Assembly (NCBI GenBank): GCA_963703285.1
Contig: OY969807.1
Location: 1,504,001-1,568,000, forward strand
DNA: 64,000 nucleotides
DNA from: an uncultured Nitrososphaerota archaeon
Lineage (GTDB): Archaea > Thermoproteota > Nitrososphaeria > Nitrososphaerales > Gagatemarchaeaceae
Reading direction: 5' to 3'
Within the stretch, counting starts at the first letter, position 1, and each line of letters begins with the position of its first letter. The notes below the pieces were generated by a model, which worked only from the letters and a program-made list of their open reading frames with translations, was not told the origin of the DNA and ran no database searches. The position numbers were made by a program, and so were the translations under genes. Shown one piece after another: positions 1 to 64,000 of the stretch.

Positions 1-94
1 CGCAGACCCGGTGCTTGAAAACCTAGTGGGCCGGACGCAGGGCAAGACATTATAGACTTAATGCTGACGCAAAAGGCATCCTCGTGACCCGCCG

Positions 95-295
95 TTGACG
101 GAACAAGAGACGTCAACCCTTGAATCTCCAGAGAGGTCGGAAGCAACCGAGGAGCTCTACGAATGGTTCTGGGACAAGCTTCAGAACAAGTGGATCAAGG
201 TGACGTCGAAGAACAGCCAGGGTAGGCGGTGCGGTCGCTGCGGGTGCAGCTGTCCCTGCACTTGCGCAGACTGTCTCTACCAGTGCTGCTCCTAG
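95..295 (+). CDS. Small Cys-rich protein (metallothionein-like or RiPP precursor-like)
   Basis: 66 aa with a TTG start; C-terminus CGRCGCSCPCTCADCLYQCCS has 9 Cys in 21 aa; TTATA at ~50-54. Confidence 0.5.
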   Translation: MTEQETSTLESPERSEATEELYEWFWDKLQNKWIKVTSKNSQGRRCGRCGCSCPCTCADCLYQCCS

Positions 296-310
296 GGCTC
301 GCGTGGGCAT

Positions 311-832
311 TCATCCGATCTCTTCGACCCTCGAGGGAAGGCGGAGGTACCATCTCAGGAGTTCCCGGGCCCAGGGAGACAGTTTTCCGCCATCGTCGTC
401 GACGAGCCGACGCAACCGTTCGGCATCGACCGCGACGACCTCCTCAATCTCTGACGGGTCTGGCTCCACCCTCCCGGCGTATTCGGAGCGGAAGAGCACC
501 GAAACCATGTTGTCGGCGGGTCCATAGGCCATCCTGAACTTCAGGACCCTCGAAATCGGTAGGCCTTCGATCCCAAGCTCCTCCTTCAGGCCACGGCTCG
601 CCGTCTCCTCGAAGGTCTCCCCCGATCTGGAGTGCTCCGATACCGACAAGTCCAGTGTGCCGGGGGACTTGTCCTTCTTCGGCGAGCGCAGCTGCAGGAG
701 GAGCTCTCCCCGCGAGTTGAAGACGAGGACGTGGGCCCCCCGGTGCCAGTCACCCGACGAGTGGACGTCTCTCCTCGTCGCGGTGCTGACGGTGGTCCCG
801 TCCCTGTCGACGACGTCGACGACCTCCTCCAT
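311..832 (-). CDS. NUDIX hydrolase (IPP isomerase type 1-like)
   Basis: HRGAHVLVFN...LLLQLRS..K..PG and Nudix-like box GETFEETASRGLKEELGI. Confidence 0.85.
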   Translation of the reverse strand: MEEVVDVVDRDGTTVSTATRRDVHSSGDWHRGAHVLVFNSRGELLLQLRSPKKDKSPGTLDLSVSEHSRSGETFEETASRGLKEELGIEGLPISRVLKFRMAYGPADNMVSVLFRSEYAGRVEPDPSEIEEVVAVDAERLRRLVDDDGGKLSPWARELLRWYLRLPSRVEEIG

Positions 833-906
833 GGGACGCTCCGTCGGGGTCTTGGGGTGATAAGCCTTGGCGTGGTCGGCGATTCATCGGCGCAAGGACG
901 GGTCCA

Positions 907-1500
907 TCACGCGCCGCTCCCTAGGTCCCTCATGACCTCCGAGTAACCCGTGACCGTCCCCCTGGCATCCTTCACTTCAGAGAGCTCCGTCCTGTATCGG
1001 GTGGTGTAGCAGTCTCCCGCCTTCCTGATCTGGAACGCCTCGTAGGCCGCGTTGACCCGCCGCTTGTACTCGTCCTTGACGTCGGAGAGGACTCCGACCA
1101 GGCCGTCGGTGGCCCAGCCGCCCCTGGACGCGTGCATCTCCATGGCCGACCTGACGAGCGCCCCCGCCGTCTGAGCGTAGACCCAGTAGCGGAACTCCTC
1201 CTTCCAGAAACCCTTCTCGACCATATTCTCCGGGACGACCTGAATCAGCCGCGTGAGGGCGTAGTTGAGCCGCCCCAGCCAGGCGCCTCTGTGTCCGGAG
1301 GTTCCGCTCCGACTTCCGAATACCTCGAGAGCGAGGCCCCTGGCTGGACCGGGTACGCCTCGAGGCGTCTTTCCCCCTTCGAGCTGGAGCAGGACCCCGC
1401 CAATGGCGACGAAGCTACGCCTGTAGTAGACCGAGACCTCCGTCTCGTTGTTCGCTCCGCGGCCGAGCGCATCGCTGATTTCTTCTGCCAGGGCGTCCAC
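907..1500 (-). CDS. Hypothetical protein
   Basis: 197-aa ORF with coding-like composition and no recognised motif. Confidence 0.6.
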   Translation of the reverse strand: MDALAEEISDALGRGANNETEVSVYYRRSFVAIGGVLLQLEGGKTPRGVPGPARGLALEVFGSRSGTSGHRGAWLGRLNYALTRLIQVVPENMVEKGFWKEEFRYWVYAQTAGALVRSAMEMHASRGGWATDGLVGVLSDVKDEYKRRVNAAYEAFQIRKAGDCYTTRYRTELSEVKDARGTVTGYSEVMRDLGSGA

Positions 1501-1630
1501 CTTCTAGTCGATTCGGGGCCTCTCCTCCCTTGAGATGTAGGGCATGATGGGGGTGGCGTAGATTAGTTACTTAGAACTTGGCATTGAGGTCTCACAACGC
1601 TTTTTACTTTCGGCCCTCTTCGGCTATGAG

Positions 1631-2026
1631 ATGAAGGCCTACCTCTCCGTTCCAATCATCGCCAACAGGTCGGTGGACACCGCCCACCTGATGGCGGAGG
1701 CGATCAGGACATCGGGTCACGAACTGACATCACCCTGGGTGCTGAACGACCTGGAGACGAGGCCGTCCGAGTCGGTCAACATCTTCTCGAGGGACAGAAT
1801 GGCCGTCGAAGACTGTGACGTGCTCGTCGCGGACGTATCGAAGCCCAGCACGGGGGTCGGCATGGAGGTCATGACCGCCTTCAAGGCCGGGAAGAGGATC
1901 GTCCTCGTCGCACTAGCGGGAAGCACGATCACGCGGATGCTCACGGACATGGAGGAGGCGGAGTGGGTCTACTTCACCGACGAAGCCTCGTTGCTCAGGG
2001 GTCTCGCAGAGAAGCTGAAGCAGTAG
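1631..2026 (+). CDS. Nucleoside 2-deoxyribosyltransferase / DNPH1-Rcl family
   Basis: KAYLS...RD..AVEDCDVLVADVSKPSTGVGMEV motif; TTTTTA box at ~1601. Confidence 0.85.
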   Translation: MKAYLSVPIIANRSVDTAHLMAEAIRTSGHELTSPWVLNDLETRPSESVNIFSRDRMAVEDCDVLVADVSKPSTGVGMEVMTAFKAGKRIVLVALAGSTITRMLTDMEEAEWVYFTDEASLLRGLAEKLKQ

Positions 2027-2579
2027 CCCGGACCCGAGCGGTCCGGCGCGCCGAGGGAACGCCTGCGCTCTCTCCCAACCCTTCGATCTTGAGCCTGCGG
2101 AGCACGTACCGCGCGGCCGACTCCGCCGTCCGCCTGTCGGAGTGGACGAAAATGGCCCTCTCAGGCTTCTCGAAGGCCGCGCTCAGACGGTTAAACGAGG
2201 CGTCGGGGACGCTTGTGTTCCTCTGCGAGTTCCTCGCCCGCGCTACCTCCTGGTCGCAGAGAACGCAGACGATGATGGAGGCCGAGCAGTACCTCGCTAG
2301 CTTCCTCTCTGCCTCGGCCCTGTAGTCGTCCTTGAGGAAGGTGGCGTCGAGGATTGCGTCGTAGCCTCTCTTGAGCGCCTCCCGCCCTATCAGGAACATC
2401 GATTGGTAGACCAGCTTGGACTCGGCCGCCGTGTAGGAGGGGGTGGGGATCATGAAGCGAAGGGTGTCCGTCTGTATGTGGATTGCGGACCCGATGGCCC
2501 CTGCGACGATGCGCGCGATAGTCGTCTTCCCGCTGCCGGGTATCCCGCAGAAGATCAGGAGGCGTCCTTTGGTGCTCGT
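1995..2579 (-). CDS. P-loop kinase (AAA_33 family)
   Basis: The frame of ORF 1995..2453 stays open upstream through LLIFCGIPGSGKTT (Walker A); ILDATF Walker B; the only start-like codon is ACG at 2579, ~25 nt after a TTTAATAA box. Confidence 0.8.
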   Translation of the reverse strand, partial: TSTKGRLLIFCGIPGSGKTTIARIVAGAIGSAIHIQTDTLRFMIPTPSYTAAESKLVYQSMFLIGREALKRGYDAILDATFLKDDYRAEAERKLARYCSASIIVCVLCDQEVARARNSQRNTSVPDASFNRLSAAFEKPERAIFVHSDRRTAESAARYVLRRLKIEGLGESAGVPSARRTARVRATASASLRDP

Positions 2580-2780
2580 GTCTCTAAACCGGGCTACCCC
2601 CGTTATTAAAAACTGGCTCGCGGGGTCGGCTTGCAGTTGTTACAGGTAGTTACTGCTGAAATGAACGGCGACGTATGCTCTGAGTATAAAAAGTGGATGA
2701 AACATGTTCCATTGGTAACATATTGGCAACATGAAATGTATGGCAACGGCACAAATATCTAGTGTTCCGCAGAGTCTCCC

Positions 2781-4616
2781 ATGAGGACTAAATCGGGCGT
2801 TAGCACCCCAGTGGCAATCATCGCCATTGTGGTTGCGGTTATAGTTGTAGGGGCGGGCGTTTACGCCGTCTCCAGCGCGGGCAACCACACGGTCACCTCG
2901 ACCTCGGTCTCGACGGCTACTTCGACAGCCACTTCGACGGCTACATCCACCGCCACTTCGACCGCTACTTCGACAGCCACTTCCACGGCCACAACCACGG
3001 TCACCCCTACCACGTCGTCTTCTGAGGTCACGGCGCCACCCCTTGTCGTCCAGAGGAACGCAGCCTACAGCGACGCCGACCCCCGTGACACGTCCTCAAT
3101 CGATGTTGTACAGCAGTCCTACGAGACGCTGACCTACCTCACGGCTAACGGGACGGTGATACCAGGGCTGGCCACTTCTTGGAAGTCGATAAACGGAAGC
3201 ACCTGGCAGTACACCCTGAGGCAGGGAGTCACCTTCCACGATGGCACGGCGTTCAACGCGACGGCCGTTCCCTTCTCCATCGCGAACACGATTCTGTGGG
3301 GCGGCGGAGACGCGCCCGACGTCTGGGCTAACTTCGTAAGGGCGAGCGTCGTAAGCACCTACGTGGTCGACCTGACCTGGAGCCAGATCATCAACGCTCC
3401 GATAATCACGTCGGCGGCCTACTCCGGCTTCATCTTCAGCCCCAACATCCTGAAGTACGCAGGGTTGCCCGACACGACCACCAGCCTCACGACAGGCCTC
3501 CACACGTGGTTCAACAACTACAACGACGACGGCACAGGGCCCTACATCATCAGCCCAACCGCATCCAGCCTGGCCAAGGGCATCTGGGTGCTGAATGCGT
3601 ACCCGAAATATTGGGGCGGATGGAAGCCGGGACAGGTCCAGCAGATCACCTTCGATGAGGTGACCAACGTCAACACCGCCATCCAGCTGGCCACGGAGGG
3701 ACAACTCGATGTGATAGGCGTCGGAGGCGCGTTCCAGTACGTCCCGCAGCTTCTCTCGGCGGGCCTCAACGTCGTCTCGGGTCCGACACACGGCTCGATA
3801 TGGCTCCTCTTCAACACCCAGCACCAGTACCTCGACAACGCGGCGGTGAGGCAGGCGCTGCTCACTGCGGTCAACTACCAGCAGATACTGCAGGAGGCCT
3901 ACTACGGCTACGGAATCAACTACAACGGAGCGATAAACCCCGGGCTCGCCTTCTACAATGCCAACGCGCCAGGGTACCCAGTCGCCGGCAACCTCACCCA
4001 GGCCAAGGCGATGCTGGCTGCGGCGGGCTACCCGAACGGGCTACCCAACCTGCAGCTCACGCTGACCTACTCCACCGGGAGCCCGTTCGAGGCGACCATC
4101 GCGTCACTGCTGAACACCTACTGGCAGCCCCTCGGCGTGACGGTCAACCTCGACGGTTTGTCCTTCACCAACCAGGCGATAAAGGCGGGCTACGTCAACG
4201 GGACAGAATCTTTCGAGCCGGGACCAATCTCATACGCGTCCACGAGCAGCGCGCAGGACCTCGTCCTCCTCAACTGGAACGGCGCGACCTCCGACCCCTG
4301 GCTCGTCCCAGATGAGCTCTTCGCCATACAGAACGCCCCCTACCAGAACGACATCCTCTACAACTGGTCCTACCTGCAGAACACCCAGTTCACGACGCTC
4401 CTGAACCAGTTCAGCGTCGACGAGGCGACCAACCCGACGGCGGCCGCCAGCGACATCACCAGCCTCGACACCATGTTCTACAACCTGGCACCGGGAGCGG
4501 CGGTGTTCCAGGGCGAGCAGATCTGGGTCGTGAGCCCGCACTGGCACGGAATAGTCATGAACCCCAACTACTCGTTCGACTACTTCTTCTACTACGCCTG
4601 GACCTACTCCCCTTAA
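2781..4616 (+). CDS. dppA: Peptide/nickel ABC transporter substrate-binding protein (family 5)
   Basis: YETL...PGLATSW...TLRQGVTFHDGTAFNA signature, DGTGPY; class III-like signal peptide KSG-VST; Thr/Ser linker. Confidence 0.93.
   Translation: MRTKSGVSTPVAIIAIVVAVIVVGAGVYAVSSAGNHTVTSTSVSTATSTATSTATSTATSTATSTATSTATTTVTPTTSSSEVTAPPLVVQRNAAYSDADPRDTSSIDVVQQSYETLTYLTANGTVIPGLATSWKSINGSTWQYTLRQGVTFHDGTAFNATAVPFSIANTILWGGGDAPDVWANFVRASVVSTYVVDLTWSQIINAPIITSAAYSGFIFSPNILKYAGLPDTTTSLTTGLHTWFNNYNDDGTGPYIISPTASSLAKGIWVLNAYPKYWGGWKPGQVQQITFDEVTNVNTAIQLATEGQLDVIGVGGAFQYVPQLLSAGLNVVSGPTHGSIWLLFNTQHQYLDNAAVRQALLTAVNYQQILQEAYYGYGINYNGAINPGLAFYNANAPGYPVAGNLTQAKAMLAAAGYPNGLPNLQLTLTYSTGSPFEATIASLLNTYWQPLGVTVNLDGLSFTNQAIKAGYVNGTESFEPGPISYASTSSAQDLVLLNWNGATSDPWLVPDELFAIQNAPYQNDILYNWSYLQNTQFTTLLNQFSVDEATNPTAAASDITSLDTMFYNLAPGAAVFQGEQIWVVSPHWHGIVMNPNYSFDYFFYYAWTYSP
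2913..2993 (+). repeat. 12-bp coding tandem repeat (about 6.7 units) encoding a TATS linker
   Basis: ACGGCTACTTCG ACAGCCACTTCG ACGGCTACATCC ACCGCCACTTCG ACCGCTACTTCG ACAGCCACTTCC ACGGCCACA. Confidence 0.9.
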
Positions 4617-4642
4617 CTAGGGTCGAGCCTAGATAGCTGGGC

Positions 4643-5698
4643 TTGAACCTAGGGGCCTACATAGTCAGAAGAAGCCTGCTGGTAGTGGTGGTGGTCCTGG
4701 GGACCATCACCATCACGTTCTTCCTGTCGCACATCGTGCCCGGCAACCCGGCGGTGCTCTTCGCAGGCCCCCAGTCGACGCCCCAGGAGGTTGCGCTGTG
4801 GACGCAGAGGCTCGGACTGAACAAGCCCCTTTACGTGCAGTTCGGGATCTACCTGAAGAACGTCCTCACCGGCAACTTGGGGGACGCCTACTCGTTCTCA
4901 AATGACCCCATCCTGCCCCTCATCGAGCAGTCACTGCCCAACACCCTCACCCTGGCCGGGCTCGCGACGGCCGCGGCGGCGGTCATCGGGATCCCGCTGG
5001 GCATCGAGTCGGCGAGGAGGGGAGGCGGAAAGCTCGACTCGGTCCTCAGGCTGTTCTCGGTCGGCTTCGTGGCGATCCCCCAGTTCTGGCTGGCGCTCAT
5101 CCTGCAACTCGGGTTCAACGTCGACCTGCACCTCTTTCCCCTCTCCTCATATGGGGGATCTCTGCTCTACATCCACCTCCACCCGATTAAGACTGTAACC
5201 GGGTCGTACCTTATCGACGCGGCGCTCACGGGCAACTGGTCGGGCTTCACCCACGTCGCCTGGTCCCTGGTGCTCCCAGTTACGGCCCTCGCGCTGTACC
5301 CAATCGGCGTGGTCATAAGGCAGACGCGCAGCTCGATGCTCGGGATTCTCAGCGAGAACTACGTCAGGACTGCGCGAGCTTACGGGCTGAAGGAGAGGGA
5401 GATCAACTACAGGTACGCGTTCCGCAACGCGCTACCCCCGATTCTCGTCATAATCGCGCTCATCTTCGCCGGGTCGATTATAGGAGTGGTCTTCGTCGAG
5501 GACGTCTTCTCCCTGTATCCGGGGATAGGACCGATGGTGGCCCAGTCCACCGGCACGGGGATAACCTCGAGCGCGATTGGAGCCGTCGACTACCCTCTGG
5601 TCCTCAGCCTTACCATAGTCATCACGATAATCTATGCTCTATCCAACTTCATGGCAGACCTTCTCCAGATCTACTTTGACCGCAGGCTCATCCGGTGA
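4643..5698 (+). CDS. dppB: ABC transporter permease (DppB/OppB)
   Basis: PGNPA, GLNKPLYVQF, ENYVRTARAYGL EAA-like loop. Confidence 0.93.
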   Translation: MNLGAYIVRRSLLVVVVVLGTITITFFLSHIVPGNPAVLFAGPQSTPQEVALWTQRLGLNKPLYVQFGIYLKNVLTGNLGDAYSFSNDPILPLIEQSLPNTLTLAGLATAAAAVIGIPLGIESARRGGGKLDSVLRLFSVGFVAIPQFWLALILQLGFNVDLHLFPLSSYGGSLLYIHLHPIKTVTGSYLIDAALTGNWSGFTHVAWSLVLPVTALALYPIGVVIRQTRSSMLGILSENYVRTARAYGLKEREINYRYAFRNALPPILVIIALIFAGSIIGVVFVEDVFSLYPGIGPMVAQSTGTGITSSAIGAVDYPLVLSLTIVITIIYALSNFMADLLQIYFDRRLIR

Positions 5699-5704
5699 TG
5701 CCCC

Positions 5705-6691
5705 TTGAACATCTGGTCGCGGTCCTCGCTTCGCGCAGATGCGGGTGGGATATTCAGGCTACTCCACACCTTCAGGAGGCTGGCGAAGGACCCCTTCTTC
5801 ACATTCGCATTCATTGTCGTGGCGACGATGGTCATCGCCGCCGCGGGAGCCCCGTGGCTGACCCCATACCCGAAGCAGGGCCTTGGGTTCGCGGCCGAGC
5901 CTCCTCCTCAGTGCCCGGGGGTACCCACGGCCATCGCGGGCGTCTGCCCCCCCTCGCTCGCGCACCCGTTCGGTACGGAACAATTGGGCAGGGACCTCCT
6001 GACCAGGATCGTCTTCGGCATGCGGACCTCCCTCCTCGTCGGGGCCTACACCGTGGCGCTGGCCGTGGCCATCGGCCTCGCCGTCGGGCTGAGCGCGGCG
6101 TTCTTCGGCGGCTGGATAGACGAGGGGCTGATGAGGGTGACGGACATCTTCCTCTCCTTCCCTCACCTCATCCTGGCCCTGGTGATCATCGCGACCATCG
6201 GGCCCGGGTTCACGAGCGTCTTCATCGCCCTGGGGGTCACCTGGTGGCCTTCCTTTGCCCGCCTCGCCAGGGGGAAGGCCCTCGCGGTCAAGCAGCAGAA
6301 CTTCGTCCTCGCCGCCAGGGCCGCCGGCGCGAGCAACCGGTCCATAATACTCAGGCACATCCTGCCGAACTCGCTCGCGCCCCTGACGGTCCAGATGAGC
6401 CTCGACATGGGGATAGCGATACTGGCGGAGGCGGGACTCAGCTTCCTCGGTCTGGGCATCAGGCCCCCCACAGCCGACCTCGGGGTGCTCATCTACGAGT
6501 CGGAGTACTTCCTGACCACTGCCTGGTGGCTCGCGCTCTTTCCAGGTATAGTCCTCGTTCTGCTCGTCCTCTCCTTCCTCCTGATAGGCGAGAGAATCAA
6601 CACATATCTAGACCCACGGCTCTCCCAGCTCTCGATGGTTAGGATGCCCTCCCTGTCGCCAGCGTTGAGCGAGAACCAGCCCCAGCGGTAA
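5705..6691 (+). CDS. dppC: ABC transporter permease (DppC/OppC)
   Basis: HPFGTEQLGRDLLTRIVFG, FVLAARAAGAS, EAGLSFLGLG. Confidence 0.93.
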   Translation: MNIWSRSSLRADAGGIFRLLHTFRRLAKDPFFTFAFIVVATMVIAAAGAPWLTPYPKQGLGFAAEPPPQCPGVPTAIAGVCPPSLAHPFGTEQLGRDLLTRIVFGMRTSLLVGAYTVALAVAIGLAVGLSAAFFGGWIDEGLMRVTDIFLSFPHLILALVIIATIGPGFTSVFIALGVTWWPSFARLARGKALAVKQQNFVLAARAAGASNRSIILRHILPNSLAPLTVQMSLDMGIAILAEAGLSFLGLGIRPPTADLGVLIYESEYFLTTAWWLALFPGIVLVLLVLSFLLIGERINTYLDPRLSQLSMVRMPSLSPALSENQPQR

Positions 6692-6697
6692 TCCAGA

Positions 6698-7681
6698 TTG
6701 AATTTGCTCGACATAGCCGGTCTCAAGCTCTCCTTCTATACCGAGAGGGGGAGGCTGGACCTGTTCACTTCGCTCGACTTCTCGCTGGGGGAGAGGGAGA
6801 TCGTCGGGATAGTCGGGGAGAGCGGCTCCGGCAAATCGACGCTCGCCTACGCCATAATTCGCCTGCTGCCGGCGAACGCGAGGATCCTGGGCGGGGAGAT
6901 AAACTTCGAGGGCAGCTCGCTGCTGCGGCTGAAGGAGAAGGAGATGGCGAAGGTCAGGGGCAGGAGGATCACCATGGTCTTCCAGGACCCCGGGACGTCG
7001 CTCAACCCCCTCTTCAGGGTGGGGGATCAGATGCGGAGCGTGCTCAAGTCGAACGTCGGGCTGGAGGGGGCGCCCGCCAGGCAGCACTCGGTCGAGCTTC
7101 TCAAGGAGGTCGACCTGCCCGACCCCGAGGGGGTCCTGGACTCCTTCCCCTTCGAGCTCTCGGGTGGGATGCAACAGCGGGTGATGCTCGCCATGGCCCT
7201 CTCGGCGAACCCGCGGCTCATCATCGCGGACGAGCCGACGAGCGCGGTAGACGCGACCATCCAGGCGCAGATCCTGAAGCTCCTCCTCAGGCTGAAGGCC
7301 GAGCGGGAGTTCTCCATGATTCTGATAACGCACTCGATCGTGGCGGCCCGCGACGTCTGCGACAGGATCGTTGTGATGTACGCCGGAGACATAGTCGAGG
7401 ATGCCGGGGTCTCGAGCCTCGTCTCCGACCCGAAGCACCCCTACTCGAAGGCGCTGCTCAACTGTATACCCGTTCCACGGAAGCCCGGCGACGCCAAGGT
7501 GCCGCTGCCGGTGGTTCCGGGGCAGGTCCCAGACCTCACCGATCCGCCCGCAGGCTGCAGGTTCCACCCCCGGTGCCCCTACGTGATGGCGGTCTGCCGC
7601 GACGAGAGGCCGTCGCACTACCAGGCCGACGGATCGAGGACGATGTGTTTCCTCTACGGAAGCGGGGGTGGTCCGCGATAG
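6698..7681 (+). CDS. dppD: ABC transporter ATP-binding protein (DppD/OppD)
   Basis: GESGSGKS, LSGGMQQR, IADEPT, C-terminal GCRFHPRC. Confidence 0.95.
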   Translation: MNLLDIAGLKLSFYTERGRLDLFTSLDFSLGEREIVGIVGESGSGKSTLAYAIIRLLPANARILGGEINFEGSSLLRLKEKEMAKVRGRRITMVFQDPGTSLNPLFRVGDQMRSVLKSNVGLEGAPARQHSVELLKEVDLPDPEGVLDSFPFELSGGMQQRVMLAMALSANPRLIIADEPTSAVDATIQAQILKLLLRLKAEREFSMILITHSIVAARDVCDRIVVMYAGDIVEDAGVSSLVSDPKHPYSKALLNCIPVPRKPGDAKVPLPVVPGQVPDLTDPPAGCRFHPRCPYVMAVCRDERPSHYQADGSRTMCFLYGSGGGPR

Positions 7682-8676
7682 CCAAGGCGCTCGTCGTCGA
7701 GAACCTCGTCAAGGAGTTTCCGCTGAGGGGCGGGCTGCTCAACCGCGTGAAGGGGGGAATCAAGGCGGTCGACGGCGTCTCGTTCGAGGTCGAGGAGGGC
7801 ACCACGTTCGGGATAGCGGGCGAGTCGGGCTCGGGGAAGAGCACGCTCTGCATGACCATCGCCAAGCTCCTCGAACCGACGTCGGGGAGGATAGTCCTCG
7901 ACGGGAAGGACTACGGCGCCGCGAAGAAGGAGGAGCTGCGCGAGCTGAGGTCGAGGCTCCAGATAGTCTTCCAGAACCCGGTCTCGTCGCTCGACCCCCA
8001 CATGACGGTGGGGACGATAGTCGGGGAGCCGCTGAAGGCGCTCCGGAGGCTCCCGGACTCCGAGAGGGAGGCTGCGGTGCGGGGGCTCCTGGAGAAGGTC
8101 GGGCTGGCCCCGTCGCTGGCGGGCAGGTATCCCCACGAGCTGAGCGGCGGACAGGCCCAGCGCGTCTCGATCGCCAGGGCGCTCTCGGTCAGCCCCAGGG
8201 TCCTGCTGCTCGACGAGCCGACGTCGGCCCTCGACGCCTCCGTCCAGGCGCAGGTCCTGAACGTCTTCAACGAGCTGCAGAAGGAGCTCGGAATCGCTTA
8301 TCTCATCGTCTCGCACGATCTCTCGGTGATAGGCCACATGTGCGACCAGGTGGCGATAATGTACGCGGGGAGGTTCGTGGAGACGGGCACCTACGAGGAC
8401 GTCTTCTACTCCGCCAACCACCCGTATACGGCCGCCCTCCTCGGGTCGGCCCACATGCTGGACGATCCCTCCCTCCAGGACCGGTTCGAGCTCAAGGGAG
8501 ACATCCCCAGCCCGAGGAACCCGCCGCCGGGGTGCACGCTGAACCCCCGCTGCCGCTTCGCCTCGCAGGTCTGCAGAGAGGAGTACCCCGCGACGGTCGA
8601 CGTGGGGTCCGACCACCAGGTCGCCTGCCACAACAAGGAGGCCCTCGTGGCTGCGAGGGAGGAGGCTTCGCGTTGA
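7678..8676 (+). CDS. dppF: ABC transporter ATP-binding protein (DppF/OppF)
   Basis: GESGSGKS, LSGGQAQR, LLDEPT, GCTLNPRC; start uncertain (ATA at 7678 overlapping the dppD stop is the best candidate). Confidence 0.93.
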   Translation: MAKALVVENLVKEFPLRGGLLNRVKGGIKAVDGVSFEVEEGTTFGIAGESGSGKSTLCMTIAKLLEPTSGRIVLDGKDYGAAKKEELRELRSRLQIVFQNPVSSLDPHMTVGTIVGEPLKALRRLPDSEREAAVRGLLEKVGLAPSLAGRYPHELSGGQAQRVSIARALSVSPRVLLLDEPTSALDASVQAQVLNVFNELQKELGIAYLIVSHDLSVIGHMCDQVAIMYAGRFVETGTYEDVFYSANHPYTAALLGSAHMLDDPSLQDRFELKGDIPSPRNPPPGCTLNPRCRFASQVCREEYPATVDVGSDHQVACHNKEALVAAREEASR

Positions 8677-9248
8677 GGAACCGGACCCTCGTCGCCATAC
8701 TCATCGCCATCCTCGTCGTCGGGGGCGCGTACATCGGGCAGATGGCGGCGCGAGGGGGCACGACCACCACCGTTACGGCTTCGGGCCAGTCCGGGATTAC
8801 CAGCTACTCGGTCTGCTTCAGCCCCGCGGGTAACTGCGCTGCGGTGATATCCGCACTCATAGCGGAGGCCAACAGCTCGATACACATCGAGATCTACACG
8901 TTCACGAACACGGCCCTCGCCGACGCGCTCGTCGCAGCCAAGGACAGGGGGGTCGATGTCGAGGTGTTCATGGACGGCAGCGAGGCGGACAACGATAACA
9001 TCGCGGTCGTCTCGATCCTCAACCAGGGAGGCGTACCGCTGAAAATCTACTCGCCGCCAAACGGGATAGTCCACGACAAGGTGGCCATCATCGACGATAA
9101 GATCGTCATCACCGGGAGCTACAACTGGTCCTACTCCGCCAACGACGACAACGACGAGAACCTCCTGGTCCTCAACTCCACGAGCCTGGCCAGCCAGTAC
9201 GAGGCCAACTTCGAGAGCCTCTGGAGCCTCGTCAACGCCACGAGTTGA
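8673..9248 (+). CDS. Membrane-anchored phospholipase D-family nuclease (single HKD, Nuc-like)
   Basis: TTG overlaps the dppF TGA; N-terminal TM helix; HDKVAIID...ITGSYNWS..A...NDEN. Confidence 0.88.
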   Translation: MRNRTLVAILIAILVVGGAYIGQMAARGGTTTTVTASGQSGITSYSVCFSPAGNCAAVISALIAEANSSIHIEIYTFTNTALADALVAAKDRGVDVEVFMDGSEADNDNIAVVSILNQGGVPLKIYSPPNGIVHDKVAIIDDKIVITGSYNWSYSANDDNDENLLVLNSTSLASQYEANFESLWSLVNATS

Positions 9249-9252
9249 GACC

Positions 9253-10026
9253 ATGAAAGATTGGGAGAGCCTCTCGGACTGGTACGACAGGAAGCAGGGC
9301 GACGACGGGGACCTGTGGCACAGGGAGCTCATCGACCCCGTCCTGCTAAGGGTCGTGGGGGATTGCCGGGGCCTGAGCGTACTCGACCTCGGCTGCGGCA
9401 ACGGGTACCTCTCCAGAAGGCTGGCGAAGGCCGGCGCCAAGGTGACGGCCGTCGATGGGTCCCCCCGGATGATCGCGAATGCGAGAGCTCACGACCCAAA
9501 GAACCTCCTCGGGATAAGGTATCTTCGCTCCGACGCCGCCAAGCTGAGCGGAATCTCCAGTGCCAGCTTCGACGTGGTCTTTGCCAACATGAGTCTGATG
9601 GACATCGAAGATGCCGAGGGCGCCATCAAGGAGGTTAGCAGGGTCCTCAAGCGCCGGGGAAGGTTCGTCGCAAGCATAAGCCACCCTTGCTTCGACATCA
9701 TGTCCAACTCGAACTGGGTCGCTGAGAAGAGCTTAGGCAGACCACCGGAGGTTTCGAGGAAGGTGAGGGGCTACAGGAGGCCGTTCTTCAACGAGGTCCC
9801 GTGGAACTTGGGGAAGGACAAGAGGATGTACACGAGGTCGTACCACAGGCCCCTGAACTGGTATGCACGGAGCTTGCACGCTCAGGGGCTGGCGATAACT
9901 GCGCTGGAGGAGCCGGAACCGACGAGAGAGTTCATAGAGGAGGAACAGAAGAAGCCCGGTAGCATGGATGGCCCAGGTTTCCTCGAAGTTCCCCTCCACC
10001 TCGTCATCGAGGCGAGGAAGCTTTGA
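9253..10026 (+). CDS. Class I SAM-dependent methyltransferase
   Basis: VLDLGCGNG, FDVVFANMSLMDI, SISHPCF. Confidence 0.92.
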   Translation: MKDWESLSDWYDRKQGDDGDLWHRELIDPVLLRVVGDCRGLSVLDLGCGNGYLSRRLAKAGAKVTAVDGSPRMIANARAHDPKNLLGIRYLRSDAAKLSGISSASFDVVFANMSLMDIEDAEGAIKEVSRVLKRRGRFVASISHPCFDIMSNSNWVAEKSLGRPPEVSRKVRGYRRPFFNEVPWNLGKDKRMYTRSYHRPLNWYARSLHAQGLAITALEEPEPTREFIEEEQKKPGSMDGPGFLEVPLHLVIEARKL

Positions 10027-11507
10027 CGAAGACGGCAGACTCGGTCGGTGGGGCCCGAAGGGCCGGGCCGGGTGAGAATCCTGCGGAGTCGATGCCGGTC
10101 ACGGAGCCACAGTTTCTGCTCAAGCTGCATGCGAGTTTCTATCCGGACACCTTCGGTGTCTTCGATTCGAAGCTCAACCTCCCGGTGACCGGCTCAATCC
10201 TCCTGACTCAGGGGGTCCGCCGGATAGTCGACACTCCGGAGTTTCAGCGCATGAGGGGCGTGAGGCAGCTGGGTCCCACAATGTTCGTCTTCCCGGGCGC
10301 GAACCACACGAGGTTCGAGCACTTGCTGGGCTGCTACTTCCTTGCCCTCCGGTACATCGAGAGGCTGGCGGACCTCGAGAGCTTCAGGGAGCTCTTCAAT
10401 CCCGTCGCGAGGTCGACCCAGCTCGTCGTGCTGTCAGCCCTGCTCCACGACGTGGGGCACTATCCCTACTCGCACTGGATCGAGGAGATTGACAAGGGGT
10501 CGCTCCCAAGGAAGTTCGACTTCCCGCGGCACGAGGAGAGGGCGCGCAAGATACTCTGCGGCGGCGGGAGCCAGATCGGAGGCCTGCTGGAGGGCCAGTG
10601 GGGGATAGACCCGGGCGAGATCGCCGACAACATAGAGAGGAAGCTCATCCCGAACGACCTCGTCAATTCTTTCATAAACTCGATCGTCGACGTCGACAAG
10701 GTCGACTACCTGGTGCGCGACAGCGTGCACTGCGGCGTCCCCTACGGGGAGGGCATCGACACAGAGAGGCTGCTCGACTCGCTCTACGTCGACCCCTCGA
10801 CGAGCAAAATCTGCGTGACAGAGAAGGGCAAGTCGTGCGTGCAGTCGATCATCTCGTGCAGGAACAACATGTACCAGGAGGTCTACTGGCACAAGACGGT
10901 GAGGGCGTGCCACGCCATGTTCAAGCGGTTCTTCTTCGAGTACCTCGCTGCCGGGATCGACGACCCCGAGACGGTCGAAGAGTACTTCGGCTACCCGGAC
11001 GACTACTTCATCAACACGCTGTGGAACAGGTCGGCAGCGAGCGGGAAGGACCTCGGGGAGCTGATCAGCCCCTTCGCGTTCAAGGGGCGCTCGCTGTACA
11101 AGCCTGCGTACGCCTACTACTACGGCCAGCCGGCCGGCGAGCCCGCCGAGGCGCAGAGCTTCTTCGAGGACGAGGTATCGCGGGCGGGCTACGCCCGGCT
11201 TGTGGAGCTGAGCGGAGCGCTCGCGAGGGAGCTGGCCAAGAAGATCCCGGGACTGACCCCGCTCGACATACTCGTCGACAGGACGCCCGTGAGAGAGGAG
11301 CACGAGCGCTCGCACCTGGAGGGGTTCAGGACCTGGAACACTAAGAAGAGCAGGTGGGAGGAGTGCCCCTCGACGCTGAAGACGCTCAACAACTACCTGG
11401 GAGAGAACCAGCAGGCCTACGTCTTCTGCAACCCGAGATACTACAGGGAGTTCCGAGAGGTCGCCGGGAGGGGCGAGGGGCTGGACAGCGTCTTCGGGCG
11501 CGTCTGA
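10023..11507 (+). CDS. HD-domain phosphohydrolase (SAMHD1/dNTP triphosphohydrolase-like)
   Basis: FQRMRGVRQLG..FPGANHTRFEH, LLHDVGH.PYSH, DVDKVDYLVRDS, VYWHKT. Confidence 0.9.
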   Translation: MTKTADSVGGARRAGPGENPAESMPVTEPQFLLKLHASFYPDTFGVFDSKLNLPVTGSILLTQGVRRIVDTPEFQRMRGVRQLGPTMFVFPGANHTRFEHLLGCYFLALRYIERLADLESFRELFNPVARSTQLVVLSALLHDVGHYPYSHWIEEIDKGSLPRKFDFPRHEERARKILCGGGSQIGGLLEGQWGIDPGEIADNIERKLIPNDLVNSFINSIVDVDKVDYLVRDSVHCGVPYGEGIDTERLLDSLYVDPSTSKICVTEKGKSCVQSIISCRNNMYQEVYWHKTVRACHAMFKRFFFEYLAAGIDDPETVEEYFGYPDDYFINTLWNRSAASGKDLGELISPFAFKGRSLYKPAYAYYYGQPAGEPAEAQSFFEDEVSRAGYARLVELSGALARELAKKIPGLTPLDILVDRTPVREEHERSHLEGFRTWNTKKSRWEECPSTLKTLNNYLGENQQAYVFCNPRYYREFREVAGRGEGLDSVFGRV

Positions 11508-11519
11508 GCGAGGACCGGC

Positions 11520-12256
11520 TCAGTCCTGCCGCCACTTGGACAGCTTAGCGGCGAGGAGTATCAGCGCCAGGGCGTAAGCCACCCCTCCGGCGAAGTCGAG
11601 CAGCAGCTCCGTCGACGAGAGGCTGACCAGGCCCGTGGCGCCCTGGATTATCCTTGCGGGGTACGTCGTCGGCGCGAGGTATGCGAGAAACTGGAAGGGT
11701 CCAGGGATGAGCGAGATCGGGTAGAAGACGGGAGGCAGGAACGCGAGGGCCACGTTGACGAGCGGGGAGTAGACCCAGAGGTCTCTCACGTCGCGGGCGA
11801 AGGTGCTTATCATGAAGCCGAGCGCGGAGATGGAGCCCCAGGTGATCACGGCTGCGATGGCTATCTCGACGGCCCCCAGCGCGCTTATCCTAGCGTAGAG
11901 ACCCAAGAGTGTCGAGAAGAGCGCAATCCCGGCGATGCCGTTGCAGAGCTGGGCGGCCGAGAGGCCGACGACGTAGGTGACGGAGGAGAGCGGGGAGGAG
12001 ACGAACATGTCCTGGAGCTTTACGACGAGCCTCAGGAAGGCGGCCTCGGTCTCGAGGATTATGCAGCTCCCCACTATGACAGCGACCAGCCCGCCCCCGA
12101 GCGCGAAGACCGCCCTGCTGGGCCCCGCGAAGATGTAGATGAAGAAGAGGATGGTGAGGGGGCTCACGATGAAGTTGATCAGGCTGAAGGGCGACCTTCT
12201 TATCGGAAGCAGGCCGTCGAACCAGACCAGCGCAAGGACAGCTCTAACTCGCTCAC
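11520..12256 (-). CDS. ABC-2 type permease, apparent 1-nt frameshift near the start
   Basis: 6 TM segments, PPVFYP motif; GTG at 12256 overlaps the ATPase stop, but the frame shifts at ~12245 (GAG TTA GAG versus expected GAG TTA AGA GCT). Confidence 0.8.
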
Positions 12257-13170
12257 TCGGACTCGATCTGACCCACCTCGTTGATGTACACGTCCTCGAG
12301 GCTCGACTGCCTCACCGACACTTCGAGACCCCTCTTCAGGCACAGCGACGCGAGGTCGGAGGCTCCCTGCTGCGTCGTGAGGACGCGCACCCCCGTCCCC
12401 GCCCTGAGGACCCTTCCGAAGGCCCCGTACTCCGAGAGGTCTCCGCCGGCCGTCTTCACGATCACCGCGTGGGTGAAGTCGAGCCTCTTCCTTATCTCGG
12501 AAGGAGTGCCGACCGAGACCAGCTTCCCCTTGTTGATTATCGCGAGCGAGTCCGCGAGCTGCTCCGCTTCGTCCATGTAGTGGGTGGTGAGGAGGATCGT
12601 CCGCCCCAGGGCCACGTACCTCCTCACCAGGTTCCACACCTCGACCCTGGCGACGGGGTCTAGACCTATCGTCGGCTCGTCCAGGAGGAGCAGGTCGGCT
12701 TCCGAGCTCATCGCCATCGCAATGAGGACCCTCTGCCTGAGACCGCCCGACAGGTTCGCGCATATGGTGTCCCTGTAGCCCGTGAGGTTGAGAGAAGCGA
12801 GCGTCGCGTCGGCCCTCTTCCTCGCTTCGCCGTATCCGAGGCCCCTGCAGACGAGATAGGTGAAGACGTGCTCGAAGGGCGTCTGCAGGAGGTGCGGTCT
12901 TCCCTCCTGGGGGACGACGGCGATGGATTTCCTGACCATCTGGGGCTCCTTCACCACGTCGTAGCCGAGTACGCTCGCGGAGCCCGCAGAAGGAAGGAGC
13001 TGGGTGGCGACTATCCTCACGAACGTGGTCTTCCCGGCGCCGTTGGGTCCCAGGAGGGCGAAGACGGACCCGCCCTTGATCTTCAGCGATACGCCGTCCA
13101 GCGCTCTGGTCGTCGACTGGTACGTCTTCTGCAGGTCATCGGCGTCGATGACGACCGCGCCTCTCTCCAT
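12253..13170 (-). CDS. ABC-2 exporter ATP-binding protein
   Basis: GPNGAGKTT, LSGGLRQR, LLLDEPT, TTHYMDEAE. Confidence 0.95.
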   Translation of the reverse strand: MERGAVVIDADDLQKTYQSTTRALDGVSLKIKGGSVFALLGPNGAGKTTFVRIVATQLLPSAGSASVLGYDVVKEPQMVRKSIAVVPQEGRPHLLQTPFEHVFTYLVCRGLGYGEARKRADATLASLNLTGYRDTICANLSGGLRQRVLIAMAMSSEADLLLLDEPTIGLDPVARVEVWNLVRRYVALGRTILLTTHYMDEAEQLADSLAIINKGKLVSVGTPSEIRKRLDFTHAVIVKTAGGDLSEYGAFGRVLRAGTGVRVLTTQQGASDLASLCLKRGLEVSVRQSSLEDVYINEVGQIESE

Positions 13171-13244
13171 CGCCCCACGTTCCCGCCCGCCGGGATAAAA
13201 AGCGAGGTGGGACCTCAGCTGGCTTCCCCCGGCCTAGGTTCCGG

Positions 13245-13718
13245 TCACCAGTGGAGCGCCCTGCCGCAGACGCCGCAGTAGATCGCCCCCTCGTAGGTCT
13301 TGGCGCCGCAGTTGGCGCAGAACCTGTCGGCGTTCAAGTCGGGCGGGTCGCGACCTACGGCCTTCGTGAACTTGGCCCTGAAGACGGAGTCGAGGCTCTT
13401 CATGCTGGTCGGAAAGAGAGAGATTAGCTTGACGCGGTTCTTCTGATATTGCGCTATCTTCCACCTCGTGGTGCGGACGTACTCGTCCCTCTTCCCCTTG
13501 TCACGGACGTCGACGGCTCCCCAGTAGTGGACGTAGACATCGTACTCCGGCAGGTAGAAGTCCGGGCGGCCGATCTTCCCGCCCACCATCGGGAAGGTCC
13601 TCGCTGCCTTCCCGCTCTCGTAGCGGATGCCCAGCGAGGTCAGGTAGTCGGCGATGCGCTTCTTCGCCCTGCGCCTGTCGGCGAACAGGTCCGAAATCGC
13701 GTCGGGGATCTGCACCAA
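13245..13718 (-). CDS. PD-(D/E)XK-like domain plus C-terminal zinc ribbon protein
   Basis: RPDFYLPEYDVYVHYWG; FCANCG...YCGVCG. Confidence 0.7.
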   Translation of the reverse strand: MVQIPDAISDLFADRRRAKKRIADYLTSLGIRYESGKAARTFPMVGGKIGRPDFYLPEYDVYVHYWGAVDVRDKGKRDEYVRTTRWKIAQYQKNRVKLISLFPTSMKSLDSVFRAKFTKAVGRDPPDLNADRFCANCGAKTYEGAIYCGVCGRALHW

Positions 13719-13725
13719 CTTCGCT

Positions 13726-14298
13726 TCACGACCTCGGCATGGCGAGGTTGGCCCCGCAGGACGGGCACTTGGCGTCCCTCACGGGGTCGACGAGCATCCC
13801 GCAGTACCTGCACGGGACCTTCACGACCTCCCTCTCGAGGACGAGCGTCTTGCCGGGGTCCTTCGCCGGCTCCCGCGAGAAGTCCTCGACCTCGCTGAGG
13901 GTGTCCTTTGACCACTTGTTGTTGCAGCTGGCGCAGCGGTAGTAGGTCCGTGTCGTTATCCGGAGGGTCGGGACGCGCTCCTGCCTGTTGATCTTCGTCT
14001 CCTCCTCGTAGGCCGTGCCGTCGGAGCGGCGCTTGTTCTTTGTGATCGTGTCCGTCCGTGTGACGATTCCGTACGCAGGCAGCCTGCTCTCGACGTGGGA
14101 ACCGGTCGTCTGGATCCGTCCCCTCGCCCCGCAGTAGGTGCACCTGGGCCGGCCGAAGTACAGTCCTCCGGCTACGATGAGGCCGAGGAGAAGGACTATG
14201 CCCGCAGCCGTGTAGTAGACAAGGGCCAGGAGGGTGACTAACACGGCGACGACTGTGATTATGCCTGTGGTCGTCCAGCGGCTCTGAACGGAACTCAA
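13726..14298 (-). CDS. Membrane protein with multiple zinc-ribbon CxxC pairs
   Basis: Two N-terminal TM helices; CTYC, CASC, CRYC, CPSC. Confidence 0.7.
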   Translation of the reverse strand: MSSVQSRWTTTGIITVVAVLVTLLALVYYTAAGIVLLLGLIVAGGLYFGRPRCTYCGARGRIQTTGSHVESRLPAYGIVTRTDTITKNKRRSDGTAYEEETKINRQERVPTLRITTRTYYRCASCNNKWSKDTLSEVEDFSREPAKDPGKTLVLEREVVKVPCRYCGMLVDPVRDAKCPSCGANLAMPRS

Positions 14299-14413
14299 CC
14301 GGATTCAGCGAGCGCGCGGAACGTGGAGGTCAGATATATAGAAGTGTTAGGGGATGAAATGCAATCCCGCGAGCAGGTGCTGGGACAGGACGGCCGGGAG
14401 ATATCTTTCATTT

Positions 14414-15031
14414 TCACGACGCGCCCTTTCTCGGACCTAGCCTGCTTCCGAGCGGAGACGGGACGGTTGATATTGCTTCTTCCCCCCGCTTGATCCGGCT
14501 GTATCGCGCGAGGACCCTCGCGCTCCTCCCGATGAGGAGGCCCACGCCGAACATCAGCAGAAGGTCGGTCACGACGGTGCCGTAGAGGGCCGCCCCGGTC
14601 AGGGTGTAGCCGGCTGTCATGATGTTGCTGAGGGCGCTCGGACCTATCACCGCGTAGTCGATGATCACCCTGACGACGAGGGCGGCGAGGTACACCACGT
14701 AGATCGCGACGCCTCCCCTGAAGTGCACCGACCCGTCGGCGTGGCTCCAGAACGTGATCCGGTGGTCGGAGTACCTCTCTGAGGCCACCACGGCGACCGC
14801 CAGGAAAAGAGCGTAGATGGGCGCGAGGAGGATGGGGACCCCCTCGTAGAAGGAGCCCACCGAGACGAACGCCCCGACGGCCGCGTAGACTGCTGCGAAG
14901 ATGATGGTCCTCTCCGGACGGAAGCGAGACCCGCGGTAGGTGAGGTAAACCCTCCGGGTGGCGCTCGTGATGAGGAGCGCAAAGACGAGAAGGACAGCCT
15001 CGGAGAAGCCCGGCAGCTGGGTCGAAGGCAC
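14414..15031 (-). CDS. Multi-pass membrane protein (CcdC/DUF1453-like)
   Basis: 5-6 hydrophobic helices; GTG start at 15031 inferred. Confidence 0.6.
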   Translation of the reverse strand: MPSTQLPGFSEAVLLVFALLITSATRRVYLTYRGSRFRPERTIIFAAVYAAVGAFVSVGSFYEGVPILLAPIYALFLAVAVVASERYSDHRITFWSHADGSVHFRGGVAIYVVYLAALVVRVIIDYAVIGPSALSNIMTAGYTLTGAALYGTVVTDLLLMFGVGLLIGRSARVLARYSRIKRGEEAISTVPSPLGSRLGPRKGAS

Positions 15032-15182
15032 TGTCGGTTCGAGTTGGTGCGCTGGGTTCTTAATCGTTCTCATGTCGGAGACCGGCGCCGCTGGTGCGCG
15101 CCCCGAGACCCGTGCACCTGACAGGTCGACCGCAAGGGGAATCGGTAAAGTAGCAGGGCCGATGAGGGGGAGAGACGAGACC

Positions 15183-16074
15183 ATGAAGTTCGGCTTGTGC
15201 GTCCCAAACTACGGAACGACGGCCTCGGCAGAGGCGCTGTCCGCCGTCGCGGTCGAGGCGGAGGCGCGGGGGTACGACTCGGTCTGGACGACAGACCACA
15301 TCCTGATGCCGAGCAACAGCGGCACCCCCTATGAGAGGATCTTCGACAGCCTCGCGTCCCTCGCCTACCTCGCCGCGCAGACCAGGAGGGTCAGGCTCGG
15401 CGTCTCCTCGCTCATAATCGCGATGCGCAACCCCGTGGTCGCGGCGAAGCAGCTCGCCTCGATCGACGCTCTCAGCGGCGGGAGGGTCCTCCTGGCCATC
15501 GGCGCGGGATGGAACGAGAAGGAGTTCTCCTTCCTAGGTTCGGACTTCCACACCCGGGGGAAGAGGGTCGACGAGTCGATACGCTTGATCAGGAGCCTCT
15601 GGCGGGGTGAGACCAGCTTCTCGAGCCGACGTCTGTCCCTGAAGTTCCAGGACGCGGTCTTCGAGCCCAGGCGCGACTCCAAGGAGATTGAGATTCTGGA
15701 TAGGCGGGGCCAGCGAGGCGGCGATGAAGAGGGCGGCGATGCTCGGCGACGCGTGGCACCCCAACGTCGCCCCGATGGAGGTCTTCGGGGGGCTCGTGGC
15801 CCGGTTCCGCGAGGTCTCCCCCAGAGCCAAGGAGGAGAGAATCTGCGTCAGGGTGGCCTTCGACCACCGCGCCGAGAAGGGCGAGTACATGGGCCCCCAG
15901 GGGGACAGGCGCGTCAAGCTCACGGGGAACATGGCCGAGAACGCGAAGCTAATCGAGGAGCTGGAGGGCGTCGGCGTCTCTCAGGCCGTGCTGTCTCCGA
16001 GCCCCCAGGGGCTGACGGAGACGAAGGATCAGCTCGAGGGGATCCGCGCCTTCGCCGACAGGTTCGTCCGATAG
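15183..16074 (+). CDS. LLM-class F420-dependent oxidoreductase, +1 frameshift at ~15695
   Basis: GYDSVWTTDH, RVRLGVSSLI..RNP, GAGWNEKEF; continues as WIGGASEAAMKRAA.LGDAWHP in the next frame. Confidence 0.85.
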
Positions 16075-16168
16075 CCGCCACGGCGAAGCCCGCCCGGCGT
16101 TCCCGGCGCGGAAGATCACCCAGGGGTGGGAACGAATTTAACACGTCTCTCCTCCCGAGACAGGAGAG

Positions 16169-17048
16169 TTGCGATATCCAAGAAGGATCAGAGTGGGCGA
16201 CGCGAAGCTCACGGTCGTCGAGGTCGGGAAGCTCACGATGAAGGTCTCGGAGATCGTCAGGAAGGGGACGGAGCTGCCGCGGGGGACCAGTTTCGATTCC
16301 GACGTCGAATTTCCAATTTACAACGCGCACATCGCGCTCGGGGAAGCCTCGGTCATCGTGGACCCGTGTGACTACGATGCGGTCTGCCCGGTCGGGCACC
16401 CCTGGAGGCCGGCTGGATACGTCCCTCCTCGGCCCCTCATTGCCCAGCTGTCCAGGATGGGGATAGCGCGCGCGGACGTCACGGACGTCGTCATCACGCA
16501 CTTCCACGCAGACCACTGCACGGGTTCGACGATCAAGACGGATGAGGAGGGCTACGTCCCGGCCTTTCCACGGGCAAGGTACTACCTCGGGGCGGCCGAT
16601 TGGACCTCGCCGGCGGTGCAGGCGGACCTGAGGAGCGACCCGGAGACCATCAACTCGCTCGGAGTCCTCGGTGCATCCAAGCGGCTCACCCTCGTCGACC
16701 GCCAGACCCAGGTGGCCCCCGGGATTACCATCGTGCCTGCACCTGGAGAGAGTCCGGGGCACCAGAATCGTCCGGGTGACGTCGAACGGCGCGACGCTCT
16801 ACTGCATAGGCGACCTCTTCCACGAGCCCATGGACGTCGCGGACCCGAGGATAATGGCCGATTTCAACGACCCTGAGGTGAACCTGAGGAGCAGGACCTC
16901 CTTCCTGGCCGAGGCGTCCGGAGGGGACTGCCTGGTCTTTGCGGGCTACATGTCGCTCGGGAGAATCCGCAGGAAGCGAGCGGGGAGAGTCCGCAGAAGG
17001 GGAGCGGGTTACGAATGGAAGGAGCTACGACCCTCCCTGACTCTGTAG
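16169..17048 (+). CDS. MBL-fold metallo-hydrolase, +1 frameshift at ~16766
   Basis: THFHADH, APGESPGH then IVRV..GDLFH in the next frame. Confidence 0.82.
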
Positions 17049-17145
17049 GGCTCCTTCTCGCGGAACGCGACGACCCGCAACGTGGGTTTTGAGTCTCGGG
17101 TCGAGGAATCCTCACACGATGCTGTATACCAAAAAGCGCAGAACG

Positions 17146-17511
17146 ATGTTCGGTCGACATATGAGCCTAAAGGAAGCGATGGTCCTGATGAACGGTCGCG
17201 AGTACGGGAGAGCCATCTCCATCCTGGAAGAAGAAGCTTCCAACGAGAGCAGGTCTCCATCGGAAAGGGCCGGATATTGTGAATGGGTGGCCGAGTGCCA
17301 CCGCAAACTCGAGGACTACAAGATGTGCGGCGATTGGTACCTCGAGGCCGTCAAGAGGATCGTCTCGCAACAGCTGGACCTGAGATCGAAGGCGAGGCAG
17401 GCTCTGCCGTTTAGCGAGAAGGCTCTGGAGAGCTACAAGCTGGGCGGGGACACCGTCGACGTCCTCGAGGCTGCGAAGCTCAGGCAGAGGCTCCTAGACC
17501 TCGCGAAGTAG
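17146..17511 (+). CDS. Hypothetical helical (TPR-like) protein
   Basis: Amphipathic helix pairs ending ALESYKLGGD...AAKLRQRL. Confidence 0.6.
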   Translation: MFGRHMSLKEAMVLMNGREYGRAISILEEEASNESRSPSERAGYCEWVAECHRKLEDYKMCGDWYLEAVKRIVSQQLDLRSKARQALPFSEKALESYKLGGDTVDVLEAAKLRQRLLDLAK

Positions 17512-17531
17512 CGAGAGGCGCTGAGGCGCGG

Positions 17532-17942
17532 TCAGGCTCCGAGCCAGACCGTCTCGGCTAGGGCCTTGAAGTGCTCGTCGCCGGTAAGGACCTTCGCCCC
17601 GTTCGTCCTCGCCGACGCAAGGACGATTCCGTCAAAGAGACTTGGTTTACTCAGCCTTGCAGACGATGCCCTTCGATCAAGCTGGATGACCGCCTTGGCC
17701 GCCTCCAGAGCCAAACCTGCATCAATGCCGACGACCTCTGAAGTCCCAAGAATCGTGGCCAGCCGTTTCCGGATGGTCGACCCCGCGGCGCCTTCTCGGG
17801 CATACTTCCTCGCCACCTCAGCAAGAACCGTACCGGGCGTCAGCACATTGTCGGCCTCTTCGATGGTCCTCTTGGCCCGCCGTCCCGCCTCGCTGCCTAG
17901 GAAAATCTCCACCCAGGCGTGGGCATCAACTACGATCTTCGT
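17532..17942 (-). CDS. vapC: PIN-domain toxin VapC
   Basis: KIVVDAHAWVE, VLAEV, SLFDGIVLASA, LTGDEHF; start appears to be ACG. Confidence 0.9.
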   Translation of the reverse strand, partial: TKIVVDAHAWVEIFLGSEAGRRAKRTIEEADNVLTPGTVLAEVARKYAREGAAGSTIRKRLATILGTSEVVGIDAGLALEAAKAVIQLDRRASSARLSKPSLFDGIVLASARTNGAKVLTGDEHFKALAETVWLGA

Positions 17943-18132
17943 CGCGATCTTCCTCGGTGAAGTGCGCCACCTTCCCACTGTCAGCGCCGAACGCCTCGTC
18001 GAGCAGCTCCCTGCGATGCCTCACGACCAGCATCCGTATGGTTTCCTCAATGGTCTTGGCGTGGATGCTCTTCTGCAGCGCTGCGAGCTCCCGGGCTGTG
18101 TCCTTTGAGACCTTCACAGTGGTAGCGTCCAT
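17926..18132 (-). CDS. vapB: VapB-type antitoxin
   Basis: MDATTVKVSKDT ribbon-helix-like N-terminus; overlaps vapC. Confidence 0.82.
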   Translation of the reverse strand: MDATTVKVSKDTARELAALQKSIHAKTIEETIRMLVVRHRRELLDEAFGADSGKVAHFTEEDRDEDRS

Positions 18133-18137
18133 GTTCG

Positions 18138-18163
18138 AGTATACAGTATACTGGTATATTTAA
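18138..18163 (-). promoter_or_regulatory. vapBC promoter/operator
   Basis: Palindrome CAGTATACTG at 18144-18153, with a TTAAATA box on the minus strand just upstream. Confidence 0.55.
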
Positions 18164-18324
18164 GCGCCCCCTCGGGCTCTCGGACCGCTCCAGGCGCAAG
18201 GGTCGTGCATCCCAAGTTCATGTCCTGGAAGACCTTTTACACCCCGTCGGTCGGTTAGACAAGATGGACTCTCGAGCAGTTGGAAGACGTGCAGGTTACG
18301 CCAAGTCACATCGGAGGCCTGACC

Positions 18325-18744
18325 ATGAGTAGATTCGGCGACTTCAACTCGCATACGATCGCCGAGTTCCGCAAGAACCACGGAAAGGTCGGCGGCAACT
18401 TCGAGGGGGCGCCTCTGCTGTTGCTCCACACCGTCGGGAAGCGCAGCGGCAACCCCCTCGTCACCCCGATGATGTACCTCAAGGACGGAGATCGCTACCT
18501 GGTGTTCGCGTCGAAGGGAGGCTACGACCACCACCCGCACTGGTACCTCAACCTCAAGGCCCACCCCGATGTCAAGGTCGAAATCGGGGATGAGACTCTC
18601 GACATGCACGCCGAGGAGATCACGGGCCGCGAGCACGACACCCTCTACAAGCGGCAGGCCACGCTCTACCCCGCATTCGCCGACTACCAGCGCAAGACGA
18701 AGAGGGTCATCCCGGTCGTCGCCCTCACCAGACGAAAGAAGTGA
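18325..18744 (+). CDS. Deazaflavin (F420H2)-dependent nitroreductase family (Ddn-like)
   Basis: LLLHTVGKRSG, FASKGG...HPHWYLNLKAHP, YQRKTKRVIPVV. Confidence 0.92.
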   Translation: MSRFGDFNSHTIAEFRKNHGKVGGNFEGAPLLLLHTVGKRSGNPLVTPMMYLKDGDRYLVFASKGGYDHHPHWYLNLKAHPDVKVEIGDETLDMHAEEITGREHDTLYKRQATLYPAFADYQRKTKRVIPVVALTRRKK

Positions 18745-18819
18745 CCTCTACGGGGCCGCTGGTCTCTCGAAGGCCAGCCCCCGCAACGGCTTTATCGTGC
18801 GCTCCTCAACAGTGAGACG

Positions 18820-18909
18820 TTGCCAGCCGCAAAGAAACGCGCGAAGAAGCCGCAGAAGAAAGCGAAGGGTAGCGGGAAGAAGTACGGGATCCTCATAAAC
18901 GAAAAGTGA
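18820..18909 (+). CDS. Very small Lys-rich protein (29 aa)
   Basis: TTG-PAAKKRAKKPQKKAKGSGKKYGILINEK-TGA; TTTAT at 18791-18795; absent from the ORF track. Confidence 0.5.
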   Translation: MPAAKKRAKKPQKKAKGSGKKYGILINEK

Positions 18910-18975
18910 GAGTGCAACCTACTCAGACGCGCGGTGCATCGTCCCCCTGAGGGTTATCCCACTGCACCGGCAGGA

Positions 18976-19155
18976 CTAGGTTGACTTGGGCCGGGAACCA
19001 ATCTCGACCATCTGGAACTGGCACTGGTACCTCTTTCCGTTGATGTCCAGCTTCTGGGTGGCCCAGTAGCCGATGGATCCGGTGCTGAACTTCTTCTCGG
19101 GGAGGCCTATGTCGGCAATCTTCTGAGAGCCTTCGTAGAGTTCGATTCTTGGCAT
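18976..19155 (-). CDS. Small conserved-looking hypothetical protein (59 aa)
   Basis: MPRIELYEGSQKIADIGLPEKKFSTGSIGYWATQKLDINGKRYQCQFQMVEIGSRPKST; below the ORF-track cutoff. Confidence 0.7.
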   Translation of the reverse strand: MPRIELYEGSQKIADIGLPEKKFSTGSIGYWATQKLDINGKRYQCQFQMVEIGSRPKST

Positions 19156-19181
19156 GACGTCTAATGTGCCGTCGGGGATAG

Positions 19182-19412
19182 TTAAGGCTGTCCCGAGATT
19201 ATCTCGAGAATCTTGTCTCTCGATTTTGCCCCCTTCACGATGAGGACTCTCGACCTCGGAACTCTGAAGTGCTCGGATAGAATCTCCAGGAGCCTCCTGT
19301 TCGCTCGGCCGCCCGTCGCCCTTTCGTCCACCTTCACTTCGTAGCTCGCCTCATCCAACTTGACAACGCGAGGTTCCTTGGCGTTCGGGGTCACGTGGAC
19401 CTTGATTAGCAC
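19182..19412 (-). CDS. DUF167/YggU family protein
   Basis: IKVHVTPNAK...VKV...GRAN..L...LSEHF.VP...IVKGAKSRDK. Confidence 0.88.
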   Translation of the reverse strand: MLIKVHVTPNAKEPRVVKLDEASYEVKVDERATGGRANRRLLEILSEHFRVPRSRVLIVKGAKSRDKILEIISGQP

Positions 19413-19499
19413 GTTGATGCCACCGAAGCCGGACTCGTGTAAGCGTTGCGGACCTGCGAGCTGATGGGATCCGTGCCGCCGGATGGAGACCTCGCGAGT

Positions 19500-19766
19500 C
19501 TAGATGTCGTTCCGGTCGTAGCCGATCAATCGGATTCCGTCTGGTTGGACGTCCAGGTTCACCTGCCACCTCCGAACGCCGCTCTCCGCAGCCCGTCTTG
19601 ATGCGTCCAGAATCCTCGCGTTGTAGCGGTCCCTCGGCGGAGGCTTGAAGGGCGCAGCGTGGCAGAGATAGCACATCGCGATGACGGCCTTCTTCCCGCC
19701 TTTCAGCGCCGTCGAAAGCTCGGTCGTGTGCCTGATGAGCCGGTCGAAGGAGTCGAAGCGCGAGTG
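19500..19766 (-). pseudogene. 3' fragment resembling an SfsA-family nuclease
   Basis: RLIRHTTELSTALKGGKKAVIAMCY...FKPP..D.YNARILDASRRAAESGVRRW resembles the SfsA C-terminus; no N-terminus. Confidence 0.45.
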
Positions 19767-20108
19767 GCCGACCAGATCCTGCTGCTGGATTCGATTTCCG
19801 AGAAGGCTCTGCGCAAGGACGGCGTCTCTTTGAGGGTCGTGATACCCGGGGACGTCGTGAAGGACGACGCGTACGCCGGACTCGTGAAGGACTTCAAGGG
19901 AGAGGTGGAACTCGGATTGGTCGAGAGCGTGCACGTAGGGATGGCGCTGAAAGAGGTCCTGGCGGGGGTCATCTTTCCCGACGACACCGGCAGAGTGGAC
20001 TTCAACGCAGGGTTCCGGAGCCGGAAGCCAGAGTTTCATAGGTGGTGTGCTGACCTCTTCTCGTTCCACTGGGAGCGAGCCAGAAAGGTCCACCTGAGCA
20101 GCCGCTAG
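19764..20108 (+). pseudogene. 3' fragment of a DUF1724/FilR1-type transcriptional regulator
   Basis: FPDDTGRVDFNAGFRSRKPEFHRWCADLFSFHWERA pattern; HTH N-terminus missing. Confidence 0.5.
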
Positions 20109-20431
20109 GGCCCGGCAGCTCCCTGAATCAGTTTCGGCGCCTGCCATGGTGCTTGTTGCACCTTTGACGTCACTTCCGCGCGGCTTGGACGGCGAAAGCT
20201 TAAGTGAACACGTAAAGGAGTGGAGTTCATGTCGCTCGATATCGCGGAGTTGGACGATGACGAGTATGAAACTGACTACGACGCCGAAGGATTGGAAGAA
20301 GAAGTAGACTCCGACGACGACGATATCTGAAACGCGACAGCACTGAAACGGCCACCTCGCCTTCGCAAGGACGGGGTGCTGGTCGATTGGTTTAAGCTCG
20401 GGTGCGCCCGCCGGATTCCTGTGCTTGTGCA

Positions 20432-21259
20432 TTGACTCTCACGATAAAGTCGACCTGCAAGCTCAATTCGGGGGTGGAGATGCCCCTGCTCGGACTCGGA
20501 GTCTACCAGACATCCCCCGGGAGGGCGACGGAGGAGGCCGTGAAGACGGCCCTGAGGGTGGGGTACAGACACATTGACACGGCAAGTCTCTACGGGAACG
20601 AGGAGAGCGTCGGAGTCGCCGTGAGGGAGAGCGGCTTGCCTCGCGAGCAGGTCTTCGTCACAACAAAGCTGTGGAACAGCGACCATGGCTACGACTCCGC
20701 CCTGCGAGCGTGCGACAGGAGCCTGCGCCGGCTAGGGCTGGGCTACATCGACCTCTACCTGATCCACTGGCCCGTGTCTGAGCTCAGGGACGACTCCTGG
20801 AGGGCGCTCATAGAACTGCAGCGGCGCGGTTCGTGCCGCGCAATAGGCGTGAGTAACTACACAATCAGGCACCTCGGCGAACTCCTCGAGGGCTCGAAGG
20901 TGGTCCCCGACGTCGACCAGGTCGAGTTCAACCCTTTCCTCTATCAGGAGAAGCTCCTGCGGTTCTGCCAGGACGCGAGAATACAGCTCGAAGCCTACAG
21001 CCCTCTGACCAGGGGGCACCGGCTCAGCCACCCTACGGTGGTCGAGTTAGCTCGAAGGTACTCCAAGACCGCGGCTCAGATCATGATTAGATGGAGCCTG
21101 CAGCACGGCCTCGTGGTCATCCCGAAATCGGCTCAGCCCGAGAGGATAAAGGAGAACCCCGAGGTCTTCGATTTTGAAATCTCGGCCGCAGACATGGCTA
21201 GGCTCGACTCGATCGGCGAGAACCTGCACATGGACTGGGACCCGACCGACGCGATTTGA
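20432..21259 (+). CDS. Aldo/keto reductase
   Basis: GYRHIDTASLYGNE, FVTTKLWN, DLYLIHWP, IGVSNY, VIPKS. Confidence 0.95.
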   Translation: MTLTIKSTCKLNSGVEMPLLGLGVYQTSPGRATEEAVKTALRVGYRHIDTASLYGNEESVGVAVRESGLPREQVFVTTKLWNSDHGYDSALRACDRSLRRLGLGYIDLYLIHWPVSELRDDSWRALIELQRRGSCRAIGVSNYTIRHLGELLEGSKVVPDVDQVEFNPFLYQEKLLRFCQDARIQLEAYSPLTRGHRLSHPTVVELARRYSKTAAQIMIRWSLQHGLVVIPKSAQPERIKENPEVFDFEISAADMARLDSIGENLHMDWDPTDAI

Positions 21260-21271
21260 CACCGTGAGATC

Positions 21272-22102
21272 ATGTCACCGACCCAGAGCAAGGTCGCCGT
21301 CGTGACAGGAGCCTCACGGGGCGGCGGGAAGGCCATCGCAATCGAGCTGGGCACCGGCGGTTGGACGGTCTACGTGACCGGCCGAAGCACGCGGGGAGGG
21401 ACCACCACGGAGAATCTCCCTACGACCGTCGAGGAGACGGCGGAGGCCGTGACGAGCGCAGGAGGCCACGGCATCGCGGCAAGATGCGACCATTCGAAGG
21501 TGGCTGAAATCGACGGCCTGGTCGCTGGTCTCGAGAAGGAACGGGGCCGCATCGACCTTCTGGTGAACAACGCCTGGGGCGGATACGAGCAGCACGACCC
21601 CATTGAGTTCGTCCGACCGTTCTGGGAACAGCCTGTTCGACACTGGGACGGCATGTTCGAGCGGGGCGTCCGAGCGACTCTCCTCACTTCAGCCGGATTC
21701 GGGCCGCTCTTCGTGAAGCAGCGGCATGGGCTCATCGTGAATACGGTCGCCTGGCTCCACGAGCGGTATCTGGGCAACATATACTACGACACGGCCAAGG
21801 CCGCGACGATAAGGTGCACCTTCGGTATGGCCCAGGAGTTGAGGCCCTACGGCGTCACCGTTGTCGCCCTGGCGCCCGGGTTCATGAGGACGGAGAGGGT
21901 GCTCCTTGCGCACTCGAAGCAGCCCTTCGACCTGAGCTCGACAGAGTCGCCCTCGTATCTCGGCCGTGCCGTGAGGGCAATCGAGGGGGATCCGAGCATT
22001 GGGGACAGTTCTGGTCAGCTGCTGTACGTCGGCGACCTCGCCAGGAGATACGGGTTTGTCGATGAGGACGGTCGGCAGCCGCCTCCTTTTGGTCCAGGCT
22101 AG
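21272..22102 (+). CDS. Short-chain dehydrogenase/reductase (DHRS1-like)
   Basis: VTGASRGGG, LVNNAWGG, YDTAK. Confidence 0.92.
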   Translation: MSPTQSKVAVVTGASRGGGKAIAIELGTGGWTVYVTGRSTRGGTTTENLPTTVEETAEAVTSAGGHGIAARCDHSKVAEIDGLVAGLEKERGRIDLLVNNAWGGYEQHDPIEFVRPFWEQPVRHWDGMFERGVRATLLTSAGFGPLFVKQRHGLIVNTVAWLHERYLGNIYYDTAKAATIRCTFGMAQELRPYGVTVVALAPGFMRTERVLLAHSKQPFDLSSTESPSYLGRAVRAIEGDPSIGDSSGQLLYVGDLARRYGFVDEDGRQPPPFGPG

Positions 22103-22216
22103 AACCTTCGGATGTCAGCGCCAAGTGACTAGCTCTGGTGCGGGCTCGGGCTCATCACTCCTCTGCCAAGGGGAAGATTCCTCTAAATCGCGTGCAGGGA
22201 GAATGCGAACGACCGT

Positions 22217-23107
22217 CTAGCGATAATCGGCTTCTGCGCACTTCGCCAGTTCCAAGGCACCGACGACCCCCGACCTGTCGCCGAAACCGGGTTCCACGAT
22301 GAACTCGTCGATGTGATGTGTAATCGATTCGCTCTGGACGTAGTTGTTGAGCATCTCGACCACCTGCCGGCGTATAAGGGGAAACAGCTTCTTCTGGTTC
22401 ATCATCACCCCGCCGCCGCATATGATGCGCTGAGGGGAAATCGTGTAGACTATCGTGCAGATCGCCCGGGCAAGGTAGTACGCTTCAAGTTCCCATGCCT
22501 CGTGGTCGGGAGGGAGAGTACTGGGTGGCTTTCTCCAGCGGGCCTCGATTGCTGGACCGCATGCCAACCCCTCCAGGCAATCGCCGTGGAAGGTACAGCA
22601 TCCGCTATAGGCGTCACGAGGATGGCGAGGGATTGGCAGGTGCCCCATCTCGGGATGTGCCAGACCGTGCACCGCCTCGCCGTTGATCACTGCGCCTCCG
22701 CCGATTCCCGTCCCGACTGTCATGTAGACGACGTTCTTCAGCCCCCGCGCCGCGCCATAGAGCATCTCACCCAGTGCCGAAGCGTTCACGTCGGTATCGA
22801 AGCCGGTCGGAACTCCAAAGGTCCGCTCGAAGAGACCAGCAAAGTCAGTGTGTTTCCAGCCGTCCTTGGGCGTATCGGTGACGTAACCATAGGTCGGCGA
22901 TTCGCGCCGCAGGTCGATTGGACCAAAGGTTGCAATGCCGAGGGCTCTCAAATCTTGCTCCTTGAAGAAGCCGATTACCTTCCCCAAGGTCTCCTCCGGC
23001 GCAGTGGTGGGCACCGTGAGCTTCGCAACCGGTCGGTCGTTCGGTCTCTCTGCGACGACGCAGGTGAACTTGGTTCCGCCAGCCTCGATTCCCCCGTACA
23101 ACTTCAT
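22217..23107 (-). CDS. ROK-family fructokinase
   Basis: GGIEAGGTK, DTDVNA, TVGTGIGGG, HPEMGH, C.FHGDCLEG. Confidence 0.93.
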   Translation of the reverse strand: MKLYGGIEAGGTKFTCVVAERPNDRPVAKLTVPTTAPEETLGKVIGFFKEQDLRALGIATFGPIDLRRESPTYGYVTDTPKDGWKHTDFAGLFERTFGVPTGFDTDVNASALGEMLYGAARGLKNVVYMTVGTGIGGGAVINGEAVHGLAHPEMGHLPIPRHPRDAYSGCCTFHGDCLEGLACGPAIEARWRKPPSTLPPDHEAWELEAYYLARAICTIVYTISPQRIICGGGVMMNQKKLFPLIRRQVVEMLNNYVQSESITHHIDEFIVEPGFGDRSGVVGALELAKCAEADYR

Positions 23108-23330
23108 GATCTCGCCCTTTCGGAGAATGAGCGCCTGGCGAAATATATCTTACACCTCCATAGAAGGGCCGCGGCCTTCATCCACTCGCGATGCACGAAG
23201 AGCGTCTTCGGCAGCGTCGACTAGTGGTCGGATGTCCAACGTCCGCCTTCGGTACGCTACCCTCTCGAGAGCAGGGTCATGTGTGCACAGCAGAGTTAAG
23301 AGGCTGATTGTCGGGTGTGTCCCCAGTCGG

Positions 23331-24110
23331 TTGGCGCTCGAACCCAAGGATTCCAAGGGGAGACTGTATCACATCAGGTTGGGAAGGAGGGATGTGGGGA
23401 GGGTCGCCCTTCTTCCCGGAGACCCTGGAAGGGTCCCCCGGATAGCGAAGCGCTTCAGGGATGCGAAACCGATTGCCTCGCACCGAGAATACACCACTTT
23501 CGGAGGCTACATCAATGATGAATACGTGATCGCGATGTCGACGGGAATCGGGGGTCCGGCGACCGCCATAGCGGTTGAGGAGCTCGCGAGGCTCGGCGTT
23601 CAGCTCATGATAAGGGTGGGGACGTGCGGGGGCATCAGCCCGGAAGCGAAGGTCGGCTCGCTGATAATCGCCGATGCCGCGGTGAGGCTGGACGGCACGA
23701 CCAGACAGTACGTCATGGACGGATTTCCGGCCGCGGCCACCCCCGAGGTCGTGATCGCGCTCAAGGAGTCGGCGTCCGGGTTAAAGAAGAGCTTCCTTTT
23801 AGGTAAAGCCGCCTCGACAGATTCCTTCTACGCCGGGCAGGGGAGGCCCAGTTACGGAGGATATTTCCCCAGCCGGGCGAGGGGGCTCGTCTCCGACCTC
23901 AGGACAGCGAACGTCCTGTGCTTCGAGATGGAGTCTTCGACGCTGTTCACCCTCGGCAGGCTCTTCGGAGTGAGGACCGGCGCCGTCTTTGCCGTCCTCG
24001 GGAACAGGATGACGAACGAGTTCAGGGCAGAGGCGGGCATCGATGACGCGATCGACGTGGCGGTGGATGCGGTGCGCCGATTGAGGAAGGCGTCTCCGCT
24101 GCGGGGCTGA
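23331..24110 (+). CDS. udp: Uridine/nucleoside phosphorylase
   Basis: YHI.L, LLPGDPGRV, STGIGGP..AIAVEEL, RVGTCG, FEMESS. Confidence 0.9.
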   Translation: MALEPKDSKGRLYHIRLGRRDVGRVALLPGDPGRVPRIAKRFRDAKPIASHREYTTFGGYINDEYVIAMSTGIGGPATAIAVEELARLGVQLMIRVGTCGGISPEAKVGSLIIADAAVRLDGTTRQYVMDGFPAAATPEVVIALKESASGLKKSFLLGKAASTDSFYAGQGRPSYGGYFPSRARGLVSDLRTANVLCFEMESSTLFTLGRLFGVRTGAVFAVLGNRMTNEFRAEAGIDDAIDVAVDAVRRLRKASPLRG

Positions 24111-24123
24111 GGGCGCCCTCCGG

Positions 24124-25071
24124 CTACACGATCAACATCATCGCCCTTCCTCCGACGTTGAAGGGAACCACGTGAGCCGCGTTTTCCTTTGATTTGAATG
24201 ACGTCAAAGTGGTCCAGCCGAGGCAGTCGCCCCTGATGCGATTCAGGGTCGCCTCTCCCGTCTTCTGATACGTGATGAAGTGTGGGCCTTCGATCAGGTC
24301 CAGCGAGCGCACGATGTCAAGGCGCTCCGCCGCCTGAAGATCGAGATGCGACCCGACCGGGACCGTCCCGGAGAGGTCGTCGAGGACGTGGTCGATGTTC
24401 ACGTTGGGCTTCAGGACGTTCGTCTTCAGGAAGAAATTCTCGCCTCCAAACTGGAAGAACGCGAACCTCGTCCATCCCTTCGCCCAGTAGTGCGACCAGA
24501 CAGGGCTCAACGAAAGCGGGGGGACTCCGGCGGCCGACGACGTCGTGCGCACGGAGAGCCTGAATATGGCGACGTGGCCGTCGTCGAAGCTGTATCCGAG
24601 GATGCCCAGCTGGCCGAAGGCGACGAAGGCCTTCAGCGTCGTGAACCCGGGCGTCGCGCCCGGCTCGCGGTCGCGGGAGTATCGGTACGGCTTGGATAAC
24701 GAGAAGCCGTCCGTCAGAGCGAGGAACTGGAACGCCCCGGCCCTCGAGTCGTAGCACATCAGATGATGCTGGTTGCCCATGACGAACGGCTCGATGATGT
24801 CAAACCCCGAGTCAATCCTGGTGGCGAGGGATGGCTTGGTGAGCCAGGGCGCGGAGTCGAGGAGCTGGAAGACATCGAGTCCGCCGCTGGCCCCGTCATA
24901 GGCGAGGAGGTGCGTCCTCTCGCCCACGACCATCGGGAACAGGCAGGAATACCCGGCGGCCAGGTCCTCGGTTGAGCCGAGCGTCTCAACGCCTGTGACG
25001 TTAGACCGGTCGTCCGTGCGAATGAGATAGATCGATGCCGAACCGCTTCGGAAAGAGTTCAAGGCCGTCAC
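24124..25071 (-). CDS. Hypothetical beta-rich (propeller-like) protein
   Basis: 315-aa ORF with recurring G[FWY]T/D...F..GG...LL.Y blade-like units. Confidence 0.65.
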   Translation of the reverse strand: MTALNSFRSGSASIYLIRTDDRSNVTGVETLGSTEDLAAGYSCLFPMVVGERTHLLAYDGASGGLDVFQLLDSAPWLTKPSLATRIDSGFDIIEPFVMGNQHHLMCYDSRAGAFQFLALTDGFSLSKPYRYSRDREPGATPGFTTLKAFVAFGQLGILGYSFDDGHVAIFRLSVRTTSSAAGVPPLSLSPVWSHYWAKGWTRFAFFQFGGENFFLKTNVLKPNVNIDHVLDDLSGTVPVGSHLDLQAAERLDIVRSLDLIEGPHFITYQKTGEATLNRIRGDCLGWTTLTSFKSKENAAHVVPFNVGGRAMMLIV

Positions 25072-25207
25072 TGTCTCTTCTTCGATTCCAAAAATAGCTT
25101 CCCCTTCTTTGAATCCTGGTTACGCCCTCGGTCGAGTCGCTTGGACAAGGGCAGCCACAGTTCTGGTAGGCAGGATTAGATTCGGGAGGGCGTTTGCAGC
25201 AGGAAAG

Positions 25208-25576
25208 TCAAAGCTCGCCCGTCGGAATGAACTTCAAAGATATGGAGTTCGCGCAGTGTCGTGTGTTCTTTGCGGTGAACCCCTCTCCCAGAAAGACGTG
25301 GCCTAGGTGTGCGCCGCAATTGGCGCACTGAATTTCCGTCCGCTCTCTGTCAGGATCGGGGACCCTCTTGACAGAGCCTGGTATCTCGTCATCGAAGGCC
25401 GGCCATCCGCACCTGGCGTCGAACTTGTCGTCCGACCGGTAGAGGGGCGTCCCGCACCTCCTGCAGACGTACGTCCCCTTGCTGAAGTTTCTCTCGTACT
25501 CGCCTGAGAAGGGCGCCTCCGTCCCCTTGTGAACAATGACCTCTTCCTCCTCCGGTGTAAGCTCGTCCACCTTCAA
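25208..25576 (-). CDS. msrB: Methionine-R-sulfoxide reductase
   Basis: GTEAPF, CRRC, GWPAFD, RTEIQCANCGAHLGHVF, RHCANS. Confidence 0.95.
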   Translation of the reverse strand: MKVDELTPEEEEVIVHKGTEAPFSGEYERNFSKGTYVCRRCGTPLYRSDDKFDARCGWPAFDDEIPGSVKRVPDPDRERTEIQCANCGAHLGHVFLGEGFTAKNTRHCANSISLKFIPTGEL

Positions 25577-25670
25577 TTGAATCGCTGCGCTAGATACAGC
25601 GGACCCCCGAGTATTAAGTGCACCTCGCTCTGTGAGTATGCCGAAGGAAGAACCTGGGTATGCCTGGTAG

Positions 25671-25709
25671 ATGACAGGTTCGTTGTGCCTCCGCCTGGCA
25701 GCTTCATTC
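25671..25709 (+). repeat. Cassette-boundary repeat R1 (degenerate)
   Basis: ATGACAGGTTCGTTGTGCCTCCGCCTGGCAGCTTCATTC. Confidence 0.6.
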
Positions 25710-25805
25710 GCTTCAGAAGCCCGCGGCCACCCCTAAACCCGGACCCGCTCAAACAATCTCACCTTGCGCACAAGTCAATTATACTGATGGTAGGCTGGCA
25801 AACCC

Positions 25806-26783
25806 ATGGCGAATGCTTCGCTAGGACCAGGCCCCAAGAGCGATACCGAAGATGGGAAGGTCGCTTCCATCACCAGCGGAGGGGTAACCTGGATGGACGT
25901 TCCAGACCCTACCCCCGCCGCAATGGCAACACTCGCGCGCGACTACCATTTTCACCCTTTGGACGTGGACGCGTGTCTTTCCACGGTGCATCTGACGAAG
26001 CTCGAAGACCACGGAGAATATTTCTTCATCACGCTGCAGATCCCGGACCAGGTTGGCCAGGGAATCATCAGTTCCAACCAGGTCGCGATGTTCCTGGGGA
26101 AGGACTATCTCGTGACAGTCCATCCGTCCGACCTCAAGACGATCTCGGCGCTCTTCCAGTCATGCGCCAGTGACGCGAATGAACGAAGCGCGATGATGAA
26201 GTCCTCGGCCTACCTGGCGTGTCGGATTATCGACAGGATGACCGACGGCATCTTCTCGATCTTGGAGAACGTGCAGGCGAGCCTTGACAGCATCGAGGCG
26301 GTGGTGTTCGATGAGAAGAAATCTTCGGCCCGCGCCATAAATTCCGCGCGTCGTCAAATAGCCGTCCTCAGTAGGATCGTCTACCCGTTGGGGCTGTACA
26401 TTACCGACCTGTCCAAGGCGCAGAAGTTCAGCAGTGAAGACCTTGCGATCTACTTCAGCGACATCCGCCACAAAGTCGGGAAGGTCTCGGCGACAATCGC
26501 GGAGATGAAGGACATGGTTGGGATATACAACGACACCGACTTCAGCATAACCAGCAACCGGACAAACGCCGTCCTCTCGATCTTGACAATCATCTTCACC
26601 CTCACACTCCCCGCAGCCCTGATAGCTGGCGTGTACGGAATGAACGTGCCTATTCCTGGCGCCCTGACGCCGGGACCTTGGAAATTCCTCGGAGCCTACA
26701 CCTCTGTGATAATCATCCTCGTGGCGATGCTCGTCCCGACCATCATGATGGCATTCTACTTCAAGCACCGCGGCTGGTTCTAG
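25806..26783 (+). CDS. corA: CorA-family Mg/Co transporter
   Basis: FHPLDVD, C-terminal TM pair with YGMN motif. Confidence 0.93.
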   Translation: MANASLGPGPKSDTEDGKVASITSGGVTWMDVPDPTPAAMATLARDYHFHPLDVDACLSTVHLTKLEDHGEYFFITLQIPDQVGQGIISSNQVAMFLGKDYLVTVHPSDLKTISALFQSCASDANERSAMMKSSAYLACRIIDRMTDGIFSILENVQASLDSIEAVVFDEKKSSARAINSARRQIAVLSRIVYPLGLYITDLSKAQKFSSEDLAIYFSDIRHKVGKVSATIAEMKDMVGIYNDTDFSITSNRTNAVLSILTIIFTLTLPAALIAGVYGMNVPIPGALTPGPWKFLGAYTSVIIILVAMLVPTIMMAFYFKHRGWF

Positions 26784-26858
26784 GCGCTGGCCGTTGCGCG
26801 AGAGGGCTAAGAGGGTGAGACGGCGCTCACAGCTCGGGCAGTGGGTGCCCTTCGATCC

Positions 26859-26870
26859 CCTCCGCCGGGG
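26859..26870 (+). repeat. Possible remnant repeat R2
   Basis: Only the core CCTCCGCCGGGG, intergenic. Confidence 0.3.
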
Positions 26871-26944
26871 GAACGTTATCTTCTATCTAGCTGGAGCAAC
26901 TCGAGACCGATGACAGGAGCCCGGCGCCCTGGAGTTCCATCAAT

Positions 26945-27138
26945 GAGTCGGTTGTTAGGGTCGGCTAGTGACGCGGCAGGTGACCAGAGTGGGTCTCGGA
27001 AGAAGAGCTGTGATTTGTAATGGGTTGATTCTTGAACCGTGGATGAGCATGTGAGCTGTGATTCCAGTTTTGCCACTTCTCATGTGGGTAGTCCTTCCTC
27101 GGCCCCTCATCAGTCTCCTTAGCAATCTATGCCGACTC
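26945..27138 (-). ncRNA. Candidate structured ncRNA directly downstream of the DIP1984-like gene
   Basis: Nested complementarity: GUCGGC(A)UAG/CUAGCCGAC, GACUGAUGAGGGG/CCCACUCUGGUC, GAGGAAGG/UCUUCUUC; the loop carries AAUCACAGCUC twice. Confidence 0.45.
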
Positions 27139-27140
27139 TC

Positions 27141-27620
27141 CTAAACCGTGATGGTCACCCTGTGATTGGCCTCCTGTATCGCCGCGTCAAGGACGTTTCT
27201 TTGTCTCTCGTACTCTTCCTGGAGCTGGAGTAGCTCGGCGGGGGTCTTCTGCCACCTCTGTGGGACCTCATCCTTCGACCTGTGTCTCCATCCTAGGAAG
27301 TCTGACTTCCTCTCGTTACTCAGCATTCCGGAGATGTGTGTGAGCTTGATTCGGATGTTGCTCAGTTCGAGTATCGCCTTCGCGAGTGACATCTCCAAGT
27401 CCCCAATCCTGATTCGGTTCGACAAGTTCGCGGCTTGGATTGCAAGTTTCAACTCAGTCTCCCGCCTCAAGGTTTCGTCAATCTGTTCAGAGAGCGCATC
27501 ATACCGGAAATCTGGTTCGGAATCGGCCTCATAGACGAGGCTAGATTCCCTGAACTTCGAAAGCTGGATTAGTCTGGCTTTGAGCGTCTTCACCTCGGCA
27601 AGCGCCTCGTAAACCTTCAT
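27141..27620 (-). CDS. DIP1984-like three-helix coiled-coil protein
   Basis: MKVYEAL...LKLAIQAANL...MSLAKAI...LDAAIQEANHRV pattern. Confidence 0.75.
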   Translation of the reverse strand: MKVYEALAEVKTLKARLIQLSKFRESSLVYEADSEPDFRYDALSEQIDETLRRETELKLAIQAANLSNRIRIGDLEMSLAKAILELSNIRIKLTHISGMLSNERKSDFLGWRHRSKDEVPQRWQKTPAELLQLQEEYERQRNVLDAAIQEANHRVTITV

Positions 27621-27667
27621 GGTCTCTCGTCCCCTATATCCGGATACTTGGCTTTATATTCTTGATA

Positions 27668-27706
27668 AGTAAAGAATCCTTTGGCTCTACTTAAGAATCC
27701 TTTACT
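27668..27706. promoter_or_regulatory. Putative AbrB operator in a divergent promoter
   Basis: AAGAATCCTTT direct repeat twice, framed by the inverted AGTAAAG...CTTTACT. Confidence 0.5.
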
Positions 27707-27728
27707 TCCTTTGGTTGTAGGAAAGCCC

Positions 27729-27887
27729 TTGGTTAGAGAAATCCTGGGAACGAGCAGGATAAGCAGCAAATTCCAGATTACGGTCCCCAAGGAAGTAAGG
27801 GATCGGTTCAAGCTCAGCGCCGAGGAGATTCTCGTCTTCTCAGATGATGATGGGAAGCTCATCCTTCGCAAGAGTACAGAGGCGTAG
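27729..27887 (+). CDS. AbrB/MazE/SpoVT DNA-binding protein (no adjacent toxin)
   Basis: SRISSKFQITVPKEVRDRFKL...LVF..DDGKLILRK. Confidence 0.85.
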   Translation: MVREILGTSRISSKFQITVPKEVRDRFKLSAEEILVFSDDDGKLILRKSTEA

Positions 27888-28129
27888 CGTCCGACCTGCT
27901 TCATCTTCGCGTACCTCAATCCTATGCTGAGACCGTATATTAGCGCCAACGCAAGCTTGGCATTCGACCGTTGTGGGATTTCCATGCGCTCGAGAACAAT
28001 CGTGCTTTTGGCGGGATGTCCAATCGATGTTCCAGTCCCGGTCCTTGCTCTGCAATGGAGGGTGGACAACTCGTCCAGAATGATTTTATCCCCCGAACCC
28101 CCCGAGCAGCGAGCATGAAGAAAAATTAG

Positions 28130-28429
28130 TTGCCTTCCAGACCAAGAGGAAGAGAGGACGAAGTAGTCATAATCGGAGTGAGGAAGAAGAGCGGCCATTC
28201 CGACGAGGTTTGTGTCGAGTGCAGGCTTGGTCGCCTTCGATTCGCAGTATCTCTGCCTTCGGACGAGTTCAGTTTTGTCGAGCTGAAGAAAGAAATTGGC
28301 AGAAGCCTGCAATGTGAGTTTGGGACGAGATATGCCAAATCACTAGTCGGACGGGCGATTCCTTTGGCCGAGATCATCAAGGAATCAGACGCTTCTAAGC
28401 GAGGTAACAAGTTCTGGGACTTGTTCTAA
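28130..28429 (+). CDS. Hypothetical protein
   Basis: 99-aa ORF whose stop is 4 nt before repeat R3. Confidence 0.5.
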   Translation: MPSRPRGREDEVVIIGVRKKSGHSDEVCVECRLGRLRFAVSLPSDEFSFVELKKEIGRSLQCEFGTRYAKSLVGRAIPLAEIIKESDASKRGNKFWDLF

Positions 28430-28432
28430 GCC

Positions 28433-28450
28433 CATTGCGCCTGCGCCGGG
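28433..28450 (+). repeat. Repeat R3 (partial)
   Basis: CATTGCGCCTGCGCCGGG. Confidence 0.6.
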
Positions 28451-28506
28451 TATTCCTCGTTTAGCCTTGGGCCGCATTCGGCCGACCTGCGTCAGGTGTT
28501 TGGTTC

Positions 28507-28647
28507 TCACTTGGTGGAAGCCTTCGCTTCCACCCGTTTCTTTTCCTTCGCCCTCATGAACAGCTCCGTCGCCACCAGGGCCTCGGCCGACGCCTTCGTC
28601 AAGGCTCGAATCTCACGCTTCTCCCTGGGATTCAGCTCTTTCTTCAT
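28507..28647 (-). CDS. Small basic helical protein (46 aa)
   Basis: MKKELNPREKREIRALTKASAEALVATELFMRAKEKKRVEAKASTK; ATGA overlap with the upstream ORF ending at 28644. Confidence 0.5.
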   Translation of the reverse strand: MKKELNPREKREIRALTKASAEALVATELFMRAKEKKRVEAKASTK

Positions 28648-28884
28648 CCTCGCTTCAATTCCTCCTCCTCGCTCTTAAATCTTGTAGATGCCTCAGCGTA
28701 GTAAAATTCTGCTGCCAACTTCTTGTTGAAGATGATCTGGATGACGTTGCCTACCCGTATCAACCTCACGGAGGTCGCGCCCAAGTCGTATTGGCTGGCT
28801 TGGAAGTCCGAGGAAGTCACATCACCGAAGTTTTGTGGAGTACTTGACTCCCCAGTGTTAGATTTGCGCCATGGACTCGACCGC

Positions 28885-28934
28885 GTAGGTTTCATTGCGC
28901 CTCCGCCTGGGAACGTTTCCTTGCATGTGTTGAC
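28885..28934 (+). repeat. Repeat R4 (right arm degenerate)
   Basis: GTAGGTTTCATTGCGCCTCCGCCTGGGAACGTTTCCTTGCATGTGTTGAC. Confidence 0.8.
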
Positions 28935-29177
28935 ACGGAATTCGCGTCTGTCCGACATGAGAATGATCAGCCGATGAAGAAGACCAATCTCCAGATGGGG
29001 TCGGTCTTAACTACCCGCGGTTCACCGGGTACCTCGGGTGGCTGGTGTCCCATGGGCTCGTGGGAAGCAAAGAAGAGGACGGCGACGAACTGTATTCTCT
29101 CTCGGCGCAGGGGCCCGACGCGCACCATCGTCTTGTGGGTTGGATGAGGGAGAGACCATGAAGGGGATGCGAATCTG

Positions 29178-30149
29178 ATGAAGGCGGTCGTCCGCACCAG
29201 GTACGGGCCGCCGGAGGTCCTCCAGTTCAAGGAGACGGAGATCCCGACCCCTGGAGACGACGAGGTACTCGTGAGAGTGCGCGCGACGTCGCTGAACAAG
29301 TCCGACCTGTTTCAGCTGAACCCGCCCTTCATGATTCGTCTGCTCCTGGGCGGAGGGCGCCTGAAGCCGAAGCGGAGCTCGCTCGGGACGGACCTGGCTG
29401 GGCGGGTCGAGGAGGTCGGCCGGAATGTGAAGCAGTTCAAGGCTGGCGACGAGGTGTTCGGAATCGGCCGGGGTGCCTTCGCCGAGTATGCGTGCGCCAG
29501 TGAAGAGAACCTGGCGTTGAAATTGAAGAGGGCAACGTTCGAGGATTCGGCCACCCTGCCCGTCGCGGGAACGACGGCCCTGCAGGCCATCGGCAAGGCA
29601 CAGGTCCAACCAGGACAGAAGGTCCTGATCGACGGCGCGTCTGGTGGTGTCGGTACCTTCGCGCTGCAAATCGCAAAGGCGTTCGGGGCCGAAGTCACGG
29701 CCGTGTGCAGCACGGGCAACGTGGCCAGCGCGCGGTCGATGGGCGCGGACCACGTCATCGACTACACAAAGGAGGATTTTGCCAAGAACGGGCGGAGGTA
29801 CGACTCAATCATCGAGGTCAATGGATATCGCTCGATTCTGGGGTACAGGCGCGCACTGGGCGCAAAGGGGGCTTACGTGATGGCCGGGAGCTCCAGACCG
29901 CTTCTCCAGATGCTGCAGAGCGTCACTTTGGGTCCGATGGTTTCGAGGAGCGGGGGAAAGCATATGGGCTTCATGGGGATAGCGAAGATAAACCAGAAGG
30001 ACCTCGATAGCCTCAGAGAGCTTCTCGAGAAGGGAAAGATCAAGCCCATTATCGATAAGAGCTACCCGCTGAGCGAAACCGCTGAAGCTTTCAGGTACTT
30101 TGCAGAGGGACACACGCACGGAAAGGTGGTCATAGCATTTTCAGATTAG
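29178..30149 (+). CDS. NAD(P)-dependent MDR-family oxidoreductase (quinone reductase-like)
   Basis: YGPPEVL, GTDLAG.V, GAFAEY, IDGASGGVG, GHTHGKVVI. Confidence 0.93.
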   Translation: MKAVVRTRYGPPEVLQFKETEIPTPGDDEVLVRVRATSLNKSDLFQLNPPFMIRLLLGGGRLKPKRSSLGTDLAGRVEEVGRNVKQFKAGDEVFGIGRGAFAEYACASEENLALKLKRATFEDSATLPVAGTTALQAIGKAQVQPGQKVLIDGASGGVGTFALQIAKAFGAEVTAVCSTGNVASARSMGADHVIDYTKEDFAKNGRRYDSIIEVNGYRSILGYRRALGAKGAYVMAGSSRPLLQMLQSVTLGPMVSRSGGKHMGFMGIAKINQKDLDSLRELLEKGKIKPIIDKSYPLSETAEAFRYFAEGHTHGKVVIAFSD

Positions 30150-30162
30150 TGGGTTTGGGGAG

Positions 30163-30993
30163 TCAGGCTGTCCCGGCTTCGATCAGCTTAGGGATTTCGT
30201 GCAGGCTGGAGATTCTCTTCACGAAGAGGCCCCTCCTTGGTTTGAATCCCCTCGGTATGTGCTCCAATATCGCCCCGTAGCGGTTGTCGTACCTGTGCCA
30301 GAGCCCGGTGTAGAGGGCGGCGTTCATCCCAAAGGATGCCGCGCCTGCGACGTCCGCCCTGAAGGAGTCGCCGACGTGTAAGACCTCAGCGGGCTCGACG
30401 GAGAGGGCCCGCACCGCATGCTCGAAGATCTCTCTACGAGGCTTGACGAAGCCCACGTCGCAGGAAATGGTCAGCGAGTCGAAGTACTTCATGATGCCCA
30501 TCGTCTTGAGCATCCTCTCGTAGGCCTTGGTCGACCTGCCCGCGTTCGAGATGAGACCTATCTTGATTCCCTCGAACTCGTTCTTCAGTTGCCGGAGCAC
30601 GGGCTTCGCCTCGGGGTTGAGGTGGGGGAGCCTGGAGGAGGCCCCGGAGTCGGAGAGGATTCTCCCTGCTCGTTCCCGCATCGCTTGCTCCTCCGCCTTC
30701 CCGAACCTTATCCCGAGAGTGTCGAAGAGCATCCCGCCGCGCTCCTCGAGAGAAAGCTCGAGGTTGTTCTTGTAGGCCTCCTCTATCCTGCCGTTGAGCT
30801 CCTCCATGGCCAGCCGCACGGCGTTGAAGCTTACTCCTTCGTGCAGGGAGCTGGCCAGACCCGCTCTCGTCCTCAGGAAGCGGTGGAAGTTGATGAGCCG
30901 CCGCAGCTTCCAGTAGTCAGCGAGCTCCCGCGTGTCCCAGATCAGCGTGAGCCAGAGGTCAAGCGTGACGGCACGGATTTTCAGCTCAGACAC
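30163..30993 (-). CDS. HAD-family hydrolase
   Basis: TLDLWLTL, ISNA, KP.REIF, HVGDSFRADVAGA. Confidence 0.9.
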   Translation of the reverse strand: MSELKIRAVTLDLWLTLIWDTRELADYWKLRRLINFHRFLRTRAGLASSLHEGVSFNAVRLAMEELNGRIEEAYKNNLELSLEERGGMLFDTLGIRFGKAEEQAMRERAGRILSDSGASSRLPHLNPEAKPVLRQLKNEFEGIKIGLISNAGRSTKAYERMLKTMGIMKYFDSLTISCDVGFVKPRREIFEHAVRALSVEPAEVLHVGDSFRADVAGAASFGMNAALYTGLWHRYDNRYGAILEHIPRGFKPRRGLFVKRISSLHEIPKLIEAGTA

Positions 30994-31127
30994 TGGCGGT
31001 GCCAGACTCCCGTCCCCTTAACAAGCGTTTTCGGAGGATTTCATCTAGTGAGAGAGACTCGTTTCAGTCCAACCTCAAAATCCGTCCAGTGAGAGCTAAT
31101 CTGCAGATTCTCTCCCATGAACGGCAC

Positions 31128-31185
31128 TTCTAACGTGTAGGGTTGATTGGCCCCCGCCGGGGCGTTTCGTGCACATGTTGGGCTA
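31128..31185 (+). repeat. Repeat R5 (full length, diverged; the only copy with AAC in the left arm)
   Basis: TTCTAACGTGTAGGGTTGATTGGCCCCCGCCGGGGCGTTTCGTGCACATGTTGGGCTA. Confidence 0.8.
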
Positions 31186-31274
31186 GAGCCAGGCGGAGTT
31201 CAGCGTAACACTTATGAAATCTGAGACCAAGCTGTGAGACGCGTGCGTGAGACCCATCGTCGACCAAGAATATC

Positions 31275-31928
31275 GTGAGCACGATCAATGCCAGGCTGCC
31301 CGGCTCCAGACGCGACATTGAGGCTATCCTCCTAGTCGGCAGCACCGCCTTCGCCAAGAATCTGGCAGATTGGGATGATTTCGACGTTCAGGTGTACACG
31401 CGAGAGCAGCCGAGAGTCAGAGAGTACTACGAGATAATCGAGGACGGCGGGAGTCACTACCTGCTGGGCGCCCGTTACTTTCGCCTCGACAGGCTCAATA
31501 CCCCGCCTGCGAGTGTCCTGCAGCAGAAGGACGTGCAGATCCTCTTTGGGAAAGAGGAAGCGCTTCGGCACCTCTTCGCCAATAGGCCGAGAAGGATAGA
31601 GCCAATACCGCATGCAATCAGGAATTTCAAGGAGAACTACGAGAACTGCTTCATGCTGCTCGTGGACCTGTTCTTCATCCTCAAGAGGTATGAGGCGAGG
31701 GGCAGGCGCGATGCCACAAAGCCCCGCTTGTGCCGTGATGCCATGAGAACGATCGCAAGACACTACTATGGATTCTACGGGGTCAGTCGACCAATCCCGG
31801 ACCGGGTTAGGTGGAGGAGACTGTTGGCCGAAACCATTCAGTTACTCGAGGAACGAAAGTTCGAGACCATCTGCCGCAACAGGAAGCTCGTAAGGACCGC
31901 AATCGATTTGATGTCGCAACACACGTAG
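31275..31928 (+). CDS. Nucleotidyltransferase-like hypothetical protein
   Basis: ILLVGS.A......DDFDVQV resembles the pol-beta NTase GS..DxD motif. Confidence 0.6.
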   Translation: MSTINARLPGSRRDIEAILLVGSTAFAKNLADWDDFDVQVYTREQPRVREYYEIIEDGGSHYLLGARYFRLDRLNTPPASVLQQKDVQILFGKEEALRHLFANRPRRIEPIPHAIRNFKENYENCFMLLVDLFFILKRYEARGRRDATKPRLCRDAMRTIARHYYGFYGVSRPIPDRVRWRRLLAETIQLLEERKFETICRNRKLVRTAIDLMSQHT

Positions 31929-31938
31929 GAACGTCTCC

Positions 31939-31960
31939 GGGGTTCATCGCGCCTCCGCCG
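31939..31960 (+). repeat. Repeat R6 (3'-truncated)
   Basis: GGGGTTCATCGCGCCTCCGCCG. Confidence 0.85.
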
Positions 31961-32009
31961 TCGCGGTCCCTTTCCCTGAAGGGGCGAGCGACCGGACTTC
32001 CTGCACGTA

Positions 32010-32396
32010 CTACTTCCAGACGGTCTTGACCGGGGTGTCGCCTAGTCCCCAGCTCCATGAGACCCTGGGCCTGATGCGGATGTACTCGCCTTTGCCGAAC
32101 TCCCCCTCGTGCGTCACGATATCGGCCACACCGTTCACCCTTATCCCGCGCACCTTCCACGGGTCCACCGAGACGAGGTCGTCTATGACCAGCGCGACCT
32201 GCCGGTTCCCGCTCTTGACGTTGAGGTACCTTGGGGTGGACCTGAGGATCTTCTGCTTGACGCTCCCGATGTAGAAGCACTTGCCGTCGAACTCGAAACC
32301 CACGGGAGCGACGTTCGGCTTGCCCTTTGTGGTGGCCGTGGCTACCCTCACGAGAAGCTGCGACTTCAGGTACTTGAGCTCCTCCTTGTTGAACAT
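32010..32396 (-). CDS. PPOX-class F420-dependent oxidoreductase
   Basis: RVATA...PNVAPVGF, VALVIDDLVSVDPWKVRGIRVNG, SWSWGL. Confidence 0.9.
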   Translation of the reverse strand: MFNKEELKYLKSQLLVRVATATTKGKPNVAPVGFEFDGKCFYIGSVKQKILRSTPRYLNVKSGNRQVALVIDDLVSVDPWKVRGIRVNGVADIVTHEGEFGKGEYIRIRPRVSWSWGLGDTPVKTVWK

Positions 32397-32551
32397 GTAC
32401 GCAGTCGAGACTGGCTCTCTAAAGACATCTTCGGTGGGCGGTGCATTCGAAGGAGACTTCCGACCTCCTTCCACACGATCACTGCTGGCCAGAGGTTCCG
32501 CATTCGCTGGCCGAAAAGATGAAATCTTATGGGCGTCCGGACCATCAAGGC

Positions 32552-33031
32552 TTGGTAGACGCCACCGACCTCACGCTGTTAGCGACGTTGGTGCAGACTT
32601 CCGTGATCACCCTGACGCTGCTCGTCTTCATCTTCCAGTTCCGCAGCCAGGAGAAAGCGATTCGGGAATCATCATATCAGAACCTCCTCGGAAGGTACAA
32701 CGAATACGTCATGTCAGGCTCGGGCACAGACGACCAGCTCCTCGCGCGGCTCTTCTCAGAAGAGGCCGAGAGGCCCTCCCTCCAAGAGCTGGCCGTGGTT
32801 CGCCGCCTCATGATAGCCTATGGGATCATCGAGGAAGCCTATGAGCTCTACGAGAAAGGATGGATCGATGAAGAGACTTGGGAGCAGTGGGCTGCATGGC
32901 TAAGAGTCATCTCCAAGCACCCCCGGTTCCGCACTCTCCACGTCGGAGCCACCGGCATGTTCGATAAGGGTTTCCAAGCCTACGTCTCGCGGATAATCGA
33001 AGCGAAGGGCTCATCCGAGCCAAGAAAGTAG
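32552..33031 (+). CDS. Membrane-anchored hypothetical protein
   Basis: N-terminal TM helix ending FQFR; EEAYELYEKGWIDEETWEQW. Confidence 0.65.
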   Translation: MVDATDLTLLATLVQTSVITLTLLVFIFQFRSQEKAIRESSYQNLLGRYNEYVMSGSGTDDQLLARLFSEEAERPSLQELAVVRRLMIAYGIIEEAYELYEKGWIDEETWEQWAAWLRVISKHPRFRTLHVGATGMFDKGFQAYVSRIIEAKGSSEPRK

Positions 33032-33058
33032 ATCACGGTCAGGCTGCTTGAATTCGTG

Positions 33059-33110
33059 ATGCTAGGGTTCATCGCGCCTCCGCTGAGGCATCTCATCCAC
33101 ATGTTGGGCT
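33059..33110 (+). repeat. Repeat R7 (full length)
   Basis: ATGCTAGGGTTCATCGCGCCTCCGCTGAGGCATCTCATCCACATGTTGGGCT. Confidence 0.92.
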
Positions 33111-33336
33111 CGGGTGATTCGCCAGCCACCTTGGGCGCTCTCCTGCGGAGGCGTTCGAACGAGCTCGAATCAGACGGAAGAGCCAAAAGCCCACCCCTCT
33201 TCTCAGGCGAGACGACGATGACGATGGCAGACGGGGAAATCCTCGGGATTCAACGGGGTCGTTGAAAGACGGACCCCGTCTCCTGCCGCCGGTCCGACCC
33301 ACTCCCGGGGCGTAATCCCCGAGGTCGACAGCCGGA

Positions 33337-34125
33337 TTGAAGTTCCTGCCCTTAGAGCACGGACTCATCGTCTCGTGGTTCGTCATGATAATCGGGGCTG
33401 TGCTCCTGTCCACCGAGTTCAGCTCCTACGGAATCGGTTTGATAATCGTACTCCTGCCCACGCTGTTTGTCTACGACAGGGTCATCGTAGGTCTGAGACT
33501 CTGGTCGCTGGGGAAGGTAGACTTCCGCGGCTTGCTGGTCGAGAAGGTGGGGGCTCTGGCCCTCGTCATCCTCTCGGTAGCGCTCGCCTACATGGCCGCG
33601 GGTCTGCTGCTGAGCTTGATGCCTTGGATTCCCGTGTTGGTGACGGCCGTCATCCTGGTCCTGGTGGGAATCGCCTTCCGCTATCTGAAGGAGAGGCACA
33701 TGGTCACGAGGGCCGTCTCGACCCTGATGGTGAACTCGCAATTCCTTCTAATCAACTCAGCCCTCGGCGACACAGTCACGAGTTTCGAGATCATCGCCTT
33801 CACCATGATGTCGCTGGTCGCCCTGCTTCTCGTCGCGAACGTCGTCCAGCTGGTAGAGACCGAAAGGATCCGGGTGGGCCCTTCCAGGCGAGGTTCAATC
33901 GGGGACGACCCACCCTTCTTCGTGGCGGGAGTGGCCATCGCAGCGGTAATCTCCCTGGCTGTCTCAGAGTTCTACCTATCCTTCGTCATCCTGCTGGTGG
34001 CAATCGAGGGTGCATGCCGTTATGGGCTGCGGGGGAGGACGATGAGGACCAGGGGGATTCTCTCGTCGTGCGTCGAGGCGCTAGCGCTGCTGCTCCTCCT
34101 CCTGCACCTCCATGGAATCCTGTAG
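33337..34125 (+). CDS. Multi-pass membrane protein (YwiC-like)
   Basis: LPLEHG..SW N-terminal motif, about 9 TM helices. Confidence 0.65.
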   Translation: MKFLPLEHGLIVSWFVMIIGAVLLSTEFSSYGIGLIIVLLPTLFVYDRVIVGLRLWSLGKVDFRGLLVEKVGALALVILSVALAYMAAGLLLSLMPWIPVLVTAVILVLVGIAFRYLKERHMVTRAVSTLMVNSQFLLINSALGDTVTSFEIIAFTMMSLVALLLVANVVQLVETERIRVGPSRRGSIGDDPPFFVAGVAIAAVISLAVSEFYLSFVILLVAIEGACRYGLRGRTMRTRGILSSCVEALALLLLLLHLHGIL

Positions 34126-34174
34126 GTCTTTCGCGCCGGAAATGGCCAACGCTCTCGGGAAGTTCAGAAAACAG

Positions 34175-34216
34175 GCGATACTAGGAATCCCCTGCGGCTC
34201 CGCCGAGGCGTCTTCA
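34175..34216 (+). repeat. Repeat R8 (degenerate)
   Basis: GCGATACTAGGAATCCCCTGCGGCTCCGCCGAGGCGTCTTCA. Confidence 0.55.
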
Positions 34217-34846
34217 GACGATGCGGCTCTTGGACAACCTCTTGACCACCAGCGCTGCACCTTCCTTCGTGATAATTTTCCAAGACCGAACGTAACTCTC
34301 TTTCATATGCGGGTTGGCCTTCGAGTACTCCCACCATCTCTCGTGTCTGATGTACCTCTCCGCGCCACTACCGAAGACGGCTCTGAGCGTTTCGACCAGC
34401 AGGGCCTGGACTGGGATGTGGATGATCGTGGTGTGGTCCTCGGTTTTGTATGAGGCCCCCATAGATATCCAGTATCCCGCGAGCATTTCCTCGTTGTCGT
34501 CCAACAGAGTATGGATGAGTTCGTGTATCAGAGATGTGACCTGGCCCTCGATGTTCTCCCCCTTCTCTCCTATCCAGAGGGTGAGTGGATCGGAAAATGG
34601 GTAGCTGACAGTCGAGACCACATAGGCCCGAATCTCCCTTCTCTTACAGCGGAGCCCCGAGAAACTCGCCATGGCGCGCAGGATTTTCTCCGAATGCACG
34701 TCCCAAGCCTTCTGGATCTCTGCCGCCTGCTCCTTGCCTCTGCGGCTAGCCTCGGGGGTGAGCTCGTGACCATGATACCTCATGAGTACGCGGTCGTATA
34801 TCGAAGAGTAGGTGACAATAACCCTAGGGATTCCGCCCACAGGCAC
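34214..34846 (-). CDS. HExxH zincin-like hypothetical protein
   Basis: PFSDPLTL...LIHELIH; the stop codon lies within repeat R8. Confidence 0.7.
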   Translation of the reverse strand: MPVGGIPRVIVTYSSIYDRVLMRYHGHELTPEASRRGKEQAAEIQKAWDVHSEKILRAMASFSGLRCKRREIRAYVVSTVSYPFSDPLTLWIGEKGENIEGQVTSLIHELIHTLLDDNEEMLAGYWISMGASYKTEDHTTIIHIPVQALLVETLRAVFGSGAERYIRHERWWEYSKANPHMKESYVRSWKIITKEGAALVVKRLSKSRIV

Positions 34847-34875
34847 TTGGTGGCGTACCTCTTCTTAACGATAGT

Positions 34876-35487
34876 TCACTCGGCGTTCATTGTGCCATCG
34901 GTCTGGGGAGCCTCTTCGTCGTCCTCCTGAGGCTCCTGATTGAGCCACCGCTTGGCCTTCCCTATCGGACCCAAACCCTGGGGCGTAAAGTTCCCGAAGC
35001 CTATCGCCGTGAAGCCTAGCGCCACGAAGATGGCGGAGTCTTGAATCACACCGGCAACTCCCGTAAGAGTTGAAAGGGACGACGTGAAATCCACGGTCTG
35101 TGGTGGATGGCCAGGAGGGAAGACGACGTTCTCGGCAATCACCAGGAGCGGGGTGTTCACGAGGGCCAGTACAAACCCCCACAAGAACAGCGTGAGCGCT
35201 ATCCAGGGGGCGGCCCTGGAGGGGTCAAGGCCATATCTCCGCGCCACGTAGAAGAAGAGTCCAAACGGTATGGCGAATTCGAAGATGATCGCTTGCCAGG
35301 GATATACGGCAAAGTACACCCCGTACACGAAGAATCGTTCGAAGATGGACCCGATGATGCCAATCAACTCAAACGCTTGAAGGAACCCATACAGGACGTA
35401 GCCGAGCAGGACCGCGAAGCCCGCAAGCGCAAGCATCGCCACCGCTCGCCCGGGGGACGGCTGACTCTCTGTGGTCAAGGTCTTCAC
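34876..35487 (-). CDS. Membrane protein (paralog 2)
   Basis: 4 TM segments; GTG overlaps the upstream TGA. Confidence 0.65.
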   Translation of the reverse strand: MKTLTTESQPSPGRAVAMLALAGFAVLLGYVLYGFLQAFELIGIIGSIFERFFVYGVYFAVYPWQAIIFEFAIPFGLFFYVARRYGLDPSRAAPWIALTLFLWGFVLALVNTPLLVIAENVVFPPGHPPQTVDFTSSLSTLTGVAGVIQDSAIFVALGFTAIGFGNFTPQGLGPIGKAKRWLNQEPQEDDEEAPQTDGTMNAE

Positions 35488-35954
35488 ATCCTCCTGTAGT
35501 ATGAGAGAAGGACTGCCGAGAAGCCGATGAGGGTGTATTCCACGGAGGCGAAGACGGAGCTTCCTGCCCATGACAGGAGGGTGGTTAGTGGGTCAGACTG
35601 GTAGGCGAAAATGAAGCTGCCTGCATTGATGGATACGTAGTCGGGCAGGCTAAGGACCGCCAGTGCCAGGACCGACCCGAGGAAGATGGAGAGCGCAACC
35701 TTTGTGTAGTCAACGCTCAGGTTCACCCGCACCCTCGCGGCCAGGTAGAACAGTACGAAGATGCCGAAGGGCACCAGGATGATATTGAACGCGACTAACG
35801 CCGACTCCGTGGTGGACCCGGGCAGGGCGTAGCTGCCCGTCGCTCTGATGTAGAGGTCTGGTGCAAGCTCGAGGGCGGTGATCAGGATTGCCGCAAGGAC
35901 GAACCTCGGAAAGACGCCGTGCGATTCCACCGCATAGCGGTCCTCCTGCGTCAA
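35484..35954 (-). CDS. Membrane protein (paralog 1)
   Basis: 4 TM segments; VPFGIFVLFYLA similar to IPFGLFFYVA of its neighbour. Confidence 0.65.
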   Translation of the reverse strand: MTQEDRYAVESHGVFPRFVLAAILITALELAPDLYIRATGSYALPGSTTESALVAFNIILVPFGIFVLFYLAARVRVNLSVDYTKVALSIFLGSVLALAVLSLPDYVSINAGSFIFAYQSDPLTTLLSWAGSSVFASVEYTLIGFSAVLLSYYRRM

Positions 35955-36024
35955 TGGTGGTCTTGGCCACCGGCTTCTTATAGGCGTTCTCTCTCCTGTG
36001 ATCGTAGGACATTACACGGCGCGG

Positions 36025-36069
36025 GGGGTCATTGCGCCTCCGCCGGGGCATTTCATCCATACGTTTGGC
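36025..36069 (+). repeat. Repeat R9 (full length)
   Basis: GGGGTCATTGCGCCTCCGCCGGGGCATTTCATCCATACGTTTGGC. Confidence 0.92.
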
Positions 36070-36119
36070 GACATTAGCGTGTCTCCCCTAGGATTCTGGA
36101 TCTGTCGAGCAGCGAAGTC

Positions 36120-36446
36120 TCACGGAAAGCGCCCTTCGTTTGTCCCATTATGGCGTGAGGCTGTAGCTCGTGCCTTACGAACCGCCCAATCCAAGAAGGC
36201 CATGTTTGCGATGTCAACATCTTCCTTTGTTTCGTCAAGCGTTGCATCGTCGTGGTCAGGGAATCTCTCGGTAATCTCGTGGAGGAAGCGGTCTTGAATT
36301 GATTCGAGAGGATAGTTTCTCCAATCGAAGTCATCCCTTGTTACGCTGTCTTTTCCCCATTTATCGGCGCGGAGTCTGAACTTCGCGAGCATCTCTCCCT
36401 TGAACTGATTCAGTTTCTGTTCGAGAACCGACTCGTCCTCCATCAT
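36120..36446 (-). CDS. Hypothetical protein, all-alpha NTP pyrophosphohydrolase (MazG-like) candidate
   Basis: HEITE...KEDVDIANMAFL acidic ExxE/ExxD pattern; own TTAAA box at ~36470. Confidence 0.55.
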   Translation of the reverse strand: MMEDESVLEQKLNQFKGEMLAKFRLRADKWGKDSVTRDDFDWRNYPLESIQDRFLHEITERFPDHDDATLDETKEDVDIANMAFLDWAVRKARATASRHNGTNEGRFP

Positions 36447-36485
36447 GCAGGATTTTAGGAACGGGTACGATTTAAGCTTATTCAG

Positions 36486-36519
36486 GCCGTATATGGGGTT
36501 CGTTGCGCCTCCGCTCGGG
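36486..36519 (+). repeat. Repeat R10 (3'-truncated or degenerate)
   Basis: GCCGTATATGGGGTTCGTTGCGCCTCCGCTCGGG. Confidence 0.85.
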
Positions 36520-36621
36520 ATGATCACCGGTTGGTGTTCTCTACTCTGTCGTCAAACAAGGATCTAAAAGATTGACAACCTGAGATTCAGTGTCTAACCG
36601 ATTAATACGGCCCGGTCGCAG

Positions 36622-37413
36622 ATGATAGTCATGGGGAATCCAAGTCAACGAGCGTGGTCTGCCGATGAAGCCGAGGCTTGGAACCTGCTCATTCCCATGC
36701 AGCGGACGGCCAAGGAGGTCGGCTTCCTGCTGTGGGTGTTCAGACGGTTTGGCCGTGAAGGCGTTCGTGAGGTGCTGGACCTGGGGTGCGGAGCCGGTCG
36801 ACTCGCCATCGAACTGTCGGCAAAGGGATACGCCGTCACGGGTGTGGACAGGTCCCCGGCCATGCTGAAGGTAGCGAGGCGCAACGCCGACGAGAGGCAG
36901 GTTGAGCTCAGGCTCCTCAGGTCCCGGCTGAGCGAACTCAAGGTCACGGGGAGGTTCGACGCGGCCTACAGCGTCCAGGACCCGTTCAACTACCTGCTCG
37001 AGGAGGACGAGCTCTCGAGCTCGCTCACAAGGCTGAGGTCCCTGTTGCGGCCCGGCGGAGTGCTGGTCGTCGACATCATGAACTTCGCTACGCTGTACGG
37101 CGGGTGGAAGAGGGTCCTCAGGCAGACCAGCAGGGGCAAGAACTGGACGATCCGCAGGCGCGTATCGCTCGAGGTGGACGACGTGAACATGCTCTGGTAC
37201 CACAGGCTCGAGGCCGCGATGGTCCTCGGCGGAGGAAGGAGACGCTGGGAGGAGACGCACGTGCTGAGGATGTGGACGTTCCCGGAGTTCAGGAGCCGGT
37301 TGATCGCCAACGGCTTCTCCGCCGTCCACCTCTTCGGGGGGCTGAAGGCAGGCGCAAGGGAAGCGACCACTCATGCCCCTCGGCTGGTGATCGTAACTAC
37401 CAGGGCTCCCTGA
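36622..37413 (+). CDS. Class I SAM-dependent methyltransferase
   Basis: VLDLGCGAGR, GVDRSPAML, LRPGGVLVVD. Confidence 0.92.
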   Translation: MIVMGNPSQRAWSADEAEAWNLLIPMQRTAKEVGFLLWVFRRFGREGVREVLDLGCGAGRLAIELSAKGYAVTGVDRSPAMLKVARRNADERQVELRLLRSRLSELKVTGRFDAAYSVQDPFNYLLEEDELSSSLTRLRSLLRPGGVLVVDIMNFATLYGGWKRVLRQTSRGKNWTIRRRVSLEVDDVNMLWYHRLEAAMVLGGGRRRWEETHVLRMWTFPEFRSRLIANGFSAVHLFGGLKAGAREATTHAPRLVIVTTRAP

Positions 37414-37423
37414 GCATTCCTGC

Positions 37424-37454
37424 GCCAATGCTAGGGTTCATTGCGCCTCCGCCG
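37424..37454 (+). repeat. Repeat R11 (3'-truncated)
   Basis: GCCAATGCTAGGGTTCATTGCGCCTCCGCCG. Confidence 0.92.
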
Positions 37455-37475
37455 CGGATATCAAGTCTCTATCAG

Positions 37476-37856
37476 TCATTTAATCATGATTGCTTCGTCC
37501 AAACCACGGAAGTGCTCGTCCCCGGTTATGACCTTCATCCCTCTTACTCTAGCCGTTGCTAGGACTACGGAGTCCACCAGTCCCCAACCCCTTACCCGCG
37601 ATCTTCGTTCAGCACTGATCTTTCCGGCCATCTCCGCCGTCTCCTCGTCGAGCGGCGCGAGAGCAGAGGTCGCCTTCAGAAACTTGAGCCTTTCCCTGTG
37701 GTCAAGATTCTCTCTGGTGTACTTGTCGATGAATTCGGCTATGACGATGGTGGGAGTGAAGGCTTCGCCGCTTTCGATGTAGGTCTTCGCCTTCTCTCCC
37801 GCTAGGCTTCCGGCGAAGTATTCAATCCAGGAGAACGTATCCAGTATGTAGATAGC
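37476..37856 (-). CDS. vapC: PIN-domain toxin VapC (no in-frame canonical start; missed by the ORF track)
   Basis: My translation gives YILDTFSWIEYFAGS...IVIAEF...WGLVDSVVLATA...ITGDEHF; the GTG overlapping the antitoxin stop is out of frame. Confidence 0.85.
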   Translation of the reverse strand, partial: AIYILDTFSWIEYFAGSLAGEKAKTYIESGEAFTPTIVIAEFIDKYTRENLDHRERLKFLKATSALAPLDEETAEMAGKISAERRSRVRGWGLVDSVVLATARVRGMKVITGDEHFRGLDEAIMIK

Positions 37857-37859
37857 CGG

Positions 37860-38060
37860 TCACCTCTGGAATTCCTCATGTTCATGCTCTGAAAGATGGA
37901 CCGGTTTGGACCTGTCGACGCCGAACATGCTCTTGGGTAAGCGCTCTGCCTTCTCTATGAGAGCGTTGATCGTCTGGTCGAGGCTTTGTGCCCCCTCTTC
38001 TTTCATGATTCTCCTCAATCTATCCCGGGTCGACTCCTTGACCGCTATGGTCGTGGTCAT
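37860..38060 (-). CDS. vapB: VapB-type antitoxin
   Basis: MTTTIAVKESTRDRL...SLDQTINALI. Confidence 0.85.
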   Translation of the reverse strand: MTTTIAVKESTRDRLRRIMKEEGAQSLDQTINALIEKAERLPKSMFGVDRSKPVHLSEHEHEEFQR

Positions 38061-38107
38061 AATGGATGTATCATATAGACTATAATATATATTCACCGCG
38101 CTTTCTC

Positions 38108-38137
38108 GCCATGCTAGGGTTCATTGCGCCACCGCCG
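38108..38137 (+). repeat. Repeat R12 (3'-truncated)
   Basis: GCCATGCTAGGGTTCATTGCGCCACCGCCG. Confidence 0.92.
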
Positions 38138-38210
38138 AAGAATAACGCGCCGACAACACTCGCATGGTCGCTTCCTGTGCACGGGAAGACGTTTTATTTC
38201 GCAATCGTAG

Positions 38211-38816
38211 GTGGTCCGCATAATGCAACGGCTGGGCCCCGAGGACTACCAGAGCAAGAGACACATCAGAAAGCTCCTGCGCCTCGCAGGGGCGTCCAGG
38301 CGAGATGTGTTTTACGACCTGGGATGCGGGCTGGGCCAGCTCTGCATCGTAGCCGTGGCCGAGTTCGGAGTGAAGAAGGCGGTCGGGATAGAACTGCACA
38401 GGGGCCGGGCGGCGAAAGCGGCGGAGCACGTGCAGGGACTGGGTCTGTCGGACCGCATAGAGATTTGGAACGAGGACTATACCGAGTCGGACCTCCACGA
38501 GGCTACAATCCTGTATTGCGGGCATAGCGAAGAGGAAGAGGACGTCGCACGTTTTGAGAGCGAGCTGAGGAGGGGCTCCAGGTTCGTGAGCCTGTTCCTT
38601 CCCTTCGTCGGAGTGGTGCCTTCGGCGGTGGACTACCCCTTTTACGTCATGGACCTGCCTTTCAAGAGGACGGGGGACGTCTCTCTGTGGATATCGAAGG
38701 TGCTCGCCCGGAAGGCTTCCGTTAACGATCTCTACGAGGAGCTCGACAACGACAGGGAGTACCGGTACGACAAACGCGCCTTCCGGCGGCTCATGAACCA
38801 AAGATTCCGGGTCTAA
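38211..38816 (+). CDS. SAM-dependent methyltransferase (DOT1/protein MTase-like)
   Basis: DVFYDLGCGLG..CIVAV.EFGVKKAVGIE. Confidence 0.85.
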   Translation: MVRIMQRLGPEDYQSKRHIRKLLRLAGASRRDVFYDLGCGLGQLCIVAVAEFGVKKAVGIELHRGRAAKAAEHVQGLGLSDRIEIWNEDYTESDLHEATILYCGHSEEEEDVARFESELRRGSRFVSLFLPFVGVVPSAVDYPFYVMDLPFKRTGDVSLWISKVLARKASVNDLYEELDNDREYRYDKRAFRRLMNQRFRV

Positions 38817-38879
38817 GGCCCAGACTTCACGACCCGCCGATCAAACCAATCAGCTGGGATTGCGCTTCCGTAGAGGCCA

Positions 38880-38911
38880 GCCATGCCAGGGTTCATTGCG
38901 CCTCCGTCGGG
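38880..38911 (+). repeat. Repeat R13 (3'-truncated)
   Basis: GCCATGCCAGGGTTCATTGCGCCTCCGTCGGG. Confidence 0.9.
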
Positions 38912-38919
38912 TAAATCGT

Positions 38920-39924
38920 TTACCCGAGCTTCAGCAGTCTTGCGGCATTGCCGCCCAGGATCTTCTCCTTCGCTCCGTCGCTGATGTCCAGCTTATTCAC
39001 GCGTTCGACGCAGTGGTCCAGGTCGCCAATCTGGTGAGGGTAGTCGCTCCCCATCACCAACTTCTCCGGGCCCCAGAAGGCCAGCGACGACGCGAGGACG
39101 TCGGAGTCGTAACAGACCGTGTCGAGCCATATTCGCTTGAAATAGTCCGATGGAGGCCGCGGGATGTTCTTCTTGGTCTCAGGATACACCCTGTAGGCCG
39201 CCTCTATCCGCCCGCGCAGGTAGGGGAAGACTCCCCCCGTATGCGTGGCCACCAGCTTGAGTCTTGGAAGCCGCTCCATGACGCCGCTGAAGACGAGCCT
39301 CAGGATGGCGAGGCTCGTGTCCACCCCGAAACCCATGATGGGCACCAGCCTGTAGTCTTCCATCCCCGTGACATTGACGGGGGAGGTCGGGTGGATGAAG
39401 ATGGGGACGTCTAGCTTGACCGCCTTCTCGTACACCTGCATGAACTCCTTGCTGTCGATGGGCTTTCCTGCGACGTTGGAGAAGATCATGGCGCCGCGCA
39501 GACCCCGCTCCTTCACCGCCCTCTCTAACTCCTCCGCAGCCGCCTGGGGGTCCTGCATTGGGAGTGCAGCTAGGGCGACGAACTTGTCGGGGAACTTCTC
39601 CATTATGTCGCCGTAGCTGTCGTTGGTCAGTCTAGCCAGCCTGATGCCCAGGCCGGGTTCCTCCCGTTCGACCCCGGGAGTGGTCAGCGTGATCACCTGC
39701 ATGTCGACCCCGCACTTTGCCATGGCCTTGACTCGGGCATCGAGGTTGACGTGACCGGATACCACCACGTTGTAGTCGCCGGCGTACCTGAGAAGGACCA
39801 CGCCTCTGGAGCCGGTCTCCAGGGTCGCGTGGCCCCGGGAGTCCTTCAGCCCGTCAAGGTATGCCTTGGGGTAAAAGTGGCTATGGAAGTCGATGATCAG
39901 AGGATGGTTCGGAGCCAGAAGCAT
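38920..39924 (-). CDS. Amidohydrolase family 2 (ACMSD-like decarboxylase)
   Basis: IIDFHSH, PIFIHP, THTGG, MGSDYPH, ILGGNAARL. Confidence 0.92.
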   Translation of the reverse strand: MLLAPNHPLIIDFHSHFYPKAYLDGLKDSRGHATLETGSRGVVLLRYAGDYNVVVSGHVNLDARVKAMAKCGVDMQVITLTTPGVEREEPGLGIRLARLTNDSYGDIMEKFPDKFVALAALPMQDPQAAAEELERAVKERGLRGAMIFSNVAGKPIDSKEFMQVYEKAVKLDVPIFIHPTSPVNVTGMEDYRLVPIMGFGVDTSLAILRLVFSGVMERLPRLKLVATHTGGVFPYLRGRIEAAYRVYPETKKNIPRPPSDYFKRIWLDTVCYDSDVLASSLAFWGPEKLVMGSDYPHQIGDLDHCVERVNKLDISDGAKEKILGGNAARLLKLG

Positions 39925-39932
39925 CGGGCTCA

Positions 39933-39979
39933 GTATAAAGGTTCGTTGCACTCCGCCGGGGCATTTCATCCACACGTTG
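39933..39979 (+). repeat. Repeat R14 (full length)
   Basis: GTATAAAGGTTCGTTGCACTCCGCCGGGGCATTTCATCCACACGTTG. Confidence 0.9.
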
Positions 39980-40192
39980 AGTGTGACGAACTGCCTAGCC
40001 TGACCGGGAGTAAATGACCTTGAAGTGCTGAGCGCTCTGCCTCCATGCTTCTCGACGACGGGAGGTCCATCCGGGGCCCTTTGCCTACCTGTCAGAACGT
40101 TTGTGAACCGGACGGCAGACCCGAGCGTGATAGTCTGATCCGAGTGGGGTCTCCTTATATGTAGCAGGTCAAATTGACCACTCGGGCACTGG

Positions 40193-40609
40193 ATGAAGAC
40201 CTGGTCGGTGTTGTATCTACTGATATGGCTGGCCCTCGTCCAGATTTTGATAATTCTCTTCCCGGTGCTTGCCATATCGCAAACCTATGATCTGCACGCA
40301 TTAGTCGGGCTCGCCGTGGTTGCCGTCGCGCTGTACGCCTACTCGGGTGTTCGGAAGACGTCCTGCCCCGACAGAATCAAGAGAATAACCAAGACGACGG
40401 TGATACTTGGCGTGGTCCAAGGCCTGCTCGGGCTGGTCCTCTATGACAGTGTAACGACGGGCCTCGGCGGATCGGAGTTCCGGACGGCAATCTTGTTCCT
40501 TCACGCTGTGAATGCTCTTGCAATAATCACTCAGGCCTCGTCATCTGCAACCGCATTCGACATGTGGGAGGAGAAGGAGTTCTTGGGGACGCAACAACCT
40601 GGTCCCTAG
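40193..40609 (+). CDS. Four-helix membrane protein
   Basis: 4 TM segments with His in TM2 and TM4 (DLHALV, FLHAVN); ATAFDMWEEKEF tail. Confidence 0.7.
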   Translation: MKTWSVLYLLIWLALVQILIILFPVLAISQTYDLHALVGLAVVAVALYAYSGVRKTSCPDRIKRITKTTVILGVVQGLLGLVLYDSVTTGLGGSEFRTAILFLHAVNALAIITQASSSATAFDMWEEKEFLGTQQPGP

Positions 40610-40686
40610 GGGCAGGCTTTGGGGTGAGAGATTACGGGCTCGTCATGTCGGAACAAGCTCGTCGGAATCTTTGCGGCTATTTCTGT

Positions 40687-40718
40687 GCCGTGTGTGGTTC
40701 ATTGCGCCTCCGCCGGGG
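40687..40718 (+). repeat. Repeat R15 (3'-truncated)
   Basis: GCCGTGTGTGGTTCATTGCGCCTCCGCCGGGG. Confidence 0.9.
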
Positions 40719-40756
40719 GACCACCCTGACATATTGAGAAGGCGCCAAAAACCAAG

Positions 40757-40798
40757 GGTAGGATTTACTGATAGGTAGGAAATCATTTTAAGGTAGGA
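40757..40798 (+). promoter_or_regulatory. Putative antitoxin operator: three GGTAGGA direct repeats around a TTTTAA box
   Basis: GGTAGGA at 40757, 40774 and 40792, immediately upstream of the AbrB antitoxin. Confidence 0.6.
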
Positions 40799-40802
40799 AT
40801 CC

Positions 40803-41039
40803 ATGTCAGAATGCATGACTCAAGAGGTCGTGGTCACGAGAAGAGGGCAGACGACGATCCCCGTGGACGTGAGGAGGAAGCTGGGGATTGAGGAAGGAAC
40901 AAGGCTGAAGGTCGAGGCTGTGGAGGGCAAGGTGGTATTCACAAAAATCCCGTCCGTATTTGATTTGGCGGGGACGAGCAAGGGGACCGTGAAAGAAGCT
41001 TTCAATCGCCTTGACGCCATGCGGGAAGAAGAGGGATGA
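40803..41039 (+). CDS. vapB: AbrB/MazE-type antitoxin
   Basis: VTRRGQTTIPVDVRRKLGIEEGTRL. Confidence 0.9.
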   Translation: MSECMTQEVVVTRRGQTTIPVDVRRKLGIEEGTRLKVEAVEGKVVFTKIPSVFDLAGTSKGTVKEAFNRLDAMREEEG

Positions 41040-41046
41040 GGCCAGT

Positions 41047-41442
41047 GTGCTCTTCGAGACGAGGTACTTCTGGGCCATCTTCCGATCCAAAGATCGGCGA
41101 ACCGTAAGAGAACTGAGAGCCATCTACGACCGGGCAGATGCAACTTATGTCTCCTCGATCAGCATCTACGAGGTCTACAAGCAGACGATAGAGTCCGAAG
41201 ACATGCAGGTCGCTGACGTGAGGGTCACGACCATGGAGAATGAGTTCGATGTCGTGGATGTCGACGCCGAGATTGCCGCGGAAGGCGCTAGAATCAGCCA
41301 CAGGCTGAGGATTCCGATGGCCGATTCCCTGATCATGGCTACGGCGAACCGGCTCCGCGTTTCATGCGTCACCGACGACCCTCACTTCACCGAAGTCAAG
41401 CGTACCTGGATAAGAATGAATGAGTCGGATGACGAGAAGTAG
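41047..41442 (+). CDS. vapC: PIN-domain toxin VapC
   Basis: SSISIYEV, IPMADSLIMATA, VTDDPHF; first acidic residue is E (LFET). Confidence 0.88.
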   Translation: MLFETRYFWAIFRSKDRRTVRELRAIYDRADATYVSSISIYEVYKQTIESEDMQVADVRVTTMENEFDVVDVDAEIAAEGARISHRLRIPMADSLIMATANRLRVSCVTDDPHFTEVKRTWIRMNESDDEK

Positions 41443-41444
41443 AT

Positions 41445-41469
41445 GGCATGCTAGGGTTCATTGCGCCTC
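41445..41469 (+). repeat. Repeat R16 (3'-truncated, overlapping a stop codon)
   Basis: GGCATGCTAGGGTTCATTGCGCCTC. Confidence 0.9.
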
Positions 41470-41977
41470 AATGATCAGCCAAACTCTGAACAAACTCTCT
41501 GGAGAGTGAACATGCTTGCTCGGGCGTTAAGCTCGATATGCTCTCGTCCAAGTCGGGAGAACTCTTCACAGCCGTCTGAAGTTCGAATCGTTCTCCTCCC
41601 GTTATTACACTCCAAGAGCTTTCTGGATTCGAAAATCGCCCATACAAGTTTGCAAGGGCGATGAACCTATTTCTTACTGCACGCGAGTAGGTTTCATTCT
41701 CCATCAGCGCCAATAGCCCGATACCTGTCCGAGTTGATTCGCAGAGGTACTTGAGAGCGGCAATCACGGCGAGGGGCTTCTCTCCCCTGAGGCCATAACG
41801 TGCCTGTGACGTCAGCACCTCTATGAAACGCCTGACATTATCTTCTGCAGTGGCAGGATCCATCCTGAGATTATTCGGGCCTGCGCCCTGGACCCGTATC
41901 GTTGTGTTGCATCTGGGGCAGATGAGTTGGGCAGAGTAAGCTTTCATTCGCGAGCCGCAGGACGGGCAGAAATTCAA
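41468..41977 (-). CDS. Protein with N-terminal TFS/RpoM-like zinc ribbon
   Basis: MNFCPSCGSRM......LICPRC followed by an unrecognised domain. Confidence 0.6.
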   Translation of the reverse strand: MNFCPSCGSRMKAYSAQLICPRCNTTIRVQGAGPNNLRMDPATAEDNVRRFIEVLTSQARYGLRGEKPLAVIAALKYLCESTRTGIGLLALMENETYSRAVRNRFIALANLYGRFSNPESSWSVITGGERFELQTAVKSSPDLDESISSLTPEQACSLSREFVQSLADH

Positions 41978-42086
41978 GGGCTTGAATCATCGTCCCCGTG
42001 CCGTTCATAAATGATTTCTCTGCATGCGCGCGAGATTCAGGGCCTCTAGCCATTTCTCGCTCTTGCACTTCAGTAGAAAGCGTTGT

Positions 42087-42135
42087 GCCATGCTAGGGTT
42101 CATTGCGCCTCCGCCCGGGGCATTTCATCCAACAC
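42087..42135 (+). repeat. Repeat R17 (near full length)
   Basis: GCCATGCTAGGGTTCATTGCGCCTCCGCCCGGGGCATTTCATCCAACAC. Confidence 0.93.
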
Positions 42136-42175
42136 CGGCCTATCCGTTAATACCTAGCCCGAATCCGATGCTAGC

Positions 42176-42955
42176 ATGGGCAGGAGCTGGAAGGATTCTC
42201 TGAGGGAAGGAGACCTTCACGAAATCGAGCCCACGTACCGCCACGAGCTGTCCTTCGTCGGAGCCTCGACGGTGGCCCAGCAGTTCTACTGCGAAGCCAA
42301 GGTCGAGAACGAGTACAGGCTTGGTGAGATACCCACCGAGGGCAAGGACGTCGGGACCGGCTTCCACGACGAGATTTTCGCGATGGAGCCGGTGGAGCGC
42401 GAGGACCTCATCAGGCGCATCGAAGAGGCTCCCAGCCTCACAGCCTCGTTCGGGCTGTACGCCGAGGTCGGAGGCCTGCGGGTGGCGGGTGTGCCGGACG
42501 CGGTGATCTTCGAAGGAGGCCGGCCGAGGTGGATAGTCGAGCTGAAGACGACCGGAGGCGACCCCGCGAAGCTCTGGAGGGACCAGGTGGTCCAGGTGAG
42601 GATCTACGGCCTCCTGATGGAGCGGATGGGGTTCGACTGCTCCAACCTGACCCTGGCTCTGATACGCATGAAGCAGTGGCAGGCCCTCGCCCCGCCCGAG
42701 AAGGAGGCGCTGCTGGTCTCCATAAGGGGAGCGCTGCTGGAACAGAAGACCGCGCAGCTCGAGGCGAAGTACGGGATGAAGTTCTTCCTCATGCCGCACG
42801 CAGGACCCGAGGCTGAGAGCGCTATCGCCTGGGCCCAGGACTACTGGCTGAAGAAGAGGGAGGCGATACCGACCACGGTCGAAGGAAAGTGCAGGTCGTG
42901 TGAGTTCAACGAGGTGTGCGTTCACAGTCTCTTCAAGCCGGCCGGGAGTCGCTGA
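42176..42955 (+). CDS. Cas4/Exonuclease V-like PD-(D/E)XK nuclease with 4Fe-4S cysteines
   Basis: QFYCE, GT.FH, GVPD, IVELKT, QVRIYG, KCRSCEFNEVC. Confidence 0.88.
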   Translation: MGRSWKDSLREGDLHEIEPTYRHELSFVGASTVAQQFYCEAKVENEYRLGEIPTEGKDVGTGFHDEIFAMEPVEREDLIRRIEEAPSLTASFGLYAEVGGLRVAGVPDAVIFEGGRPRWIVELKTTGGDPAKLWRDQVVQVRIYGLLMERMGFDCSNLTLALIRMKQWQALAPPEKEALLVSIRGALLEQKTAQLEAKYGMKFFLMPHAGPEAESAIAWAQDYWLKKREAIPTTVEGKCRSCEFNEVCVHSLFKPAGSR

Positions 42956-43054
42956 TCACTCGTTCGACGGGGAGTTCCACTTTTTTCGTTCACTGGGATG
43001 CGCGGTTGTTCGTTACTTGGTCCCCAGCTTGTTTACTGGACACCTTCTCTGCAC

Positions 43055-43846
43055 TCAGAGATTTTCTCGCAGAAAGCGCCCAAGTACCTTGTTGAACTTT
43101 CCAGGTTCTTCCAAGTGGGGTGGATGCCCGCTCTTGTCAAACTCAACCAGTTTGGCGTTGTGGATTTTCTTCGCCATGTAACGGGCTCCCTGAATGGGTG
43201 TTAGTCGGTCGAACTTCCCTTGGAGGATCAGCGTGGGCACGTCGATTTTAGGGAGCACTGGTCTGTAATCTTCCTTCGTGTTCGCCTCCAACGTCTGCAG
43301 CAAAACAGTGAGGGGTGTCTTCAGGTTAACTTGGAATAGCCATTGAGCCATGGGTTGCTGAGGCTCGTGTAGCATTTGGTAAGGAAGATCCCAAATGGCC
43401 TTGGTGAAGTTTTCTTCCAGGGGCTTGATTTGCTTTGCATGCCAACCAGAATTAGGGGAGTTCTTTGCTGCCTTTAGGACCGAGGCGGTTCCTACAAGCG
43501 CGATGCACTTCACGTAAGGTCCGAAGCCGTACTTTTGCGCGTATTTCAAAATGATAAAACTCCCCGTAGACATCCCCACCAAGCAAAGGTTCCGCAACCT
43601 GAGCCGGAGAATGACCTTCCTAACGTCCTCGGCATATGCATCGTGGGTGTAGGGACCAGCGACCTTCTCGGAATCCCCGTGGCCCCGCATATCGAGCGTG
43701 ATTAGACGGAATTCGCTCTGAAGCGCGTGAACCTGATTCTGCCAGACTTCGTGACTCATTCCTCTGCCATGGAGAAACAACACAGGTCTCCCCTTGCCCC
43801 AGTCTTCGTAGTAGAGTCTCACGCCACCGCTACCGCTCACATACAA
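43055..43846 (-). CDS. Alpha/beta hydrolase (non-heme haloperoxidase-like)
   Basis: LYYEDWGKGRPVLFLHG, DMRGHGDS, GMSTG, GKFD, SGHPP. Confidence 0.9.
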   Translation of the reverse strand: MYVSGSGGVRLYYEDWGKGRPVLFLHGRGMSHEVWQNQVHALQSEFRLITLDMRGHGDSEKVAGPYTHDAYAEDVRKVILRLRLRNLCLVGMSTGSFIILKYAQKYGFGPYVKCIALVGTASVLKAAKNSPNSGWHAKQIKPLEENFTKAIWDLPYQMLHEPQQPMAQWLFQVNLKTPLTVLLQTLEANTKEDYRPVLPKIDVPTLILQGKFDRLTPIQGARYMAKKIHNAKLVEFDKSGHPPHLEEPGKFNKVLGRFLRENL

Positions 43847-43920
43847 GTCTAAGTCTGGCTCCTCTCCTACAAATCGAATCACAACATTTTTACCTTTCGT
43901 CTCGCGTTTCTTGGTGGATT

Positions 43921-44736
43921 TTGTTGGGACTCTGGCCAAAGGGTAAGAGATGTGCGGTTGTTCTCTCATTCGATGTCGATGCAGAGTTAATCTGGAACGT
44001 CTGGCTCCCGCAAGCCCCCAAACACTACGACATTACACAAGGGGAGTACGGTCCGCGAGTTGGCTTGCCACGAATATTGGATATTCTCAAGAGGACCGGC
44101 GTAAGGGCCACATTTTTCACGCCTGGATGGGTAGCGGAGAAATATCGCGAGAACATCGCATCGATAGCGAGAGCGGGCCACGAGATAGCTCATCACGGGT
44201 ACAAGCATGAGAACAATGAATTGCTGAGCAAGTCAGACGAGAGAGACATGCTAGTTAAGGGCTCAGAAGCGCTGCTTGCAATCACAGGGCAGAAGCCTGT
44301 AGGTTACCGGATGAGCCGGAGTCCCAACACGCTCTCGCTTCTTTCCGATTTGGGATTCCTCTATGACAGTTCGGCCATGAACGGGGACGTGCCCTATCTT
44401 GAACGAGTCGGCAGCAAGCAGGCGCCAATGGTCGAGCTACCCTTCGGATTCCTGTGCATGGACACGCCCCACCTGATTTACAGCTTCGACCCGCAGACAA
44501 GACTCAAGCCCTTGCTGACCGCCGATCTGGTGGCTAAGCAGTTCAGGGACGAGTTCGATGTTCTCTACGGAGAACGCAAGTATTGTATGTTCACTCTCCA
44601 TCCTCAGGTCATTGGTCGACCGTCGCGTGCCCTTATGCTCGAACAGACAATTTCCTACATGAAGAGCAAGCCGGGCGTCTGGTTCGCGACCGGGAAGGAA
44701 CTCTCCGAGTTTGTTCTGAAACACGATCAGAACTGA
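43921..44736 (+). CDS. Polysaccharide deacetylase family (PgdA/PuuE-like)
   Basis: LSFDVDAE, ATFFTPG, HEIAHHGYKHE, TLHPQVIGRPSR. Confidence 0.9.
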   Translation: MLGLWPKGKRCAVVLSFDVDAELIWNVWLPQAPKHYDITQGEYGPRVGLPRILDILKRTGVRATFFTPGWVAEKYRENIASIARAGHEIAHHGYKHENNELLSKSDERDMLVKGSEALLAITGQKPVGYRMSRSPNTLSLLSDLGFLYDSSAMNGDVPYLERVGSKQAPMVELPFGFLCMDTPHLIYSFDPQTRLKPLLTADLVAKQFRDEFDVLYGERKYCMFTLHPQVIGRPSRALMLEQTISYMKSKPGVWFATGKELSEFVLKHDQN

Positions 44737-44851
44737 AGAGGCACCTTCAGGCACGCGCTGAAGGTTGAACCGTTTCTGACGAATCAGGAGGAGCTGAGGG
44801 AGACAGAACCTTAATTATGGTTCAGAACCGCCTGGCTCGAGACTGAACATT

Positions 44852-46138
44852 TTGAATGCTGACGAGTATTATCACCAAGCGAAGGAACTGATCGATACTT
44901 CGGCACCAGAGGAGGTTCTCCAAACCGTAGAGAGGCTAGTTAGGGAGAACGACGAATGGCGCACGAGAAAGTGCATCAATCTCAACGCGGCGGAGAGCGT
45001 GTTGAGCCCGAGGGCCAACCGACTTCTTCAGTCTGACCTAGAGAGGCGGGCTGTGTTGGGCGAGCTGGGCGCGAGGCACCACAAGGGAGCTCGGTACGTC
45101 GACCAGCTCGACGCAATCGTCACCGAGCAAGCAAGGAAGCTGTTCAAGGTCGACTTCGTGGAGCACCGTCCGGTGACGACCAGCATTGCAAACGCCCTCG
45201 CTCTGCGCAGCCTGACCGAGGTGGGCGACACCATCCTGGCGCTCGAGGCCCCGAGGGGCCACCCCAGCTGGAGACAGCAGGGGTATGCCGGTTTCAGAGG
45301 GTTAGACATCATTGATATTCCCTTCGACTATGCGGAGTGGAATGTTGACCTGGTAAGGCTCAGACAGGTGACCGAGAAGCTCAAAGCACGGCCGAAGGTA
45401 TTCGTCGTCGGCACCTCGGTCTTCCTGTTCCCGCATCCATTGAAGGAGATCGTGAACATAGCCAGCGGAGTCGGGGCGAAGGTGTGGTACGACGCCGCTC
45501 ACGTGTTGGGGTTGATAGCAGGGGGACGGTTCCAGGATCCCCTGGCCGAGGGAGCCTATCTCGTGACCGGGACGACCTCAAAGACGTTGTCTGGACCCAT
45601 GGGCGGAGTCTTGCTTCACAACGACCCGGCTCTGGACAAGGACATTCGGTCCAACTTCGCGGGATTCGTCTCCACGCTGGGCCACCAGCGGACAGCTGCC
45701 CTCGCAGCGACGTTGGCGGAGATGAGTGTCTTCGGGGCCGATTTCGCTGGACAGATAATTTCGAACGGAAAAGCGCTGGCAAGGGCCCTCGACGAGGAGG
45801 GGTTCGATGTTGTCGGTCGTAAGAAGGGGTACACCGAGTCTCACACGGTGGTCTTCGACGTCTCGCGACTGGGCGGGGGCGACCGGGTTGCCAATCTCTT
45901 CGAGGCGGGAAACATAATCTCCAGCGCCTACAAGATCTGGCGCGCCGATGAGCCGTGGGAGGGCATCAGGATCGGCGTGACAGAGGTCACTAGGCTGGGG
46001 ATGAAGGAGACAGAGATGAAGCAGATTGCAAGATACATGCGACGACTCGCCATAGACGGGCAGGAGCCTGAAAAGGTCGCGAGAGAGGTGTCCGATTTCA
46101 GAGGGCAATACACGCAGGTTCACTATTGCTTCGGATAG
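44852..46138 (+). CDS. Serine hydroxymethyltransferase-like PLP enzyme (divergent paralog)
   Basis: INLNAAES, YDAAHVLGLIAGG, GTTSKTLSGPMGG, GIRIGVTEVTRLGM. Confidence 0.88.
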   Translation: MNADEYYHQAKELIDTSAPEEVLQTVERLVRENDEWRTRKCINLNAAESVLSPRANRLLQSDLERRAVLGELGARHHKGARYVDQLDAIVTEQARKLFKVDFVEHRPVTTSIANALALRSLTEVGDTILALEAPRGHPSWRQQGYAGFRGLDIIDIPFDYAEWNVDLVRLRQVTEKLKARPKVFVVGTSVFLFPHPLKEIVNIASGVGAKVWYDAAHVLGLIAGGRFQDPLAEGAYLVTGTTSKTLSGPMGGVLLHNDPALDKDIRSNFAGFVSTLGHQRTAALAATLAEMSVFGADFAGQIISNGKALARALDEEGFDVVGRKKGYTESHTVVFDVSRLGGGDRVANLFEAGNIISSAYKIWRADEPWEGIRIGVTEVTRLGMKETEMKQIARYMRRLAIDGQEPEKVAREVSDFRGQYTQVHYCFG

Positions 46139-46165
46139 AGCTCAGACAACGTTTCCAAACGACGA

Positions 46166-47053
46166 TCAGGGATAGTTGGCTAACCACCACTTCGCGATGT
46201 CCACCCGACGAGCAAACCACACGTCGTCGAACTGCTTCGCGTAGTCCAGAAACCTGTCGAGTGCGACGGCGCGTCCCGGTCTCCCGGTGACCCTAACGTG
46301 TATGGCGACGGTCATCATCTTCGCGTTAGTCTGCGACTCCTGGCGCAGGTAGTCGAACGAGTCCTTCACGTACTGGAAGAATTCTTCGGAGGTGGAAAAC
46401 CGGTTCAGGAGGAAATGAAAGTCGTTCACGTCCAGGGTGTACGGGACGATTAGGAACTTCTTCCGGTTGGCTTTCACATAGTAGGGTATGTCGTCGTTGC
46501 AGAAGTCGGAGTCGTACAGGAAGCCGCCCTCCTCCGCCACGAGCTCAACCGTGTTGACGCTCGGTTCACGGCAGTACCAGCCGACCGGGCGCACTCCCGT
46601 CGTCTTCTTTATCAGGGCGACGGCCTTCCTTATCTCCTCCGCTTCCTGTTTCCGGCTGAGCTTGAAGTGCTCTATCCAGCGGTAGCCGTGGCTGCACACT
46701 TCGTGGCCGCGTCGCACGATGGATTTGGCCGCCTCTGGGTTCGCCTCCAACGACTTGGCGACGGCGAAGAACGTGGTCTTGATGTTGTGTCTGTCGAAGA
46801 GGTCGAGCAGGCGCCAGATCGCCACCCGAGTCTCATACTCGAAAACCGTCTCGATAGACAGGTCGCGGTCGGTCTGGGAGCCGTACCCTGGTATCTCACC
46901 GCCGAATACCTCTGGGCCCTTGTCTCCAAACAGAACATTTCGCTCGCCCGCGGCCTCATAGTTTACGGCAATCTGAACTGCGAGCTTCTTCCCATCCGGC
47001 CATTTGACTTTCGGTGGTTTGGACCCATATCCTACGAAGTCCCGCTGCCACAC
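46166..47053 (-). CDS. puuE: PuuE-type allantoinase / polysaccharide deacetylase family
   Basis: RDFVGYG..PP...WP, VNYE.GE, HEVCSHGYRW, PYTLDVND, GRPGR. Confidence 0.85.
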   Translation of the reverse strand: MWQRDFVGYGSKPPKVKWPDGKKLAVQIAVNYEAAGERNVLFGDKGPEVFGGEIPGYGSQTDRDLSIETVFEYETRVAIWRLLDLFDRHNIKTTFFAVAKSLEANPEAAKSIVRRGHEVCSHGYRWIEHFKLSRKQEAEEIRKAVALIKKTTGVRPVGWYCREPSVNTVELVAEEGGFLYDSDFCNDDIPYYVKANRKKFLIVPYTLDVNDFHFLLNRFSTSEEFFQYVKDSFDYLRQESQTNAKMMTVAIHVRVTGRPGRAVALDRFLDYAKQFDDVWFARRVDIAKWWLANYP

Positions 47054-47166
47054 GCAGGGAAAGAGCGCAAATAATCTATAAAAAGTTTGTAAGCGCGGGA
47101 AACCGATGAGAAGGACAGTCTAGAAGTGTTTGCAAAGTTTTTATCCCCTGGGCCGAAGTAATCAGT

Positions 47167-47871
47167 GTGCAGTATCTGGCTGGAAAGCCAATCCCGACCA
47201 CGCTTGAAGAGGTTGTCGACCCGGCGAGCACCGCGCTCGTGGTGGTTGATGTTCAAAACGACTTCTGCAAGGAAGCTGGGGTATTCCCGAAGCATGGTGT
47301 TGTGATACCTACTGTCAAGAAGACGATTGACAACATCGCCCGGGTCCTGAAGGCCGCTCGAGAAGCTCACATCAAGGTCGTCTTCATTCAGCACACGACG
47401 CTTCCAGGGCGCTTGAGCGACTCCTCTAGCTGGCTCCGCTTCATGCTCAGGACCTTCCCCAACGTGAAGAAGCTGGAGGACATCCCGGAGTTTACCATAG
47501 AAGGCACTTGGGGGCAGCAGGTCGTGGACGAGCTCAAGCCGAAGGAAGGCGAGATGATAGTGAAGAAACATCGATCGAGCGCCTTTATCGCGACAGACTT
47601 GGACTTCGTCCTGAGGAACAACGGGATAAAGAATCTCGTAATCACCGGAGTGACGACGGAGGGGTGCGTGGAATCGACCGCCCGGGACGCGCAGCTCTAT
47701 GACTACAACATCGTGACCTTGAGAGACTGTGTCGACTCCGAGAACCAACCCAATCACGAAGCCATGCTGCAGATTATGAGCGGGAGATGGGACGTCATCA
47801 CGTCGAAGCAGCTCCTCGAGATGTGGCCTTCCAAGACCGAGGAGCAGCTCGTCGCCGCAGGCGAACGCTAG
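47167..47871 (+). CDS. Cysteine hydrolase / isochorismatase family (RutB-like)
   Basis: VVDVQNDF, KHRSSAF, GVTTEGCVESTARDA. Confidence 0.92.
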   Translation: MQYLAGKPIPTTLEEVVDPASTALVVVDVQNDFCKEAGVFPKHGVVIPTVKKTIDNIARVLKAAREAHIKVVFIQHTTLPGRLSDSSSWLRFMLRTFPNVKKLEDIPEFTIEGTWGQQVVDELKPKEGEMIVKKHRSSAFIATDLDFVLRNNGIKNLVITGVTTEGCVESTARDAQLYDYNIVTLRDCVDSENQPNHEAMLQIMSGRWDVITSKQLLEMWPSKTEEQLVAAGER

Positions 47872-47901
47872 AGTCCCAATCTCGGGAATTGGTCGGCGCG
47901 C

Positions 47902-49527
47902 CTATTCGGGCGGAATCTCCTTGAACGAGAGGCGGATGTCGACTCCGTGGCTCTTGTGATAGGCGTAGCTCACGAAGTATATGACGAAGCCGGCGATGAC
48001 GACACCGAGAGCGTAGACGATTGCAAAGGTAGTCGGACTTGCGATTAGCGGGTTCGTCGCCCCCAAGTAGGCCATGTAGAGGAAGGCGATTGCTTCGGCG
48101 AGGCCGATGATGCTTATGACGGGGAAGCCGCCAACCTTCGCCTTCATCCACCCCGGTGCCAGCTCCAGCAGCTCCTTCTTGCGGAACGGGAAGAGGAAGA
48201 GCGCCAATCCGGGAACGATGAGGCAGCAAATCAAGATGAAGACCCCGAGCGCAATCGCCGAAGGCCAGGAGGTGAAGTAGTAGAGCAACAGCACGAACAG
48301 TCCCAGTCCGGTCATTGTGCCGATTGCATAGTGAGGAGTGTGGAACCTGTTCCCGACGTCGGCTATCCTCGAGGGGATGACGCGATCAAAGCTCCAGGCG
48401 AAGAGGTATCGGCTCGGAATCCAGAAGAACAGGAAGACGGACGGTAGAGAGCCTATGATGTAGAGCGCCAGGACCGTGAAAGTGAGGGCCTGGTTGGGAG
48501 ACGTTGCGAGCGAGAGCAACATCGGGATAGTGGGTGCGTATGGAATCGCGGCGAAGTACGCTGACGGTTTGTTGTCGTAGAGGTAGCCCGAGGCGTAGGT
48601 CCAGGTCGAACCAGTCGCATGAAGCACAAACACATCGAAGAGGCCCCAGAAAAGAATGCCGAAGAGCAGCGATACTATCAGCCCCACGGGTGCCGCCCGC
48701 CTGATGTTCTTGATCTCCCCCGAGATGACGTTTCCGAGGTTCCCTCCAAGCAGGAAGAGGGCGGCGAGAGGCATGGCCGCTACAGTGGCAGCGAGCGTAA
48801 CCGGCTGTTGCACCCACCCGTCCTTCGATGCCAGGGAGACGAGCCCATTGTACGTGATGTAGTTCGTTCCAAAAGCGGCGTCCCATTTGGAGGCCAGGGT
48901 GGCCGGTGTCGTTGTGCCGAGGACTATCCAGATCAGTGCTGTCCCTATGATGGCCGCGGCGGTGCCGACATACAGGATGACCTTGATGCTTCTGCCGCCG
49001 ACCAGTCCTATGGCGCCCATCGCGATGATTATCAGAGCTCCGACGGCGTAGGACCATGTAGGAGTGCTCAAGGTAGTAGCGGCGGAGAGGAGGCCCGGTG
49101 CGTTGTAGATTGTCCCCCACGTCGTCAGCGCCGTCGAGATGCCGGAGGTGTAGGCGTAGACCACTCCGACAAACGAGACGCTGAACATCGAGATCATCCA
49201 GGTAAGAGACCAAGAGAAGGAACCAGACGGGTTGAGGACCCTGCCGATCCAGACGTAGTCGCTACCCGAGCGAGGAAGGATTACGGTGAGAATCCAGTAG
49301 ACTATCTGCAAGAGGAGAAATGGGATGCCAGCAATCACGCACGCGAGCCATAGGCTCGCGCCGGGGCTGAAACCGTAGAAGTAGGGGAACTGAAGGGTTG
49401 CGTAGATTAGGGCGAACGTGGTGAAGCAGGCGATGATAAGCAGGTCAATCGTGCCGAACTCCTTGACAAGGCCGGTTGCGTCTCTTAGGAACGTCTTGCT
49501 AGGAGGGGCGGTCTTGGTATCAGCCAA
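47902..49527 (-). CDS. APC-family amino acid permease
   Basis: FLRDATGLVKE, PRSGSDYVW, SRYLFAWSFDRVIP, FKEIPPE; about 12 TM segments. Confidence 0.92.
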   Translation of the reverse strand: MADTKTAPPSKTFLRDATGLVKEFGTIDLLIIACFTTFALIYATLQFPYFYGFSPGASLWLACVIAGIPFLLLQIVYWILTVILPRSGSDYVWIGRVLNPSGSFSWSLTWMISMFSVSFVGVVYAYTSGISTALTTWGTIYNAPGLLSAATTLSTPTWSYAVGALIIIAMGAIGLVGGRSIKVILYVGTAAAIIGTALIWIVLGTTTPATLASKWDAAFGTNYITYNGLVSLASKDGWVQQPVTLAATVAAMPLAALFLLGGNLGNVISGEIKNIRRAAPVGLIVSLLFGILFWGLFDVFVLHATGSTWTYASGYLYDNKPSAYFAAIPYAPTIPMLLSLATSPNQALTFTVLALYIIGSLPSVFLFFWIPSRYLFAWSFDRVIPSRIADVGNRFHTPHYAIGTMTGLGLFVLLLYYFTSWPSAIALGVFILICCLIVPGLALFLFPFRKKELLELAPGWMKAKVGGFPVISIIGLAEAIAFLYMAYLGATNPLIASPTTFAIVYALGVVIAGFVIYFVSYAYHKSHGVDIRLSFKEIPPE

Positions 49528-49650
49528 CCGACGTTAGGATAGGAGTGAGTTTGTATTTATGCGTTCTCATGGACTTTTGGCAAAAATTTTTAATGAATGA
49601 CGTTATTATTTCGACCTGATGGCTTCACGCCCGATAGAGCGCGCTCCTAT

Positions 49651-50679
49651 TCAATCGGACCCGGCCTTTATCGCAGAAAGCGTCGCTTCTTTCACCGAGG
49701 CCTGCGCGCTGAACCCCCAGGTTCTTCCCCTGCGAGCGCTCCGGGCAAACGGAAAGAGGATTGGCAGTGAGACTCCTGCTTTGCGATACTCTGACAGTCT
49801 CTTGAGACAGTCCTCTCTGCCTCCGGCGATGCAGAACGCCCTGACCATCCTCTCGTCCACCATCGCGAAAGCATCTTCGGTCCGGCCGGCGAGCCAGGCC
49901 TGCCTGATCTCTCTCGCTTTCTTGGGAAAGCCGCTCTCAGCTACCAGACGGTTGTACCTCGGATAGAAGCCCGTGTAGAGCCCGACGAGCTTTCTCGCGC
50001 CATCGAGTGCCGCCTCCTCGTCCTCGGAGACGCACGTCGGAATCAGGGAGGCGACCTCCAGACCTGAGGGATTGCGCCCGGCTTTCCGGGCGGAGGCCTT
50101 TAGCAACCCCGACGCCCGTTTGGCGCGCCCGACTGTCGCCCAGACCATTATTGTCCCGTCGGCGATCCGCCCGCAAAGGTCCAGCATCTTCGGGTTGAGC
50201 GCCGCGAGGTAGATGGGGATTCTGTTCCTGAAGGGAGTGAACCAAAAGTCATAGTTCACCTTGGGGAAGATTCTCCCAGCGAATGCGACCTTCTGTTCGG
50301 CGAACAGTGCTCTTACTATCTGGACGGTCTCCTCCATGCGCTCCAGCGGCTTGCCATAGTCTAGCCCGTGCTCGGGCACGACCTGGACGTAGTGGCTCGA
50401 ACCCAAGCCCAGGATGAACCGGCCCTTTGAGAAGGCATCCACGGTGGCGGCACCGAGCGCTATGGTGGGGGCGCTCCGGACGAAGATGCTCACTATGCTG
50501 GTCCCAAGGCGGATTTTCGAGGTAGAGAGAGCGCAGGCCGTTAACATTGAAAACGCGTCGCCTCCGTGGCCTTCTGCCATCCACGCGGCGTCGAATCCTC
50601 CCTTCTCCGCGGACCTGACGCAGCTGACTATCTCTTGGGCGCTCATGCCTCCCCAGAGAGCGATCCCCACCTTCCCCAT
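49651..50679 (-). CDS. LLM-class (Mer-like) flavin/F420-dependent oxidoreductase
   Basis: GFDAAWMAE, KIRLGTSI, GRFILGLGSS, PIYLAALNPKML. Confidence 0.92.
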   Translation of the reverse strand: MGKVGIALWGGMSAQEIVSCVRSAEKGGFDAAWMAEGHGGDAFSMLTACALSTSKIRLGTSIVSIFVRSAPTIALGAATVDAFSKGRFILGLGSSHYVQVVPEHGLDYGKPLERMEETVQIVRALFAEQKVAFAGRIFPKVNYDFWFTPFRNRIPIYLAALNPKMLDLCGRIADGTIMVWATVGRAKRASGLLKASARKAGRNPSGLEVASLIPTCVSEDEEAALDGARKLVGLYTGFYPRYNRLVAESGFPKKAREIRQAWLAGRTEDAFAMVDERMVRAFCIAGGREDCLKRLSEYRKAGVSLPILFPFARSARRGRTWGFSAQASVKEATLSAIKAGSD

Positions 50680-50734
50680 GCGCAGTTCACTCCGGACGCG
50701 GCCCTATTAAGTTCTGAGGGGAGATTGACCTGCT

Positions 50735-52033
50735 CTAGGTTGGCCCCGTTTCGGCTTCGGGGAAGTCGAACAGCAACCTCCGAAGCCCGTCCTTTTCCTT
50801 AACGACCTGACTCACCTTCGTTATGGACGAGTCGACCGCCTCGGCGAATTTCTTCTTCCCGCCGAACCTCTCTAGGGTTTCAGGAGGGATGAACTTGAAG
50901 AGCAACGCTGAGGTCCCGGGTGGGACTCCCGCGAAGTGGACAGTGCTTATGCCGTAGTCCTGTAGCAGGACCATCGCCACGGCTGCCGTCGCCTCAAAGG
51001 GGACAATCGGTGGACTGGAGAGGTCTGACCTGTCCATGACCAGCTGGAGCAGGTCCTCCGCAAGAATCTGCGATACGAGTTGATTTTCGCGAGCGTAGCT
51101 CCCAAGGCGCGTCTTGAGCTCCGCTCCTACCGACTTGGTCGTCTCCACCAGCGTCCTTACCCTCTGTGGGTCGTACCTCTGCAGCGACTTCAGAGCCGCT
51201 GGATAGAAAATCGGCCTCGCTTCCAGGCCCAGCTCCCACGCCCGACTCCTTATTCTCGAGACTAGCTCCTTCTTGCCGCCCAGGAGACCGAATCTTGGTC
51301 CGTACGTCCCGTACTTGTCGAGCCCCGTTGCAGCGACGTCGACGTCAAGCTCCAAGCTCCGGGGCTGCCCAAAGATGGCGGGTCCCACCCTGGCTCCACC
51401 CGCGTCGTCCATGTACACCGGAAGATTCCTCTCTTTCACAAGCTCCATTATTCTGTCCAGGTCATGGGCGTCGAGGATATCATAGGTCACGGCGAGCCGG
51501 GTCAGCACCACAAGAGCGACGTTCTTCTCGGTTTTGAGGGCGGCCGATAGTTCCTCGACCCCCGTCGTCCCGACGAACCTCCCCCCGGCCAGATTGGTTG
51601 CCCTGATGACGGTGGGATGGCTGTAACTCGGGGACACGCCGACGACGGTCTGCCCGGGCTTGACCATCGTCAGATGGGTCGCGACCGTGGCGGCGGTCAG
51701 CCTGTTGGCGAGGAAGATGTCGTGGACCGTAGCGGTCCCGCCCAGATGCTGCAGGCCTGCCTCCATCAGCTGGTTGCTGTACTTCGAGGCCGCCATCTCG
51801 TCGTCGAGGCGGGCTATGTCATCGGTGCCTTCGGGGTAGGCCCTCTCGAGACCCGAGAAGTTGAAGACGCCTTGGCCGAGCTTGAGTCTCTGCCGGATCA
51901 AGTAGTGGGCCTTGGCTATCTTCGCGTAGTCGTCCTGGCTGGTTCTCAGTATCTGCCCTCTCGCGTATGGAAGCTCCCCGGAGATGGGGTTCCCGAACCG
52001 GTCTGTCTTCAGCAGCACCTTGGTATCGCTCAA
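50735..52033 (-). CDS. PLP-dependent enzyme, SelA-related (MJ0158-like)
   Basis: NRLTAA, SHPTV, DDAGGARV, GLDKYG..GPRFGLLGG. Confidence 0.75.
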   Translation of the reverse strand: MSDTKVLLKTDRFGNPISGELPYARGQILRTSQDDYAKIAKAHYLIRQRLKLGQGVFNFSGLERAYPEGTDDIARLDDEMAASKYSNQLMEAGLQHLGGTATVHDIFLANRLTAATVATHLTMVKPGQTVVGVSPSYSHPTVIRATNLAGGRFVGTTGVEELSAALKTEKNVALVVLTRLAVTYDILDAHDLDRIMELVKERNLPVYMDDAGGARVGPAIFGQPRSLELDVDVAATGLDKYGTYGPRFGLLGGKKELVSRIRSRAWELGLEARPIFYPAALKSLQRYDPQRVRTLVETTKSVGAELKTRLGSYARENQLVSQILAEDLLQLVMDRSDLSSPPIVPFEATAAVAMVLLQDYGISTVHFAGVPPGTSALLFKFIPPETLERFGGKKKFAEAVDSSITKVSQVVKEKDGLRRLLFDFPEAETGPT

Positions 52034-52183
52034 CGAACAATTTTTACGCCGTGACGGGATAATATCCTCTTCGGTGCGGCATGCGACGGTTAGAGCTCGT
52101 CAATCCCCCGTTGCCCGAATTGGAGACAGAGGATAAATAACCGGGCGGGCACGTGGAACCGATTACCCAAAGGTGCCCATGGA

Positions 52184-53743
52184 CTGAACCTCGGAATCCT
52201 GCTTGAGCACACAGCTTCAGAGCATCGGGACAGAGTAGCACTGAGGTACGGGGAAAGCACCCTGAACTACGGCGAACTCAGTAGTCGGGTGAACGGCCTA
52301 GCCAACGCGCTTGAGGACCTGGGGATAAAGAGGGGAGACAGAGTGTCCATCATCCAGCACAACTGCCCTCAGCTGATGGAGTCCATCCTCTGCTGCTTCA
52401 GGGCCGGGTTCGCAGCCGTGCCGATAAATGTGAGGCTCACCGCGAACGAGTTCTCCTATATCGTCAAGAACTCGAGGTCTTCGGCTCTGATTTTCGGGCC
52501 GGAGTTCGCGGAGGTCGCCCGTTCAATCTCGGCGGAGATGCCGTCCCTCAGGTTGATCTCCGTCTCGGGCAACGATAATCAGGTATTGCCGTACGAGAAG
52601 CTGATTGCCGGCTATCCGGAAGAGAGACCTAGGACCGAGGTAACCCTAGATGACGTCGCCTGGCTGTTCTACACTTCCGGGACGACGGGGAGGCCCAAGG
52701 GGGCGATGCTGACCCAGAGGAACCTTTTGGTGATGACAATGAACTTCTTCGCCGACATCTTTCCCCTTCGATCGACCGACGTCGGCCTGCACGCGGCGCC
52801 GCTGACCCATGGGAGCGGGCTCTATGCTATCCCGTTCATCGCCAGGGGCGCAACGAACGTGATTCTCAGGTCCAAGAGCTTCGACCCCGACCTCCTCCTG
52901 GGCTCGGTGGAGAAGGAGGGCATCTCCATACTGCCCTTCTTGACACCCACGATGATCAAGCTTCTTCTGCTGTCCCCACGCATCCGGGAATACAACCTTG
53001 GCGGGCTCAAGTGCATAGTCTACGGAGGGGCTCCGATGTACGTCGAGGACATGAAGGAGGCGGTGAGAAGGTTCGGGAAGATCCTGGTTCAGATATACGG
53101 TCTGGGAGAGGCTCCGATGACGATAACGTATCTCCCGATGGAGGACCACGCGGCCGAATCGAACGGGAGCAGTGGGAGGAGGCTGCTATCGGCGGGAATT
53201 CCGCGCACGGACGTCGAGGTCGGGATAGTCGACGACGAGGACCGACCTCTCCCGCCAGAGAAGCACGGGGAGATTGTTGCCAGAGGTGACGTGGTCATGA
53301 AGGGCTACTGGGATGACGAAGGAGCCACTGCCAAGACCGTCAGGGATGGATGGCTCCACACCGGTGACGTCGGGTTCATGGACGAGGCGGGCTACGTCTA
53401 CATCATGGACCGTAGCAAGGACATGATCGACAGCGGAGGCGCAAAGATCTACCCGAGGGAGGTGGAGGAGGTCATCCTCCAGCATCCCGCCGTACGGGAG
53501 GTCGCGGTCTTCGGGGTGCCTGACCGAATCTGGGGCGAATCTGTCAAGGCGATAGTCGTGGTGAAACCGAGGACCGTTGCCACCGAGGCGGAGATAATCG
53601 ACTTCTGTCGGGCGCGCATCGCTAGCTACAAGAAGCCCAAATCCGTCGAGTTCGTTGACTCCATACCCAAGAACGCCTACGGAAAGGTACTGAAGCGCGA
53701 GCTGAGGGAGAAGTACTGGGTTGGGCTGGAACGCAAGGTCTAG
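52184..53743 (+). CDS. Long-chain acyl-CoA synthetase / AMP-binding enzyme
   Basis: YTSGTTGRPKG, QIYGLGE, WLHTGD, PKNAYGKV; the frame extends to CTG at 52184 (LNLGILLEHT). Confidence 0.93.
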   Translation: MNLGILLEHTASEHRDRVALRYGESTLNYGELSSRVNGLANALEDLGIKRGDRVSIIQHNCPQLMESILCCFRAGFAAVPINVRLTANEFSYIVKNSRSSALIFGPEFAEVARSISAEMPSLRLISVSGNDNQVLPYEKLIAGYPEERPRTEVTLDDVAWLFYTSGTTGRPKGAMLTQRNLLVMTMNFFADIFPLRSTDVGLHAAPLTHGSGLYAIPFIARGATNVILRSKSFDPDLLLGSVEKEGISILPFLTPTMIKLLLLSPRIREYNLGGLKCIVYGGAPMYVEDMKEAVRRFGKILVQIYGLGEAPMTITYLPMEDHAAESNGSSGRRLLSAGIPRTDVEVGIVDDEDRPLPPEKHGEIVARGDVVMKGYWDDEGATAKTVRDGWLHTGDVGFMDEAGYVYIMDRSKDMIDSGGAKIYPREVEEVILQHPAVREVAVFGVPDRIWGESVKAIVVVKPRTVATEAEIIDFCRARIASYKKPKSVEFVDSIPKNAYGKVLKRELREKYWVGLERKV

Positions 53744-53749
53744 GCCGCT

Positions 53750-54696
53750 TCAGGTAGACTCTGCACCAAACGATGGAATCATGCTATCCGCAAAGGCCTC
53801 CATCTGATGGATGGGGTCGAATGACGCAAACCTGACGATAATCGTTTCTGCACCAGCGTCGCGGTAGCCTTCTATTGTCCGGCGGCAATCGTCCATGTTG
53901 CCGAAGACGCCGAACCTGTCGATTGACGGAAGTTTCGAATTGTAGTAGGTGTTCAAGAACACCTCAGCCTCGTTGTGCGAATCTGCACGGTCGTCCTTCA
54001 TGTTTATTGTCAAGTAGAACGCGCCATGAATGGAACGAGGCGTCCTGCCAGACTGTTCCATCATCTGAATAATCTTGTCCTTGTCCTCTCGATACTTCTC
54101 CGGACCAATCTCTATCGGAAGCCATCCGTCCCCGAATCTCGCCGTGCGCCTGAGAGCCTGCTCGCTGAATCCGCCTATCCAGATTGGAGGTCCGCCACTC
54201 TGCTCGGGTTCGAGGGGAAGGGTGACGCCTTCAAGGTGATAGTGTCTCCCCGAGAAGGTGACCGCCTCCCCGCTCCAGAGCCTCTTGAGGATTTGGACCA
54301 TCTCGTCCAACCTGCCTCCCCGATGCGCGAAGGGAACCCGTACTGCCTCGTATTCCTTCGCGATCCGGTCTGGCCCGACTCCCACGCCAATGATTGTCCT
54401 TCCCTCGGAGATGACATCAAGGGAAGATATTGACTGAGCCAGGAGCACGGAGTCCTGAGAGGAGCGACGAGGACCGCCACCCCGAGCTTGACCGCCTTCG
54501 TCCGTGCCGAGACCGCAGCCAGCGTGGAGAAGGGTTCCAACCGAGGCGTCGAAAGAAGTCTGTCTCCGACCCAGACGGAACCGAAGGACAGCTCCTCGGC
54601 GCGTTCTGCCATCCTAGTTACCAGGCCGATGTCCGGCTTCCCGCCGGTGACGCTTCCGTCGACGGGCAGCAACACGCCGAAGTTGAGCGGCTTCAT
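53750..54696 (-). CDS. LLM-class oxidoreductase, frameshift at ~54449
   Basis: FGSVWVGD, KLGVAVLVAPLR then LLAQSISSLD..SEGR, PPIWIGG, GDGWLP in the next frame. Confidence 0.85.
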
Positions 54697-54699
54697 CGG

Positions 54700-55164
54700 C
54701 TATCGGTTTGGTTTCCGTGGTCTCCGAGGTGCCTTCGGAGCCGGCTTGAACACGAGTCTGACCGTGCCTGGAGTGAGCTTTGCACAGGATTCGAAATCAA
54801 CCACAACCTCTTCTCCCATGCGGATATCGTCCGGATTGCCTCCTCCAGCCAGTATCCCGAGCACCGACGGGCCTTCTCGGAGGCGAACGACACCCACCAC
54901 ATAGGGCGAGATGTGCGCAAGCTCAGGGGGTGCGATGTGCACCACGGTGAAGGTCGTCAATTTCCCTCTCCCGGACAGACGGATGGTATTGAGCCTGGAT
55001 CCGTGGCAGCTTGGGCAGAGCGTCGTCGGCGGAACCAGAAGGGCGCCACATGCCCTGCATTTCGAGGCGCTGAGGACGCCCTTTCCCAGCGCGTCGTAGA
55101 ATGCACTGACTGTACCCTCGAGCCGCTCCGCGCTCCGGATGGTCTTGGCTACGACCTTGCGCAT
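54700..55164 (-). CDS. DUF35 zinc-ribbon/OB-fold protein (thiolase partner)
   Basis: CRACG...PP...CPSC, TFTVVH, PYVVGVVRLREGP. Confidence 0.9.
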   Translation of the reverse strand: MRKVVAKTIRSAERLEGTVSAFYDALGKGVLSASKCRACGALLVPPTTLCPSCHGSRLNTIRLSGRGKLTTFTVVHIAPPELAHISPYVVGVVRLREGPSVLGILAGGGNPDDIRMGEEVVVDFESCAKLTPGTVRLVFKPAPKAPRRPRKPNR

Positions 55165-56330
55165 ATCGTCACCACCGCAGTTGCGCCTGAGCCTCCAAGG
55201 TTGTGCGTCAGGCCGAGCTCGACGCCTTCGACCTGCCTCTGACCTGCCAGACCGTTAAGCTGAAGGTACATCTCATAGAGCTGGGCCGTGCCCGTGGCAC
55301 CTACCGGGTGTCCCTTCGACTTTAGCCCGCCACTGACGTTGACGGGGATTCTCCCGTCCCTCGTGGTCTCTCCGTCGCGGACCATCATCTGACCCTTGCC
55401 CTTCTTGCAGAAACCCAGGTCCTCGTAGGCGATAAGCTCCGAGCATGTGAAGCAGTCGTGAACCTCGGCAAGCTGTATCTCACCCGGGCTCACCTTGGCC
55501 ATGCGATACGCCTCCCGCGCCGCATCTACGTTCGCCCTGAGCGTCACGGTCGAGTAGTCCTTCTCCGCCGCCAGGATGCTGTCGCAGGCCAACCCCTGGC
55601 CTATCACGTCAATCCGAGTGTCAGAGATTTGGCGAGCTACCTCAGGCCTGGCCAGGACCATGCACGCCGCACCGTCGGAGATTGGCGCGCAGTCGTAGAG
55701 GCGGATGGGCCACGAGACGATCCTGGCGTTCAGGGCATCCTCGAGCGTGATTTCCTTGTTGAACTGGGCCTTTGGGTTGAGGACCCCGTTCTTGTGGTTC
55801 TTGACGGCGATGGCGGCGAAGTCCTCGAGGGTGGACCCGTACTTCTTCATGTGCGCGTTCTCGACGAGCCCGAAGAATCCCGGAAATGTCAGCCCGTTCC
55901 TTTGATCCATCTGGGCATCAGCGGCCTCGGCGATGAACTTGGTAGCTTCCGGTGTCGTCACCGTGGTCATCTTCTCCGCACCCCCCACCAGCACGACGTC
56001 GTACATGCCCGCCATTATGGTCGCGAGCCCGAACCTCAGCGCCGCCCCGCTCGACGCGCAGGCCGCTTCGACGCGTATTCCAGGGTGGGGCAGGAGACCT
56101 GTCCATGTGACCGCGGCGGCACCCTGGTGCCCCTGGTTCTCGAAGCCCTCGCTCATGGTGCCGATGAACGCCGCATGAATCGTCTTCGGATCGAGTTTTG
56201 GCGCCCTACCGAAAGCCTCTCCCACAGCCTCAAGGAAGAGCTCTCTTGTTCCGAGACCCTGCCTGACTCCGAACTTTGACATCCCCGCCGAGACTATCGA
56301 AGCCAGAGGTCTCCTTCTGTTTCTGGTCAA
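55149..56330 (-). CDS. Thiolase family protein (SCP2-type)
   Basis: VEAACASSG, KNH.NG..NP.AQ, EVHDCF, NVSGGLKSKGHPVGATG, HNLGG. Confidence 0.93.
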   Translation of the reverse strand: MTRNRRRPLASIVSAGMSKFGVRQGLGTRELFLEAVGEAFGRAPKLDPKTIHAAFIGTMSEGFENQGHQGAAAVTWTGLLPHPGIRVEAACASSGAALRFGLATIMAGMYDVVLVGGAEKMTTVTTPEATKFIAEAADAQMDQRNGLTFPGFFGLVENAHMKKYGSTLEDFAAIAVKNHKNGVLNPKAQFNKEITLEDALNARIVSWPIRLYDCAPISDGAACMVLARPEVARQISDTRIDVIGQGLACDSILAAEKDYSTVTLRANVDAAREAYRMAKVSPGEIQLAEVHDCFTCSELIAYEDLGFCKKGKGQMMVRDGETTRDGRIPVNVSGGLKSKGHPVGATGTAQLYEMYLQLNGLAGQRQVEGVELGLTHNLGGSGATAVVTICARS

Positions 56331-56443
56331 CGTACTTGGTTTGTCGTCACCACCTACCTCTATTTTAGGGTGGGTCTCTCAGAAGGCTTTGGCAGCGAAG
56401 CGATATGTCCGTTATCACCATGTAAAGCCCCCGCACCTGCAGC

Positions 56444-57328
56444 TCAGGTCGAAAAAACGGAGGTGAGGTGCGTGGTCTTGGAAACTTGACGGTAGTGCTC
56501 CGATAGACGGTTCGTCATTGCCCCCGGGCATTGCTCTCCGATGGTTCGGCCGTCAATCTCACGGACTGGAACCACCCCGTCTATCCCCGTCCCCGTGAGA
56601 AACACCTCGGACGCTGAGTACAGGTCCTGGACCGTTAGCGCCTCCTCGGTTGTCCCAATCCCCAGTTCCTTGGCTATCTCGATGATAGTGGCCCGTGTCA
56701 CTCCAGCGAGACACGAAGTGGTGGGAGGGGTCACCACGGCGCCATTCTTGACTAGGAAGATGTTCGCCCCAGTGGCCTCGGCCACGGACCCGTTGGAATC
56801 GAGCATGACGGCGTCATCGAATCCGCCCTCTTTGGCCTCGATTTTCGCCAGGATATTGTCCAGGTAGTTGATCGACTTTATTTTCGAATCAATTGAGATG
56901 GGTGACTTCTTCCTGACCGATGAGGTGATCAGTCTCAAGGGCTCCTGTCCAAGCATCGGCTGCACCTCTACGGCGGATATGATTATGGTTGACTTGGGAC
57001 ATAAAGTAGGGTCGAGCCCCGGCTTACCTACTCCCCGAGTCATGATTACACGGACTTGGGCGTTTCTGACAGCGTTCCTCCTCACCGTCTCCACGATGGA
57101 CATCTTCATCTGCTCCTTGGTCAGCGGTGGGGTCAAGTGGATGCCCCTTGCGGATTCGAACAGCCGGTCTATGTGGTCCTCGAGCCTGAAAATGAATCCG
57201 TCGTAGACCCGAGCGGTATCATAGACTGCATCCCCGTATAGCAGAGCGTGGTCCCAGACAGAGATTCGCGCATCATCACCCTTCAGGAACCTACCGTCGA
57301 TGAAGACAATCGAGTCCTGAAATGACAC
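56444..57328 (-). CDS. ilvE: Class IV (branched-chain) aminotransferase
   Basis: DHALLYGD, HIDRL, KSINYL, EATGANIF, LAGVTR, EVFLTGT. Confidence 0.88.
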   Translation of the reverse strand: MSFQDSIVFIDGRFLKGDDARISVWDHALLYGDAVYDTARVYDGFIFRLEDHIDRLFESARGIHLTPPLTKEQMKMSIVETVRRNAVRNAQVRVIMTRGVGKPGLDPTLCPKSTIIISAVEVQPMLGQEPLRLITSSVRKKSPISIDSKIKSINYLDNILAKIEAKEGGFDDAVMLDSNGSVAEATGANIFLVKNGAVVTPPTTSCLAGVTRATIIEIAKELGIGTTEEALTVQDLYSASEVFLTGTGIDGVVPVREIDGRTIGEQCPGAMTNRLSEHYRQVSKTTHLTSVFST

Positions 57329-57482
57329 AATCGCAGTCTTCTGGCAGAATAGAAAAACCTATGCAAGTCGCGGTTGCGTCGCTCGAGTCAACGAAAGGAC
57401 CGGCCGATTGCTTCATCGGGTTCACACACATTTGCAGCTACGCTAAACTTGTGGAGCCGACAGTTTGAGGAATCGATGTTAC

Positions 57483-57537
57483 GCCACGTATCGGGTTCAT
57501 TGCGCCTCCGCCGGGGCATTTCATCCACACGTTGGGC
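57483..57537 (+). repeat. Repeat R18 (full length, perfect core)
   Basis: GCCACGTATCGGGTTCATTGCGCCTCCGCCGGGGCATTTCATCCACACGTTGGGC. Confidence 0.97.
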
Positions 57538-57588
57538 CAGAGTTGGCGCGGTGTGGGCTCCGTTGTGGATTGGCTTGATGCACATGTC

Positions 57589-57620
57589 GTAATACATTTA
57601 TAGACAAATACTTGTATTAC
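57589..57620 (+). promoter_or_regulatory. vapBC promoter/operator
   Basis: Inverted repeat GTAATACA...TGTATTAC enclosing TTTATA (57597-57602), ~25 nt before the ATG at 57627. Confidence 0.7.
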
Positions 57621-57626
57621 ATCTCT

Positions 57627-57881
57627 ATGCCGATCTTCACGGTGAGGGTGGATGAGCAGCTCAAGAGGAAGATGGACGACCTCAAGGAGGTAAACTGGAG
57701 CGAGGTGACGAGGGCGGCGATCGAAGAGAAGGTAAGGGAGACGGAGATGTGGAGGCGCGTCGATGTCACGAAGCTGAGGCGCGCTTCCGCTGAGACCGAC
57801 GGCCTCAGGCGGAAGGTGGAAGGGTGGAGCAGTGCTTCTGAGATCAGGAGATGGCGTTCGCGTGTCAGCGATAGTAGCTGA
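57627..57881 (+). CDS. vapB: Ribbon-helix-helix antitoxin
   Basis: FTVRVDEQLKRKM....VNWSEVTRAAIEEK. Confidence 0.88.
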   Translation: MPIFTVRVDEQLKRKMDDLKEVNWSEVTRAAIEEKVRETEMWRRVDVTKLRRASAETDGLRRKVEGWSSASEIRRWRSRVSDSS

Positions 57882-58305
57882 CGCCTCAGTCATCGTGAAG
57901 TGGTTCGTGGAGGAGGAGCACTCGGACCGGGCGCTGCGACTCAGAGATGACCACGTGGAACAGAGGGTCAGAGTGGTCATCCCCTCGCTCGCTGGCTACG
58001 AGGTCCTGAACGCGCTCCGATACTCGGGGAGCTTCGGCGCGGAGGACCTTGTCGAGGTCTCGAGGGCCCTTGATGGATACCAGTTCATGGAGGTCGGCAT
58101 GAGCGGCCGCTGCGCGGAGGAGGCGGTGAGGATCGCCCTAGACTACGGGGTAACCGTCTACGATGCAGCCTACCTGGCCATAGGGAAGCTGAGGGGGCTC
58201 GAGGTATACACGGCGGACGACGAACTGCTGCGCAAGGTGGAGAAGCTCGGGTTCGTGCGGCACGTGAAGGAGTACGAGGGTGGGAATCAAGCGCGCCGTG
58301 GGTAG
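57862..58305 (+). CDS. vapC: PIN-domain toxin VapC
   Basis: VADASVIVKWFVEE, YEVLNAL, TVYDAAYLA, YTADD; the stop TAG lies inside repeat R19. Confidence 0.92.
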   Translation: MSAIVADASVIVKWFVEEEHSDRALRLRDDHVEQRVRVVIPSLAGYEVLNALRYSGSFGAEDLVEVSRALDGYQFMEVGMSGRCAEEAVRIALDYGVTVYDAAYLAIGKLRGLEVYTADDELLRKVEKLGFVRHVKEYEGGNQARRG

Positions 58306-58324
58306 GGTTCATTGCGCCTCGCCG
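58295..58324 (+). repeat. Repeat R19 (3'-truncated)
   Basis: GCCGTGGGTAGGGTTCATTGCGCCTCGCCG. Confidence 0.9.
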
Positions 58325-58339
58325 CGAAAGGCGAGTGGC

Positions 58340-59077
58340 TCATCCGCTGGTCTCTTTCAGCGAATAGCCCCAAACGAAGGTCGTCGAGGGATTACCGTGC
58401 AAGACCTCGCTCGTTGGAAGCGATGCTAGGGGGATGCTGAGTTCGTTCGGGTACACGGCCAGATAGGGGCCCGGGTTGTTGGTCGCGGTGCTCACACCAG
58501 CCATGTTCCCGGTGCAGGTCAGCGAGACAGAGTAGTTGGCGGGCGCAGGGTTTGCGAAGAAGATGGTGACGTTTCCTTGCAGAGCGGTCGTGACGTCGGG
58601 GATGGTGAAGGTATAGGGGAACGTCTGGGAGCCGGTGCAGAAGCCCGTAGTCGTGATGGTGTAGGTACCGTGCCCGGTCCCGCTCCCGGAAAAGTTGTCG
58701 GCGGCGATGAAGAAGGTGAACGAGCCGCTGGCCGTCTGGACCGAATTGTAGTACTGCGCCGAACCGTTGGGAAGGGACCTGACGCCGGAGGGCCCTACAG
58801 GAATGCTGTAGTTGAACGTCCCGCTGTAGTAGGTCAGCCCGGTCTCGGTGGTAGTCGAACTTCCGGTCTTCGATACGACGGTGGATGTGCTCTTCGTTGT
58901 GGAAATCGACGAGCCGGTGCTGGAGGCGATGGACGTCGTCGATGCGACCTTGGAGGATGACAGGGCGTAGTATGCCCCCACCGACGCAATGACGATGACA
59001 ATCACGATGATGATGACGATCAACGCGACGCCGATCCCGGTCCTCCTCTGCTTCGCCAGTCGCGCACGAAGGTTCAA
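58340..59077 (-). CDS. Secreted Ser/Thr-rich surface protein with class III-like signal peptide
   Basis: KQRRTG-IGVALIVIIIVIVIVI, S/T linker, many NxS/T sequons. Confidence 0.75.
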   Translation of the reverse strand: MNLRARLAKQRRTGIGVALIVIIIVIVIVIASVGAYYALSSSKVASTTSIASSTGSSISTTKSTSTVVSKTGSSTTTETGLTYYSGTFNYSIPVGPSGVRSLPNGSAQYYNSVQTASGSFTFFIAADNFSGSGTGHGTYTITTTGFCTGSQTFPYTFTIPDVTTALQGNVTIFFANPAPANYSVSLTCTGNMAGVSTATNNPGPYLAVYPNELSIPLASLPTSEVLHGNPSTTFVWGYSLKETSG

Positions 59078-59226
59078 GGAATCCTACCCTGTGACCCGTT
59101 ATGCCCTAAGAAGTTTGCGACAGCAGCTTCCATTCTCCCAAGGATGGCCTTTCATGGATTAGAGGATTGCGCCTTCGCGTGTCATTGAGCCGCAGAATAG
59201 GATTCGACTTCTGGCCTAGATGTGTC

Positions 59227-59252
59227 GTATAGGGTTCATTGCGCCTCCGCCG
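59227..59252 (+). repeat. Repeat R20 (3'-truncated)
   Basis: GTATAGGGTTCATTGCGCCTCCGCCG. Confidence 0.92.
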
Positions 59253-59260
59253 AGACGCAC

Positions 59261-59704
59261 TCATCGCTTCTGATTCCGGCTCTCCAGTAGCTGCTTAAGA
59301 CCCGCCAGCATCATCTCCCAATTCTTCTGAGAGTAATCGCGGGCTTGTTCGGTGTCATTGTTGTCCTGGGTCAGCGAAACGGACGTGCCTTCGCCATTGC
59401 GCGACAGCTCAATGGTCACGGTATGGTAGTTCTCGGGGATGTCAGGCAGACCGGACAGAGGACTGAAGTGGGTGTAGCGAACTATGCGCTCTGGTTTCAG
59501 CTCGAGAATGGTCCCTCTGTCCTCGTATGACTTCCCCTTCCAGACGCCCTTCCAGGCGATTGGGCCGCCTTCCTTCCATTCTGAAACCACCTCGGTGCCG
59601 AACATGTACTCCTTGATCACTTGCGGGTTGACGAGGGCGTCCCATACGGCCGCGACGGGAGCATTAATCTTCGTGCGCGCCTTCGCTACGAGTCCTTTGG
59701 CCAT
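59261..59704 (-). CDS. SRPBCC/AHSA1-like domain protein
   Basis: INAPVAAVWDALVNP, NWEMMLAGLKQLLE. Confidence 0.9.
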   Translation of the reverse strand: MAKGLVAKARTKINAPVAAVWDALVNPQVIKEYMFGTEVVSEWKEGGPIAWKGVWKGKSYEDRGTILELKPERIVRYTHFSPLSGLPDIPENYHTVTIELSRNGEGTSVSLTQDNNDTEQARDYSQKNWEMMLAGLKQLLESRNQKR

Positions 59705-59740
59705 CGGGCCATTCTTTGGATGGTGCGTCATAAGACCTTC

Positions 59741-59798
59741 GCCATGCATAAGGGTTCATTGCGCCTCCGCCGGGGCATTTCATCCACACGTTGGGCTA
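59741..59798 (+). repeat. Repeat R21 (full length, perfect core)
   Basis: GCCATGCATAAGGGTTCATTGCGCCTCCGCCGGGGCATTTCATCCACACGTTGGGCTA. Confidence 0.97.
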
Positions 59799-60020
59799 TA
59801 GTAAGTCGGTGAACTCGTCCACAGTTAAACCGGCATCGGCTATGATGGCCCTAAGAGTGCCCTTCGCTAGCTCCTTGTGGTTGGGGACGGAGATTCGGCG
59901 GTGCGGCGGCTCCACTTGTCTTAGGATCATGTGGCTCCCCGTCTGATGGTCCACAGCGTATCCAGCTTTCGAGAGAGCCTTGACCACTTCCCTGCCCGAG
60001 ATGACGGGAAGCTTAGGCAC
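59796..60020 (-). CDS. hicA: HicA toxin
   Basis: LPVISGREVVKAL..GY...QTGSH, VPNHKELAKGTL.AII; the stop overlaps the end of R21. Confidence 0.93.
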   Translation of the reverse strand: MPKLPVISGREVVKALSKAGYAVDHQTGSHMILRQVEPPHRRISVPNHKELAKGTLRAIIADAGLTVDEFTDLL

Positions 60021-60225
60021 TGACCTCGACCACTTCCTCGTCTATCGAGGGTGGTATCGGCTCATGGTGCTTCTTGAGGCTGGCGAGGTAACCGTCGATG
60101 GCATCCTTGATGTTGGCCAGCGCTTCCTTCCGGGTTCTTCCTTCAGAGATGCAACCCGGCAGCGAGGGTACCTTGGCCACGAAAGCGCCGTCCTCGTCCT
60201 GCTCGATGGTTACCCTGTACTTCAC
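60013..60225 (-). CDS. hicB: HicB antitoxin
   Basis: YRVTIEQDEDG.FVA.VPSLPGCISEG.T..EAL.NIKDAI. Confidence 0.93.
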   Translation of the reverse strand: MKYRVTIEQDEDGAFVAKVPSLPGCISEGRTRKEALANIKDAIDGYLASLKKHHEPIPPSIDEEVVEVSA

Positions 60226-60278
60226 GTTCCGAAAAGCAGGATTGCTCAGTTAAAATCCTTTGGCCAGTTGATGCTTGA

Positions 60279-60309
60279 GCCATGTATAGGGTTCATTGCG
60301 CCTCCCGGG
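60279..60309 (+). repeat. Repeat R22 (3'-truncated)
   Basis: GCCATGTATAGGGTTCATTGCGCCTCCCGGG. Confidence 0.92.
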
Positions 60310-60387
60310 ATTAGATATTCTACGTCGAGCTGTCAGGTGCCCTTATTAGTATGTGAATCCACATATCACAAATAGCGAGGAATCGAC

Positions 60388-60630
60388 TTGGCGAACGTTA
60401 CCCTGTCTGTACCGGAAGAGCTCCGAAAGATAATGAAGAACCACCCTGAGATAAAGTGGAGCGAGGTAGCGAGGCAGGCGATGTGGGCGTACGCGAAGAA
60501 GCTTGAGATTATGGACGAAGCTACCAAGCGGAGCAGGCTGACCGAAGACGATGTCCTCGAACTAGACAAGGTAATCAAGGCGAGCCTCTCCGCGAAATAC
60601 GCTAAGAAAGCGGAAAGAAACACAGCTTGA
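60388..60630 (+). CDS. vapB: Ribbon-helix-helix antitoxin
   Basis: [29 protein letters not shown]; upstream ATGTG-N4-CACAT. Confidence 0.88.
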
Positions 60631-61037
60631 AGTTCGTCCTCGACACGAACGTGATTCTAAAGGCGCTGATCAAGAACTCGTCAGTTCGGGCGATTATAAT
60701 CGGGTCCAAACACGAGTTCTCGATTCCCAAGGAAGCGATTGAGGAGATTCGAAGACATTCGTCTCTTGTGAAGGAGAAATCCGGTCTTTCCGAGACGGAA
60801 ATCAAATCGGTTCTTGATACGTTGCTCACGGGCGTTCAGCTGATTCAAACAGAGAAAGACGCAGCCGAGAGGAAAGAGGCAGAAAATGTTATGTCATCCA
60901 TTGACAAGGATGACGCACCGTTCCTTGCGGCCGCTATGAGCATTGTTTGTGATGGAATCTGGAGTGATGATAAGCATCTAAAGCGGCAGACAAGAGTAAG
61001 GGTCTGGACGACCAAAGAGATTCTGGCGCTGAACTGA
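60627..61037 (+). CDS. vapC: PIN-domain toxin
   Basis: [25 protein letters not shown]. Confidence 0.92.
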
Positions 61038-61061
61038 CTGGTAGTGCTTAGCTCGACCCGC

Positions 61062-61108
61062 GGGTTCATTGCGCCTCCGCCGGGGCATTTCATCCACACG
61101 CTGGCCTA
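61062..61108 (+). repeat. Repeat R23 (perfect core)
   Basis: GGGTTCATTGCGCCTCCGCCGGGGCATTTCATCCACACGCTGGCCTA. Confidence 0.96.
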
Positions 61109-61155
61109 AGGCTAGCCCACGCGATGATTTGCCGAGTTCGACTCCGGCCGAGAAG

Positions 61156-61488
61156 TCATGCCCACTTCGAACCGAATTGGATGAACGCCATGAGGATAGG
61201 AATCGCATCCCACCCTTTTGCGGTCAGGTCCCATCGGACGAGGTTGGCTCTCTTCACTACGAGATGTATGAAACCCTCCCTTTCGAGCTCCTTGAGCCTC
61301 TTGGAAAGCATCCTTGGAGTTATCCCGGGCGTTGAAGCCAAGATTTCGTTGAACCTGTGATGTCCTTGCATTCCGATGGCTCGTATGATGAGGAGCGACC
61401 ACTTCTTGGAGACCGCTCCCTGGGTGGCCTGAACGGTCCAGTTGGCGAGTTCCAACTTGATCTTTATCGGAGCATCTGCAGGAGCCAA
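61156..61488 (-). CDS. HxlR-family winged-helix regulator
   Basis: KKWSLLII, RFNEI...PGITPRMLSKRLKELEREG, LTAKG. Confidence 0.88.
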   Translation of the reverse strand: MAPADAPIKIKLELANWTVQATQGAVSKKWSLLIIRAIGMQGHHRFNEILASTPGITPRMLSKRLKELEREGFIHLVVKRANLVRWDLTAKGWDAIPILMAFIQFGSKWA

Positions 61489-61546
61489 AGCAGCTATACT
61501 TTTGGGCCAGCGCTTCTTATTAGGATATCCAATGTATAGTTAAGCC

Positions 61547-61936
61547 GTGAACGGGACAGTCACGCACTTTGAGATTCCGGCTGACGATGTGCAGCGCGCA
61601 CGTGCCTTTTACTCAGGGCTCTTCGACTGGGAACTGAGTCCCTTCTACGGGTCGGATTATCTTTACATCACTCCGAAGAATACGGCCGGGAGAGTCCCTC
61701 CAGACACCCTTGTCACCGGCGGGCTTGACAAACGGAGCGAGGAGTTGGAGCACGTCACGGTCGTCTTCGAAGTGGAAAGCGTGGAAAGGTCGTTGAGTGT
61801 TGTCGAGAAGCTCGGCGGCGAAGTCTTCAGGAAGAAGCGGCCGGTCGGTGACTTCGGCTTCAGCGCCTATTTCAGGGACACCGAAGGTAACGTGCTCGGG
61901 CTGTTCGAACAGGTCAAGCCCTCCGCAAGACGATGA
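61547..61936 (+). CDS. VOC/glyoxalase family protein
   Basis: VTHFEIPADDVQRARAFY..LF.W, AYFRDTEGNVLGL. Confidence 0.92.
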   Translation: MNGTVTHFEIPADDVQRARAFYSGLFDWELSPFYGSDYLYITPKNTAGRVPPDTLVTGGLDKRSEELEHVTVVFEVESVERSLSVVEKLGGEVFRKKRPVGDFGFSAYFRDTEGNVLGLFEQVKPSARR

Positions 61937-61957
61937 GAGGGGCAGTGGGCGTACGAG

Positions 61958-62013
61958 GTGTGCATGAGATTCGTTGCATCGCCACCAGGGCATTTCATCC
62001 ACATAATGGGCTA
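61958..62013 (+). repeat. Repeat R24 (full length, diverged)
   Basis: GTGTGCATGAGATTCGTTGCATCGCCACCAGGGCATTTCATCCACATAATGGGCTA. Confidence 0.8.
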
Positions 62014-62060
62014 TGGTTCGCCGGTACGATGAATTGCAGAGTTGGGCTCTTGAGAAGAAC

Positions 62061-62450
62061 TTATCTCCGTCTTCTTCCCTTTGTCATCCTCGAGCCCATC
62101 TCAATCCAGTTCCCGTCGGGGTCTTGGACATATGCGAGCCTCCACCTTCCCTCGTCGAATGGCGCGATCTCGCCCCTTTTCGTGCGCGACAATCTGGCGT
62201 AGGCTTCGTCAGCGTCATCGACCTGGTATGCTAGGTGGTCGAGCCCAGAGGAACCTCCGTACTTGTATCCTTCCGGGTACCAGTTCAGCTCGAGGACTTG
62301 GGACGAGCCTTCCGACTTGAGCCAAGCAACCTTGCCACCTGTCTCCTTGATCTCCGCGCTGAAGAGAAGCTTCATCTTGAGCTCCTTAGTGTAGAATCTA
62401 ATCGAACGGTCCAAGTCGGAGACGTGGATGCCAGTGTAGATGAACTTCAT
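62061..62450 (-). CDS. VOC/lactoylglutathione lyase-like protein
   Basis: YTGIHVSDLDRSIRFY, LELNWY, LDHLAY, QDPDGNWIE. Confidence 0.92.
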   Translation of the reverse strand: MKFIYTGIHVSDLDRSIRFYTKELKMKLLFSAEIKETGGKVAWLKSEGSSQVLELNWYPEGYKYGGSSGLDHLAYQVDDADEAYARLSRTKRGEIAPFDEGRWRLAYVQDPDGNWIEMGSRMTKGRRRR

Positions 62451-62489
62451 ATCATTCCTTTGGCGCACTCGGCTCACCTAGAATCCGCG

Positions 62490-62777
62490 TCATGTCCAGA
62501 GGATGGGTGTCCCTCGGTAAGCTTCGACGGAGTATTCTAGCGGCTCGAAATCGACGCCCTCGAGCGCTTTGGACATCTCAGGCCGCGCCGCCTCAAAATC
62601 GCTCTTGGTGTCCCAGAGTGCGGTTCCAATCAGAGCGCCAGTCTTGTCGTCCTTCCATGCGAAGACGGTAATCAATCCTTTGTGTCCTCGCTGAGCGTTC
62701 CCGAATTTCATCATTGTTTCCAGTATGGCCTGCTCTTTGCCCGGCTTTGGGTGATGGATGCCGACGCTTACATACAT
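62490..62777 (-). CDS. Antibiotic biosynthesis monooxygenase (ABM)-like protein
   Basis: PKPGKE, GLI, ALWDTKSDFEAA dimeric alpha-beta barrel pattern; TTAAAT box ~25 nt upstream. Confidence 0.75.
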   Translation of the reverse strand: MYVSVGIHHPKPGKEQAILETMMKFGNAQRGHKGLITVFAWKDDKTGALIGTALWDTKSDFEAARPEMSKALEGVDFEPLEYSVEAYRGTPILWT

Positions 62778-62813
62778 GTTGAGAGATCGGTATGGCGCGT
62801 ATTTAAGAATCGG

Positions 62814-62862
62814 AGGGGTTCATTGCGCCTCCGCCGGGGCATTTCATCCACACGCTGGGCTA
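62814..62862 (+). repeat. Repeat R25 (perfect core)
   Basis: AGGGGTTCATTGCGCCTCCGCCGGGGCATTTCATCCACACGCTGGGCTA. Confidence 0.96.
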
Positions 62863-62907
62863 TAGGTGCGGGCCCTGAATCAGGGCAAACGTGTTGGCAC
62901 AAGTTCC

Positions 62908-63354
62908 CTATACTCTTCCAGCAAGATCCTTGATTCCCACGATGATGTCAGAGTCGTACCCGTTTTCTTGCAGAAAGGCCTTCAGTTCCTTGTCAAGAGA
63001 CAAAAAGAGCATTCCAGAGTCGAGGGCCGTAGCATAGAGTATGTTGTCGATGTTGTCCTTGTGCCCTTTGCTGCGCAGTTCAAGAGCGATGCGAATCGCG
63101 CCAGAAGACGGACTAATCCATCTGTAGGTCCCTGACTCGAATAGACTCTTGATACCCATCCCGACGGCCAACTTGTCCACGTTCTTGGACTTGCCGAGAA
63201 GCCCCAGTATTTCGACGAAGCTTATCTGCGAGCAGCACAATCCCGTTCGCTTCCTGACGCTACCCATCGCTTCAAGGTCTTTAGGACTAATCTCCTCGAC
63301 GTCGACGCCGAGTGTGGGAAGGATAAACGAAGTGTCCAATAAGATGTCAGGCAT
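62908..63354 (-). CDS. vapC: PIN-domain toxin
   Basis: ILLDTSFILP, SFVE, GHKDNIDNILYATA, LSLDKEL. Confidence 0.9.
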   Translation of the reverse strand: MPDILLDTSFILPTLGVDVEEISPKDLEAMGSVRKRTGLCCSQISFVEILGLLGKSKNVDKLAVGMGIKSLFESGTYRWISPSSGAIRIALELRSKGHKDNIDNILYATALDSGMLFLSLDKELKAFLQENGYDSDIIVGIKDLAGRV

Positions 63355-63583
63355 ACAGTTCAGACTGCTCCTTCTCCGATTCCAACTCGACCTCTTTTGC
63401 GGTAGTCTTCATCCATTTTTTTGAACGTATGGCGATGTCAATAGGGTCGGGTATTGGCTCGACAACCAACTTGCCGTTCACTATCTGGTATCTTACTCTC
63501 TGTCCTTCCTTGAGTCCGAGTTTCCTTACGATGTCCTTCGGCGGATAGAGAGCAAATTTCTTGGCTACCTTTCCGTCGCTCAT
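63347..63583 (-). CDS. vapB: AbrB/MazE-type antitoxin
   Basis: KVAKKFALYPPKDIVRKLGLKEGQRV...GKLVVEP. Confidence 0.88.
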   Translation of the reverse strand: MSDGKVAKKFALYPPKDIVRKLGLKEGQRVRYQIVNGKLVVEPIPDPIDIAIRSKKWMKTTAKEVELESEKEQSELYA

Positions 63584-63642
63584 GATTACCGGGCGATAGT
63601 CACTATCCCGGTACATAAGTCTTACCTGGCTATTTTGATGTA

Positions 63643-63696
63643 CCATGTGTAGGGTTCGTTGCGCCTCCGCCGGGGCATTTCATCCACACGTTGGGC
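63643..63696 (+). repeat. Repeat R26 (full length)
   Basis: CCATGTGTAGGGTTCGTTGCGCCTCCGCCGGGGCATTTCATCCACACGTTGGGC. Confidence 0.97.
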
Positions 63697-63742
63697 AGCA
63701 GGTGCCGCAAGGAAAATCGCGATAGCGGTTGTTCACACAGCG

Positions 63743-64000
63743 CTAGTATATCGGATGAGGACCGCACCGTAGAAAGGTGATGAGCCGTTCCCTTGATTCG
63801 ATAGAATAGAGAACTCGAATGTCACGACCGATGTCATACCCGTAGGCACCCTGCCACTTTCCAAGTTTCGGTCTGCCGAGCCTTCTAGGGTCGTCGGAGT
63901 TCAAAATGTCCCTGATTGCTTCATCGACCCTTCGTTGGTTCAAGTGGCTGAGATTCTTGTAGTCTCTTCTGAAGGTCGGGGTGTATGCAGGAGACCAGGG
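63743..64000 (-). CDS. RelE/ParE-family toxin (5' end beyond the window)
   Basis: The frame is open to the window edge: WSPAYTPTFRRDYKNL...DPRRLG...IRVLYSI...FLRCGPH..Y. Confidence 0.8.
   Translation of the reverse strand, partial: PWSPAYTPTFRRDYKNLSHLNQRRVDEAIRDILNSDDPRRLGRPKLGKWQGAYGYDIGRDIRVLYSIESRERLITFLRCGPHPIY

Follow-up and report, generated by a model that had tools for sequence, protein, structure and literature searches.

A co-oriented array of gene modules anchored at the 23S rRNA 3' end of a soil archaeon: a candidate integron-like system

The described systems that most resemble the locus analyzed here are sedentary chromosomal integrons and CALINs, tandem integrative elements at tRNA 3' ends, CRISPR arrays, and the elements and plasmid modules that exploit Xer/dif sites. 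Integrons and CALINs, which Ghaly et al. (2022; PMC9668308) report from archaeal MAGs, share with it a long chromosomal array of co-oriented short sites, units of about 0.5-1.5 kb that carry unrelated accessory genes and toxin-antitoxin cargo, the lack of a recombinase within the cassettes, sites that are near-alike within a lineage and a fast turnover of cassettes between relatives. They differ in that the site here is a double-strand-type copy of a 23S processing stem rather than a folded attC, with one R''/R' box missing and half of the sites lacking the 3' half, in that there is no IntI and no integrase adjoining the main arrays, in that the genes here face both ways, and in that the anchor is the 23S 3' end and not an attI beside intI. 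The arrays here are also much longer, with 41-83 sites against the 12 per contig that Ghaly et al. give for archaea (PMC9668308). Tandem integrative elements at tRNA 3' ends, which use tyrosine integrases (PMC6563490, PMC8371274), likewise present variable-length repeats of a structural-RNA 3' end with the native gene end as the last copy, and in relatives of our archaeon, the repeat of the array also bounds elements that carry an integrase. However, the target here is the 23S rRNA trailer and processing stem ('rRNA' as a word is absent from the main text of the reviews PMC6563490 and PMC8371274), and dozens of mostly single-gene, integrase-less units are exchanged as modules.

The locus also resembles a CRISPR array in being a polar array of one conserved repeat at a fixed position, with a repeat that persists and intervening segments that vary from relative to relative; unlike in CRISPR arrays, the 'spacers' are whole genes (0.3-5 kb), Cas1 is lacking and the repeat varies in length. 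Xer/dif-exploiting elements (IMEX) and the pdif modules of Acinetobacter plasmids are small and integrase-less, with the recombinase encoded elsewhere; their hybrid sites retain one good arm and the central region, and successive insertions occur at one chromosomal site. Integrase-less small modules, one-good-arm sites and apparent serial insertion at one chromosomal site are features of our locus too. However, XerA was not found in this genome (the best score on the XerA model, 96 bits, falls below its cut-off of 220), the site is only loosely like an 11-6-11 dyad (7 of 11 arm positions matching in a by-eye reading), and the sites are co-oriented rather than alternating. We consider it reasonably probable that the locus is a chromosomal cassette array whose recombination site was taken from the rRNA operon, that is, an integron-like system in which trans-mobilised modules accrete at an att site in the rRNA trailer.

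Our analysis began from a 64,000-nucleotide stretch of the genome (the window), in which an initial annotation had listed 26 copies of a repeat. The 34-nt centre of its consensus, with at most three mismatches, matched the window six times, all on the + strand, while none of 100 shuffles gave any match. A repeat HMM based on 10 window copies was then run with nhmmer (E<=10) on the whole 2,252,123-bp (2.25-Mb) genome and gave 46 matches, 41 of which lie in a single cluster of about 62 kb (genome 1,529,671-1,591,872), all on the + strand, in contrast to the other five, which are outside the array and weak or partial (32198+, 704456-, 1332669-, 1717162+ and 1733309+). In window numbering, the array runs from 25,671 to 87,872 and extends 24 kb beyond the window; past base 64,000, outside the view of the initial annotation, it continues and ends at the 23S rRNA gene. 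The 23 window matches correspond to 23 of the 26 listed positions, with the remaining three (26859, 28433 and 34175) being decayed, and no match was obtained within window positions 1-25,670. These matches bear out the earlier claims that all copies are on the + strand and that none lies in the first 25 kb. All features are listed in Table 1.

Table 1 Features of the array in window coordinates.
Feature	Position	Strand	Evidence
Outermost array copy, A (5' half) only, diverged	25671..25698	+	nhmmer E=0.18
Decayed copy, remnant CCTCCGCCGGGG only	26843..26880	+	9 mismatches to 20-nt core
Decayed copy	28428..28447	+	5 mismatches to core
Copy, A and strongly diverged B	28883..28911	+	nhmmer, sequence
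Full copy (A+B)	31127..31199	+	nhmmer E=5.7e-13
A-only copy	31938..31960	+	nhmmer
Full copy	33052..33125	+	nhmmer E=5.8e-16
Decayed copy	34185..34204	+	6 mismatches to core
Full copy	36012..36081	+	nhmmer E=1e-16
A-only copy	36486..36517	+	nhmmer
A-only copy	37427..37457	+	nhmmer
A-only copy	38108..38138	+	nhmmer
A-only copy	38883..38911	+	nhmmer
Full copy	39927..39997	+	nhmmer E=3.3e-15
A-only copy	40695..40718	+	nhmmer
A-only copy, identity stopping within core	41448..41469	+	nhmmer, sequence
A and partial B, final copy ahead of the 15-kb block	42089..42131	+	nhmmer E=2.5e-9
15-kb block without copies, divides array in two	42176..57328		gene map, domain content
Full copy	57481..57548	+	nhmmer E=1.1e-18
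A-only copy, truncated	58303..58320	+	nhmmer
A-only copy	59225..59254	+	nhmmer
Full copy, best model match	59739..59812	+	nhmmer E=9.2e-22
A-only copy	60277..60305	+	nhmmer
Full copy	61049..61121	+	nhmmer
Full copy, diverged	61959..62027	+	nhmmer
Full copy	62803..62874	+	nhmmer
Full copy, array goes on past window	63639..63711	+	nhmmer
Cassette cargo, left part	25806..41442		Pfam scans
Cassette cargo, right part	57627..63583		Pfam scan of 6 of ~13 called genes; gene map

As judged by where the nhmmer match ends on the model, both halves of the repeat are present in 20 of the 41 array copies and the 5' half only in 21. The 3' half never stands alone (19 of 19 array matches to it follow a 5' half), in agreement with the earlier observation that sites are cut at one internal point. 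Units have a median size of 857 bp (interquartile range 692-1562 bp), and their genes indeed face both ways, with 30 on the + and 26 on the - strand outside the 15-kb block according to a crude codon-usage gene finder. They carry single enzymes and toxin-antitoxin pairs. In the left part, Pfam identifies CorA, DUF6847, Zn-ADH, HAD hydrolase, a PNPOx-like protein, two SAM methyltransferases, an amidohydrolase and a MazE/AbrB-PIN toxin-antitoxin pair, along with several ORFs of no family. In the right part, it identifies a PIN-domain pair, an AHSA1/SRPBCC protein and a HicB-like antitoxin, the remainder being small ORFs that are without family or lie outside the Pfam scan. The 15-kb block encodes a PD-(D/E)XK nuclease, hydrolases, deacetylases, an SHMT-like protein, an isochorismatase, a luciferase-like monooxygenase and an AMP-ligase; in relatives, the nuclease gene is found near the distal array end.

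The last array copy consists of the genuine 3' end of the sole 23S rRNA gene and the trailer that follows it. Across the B half of this copy, the alignment to the Rfam archaeal LSU model reaches the final model position (2987). Cofolding of the trailer with the 5' flank of the 23S gives -89.9 kcal/mol, and A supplies the 3' strand. The genome has a single rRNA operon, and the array is anchored there. On the + strand, the native site reads GCCATGTATA-GGGTTCATTGCGCCTCCGCC-GGGG for A and CATTTCATCCACACGTTGGGCTATAG for B; A, the half that is always present, makes up the entire 3' strand of the 23S processing stem, and the optional half B comprises the final ~25 nt of the 23S. The initial annotation had treated the site as anonymous, and this part of its interpretation should be given up, while the modular, integron-like and non-attC character that it assigned to the array stands. 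The copies are pieces of the native locus that vary in length but always include the 20-bp core GGGTTCATTGCGCCTCCGCC. Conservation of this core is 82-98% in 251 copies from four species, against ~35-55% in the flanks. Core positions A66 and G60 (processing-stem numbering), although unpaired, are 96% and 98% conserved. The left-flank variants GCCATGCTA and GCCATGCATAA recur in several species and travel with the neighbouring unit. The B copies carry the 23S-end variant of the resident species, such that concerted evolution, a within-lineage origin of the modules or another mechanism is needed. Pure element-borne sites do not predict such a resident-type B, and this should be counted against our preferred explanation.

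A canonical integron or CALIN, with attC sites served by IntI, would account for the array of small cassettes with toxin-antitoxin and enzyme cargo and for the GTTGGGC (GTTRRRY) at the 3' end of full copies, and integrons and CALINs are among what has been reported from archaeal genomes (PMC9668308). Nonetheless, we give this explanation almost no credence. As had been noted, the box pair is complete at one end only: the RYYYAAC partner is missing from most copies, and in the window, only the copy at 31127..31199 has both YYYAAC and GTTGGGC. Half of the copies wholly lack the 3' half, seven of eight strands of the repeat, taken as single-stranded DNA, fold no better than shuffles (z of +0.26 to +1.80, with -0.64 for the eighth), the genes are of mixed orientation, the site is the 23S trailer, and the sole tyrosine recombinase of the genome scores 40.3 bits on the integron-integrase model against a cut-off of 265. 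Architecture and cargo can be called integron-like, as initially proposed, with sites that are not canonical attC.

It is also very improbable that the repeat is a REP- or MITE-like selfish sequence, a terminator or a regulatory element that is frequent in an accessory region by chance and takes no part in the capture of genes. In favour of this, the copies are conserved, short and located between genes, + strand genes often stop 5-20 nt ahead of one, and the minus strand of the repeat reads GGAGG-N5-ATG. However, no ORF of at least 100 aa starts inside 33 of the 41 copies, the repeat has no self-fold and no Rfam family, and it is a copy of the rRNA trailer, confined to a single locus in strict co-orientation, with the units that it bounds moving as modules.

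Array sites are found throughout the genus. A 19-mer search with at most two mismatches was positive in 20 of the 22 genomes from the genus and in the one genome of the sister genus, but in neither the one genome of a third genus nor any of 16 other families; the reversed-pattern control gave 0. In the three congeners examined, the arrays have 83, 59 and 52 copies, of which 82, 59 and 52, respectively, are co-oriented, and all three end at the 23S 3' end. Among 80 contigs fetched from metagenomes, 41 of the 42 with multiple copies are co-oriented and 7 abut the 23S end, while the 19-mer was not found in a collection of viral contigs.

Comparison with the congeners substantiates the modular gain and loss that had been supposed, as units appear, disappear, duplicate and relocate as modules, and the breaks lie within the core of the repeat. 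In 24 pairs of homologous units, above-background identity begins right of the core in the preceding copy and ends where the core of the following copy is reached. Only 14 of 40 units of this genome had a blastn match of at least 200 bp in the arrays of the three other species, and 13 of these 14 kept their orientation relative to the repeat. Unit order is partly collinear between species; units are also reshuffled, duplicated and mostly not common to different species, and within one genome, single units are duplicated at dispersed sites with 90-97% identity. Five units shared with one relative, G014, are 89-95% identical, while identity is 84% for the syntenic PFOR gene and, for genes in window positions 1-20,000, at most 88% in any matched stretch and at most 83% in stretches of more than 100 bp; on this sequence comparison, transfer of the shared units is possible. 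The units right of the copies at 37427..37457 (to 38108) and 60277..60305 are 94% and 90% identical to G014 units, the former from its array. Units common to another species make up 25 of 116 in rRNA-proximal halves versus 43 of 115 in distal halves, although this polarity is weak, absent in one of four arrays and drawn from related, non-independent genomes. No circular or empty-site forms were seen in public runs, which consist of short metagenome contigs that break at the repeat.

Such turnover could have arisen with no dedicated recombinase, an explanation that we hold to be doubtful yet worth considering. The copies would be what remains of a few larger elements that integrated in tandem at the rRNA end and were then trimmed to single genes by deletion and by homologous recombination at identical tracts of 20-60 bp, and the same homologous process would shuffle, duplicate and exchange units between strains. 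The partial collinearity, the failure to find a cognate recombinase in this genome and the resident-type B, as expected from gene conversion among repeats, all speak for it, as does the tandem one-site integration described for archaeal elements in the reviews cited (PMC6563490, PMC8371274). However, integrase remnants are present in almost none of the 41-83 units, whose median is 857 bp, breaks occur only in the 20-bp core though identity often reaches 30-60 bp on either side, and dispersed rather than tandem segmental duplication of single units fits badly. The conservation of the unpaired A66 and G60 also points to sequence recognition and not mere homology.

The initial annotation placed the recombinase outside the window, a suggestion that found no support in this genome: the only tyrosine recombinase of the genome lies 36 kb beyond the array, beside a tRNA, with a patchy distribution. 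In this genome, we found no IntI, XerA, Cas1 or casposase; in four rRNA-linked arrays, no recombinase gene lies inside or adjacent; and three integrase queries gave no match in 311 kb of metagenomic array DNA. Relatives carry 'int1', a tyrosine-recombinase family of ~450 aa (PF00589, 41.6 bits) with R, HxxR, H and Y invariant in 8 aligned members, which 16 of the 22 genomes of the genus carry, as does the one of the sister genus; it was found in none of one from a third genus and in 2 of 16 other families. A repeat copy lies 0.3-8.5 kb away in 7 of 13 members examined, always (7 of 7) with its 3' side facing the 3' end of the oppositely oriented int1 gene; the other 6 have no copy within about 9 kb. 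The family was found neither in this genome nor in G020 (44 copies), and G016, a genome only 57% complete, carries int1 without a copy of the repeat. G014 has a 26.7-kb element that contains two tyrosine recombinases and two group II introns; the co-oriented direct repeats that bound it, about 110 bp long, end in A, with identity stopping at ...CCGCCG.

This att-type structure, typical of an integrase element, does not suit a target-duplicating insertion of the CRISPR-adaptation or casposon type, in which staggered cuts would flank the rRNA-proximal copy and repair would double the resident sequence, such that every copy descends from the native trailer. The species-specific B that equals the resident 23S end, the variable-length native pieces that always hold the core, and the weak proximal-young polarity speak for this explanation. 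Still, with neither Cas1 nor casposase found in the genome, with GCCATGCTA and GCCATGCATAA crossing species together with their units, and with single units copied to internal positions, we judge it improbable.

Returning to trans-mobilised accretion, modules of ~0.3-5 kb ending in A, presumably as circular intermediates, would recombine with a resident copy, mainly the rRNA-proximal one, the exchange point being within the 20-bp core GGGTTCATTGCGCCTCCGCC. Each insertion would leave a site on both sides, such that repeated insertion, probably one module at a time, would build a co-oriented array downstream of the operon. B, right of the core and of variable length or absent, would move with the module on that side, and whatever lies left of the core with the other module; array sites recombining with one another would then delete, duplicate and relocate modules. 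As a module landing beside the 23S must have its own A act as the rRNA trailer, selection on A would explain why A is always kept while B is optional. The enzyme is unproven; the likeliest would be a tyrosine recombinase supplied in trans by integrase-bearing elements that share this site, with the lineage-confined int1 family as the leading source. As int1 was not found in this genome, the array may at present be unable to move unless an element of this kind arrives. Downstream of its single rRNA operon, this soil archaeon maintains dozens of small, swappable gene modules, an arrangement that appears to be a new, integron-like means of gathering genes.

The repeat described in the initial annotation is real: with at most 3 mismatches, the 34-nt centre of its consensus has 6 matches in the window, all on the plus strand, none of 100 shuffles gave a match, and a repeat search recovered overlapping families of 8–13 copies. 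Our genome-wide analysis was based on an HMM built from 10 window copies and run with nhmmer (E ≤ 10) against the genome, which is a single contig of 2,252,123 bp with the window at 1,504,001-1,568,000. This yielded 46 matches, of which 41 cluster at one locus and on one strand, while the remaining 5 are weak or partial and scattered over the genome. The 41 clustered copies thus define an array of 62 kb that extends 24 kb past the window end, and this is the outcome of the genome-wide mapping that had been set as a test for the repeat. As for the 26 positions proposed originally, 23 coincide with plus-strand nhmmer matches, and at the remaining three the copy has decayed, with 9, 5 and 6 core mismatches. 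Outside the array, four solitary copies containing the 5' half only were found, none of which has a second copy within 6 kb; for this search, the chance expectation is 0.15 matches per 12 kb at up to 5 mismatches.

Each full copy consists of a 5' half, A, which reads GCCATGYRTA-GGGTTCATTGCGCCTCCGCC-GGGG, and a 3' half, B, which reads CATTTCATCCACACGTTGGGC(TATAG). That sites are cut at one internal point, as had been suggested, is borne out by where the nhmmer model matches end, with 20 copies containing both halves and 21 the 5' half only. All 19 array matches to B are preceded by A, which is sometimes diverged, and no B without A was found in a Hamming scan for B-only copies limited to 5 mismatches; outside the array, 8 B-like matches were seen, every one at that limit. 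Over 251 copies, each position of the 20-nt core within A is 82–98% conserved, the four G behind the core are 64–76% conserved and all other positions are at ~30–55%.

The array terminates at the minus-strand rRNA operon, the only one in the genome, in which 16S is followed by 23S with a spacer that contains no tRNA. In a scan around the last copy, the archaeal LSU model aligned through its final position, 2987, and the final ~25 nt of the 23S, ...CUAUAGCCCAACGUGUGGAUGAA, correspond to B in reverse complement. This identifies the last array copy as the authentic 3' end of the 23S with its trailer, and the native 23S end is likewise the terminal copy in the three congeners with rRNA-linked arrays that we compared (G014, G021 and G008). 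Array copies are variable-length parts of this native locus, reaching more than 55 nt into the 23S (the copy at 64281 in window numbering), or deeper into the trailer, or ending directly behind the core, which every copy includes. When the 23S 5' flank and the trailer were cofolded, a long helix was predicted (-89.9 kcal/mol), in which A, from GCCATG to GGGG, makes up the whole 3' strand of the processing stem. The core, which reads GGCGGAGGCGCAAUGAACCC on the rRNA strand, spans the bulged part of this stem. By our own reading, the two commonest core variants are neutral for the structure, as TTCA to TTCG replaces a G-U by a G-C pair and ATTG to ATCG lies in a bulge. Within the core, the unpaired positions A66 and G60 (stem numbering) are among the best conserved over the 251 copies, at 96% and 98%, respectively, which argues for sequence recognition and not for mere pairing or homology. 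We consider it rather unlikely that the array was built solely by homologous recombination among the remnants of a few integrations.

The 23S gene itself is longer than the model, and in addition to a group I intron it contains a second insertion with a weaker group I match just upstream; these features are listed in the table, together with the other coordinates.

Coordinates of the array and of other features in this genome and its congeners (L002, L003, L004, L005, L021 and L028 denote additional DNA stretches that were analyzed)
Feature	Coordinates	Strand	Remarks
Repeat array	genome 1,529,671-1,591,872	+	41 copies, 41/41 on +
Solitary A-only copy	genome 32204	+	1 core mismatch
Solitary A-only copy	genome 1332643	-	1 core mismatch
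Solitary A-only copy	genome 1717167	+	3 core mismatches
Solitary A-only copy	genome 1733322	+	2 core mismatches
Tandem periodicity of 12 bp	window 2889-2996		six overlapping 48-nt copies, 63-77% alike; apparently coding
Left flank	window 17000-21300		housekeeping-looking; non-syntenic in relatives
Segment within G014 and G021 arrays	window 17530-18165		between two copies in G021; only the upstream copy adjacent in G014
Stretch with paralogue inside array	window 17568-17624; paralogue 37509-37565		74%
Aldo-keto reductase	window 20432-21259		a unit between two copies in G008
315-aa gene	window 24124-25071		at possible intI place
PD-(D/E)XK nuclease	window 42176-42955
rRNA-proximal module	L028 402-5747 (genome 1,586,402-1,591,747)		5.5 kb, five genes
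23S gene	L002 3839-8884 (genome 1,591,839-1,596,884)	-	past the window; ~5.0 kb against a 2,987-position model
Weaker group I match	L002 4288-4344		26.8 bits
Second 23S insertion	L002 ~4392-4999		~600 nt; small membrane-like ORF
Group I intron in 23S	L002 5779-6154		RF00028, 54.6 bits
tRNA, sole tyrosine recombinase, AAA/FtsK-like ATPase	L003 6659-11681 (genome 1,626,659-1,631,681)
RVT_1 match	genome 1,883,084-1,883,773	-	in a 600-aa open frame
RVT_1 match	genome 2,041,636-2,042,325	+	in a 600-aa open frame; score identical to the other
Integrated element in G014	G014:C8 1,189,524-1,216,194		26.7 kb
Two secondary arrays in G021	G021:C3 290,000-346,345 (L004, L005, L021)	+ and -	8 + and 13 - copies, opposite orientation

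The repeat is a property of the lineage. With up to 2 mismatches, a core 19-mer was found in 20 of the 22 genomes surveyed from this genus and in the single genome of the sister genus; it was found neither in the third genus of the family nor in any of 16 genomes from 16 other families of the order, and a reversed-pattern control gave no match anywhere. When referring to these counts, it should be noted that many of the surveyed genomes are incomplete MAGs. The rRNA-linked arrays of the three congeners contain 83 (over 126 kb), 59 and 52 copies, which are co-oriented in 82/83, 59/59 and 52/52 cases, and in all three, homology to the 23S end of this genome is found after the last full copy. Smaller secondary arrays lie elsewhere in two genomes. 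In G021, two of these converge on an 18-kb segment that encodes ribonucleotide reductase and an amino-acid permease and has two tyrosine recombinase genes, different from each other, at its sides, and an HTH-protein cassette is common to both arrays at 87% identity. A metagenome scan found at least 120 contigs with the exact 19-mer, and the 80 that we analyzed (311 kb) contain 156 copies; multi-copy contigs are co-oriented in 41 of 42 cases and 7 contigs adjoin a 23S end. A collection of viral contigs gave no exact 19-mer match. The sequencing runs holding the sequence are labelled soil metagenome, and a protein-atlas look-up of the neighbouring PFOR gene pointed to Nitrososphaerota. Four soil-metagenome runs of one study, with short contigs only, contained one joint (47854 to 52664, side 22), which is away from the repeats, and the loose contig ends at copies in these runs belong to other copies or other organisms.

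Where the DNA is exchanged was mapped in 24 pairs of homologous units, a unit being the DNA between consecutive copies, that sit in different contexts. In the copy before the unit, in repeat orientation, identity above background begins only past the core, and in the copy after the unit, it reaches the core and goes no further. These limits place the break inside the core, such that a cassette consists of B or nothing, the genes and the left flank of A, and a full or a cut site is a property of the cassette on its right. The B copies carry the 23S-end variant of the resident species, namely GGGGCATTTCATC in this genome and in G014 and GGGGATAATCACC in G021, and they do so even in units that are homologous between species. 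A simple model leaves this resident-type B unpredicted and needs gene conversion, a within-lineage origin of the cassettes or a duplicative mechanism. A B that is specific to the species would follow from target-duplicating insertion as in CRISPR adaptation or casposons, but we found no Cas1 (PF01867) match in this genome, in a search for which the control was positive in 7 of 14 known genomes, and such insertion is in our view quite improbable. As would be expected for transfer, one unit of G014 combines a B of the G021 type with 87% identity to a unit of G021.

Over six arrays, the 261 units have a median size of 857 bp (interquartile range 692–1562 bp). The cargo of the array includes CorA, a Zn-ADH, a HAD hydrolase, a PNPOx-like protein, SAM methyltransferases, an amidohydrolase and an AHSA1/SRPBCC protein, as well as toxin-antitoxin genes (MazE/AbrB-PIN pairs and a HicB-like antitoxin) and many ORFs without a family. 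The rRNA-proximal module encodes a STAND-like NTPase with a weak PADLOC mad8 match, a DEDDh/RNase H-like exonuclease and three ORFs without a family, and is possibly a defence system; its first 3.3 kb are 80% identical to a G021 unit located five places from the rRNA end.

Among the arrays, blastn revealed 126 homologous segment pairs of at least 200 bp, many of which have both their start and their end no more than a few tens of bases from a copy. By the same measure, 14 of the 40 units of this genome are matched in the array of another species; 13 of these 14 have kept the orientation relative to the repeat, with collinearity between the species being only partial. Single units are also duplicated within one genome, at dispersed places and with 90–97% identity. 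Five units common to this genome and G014 are 89–95% identical, as compared to 84% for the syntenic PFOR gene and, for the non-array genes at window 1-20,000, to at most 88% in any matched stretch and at most 83% in stretches longer than 100 bp. As the shared units are more alike than the non-array genes, this comparison of sequences suggests recent exchange between the lineages, with stronger constraint on the units as an alternative. Of 116 units in the proximal halves, 25 are shared with another species, as compared to 43 of 115 in the distal ones. This hints weakly at a younger age of the rRNA-proximal halves and should be considered together with the relatedness of the genomes and the lack of this signal in one of the four arrays. 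Pieces of the left flank in the window map in or beside the arrays of G014, G021 and G008, and this flank may be an old array with decayed sites.

In its general layout, the locus resembles an integron cassette array, with all copies on one strand and a median unit of 856 bp in this genome. The initial annotation had listed differences from canonical integrons, of which the following two were confirmed, in addition to the internal cut described above. The RYYYAAC/GTTRRRY pair is present at one end only, as full copies contain GTTGGGC and the 5' partner is missing from most, with a YYYAAC box found in one window copy (31127). The genes face both ways, with 30 on the plus and 26 on the minus strand according to a crude codon-usage gene finder, while integron ORFs are expected to be mostly co-oriented with their sites. 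When both strands of 4 full copies were folded as single-stranded DNA, the minimum free energies were -4.3 to -8.9 kcal/mol, and relative to dinucleotide shuffles, seven of the eight folds had z values of +0.26 to +1.80 and the eighth of -0.64. Folding in seven of eight cases is thus at shuffle level, which is not what a single-strand attC hairpin would give, and no hairpin is common to 20 full copies. A scan of the window at Rfam gathering thresholds gave no match, bearing in mind that an attC covariance model is not part of Rfam. By these features, the site is not a canonical attC: the partner box is missing from most copies, no common hairpin was seen and B is missing in half. Lacking an IntI, paired boxes and a folded attC, the locus is extremely improbable as a canonical integron or CALIN. 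A REP, a MITE or a regulatory repeat, to which the many intergenic copies might point, is very improbable, as 41 of 46 matches lie at one locus, all on the plus strand, and the four copies folded gave no fold better than shuffles. Two further readings of the repeat were rejected. For a minus-strand leader (GGAGG-N5-ATG), no ORF of at least 100 aa starts in the copy at 33 of 41 copies, and the gap to the conserved CATGGC differs by 1–3 nt among copies; for a mini-ORF, an 18-codon frame suits some full copies, but by our own reading the frame varies between variants.

We regard it as probable that the array is an integron-like store of gene modules at an attachment site overlapping the 23S trailer. 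Such a store works like a sedentary chromosomal integron, and its accretion is like that of tandem islands at tRNA genes, except that the units here are not integrative elements in their own right. Studies of archaeal tyrosine recombinases (PMC8371274) and of integrated elements of Thaumarchaeota (PMC6563490) mention that elements integrate in tandem at one site, and the word 'rRNA' is absent from the main text of both. In the open-access literature, we found no account of cassette arrays or of integration at an rRNA 3' end in archaea.

The initial annotation had inferred a recombinase encoded outside the window, for which we found no support in this genome. The only PF00589 protein of the genome, of 412 aa, is encoded beside a tRNA 36 kb past the array and does not track the arrays, being present in 11 of 22 genus genomes and in 6 of 16 other families without the repeat. 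It scores 40.3 bits on the TIGR02249 integron-integrase model (cut-off 265) and 96 bits on NF040815 (XerA_Arch, cut-off 220), on which two other proteins score 60 and 31 bits; in the portion available of PMC2958812, xerA is stated to be missing from Thaumarchaea. The protein has SAM-like N-terminal domains and a C-terminal zinc ribbon, and its locus is probably an integrated element at the tRNA gene. Neither in this genome nor in the three congeners did the rRNA-linked array contain or adjoin a PF00589 gene, and three integrase queries had no match in the 311 kb of metagenomic array DNA. As to other enzyme classes, the genome contains no Y1 transposase match, a sub-threshold IS110 match only, one small serine recombinase beside TnpB, far from the array, and two identical group II intron RT genes, also far from it; the two RVT_1 matches probably represent a single group II intron present twice. 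Elsewhere in the genome, nine TnpB-type genes were noted. A search for IS91 Y2 gave no match in any control genome and is hence uninformative.

Several other candidates were rejected as the array enzyme. The 315-aa gene has no Pfam family and by eye is not recombinase-like, and for the 376-aa gene adjoining the last copy, which is patchily distributed (9 of 22 genus genomes, 22–33% identity), no relative was found in Pfam, in PADLOC or among PDB sequences. The PD-(D/E)XK nuclease, found in 13 of 22 genus genomes and 2 other families and not found in G008 with its 52-copy array, looks like a chromosomal neighbour. A second tyrosine-recombinase family seen in relatives, int2, occurs patchily in 10 of 22 genus genomes, a distribution that does not follow the repeat.

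Another such family, int1, does track the repeat and is our candidate enzyme, present in relatives only. At E ≤ 1e-15, it was found in 16 of 22 genus genomes and, with 66% identity, in the sister genus; of 16 other families, only 2 gave a match, and none was obtained in the third genus or in this genome. The family (455 aa in G021) scores 41.6 bits on PF00589 (cut-off 27.1), and the catalytic residues R164, H286, R289, H317 and Y326 are invariant in 8 aligned members. A copy lies 0.3–8.5 kb from 7 of 13 int1 genes examined, in all 7 with its 3' side toward the 3' end of the gene and the gene on the opposite strand; the other 6 have no copy within ~9 kb or up to the contig end, and with 1.5-kb flanks only, a copy is seen at 4 of 25 loci. 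In G020, a further relative with 44 copies, a homologue of the 412-aa protein (49% identical) lies 0.6 kb from a copy in the same arrangement. Besides ORFs without a family, the G014 element contains two PF00589 tyrosine recombinases and two group II introns, and it is bounded by co-oriented direct repeats of ~110 bp, the right part of which is A, with identity ending at ...CCGCCG. This is the structure of an integrated element with A as its att site. Among the units of this genome's array, no integrase-encoding element bounded by copies was found.

Starting from the observed site, its distribution and the behaviour of the modules, we would picture the enzyme and its intermediates, the direction of growth and the selection on the site as follows. 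Integrase-bearing elements of the lineage would use the A site, and small integrase-less modules carrying A would be inserted, excised and moved by such enzymes in trans, so that the array would grow behind the rRNA operon. A module landing beside the 23S would supply the distal part of the 3' strand of the processing stem, and A would thus be under selection and B dispensable. We tentatively propose, short of holding it probable, that this is an undescribed gene-capture platform of soil Nitrososphaerota, in which a strand of the pre-rRNA stem serves as attachment site and a lineage-specific tyrosine recombinase acting in trans inserts integrase-less cassettes, each of which brings a working trailer. 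As every cassette would have to do so, capture would be tied to rRNA maturation and the site fixed across the genus. In a bolder variant, cutting of the core would be linked to the bulge-helix-bulge RNA-processing site itself.

Integrons are the textbook case of gene capture by cassettes. Archaeal reports so far, in the portion available of PMC9668308, describe six IntIs and canonical attC clusters of modest size, with at most 12 attCs per contig and up to 107 in one MAG. Here, a whole genus carries arrays of 41–83 cassettes, spanning up to 126 kb in a ~3.1-Mb genome, at a different kind of site, which is taken from the processing signal of the rRNA operon itself. If confirmed, this would be a second, independent solution to cassette capture and a natural attachment site adjoining the most strongly transcribed locus of the cell. 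It would also offer a candidate recombinase-and-site pair for the genetics of Nitrososphaerota, which to our knowledge are without such tools. The finding suggests a connection between mobile DNA and the maturation of rRNA that can be tested and, if confirmed, would explain a large part of the accessory genes found in a common lineage of soil archaea.

Follow-up and report, generated by a model that had tools for sequence, protein, structure and literature searches.

Copies of the 23S rRNA 3′ end and its trailer separate gene cassettes in an uncultured Gagatemarchaeaceae archaeon

Integrons and CALINs, including archaeal integrons, place short same-strand sites between mostly single, unrelated accessory genes, reshuffle these cassettes between species at the sites and carry a tyrosine recombinase at one end of some arrays while many others are orphans, in all of which the locus described here resembles them (Ghaly et al., 2022, PMC9668308). 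Integrative elements, for their part, re-use one integration site, with att cores down to 8 bp in Thaumarchaeota (Krupovic et al., 2019, PMC6563490; Badel et al., 2021, PMC8371274). A third point of reference is the processing stem of archaeal pre-rRNA, with its bulge-helix-bulge motif (PMC7714728; 10.64898/2026.03.23.713588).

Here, dozens of unrelated accessory genes are stacked behind an rRNA operon, much like an integron made from different parts. Our preferred reading, to which we give a probability of roughly two-thirds, is that this is a cassette array at the 23S 3′ end whose sites are copies of the 23S end and trailer, keeping a core while their arms decay, exchanging within the left arm and driven by a recombinase.

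A site array behind the rRNA operon

The window, meaning the whole 64,000-nt stretch of DNA that was analysed, comes from an uncultured Gagatemarchaeaceae archaeon (Nitrososphaerota) from soil, and the interval of interest within it is 31939-60309. The left arm of the repeat, GGGTTCATTGCGCCTC, occurs 20 times in the window at ≤3 mismatches, throughout on the + strand, against a shuffle expectation of 0.63. Fifteen left-arm copies lie in the interval and, with a diverged full copy at 39937, make 16 site copies there. The sites and two cassette features of the window are as follows.

25676-25697, +: diverged site copy; left arm with 3 mismatches, then CGCCTGG, without right arm
28435-28449, +: partial site; TTGCGCCTGCGCCGG retained, left half GGGTTCA substituted
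28888-28909, +: site copy without right arm
31139-31189, +: diverged full site copy; 4 left-arm mismatches, right arm present
31940-31960, +: site copy; last similarity is CGCCG
33065-33109, +: full site copy; left arm, CGCTGA, right arm
36025-36069, +: full site copy
36496-36517, +: site copy; right arm strongly diverged (CGCTCGGGATGATCACC...)
37434-37454, +: site copy stopping past CGCCG; the homologous cassette of G021 has a recognisable right arm (17/23)
38117-38137, +: site copy stopping past CGCCG; methyltransferase cassette downstream
38211-38816, +: SAM-methyltransferase-like cassette gene, whose orthologs in G014 and G009 occupy an ordinary locus
38889-38911, +: site copy (CGTCGGG) without right arm, adjoining the amidohydrolase cassette
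39937-39982, +: diverged full site copy within the over-long ORF 38920-40275
40695-40718, +: site copy stopping past CGCCGGGG; then a MazE/PIN cassette (40803-41442, +)
41454-41469, +: left arm alone; junction common to 5 genomes with 5 different left neighbours
42096-42140, +: near-full site copy, the left border of the 15.4-kb unit
42140-57328: 15.4-kb metabolic gene block between two sites
57493-57537, +: full site copy, consensus
58305-58325, +: site copy stopping past (C)GCCG
59232-59252, +: site copy stopping past CGCCG
59752-59796, +: full site copy; a HicA cassette gene (59796-60020, -) terminates within it
60289-60310, +: site copy with decayed right arm; homologous cassettes of G014 and G021 have an arm of the same length, canonical in G021 (23/23)
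61062-61106, +: full site copy
61966-62011, +: diverged full site copy
62816-62860, +: full site copy
63652-63696, +: full site copy

The array starts exactly at the 23S 3′ end and is 62 kb long, with 43 sites, all on the + strand, and 42 units (median 858 bp, range 291-15,397). Cassettes are mostly single unrelated accessory genes, for example toxin-antitoxin pairs and glyoxalases. The 15.4-kb block encodes hydrolases, deacetylases, SHMT-like proteins, luciferase-like monooxygenases, an acyl-CoA synthetase, a thiolase and an aminotransferase; in the amidohydrolase cassette, the Pfam domain covers 38920-39894 of ORF 38920-40275 on the minus strand. Elsewhere in its gene content, the genome holds two identical reverse-transcriptase genes. 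For the repeat itself, searches returned no Rfam family at gathering score, no tandem array and no tRNA, and REP-, MITE- and CRISPR-type repeats were ruled out by the lack of a palindromic fold and the irregular spacing (291-15,397 bp).

Within the genus, 19 of 22 further genomes contain the 16-mer, as do two other genera; it is absent from the 16 other families of the order, each represented by one genome. In G014 the array extends over about 126 kb and comprises more than 75 sites. Isolated site pairs also flank single units elsewhere in the chromosome.

Cassettes shared between species differ in order and context, and their homology is limited by the sites. Among 344 junctions, 63 pairs have the left flank alone in common, 30 the right flank alone and none both; in G009, two cassettes stand in swapped order. 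This site-bounded reshuffling bears out the original prediction's view of the repeats as recombination junctions of a gene-cassette array, each joining a conserved site to cassette-specific DNA. Part of the neighbour changes could stem from deletions between direct repeats by homologous recombination, which would likewise put the exchanges within the common core. No genuine excision joint turned up in the contigs from four public runs.

The site and the pre-rRNA processing stem

The right arm, TTCATCCACACGTTGGGCTATAG, is complementary to the final ~23 nt of 23S rRNA, and the left arm, CGCCGG and the GCCATGYATA flank make up the 3′ trailer of the 23S. A local covariance-model search placed the last of the 2987 positions of the 23S model at L015:3839, within the last array site, the left arm of which lies at L015:3812-3827; the whole-locus search had missed this end because of an 898-nt intron-like insert in the 23S locus. 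The first site also adjoins the 23S 3′ end in G018 and G050, and the fetched 23S flank contains a single site copy in G048 (a complete genome of another genus) and two in G045.

The trailer is predicted to pair with the spacer upstream of the 23S as a bulge-helix-bulge processing stem, and the duplex is strongly supported. The rRNA-sense transcript of the last site and the spacer 5′ of the 23S co-fold at -77.8 kcal/mol (z = -9.0), an energy that none of 200 shuffles reached. When read by hand, this duplex has a 3-4-3 bulge-helix-bulge in which a GCGC helix separates an AAU from an AAG bulge, the bulges being placed slightly differently by the minimum-energy fold. Conservation of the spacer copy extends to G014, G021 and G001, and GTGTTC appears in the spacer and both sites of G045, a case of covariation. 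As single-stranded DNA, three full copies (six folds) folded no better than shuffles (z -1.2 to +2.0), which leaves the imperfect hairpin once proposed at CCGCCG unconfirmed.

By the same hand reading, the core kept among site copies (about -1 to 21/23) covers helix a, the two bulges, the central GCGC helix and helix b. Its end coincides with the end of the stem helix, which accounts for the clustering of breaks described below, and the coincidence of core and helices may point to an RNA-level reason for conservation.

An RNA function could in principle be primary: transcripts reading through from the rRNA operon would pair at their sites with the spacer, in cis or in trans, the splicing endonuclease would free or circularise cassette RNAs, and DNA recombination would be secondary. 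The agreement of the kept core with the stem's helices and bulges up to the end of helix b, the covariation in G045 and the location of the mapped exchange point at the AAU bulge would all fit, as would the position of the longest ORF on the rRNA strand in 23 of the 37 units of ≤2 kb and the semi-conserved TATRCATGGC after the site, from which short-leader mRNAs would result. We nevertheless consider this alternative unlikely, since each operon supplies a single spacer strand, internal sites cannot pair mutually and fold no better than shuffles, the gene strand bias is weak, and there are further sites in inverted segments and, at a distance from the rRNA operon, in arrays and single-cassette pairs. 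The public sequencing runs located were all of DNA.

Still more speculative is the idea that the array hijacks ribosomal RNA biogenesis and serves as a platform for the expression and capture of genes. Cassettes would then sit behind the cell's strongest promoter with a functional half of the 23S bulge-helix-bulge motif at every junction, where the splicing endonuclease would cut or trans-splice read-through transcripts paired to the spacer and so free short-leader cassette mRNAs. With an exchange point in the AAU bulge and the reverse-transcriptase gene pair, an RNA-intermediate origin of the junctions would be conceivable on such a platform.

Arm loss and the point of exchange

The right arm is absent from 10 of the 16 copies in 31939-60309, which retain GGGTTCATTGCGCCTC and about CGCCG. 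Similarity breaks directly past CGCCG at 31940, 37434, 38117 and 59232 and past TC-GCCG at 58305; it breaks 1-3 nt from the end of CGCCG at 38889, 40695, 36496 and 60289, and 5-6 nt before that end, directly past the left arm, at 41454. Our larger set comprises 344 copies with ≤2 mismatches from G000, G014, G001, G008, G021, G020 and others, and has the right arm in 116 copies and lacks it in 228. Here the break falls 0-11 nt past the left arm in 199 of the 228 arm-less copies, 3-7 nt past it in 77. Conservation along the site drops steeply at positions 22-24. Arm loss near CCGCCG, as originally described, thus holds for the window copies, whereas in the larger set the breaks are spread over 12 bases and show neither a single peak nor a sharp point.

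The truncations are not assembly artefacts: those at 37434, 40695 and 41454 recur in independent assemblies of other species, and 36496, 38889 and 41454 are bridged by short-read contigs of public runs (possibly including the source sample). Genome-wide, the right arm has 17 matches at ≤4 mismatches, all of them within the array and each with a left arm ahead (14 at ≤3 mismatches, the other three, at 31139, 39937 and 61966, more diverged). The left arm is kept while the right is lost, as had been proposed. The same genome-wide search found no right-arm-only copy, the reciprocal product that secondary-site recombination at CCGCCG would leave.

What follows the truncated copies had been taken for unrelated DNA, but often it is a decayed arm. 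Junction pairs with homologous right-hand cassettes are discordant for the right arm in 24 of 73 cases, those of window copies 37434 and 60289 among them, and 16 of these 24 are also discordant in spacing, which indicates frequent indels. Arm-less copies have a weak residual right-arm similarity (9.86 vs 8.72 in controls), and relatives of 37434 and 60289 retain the arm at conserved spacing.

Exchange was mapped from just 20 left-flank and 18 right-flank families of related junctions. The best fit lies at left-arm position x = 7-8, with ≤8 in 1960 of 2000 bootstraps, ≥16 in just 17 and a weaker second optimum at positions 1-3. CGCCGG co-segregates with the right-hand cassette, as does the right half of the left arm; (A)TTGCGCCTCCGCCGG is retained and GGGTTC lost in 12 of 221 core matches; and the cassette at 41454 has no CGCCGG in any of five genomes, although its left neighbour differs in each. 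From these sequence comparisons, the exchange point probably lies inside the left arm, near the step from GGGTTCA to TTGCGCC, i.e. within GGGTTCATTGCG, and not at CCGCCG. The mapped point coincides with the AAU bulge of the processing stem.

The original prediction had made the truncated copies hybrid sites, formed by recombination at CCGCCG with secondary sites in incoming DNA and thus scars of de novo gene capture rather than results of decay. In the window, four or five copies do stop exactly past CGCCG. For the amidohydrolase cassette (at 38889), the 22 further genomes of the genus yielded no DNA homolog, and the terminator-like hairpin of this cassette begins directly past CGTCGG. The methyltransferase cassette also resembles a captured resident gene, the ordinary locus of the two sister species (G014 and G009) being empty in this genome, and by sequence fits such a capture. 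The gene's homology to non-array copies begins 40-98 nt away from the break instead of at it. That distance, the exchange mapped to the left arm, the junction at 41454, the spread of breaks over positions 0-11 in 228 arm-less copies, the arms kept by relatives and the missing reciprocal copies largely refute the model as a general rule, and we regard it as improbable. The edge past CGCCGG is better read as the limit of constraint than as a crossover, a view that forms part of our preferred reading and shares its probability.

Candidate recombinase and known systems

The likely enzyme, on a weak assignment, is an Xer-like tyrosine recombinase with a C-terminal zinc ribbon, a clade of which lies adjacent to small arrays in relatives. 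The clade comprises six loci (support 100/100), with sites downstream in five. The order is recombinase, DnaJ-domain membrane protein, first site, and the first site follows the recombinase gene by 597-679 nt in four loci; in the sixth locus, the contig ends 842 nt past the gene. Members of the array-linked clade were found in 3 of the 41 family genomes searched and in two reached another way, one copy being frameshifted and another N-terminally truncated. The assignment is weak because other tyrosine recombinase groups likewise lie near sites. No recombinase adjoins the large main arrays of G000 and G014, and PF00589 has no match anywhere within the G000 array. With the recombinase absent from this genome, either lost or never present, the 62-kb array is an orphan.

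Two named families were tried and rejected. Against IntI (TIGR02249, cut-off 265 bits), the best match of the own genome scored 23.2, the array-linked recombinases 23.5-24.1 and that of G000 40.3; against archaeal XerA (NF040815, cut-off 220 bits), the array-linked clade scored 48.3-48.6 bits and the G000 protein 96.1. We take archaeal XerA to be the closest named family and 4A8E to be the nearest solved structure.

No dedicated recombinase would be needed if the array, once foreign array DNA had been taken up, grew and shrank through homologous or microhomology-mediated recombination. Large arrays without a recombinase alongside and the frequent indels speak for this, as do exchanges inside the shared core, which homology-driven events would give. 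This is a very doubtful account, however, as it leaves unexplained the same 22-nt core around each unrelated gene, the fixed recombinase-DnaJ gene-first site layout of four loci, the break of 12 junctions at a single left-arm point and the isolated site pairs around single units elsewhere in the chromosome.

According to the preferred reading of a recombinase-driven array, cassettes would have been inserted successively by site-specific recombination at the 23S-end sequence, in the manner of integrative elements at tRNA gene 3′ ends, each insertion leaving one extra site copy. The 22-23-nt core, A-GGGTTCATTGCGCCTC-CGCCGG, would be required and is retained at almost all junctions. Inside the array, the copied 23S terminus would be functionless, a pseudo-23S end that decays or is lost, so that similarity seems to stop just past CGCCGG, where the stem helix ends. 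The zinc-ribbon Xer-like recombinase of relatives would be the enzyme acting on the array sites.

The array differs from integrons and CALINs in several respects. Its recombinase is not IntI (23.5 bits vs a cut-off of 265) and in relatives is co-directional with the cassettes rather than divergent; the site lacks the attC hairpin fold and is instead the 23S rRNA 3′ end and trailer, with the main array anchored on the rRNA operon; and units reach 15 kb. GTTGGGC at the right end of the site resembles GTTRRRY but represents the 3′ terminus of the 23S.

Elements that exploit Xer (IMEX) are known to have sites with one conserved and one degenerate side. Unlike Xer/dif, the array-linked recombinase scores 48.6 bits against the XerA cut-off of 220 and has an extra zinc ribbon, and the site lacks the palindromic form of dif.

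Compared with archaeal pre-rRNA processing stems, the array's first site would form the 3′ strand of the 23S stem (3-4-3 by hand reading), whereas here this strand is copied 40-80 times between protein-coding genes. With tandem integrative elements at tRNA and tmRNA 3′ ends, the array shares a target at the 3′ end of a stable RNA gene, duplication of the att core and part of the gene end with each insertion, and decay of the displaced partial gene copies. The repeat is indeed the target gene's 3′ end plus flank and the array starts at that gene, also in G018 and G050. The target here, however, is the 23S rRNA gene with its processing stem and not a tRNA, and the 42 successive units are single genes that carry no integrase, instead of whole integrase-bearing elements.

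Repeat copies and the extent of the array

A full copy of the repeat consists of a left arm, GGGTTCATTGCGCCTC, the hexamer CGCCGG (together a core of ~22 nt) and a right arm, TTCATCCACACGTTGGGCTATAG. Within the window there are 20 left-arm copies (≤3 mismatches), every one on the + strand, where 0.63 would be expected, and nine right-arm copies, where none would be. A search of the whole genome (2.25 Mb, one contig, with the window at 1,504,001-1,568,000) returned 41 + strand left-arm matches between 1,529,676 and 1,603,803. Including three more diverged full copies, the array totals 43 sites and 42 units, which have a median length of 858 bp and range from 291 to 15,397 bp. By our estimate, scattered left-arm matches outside the array are about as numerous as chance predicts. 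Isolated site cores far from the array lie at genome positions 32,204 (+), 1,205,614 and 1,206,574 (−), 1,331,918 (+) and 1,332,647 (−), and include a same-strand pair ~960 bp apart that resembles one cassette inserted at another chromosomal location.

The right arm is missing from 10 of the 16 copies between window positions 31939 and 60309. Similarity ends exactly after CGCCG in four of these and after TC-GCCG in one, stops a few bases from that point in four others and, at site 41454, stops directly after the left arm. The asymmetry of the original prediction, in which the left arm is kept and the right arm lost, is real, since every right-arm match in the genome (17 of 17) has a left arm in front of it. 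The imperfect hairpin that had been placed at CCGCCG fared differently: three full copies, taken on both strands, fold no more stably than shuffled sequences, and an attC-like hairpin is rejected on this result.

Several other ideas about the repeat were set aside. No known RNA family reached its gathering score in the window. A combined Shine-Dalgarno sequence and ATG was rejected, as open reading frames start from the internal ATG in ~8 of 41 copies, close to chance. A 14-6-14 Cre/Xer-like dyad around TCCGCC (9/14 by hand) was abandoned because the exchange point maps elsewhere and the sequence is 23S rRNA flank. An apparent joint of 36046 to 40696 (side 21) and loose ends in public sequencing runs reflect cross-mapping from other repeat copies; these are four DNA runs from one study with short contigs only, in which the absence of an excision product is uninformative.

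The site is the end of the 23S rRNA gene and its trailer

The array stands behind the 23S rRNA gene, which lies with the last site to the right of the window on the fetched locus L015. The gene carries two intron-like inserts:

L015:3839-8884 (genome 1,591,839-1,596,884), 23S rRNA gene
L015:5779-6154 and 6287-6835, group I intron with a LAGLIDADG open reading frame in the 23S rRNA gene
near the 23S rRNA 3' end, 898-nt insert with a partial group I match

A local search carries the 23S rRNA model through to its final position, which falls at L015:3839 within the last site of the array. A search of the whole locus had placed the 3' end at L015:4999, an artefact that ended the gene 1.1 kb too early because of the 898-nt insert. 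The right arm TTCATCCACACGTTGGGCTATAG complements the final ~23 nt of the 23S rRNA, and the 3' trailer is made up of the left arm, CGCCGG and a weakly conserved GCCATGYATA flank. Annotators should be aware that part of this "repeat family" is pseudo-23S sequence.

A search for half-sites led to an opposite-strand look-alike in the 16S-23S spacer that is conserved in four genomes. Left-half-only sites amount to one or two convincing cases in ~755 kb of arrays; the remaining matches of this kind are due to chance or are the spacer copy. In the rRNA sense, the site pairs over ~55 nt with the spacer segment immediately preceding the 23S rRNA gene (−77.8 kcal/mol; z = −9.0, with 0 of 200 shuffled partners equally low). 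The proximal 23S 3' flank was rejected as the processing partner, as its duplex is weaker and less regular (z = −3.8). Read by hand, the first half of the site-spacer pairing consists of GGGUUC/GAACCC and flank followed by an AAU bulge on the site strand, and the second half of a GCGC/GCGC helix, an AAG bulge on the spacer strand and CCGCCGGGG/CCCCGGCGG. On this hand reading, the stem has the bulge-helix-bulge geometry of archaeal pre-rRNA processing stems, a geometry described in the portions consulted of two reports (PMC7714728; 10.64898/2026.03.23.713588).

The layouts in four relatives agree with a site composed of the 23S rRNA end and trailer. The first site adjoins the 23S rRNA end in G018 and G050. 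The fetched 23S flank holds one copy in G048, a complete genome from another genus, and two in G045, equivalent to one short unit behind the first site; in G045, GTGTTC is present in the spacer and in both sites. The main array is directly downstream of the rRNA operon in the genome under study (G000) and in the relatives G014 and G021, the genomes examined at this locus. Operon-adjacent sites lie on a short contig (L036) in G001, and 23S-like sequence lies just beyond the array end in G008. Two internal sites of the G008 array (C3:1,874,157 and 1,883,986; L044-L045) carry at least 60 nt of 23S 3'-terminal sequence compared to the usual 23 nt; they represent additional partial copies of the end of the rRNA gene.

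The site is spread through the family: of 22 other genomes of the genus, 19 contain the 16-mer, as do two further genera, and it was not found in 16 other families of the order, with one genome searched per family.

Decay of the right arm and the probable point of exchange

The original prediction took the clustering of break points near CCGCCG to mark a crossover between the repeat and secondary sites. We fetched arrays from G014, G001, G008, G021 and G020 for comparison. Across 193 anchored copies, conservation is high from position −1 to 21 and drops steeply at 22-24. In a set of 344 copies (≤2 mismatches), 116 have the right arm and 228 lack it. In this larger set the end points are spread out: similarity stops 0-11 positions past the left arm in 199 of the 228 arm-less copies, and no single peak is formed. 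Arm-less copies are slightly more similar to the right arm than is control sequence (9.86 vs 8.72 of 23 positions).

Right arms decay inside the array. Among 73 junction pairs with homologous right-hand cassettes, the right arm is discordant in 24, and the spacing is unchanged in eight of these. An arm is still recognisable in relatives of the cassettes at 37434 and 60289 (17/23 and 23/23, respectively), and the arm at 60289 is equally long in G014 and G021. The core that is kept comprises both helices and the bulges of the processing stem and ends where helix b ends; the copied 23S terminus beyond it serves no purpose within the array. Decay predicts that break points will gather where a constrained core ends, and their clustering is not by itself a pointer to crossover.

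Switch points were analyzed in junction families with only one flank in common, 20 for the left flank and 18 for the right. The right-hand cassette is tracked by CGCCGG and by positions 8 and 10 of the left arm, the left-hand one by positions 0 and 6. The fit is best for a switch at 7-8, and the switch falls at or below 8 in 1960 of 2000 bootstraps. Hexamers that replace CGCCGG (AATGAT, TCCGAG, CGACGA and CTTCAT) are shared by members of the same right-flank family and not by members of the same left-flank family. In five genomes, each with a different left neighbour, the left arm stands alone at the junction of the 41454 cassette, and the remnant in G001 is TTGCGCCTC only. A crossover at CCGCCG is contradicted by these data: CGCCGG follows the right-hand cassette, and the switch point lies at 16 or beyond in only 17 of 2000 bootstraps. 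We infer an exchange inside GGGTTCATTGCG, its exact point included.

In 12 of 221 core matches, (A)TTGCGCCTCCGCCGG is kept and GGGTTC is replaced by unrelated DNA, often with a full right arm. If any junctions are true hybrids with secondary sites, these 12 are the likeliest; their break falls within the left arm and coincides with the AAU bulge, which may be a matter of chance.

Cassettes, recombinases and known systems

Unit genes include MazE/PIN and HicA modules, glyoxalases, an HxlR regulator and small proteins without a family, a content typical for cassette arrays; most cassette genes (those of 23 of 37 short units) are on the rRNA strand. Internal sites may still act at the RNA level, a possibility on which this strand sharing and the genome's two identical reverse-transcriptase genes bear. 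Features of the window's cassettes and of an integrative element elsewhere in the genome are as follows:

window 38211-38816 (+), cassette gene, SAM-methyltransferase relative
window 42096-57492, giant 15.4-kb unit, one metabolic block between two near-full sites (alpha/beta hydrolase; two polysaccharide deacetylases; SHMT-like; luciferase-like monooxygenases; AMP-binding enzyme; thiolase with OB-fold partner; class IV aminotransferase)
genome 2,002,017-2,003,078 and 2,003,225-2,003,792, G000 orthologs of the genes that flank the methyltransferase gene in G014 and G009
genome 1,627,260-1,631,845 (L001, L017, L097), 4.6-kb integrative element (zinc-ribbon tyrosine recombinase, Toprim-like protein, AAA ATPase)

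The 451-aa open reading frame at window 38920-40275 (−) is over-extended, with its Pfam amidohydrolase domain occupying residues 128-450 and a full copy of the site (39937-39982) in the supposed N-terminal part. The arm-less amidohydrolase cassette (38889-39936) has no DNA homolog in the other 22 genomes of the genus and is unique to G000.

Cassettes are reshuffled between genomes. Those common to G000 and G014 or G001 are 78-95% identical, differ in order and context, and have homology delimited by sites. Among 344 junctions, 63 pairs have only the left flank in common, 30 only the right and none both. The window neighbours 40695 and 41454 are also adjacent in G009, in reversed order. A second G014 array (C4:263,568-300,941; L026-L028) contains short segments with oppositely oriented sites, one of them holding a reversed copy of the window's MazE/PIN cassette; inversions, or insertion in both orientations, may account for this. 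Genes at window 16193-21267, to the left of where recognisable sites begin, have DNA homologs inside the G014 and G001 arrays; the G000 array may once have extended further leftward, with its junctions there since lost.

The methyltransferase gene bears on the claim that the truncated sites are scars of de novo gene capture. Two genes flank it in G014 and G009; the G000 orthologs of this pair adjoin with nothing between, and the sole G000 copy of the methyltransferase gene is the cassette. Between G000 and G014/G009 it has diverged to the same extent (71.8-75.2%) as the flanking genes (72.6-76.3%). Its similar divergence and its sole G000 copy in the array fit the relocation of a resident gene, with the direction, into the array, being the one we infer. 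The gene has other contexts in G008, G021 and G002/G004/G015. The capture claim stands in part: the methyltransferase fits a captured resident gene, but homology to non-array copies starts 40-98 nt from the break and not at it.

No integron integrase was found in the G000 genome, which encodes one PF00589 protein. This lone tyrosine recombinase was rejected as the array enzyme: it is the integrase of the 4.6-kb element and has no site nearby. The element lies beside a tRNA-like sequence with the 9-nt repeat GGCTCAGGA at either end, and occupies other loci in relatives. G000 also has two identical reverse-transcriptase genes; the equal-scoring matches, at genome 1,883,084-1,883,773 (−) and 2,041,636-2,042,325 (+), fall in 600-aa open frames and are probably copies of one retroelement. 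The release factor aRF1 gene on a further fetched locus (L016:3589-6354) contains an intein (921 aa, Intein_splicing domain).

Relatives have a distinct, well-supported clade of tyrosine recombinases of ~440 aa, with a zinc ribbon at the C terminus, that is linked to sites and would be the array enzyme. At five of six loci, downstream sites are on the cassette strand; the contig of the sixth stops 842 nt past the recombinase gene. At four loci the first site is 597-679 nt past the gene, behind a conserved gene for a DnaJ-domain membrane protein. Beside an array-linked recombinase in G050 the DnaJ gene is conserved, but the downstream sequence shows no recognisable site. Against the archaeal XerA model the clade reaches 48.6 bits (cut-off 220), against the integron integrase model 23.5 bits (cut-off 265), and its nearest solved structure is XerA 4A8E. 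It occurs in three of 41 family genomes searched, with partly broken copies, and other recombinase groups are likewise found near sites.

The main text of the Gagatemarchaeaceae genomics paper does not mention an integrase, recombinase, cassette, repeat or integron. The portions consulted of a review of archaeal tyrosine recombinases, a survey of thaumarchaeal mobile elements and an archaeal integron paper treat only tRNA-targeted elements and canonical IntI/attC integrons. The literature searched held nothing relevant on rRNA-operon integration and no description of the array under Gagatemarchaeaceae, archaeal or thaumarchaeal integrons or thaumarchaeal integrated elements.

The array is best seen as having grown by the site-specific insertion, one after another, of cassettes that lack an integrase, with the 3' flank of the 23S rRNA gene as the target. 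If so, soil Thaumarchaeota would own a large, family-wide gene-capture platform (the largest array spans ~126 kb with ~80 junctions in one genome) and a second, independent way of stockpiling accessory genes. Horizontal gene acquisition would be linked to an essential, strongly conserved target, the rRNA operon with its processing stem. The methyltransferase offers a concrete, testable case of cassette origin, because the resident gene is seen at an ordinary locus in sister species and in the array here. On this reading the array follows the same logic as tRNA-targeting integrative elements. Its architecture is that of an integron, from which it would differ in its recombinase and in its site, borrowed from the end of the 23S rRNA gene.
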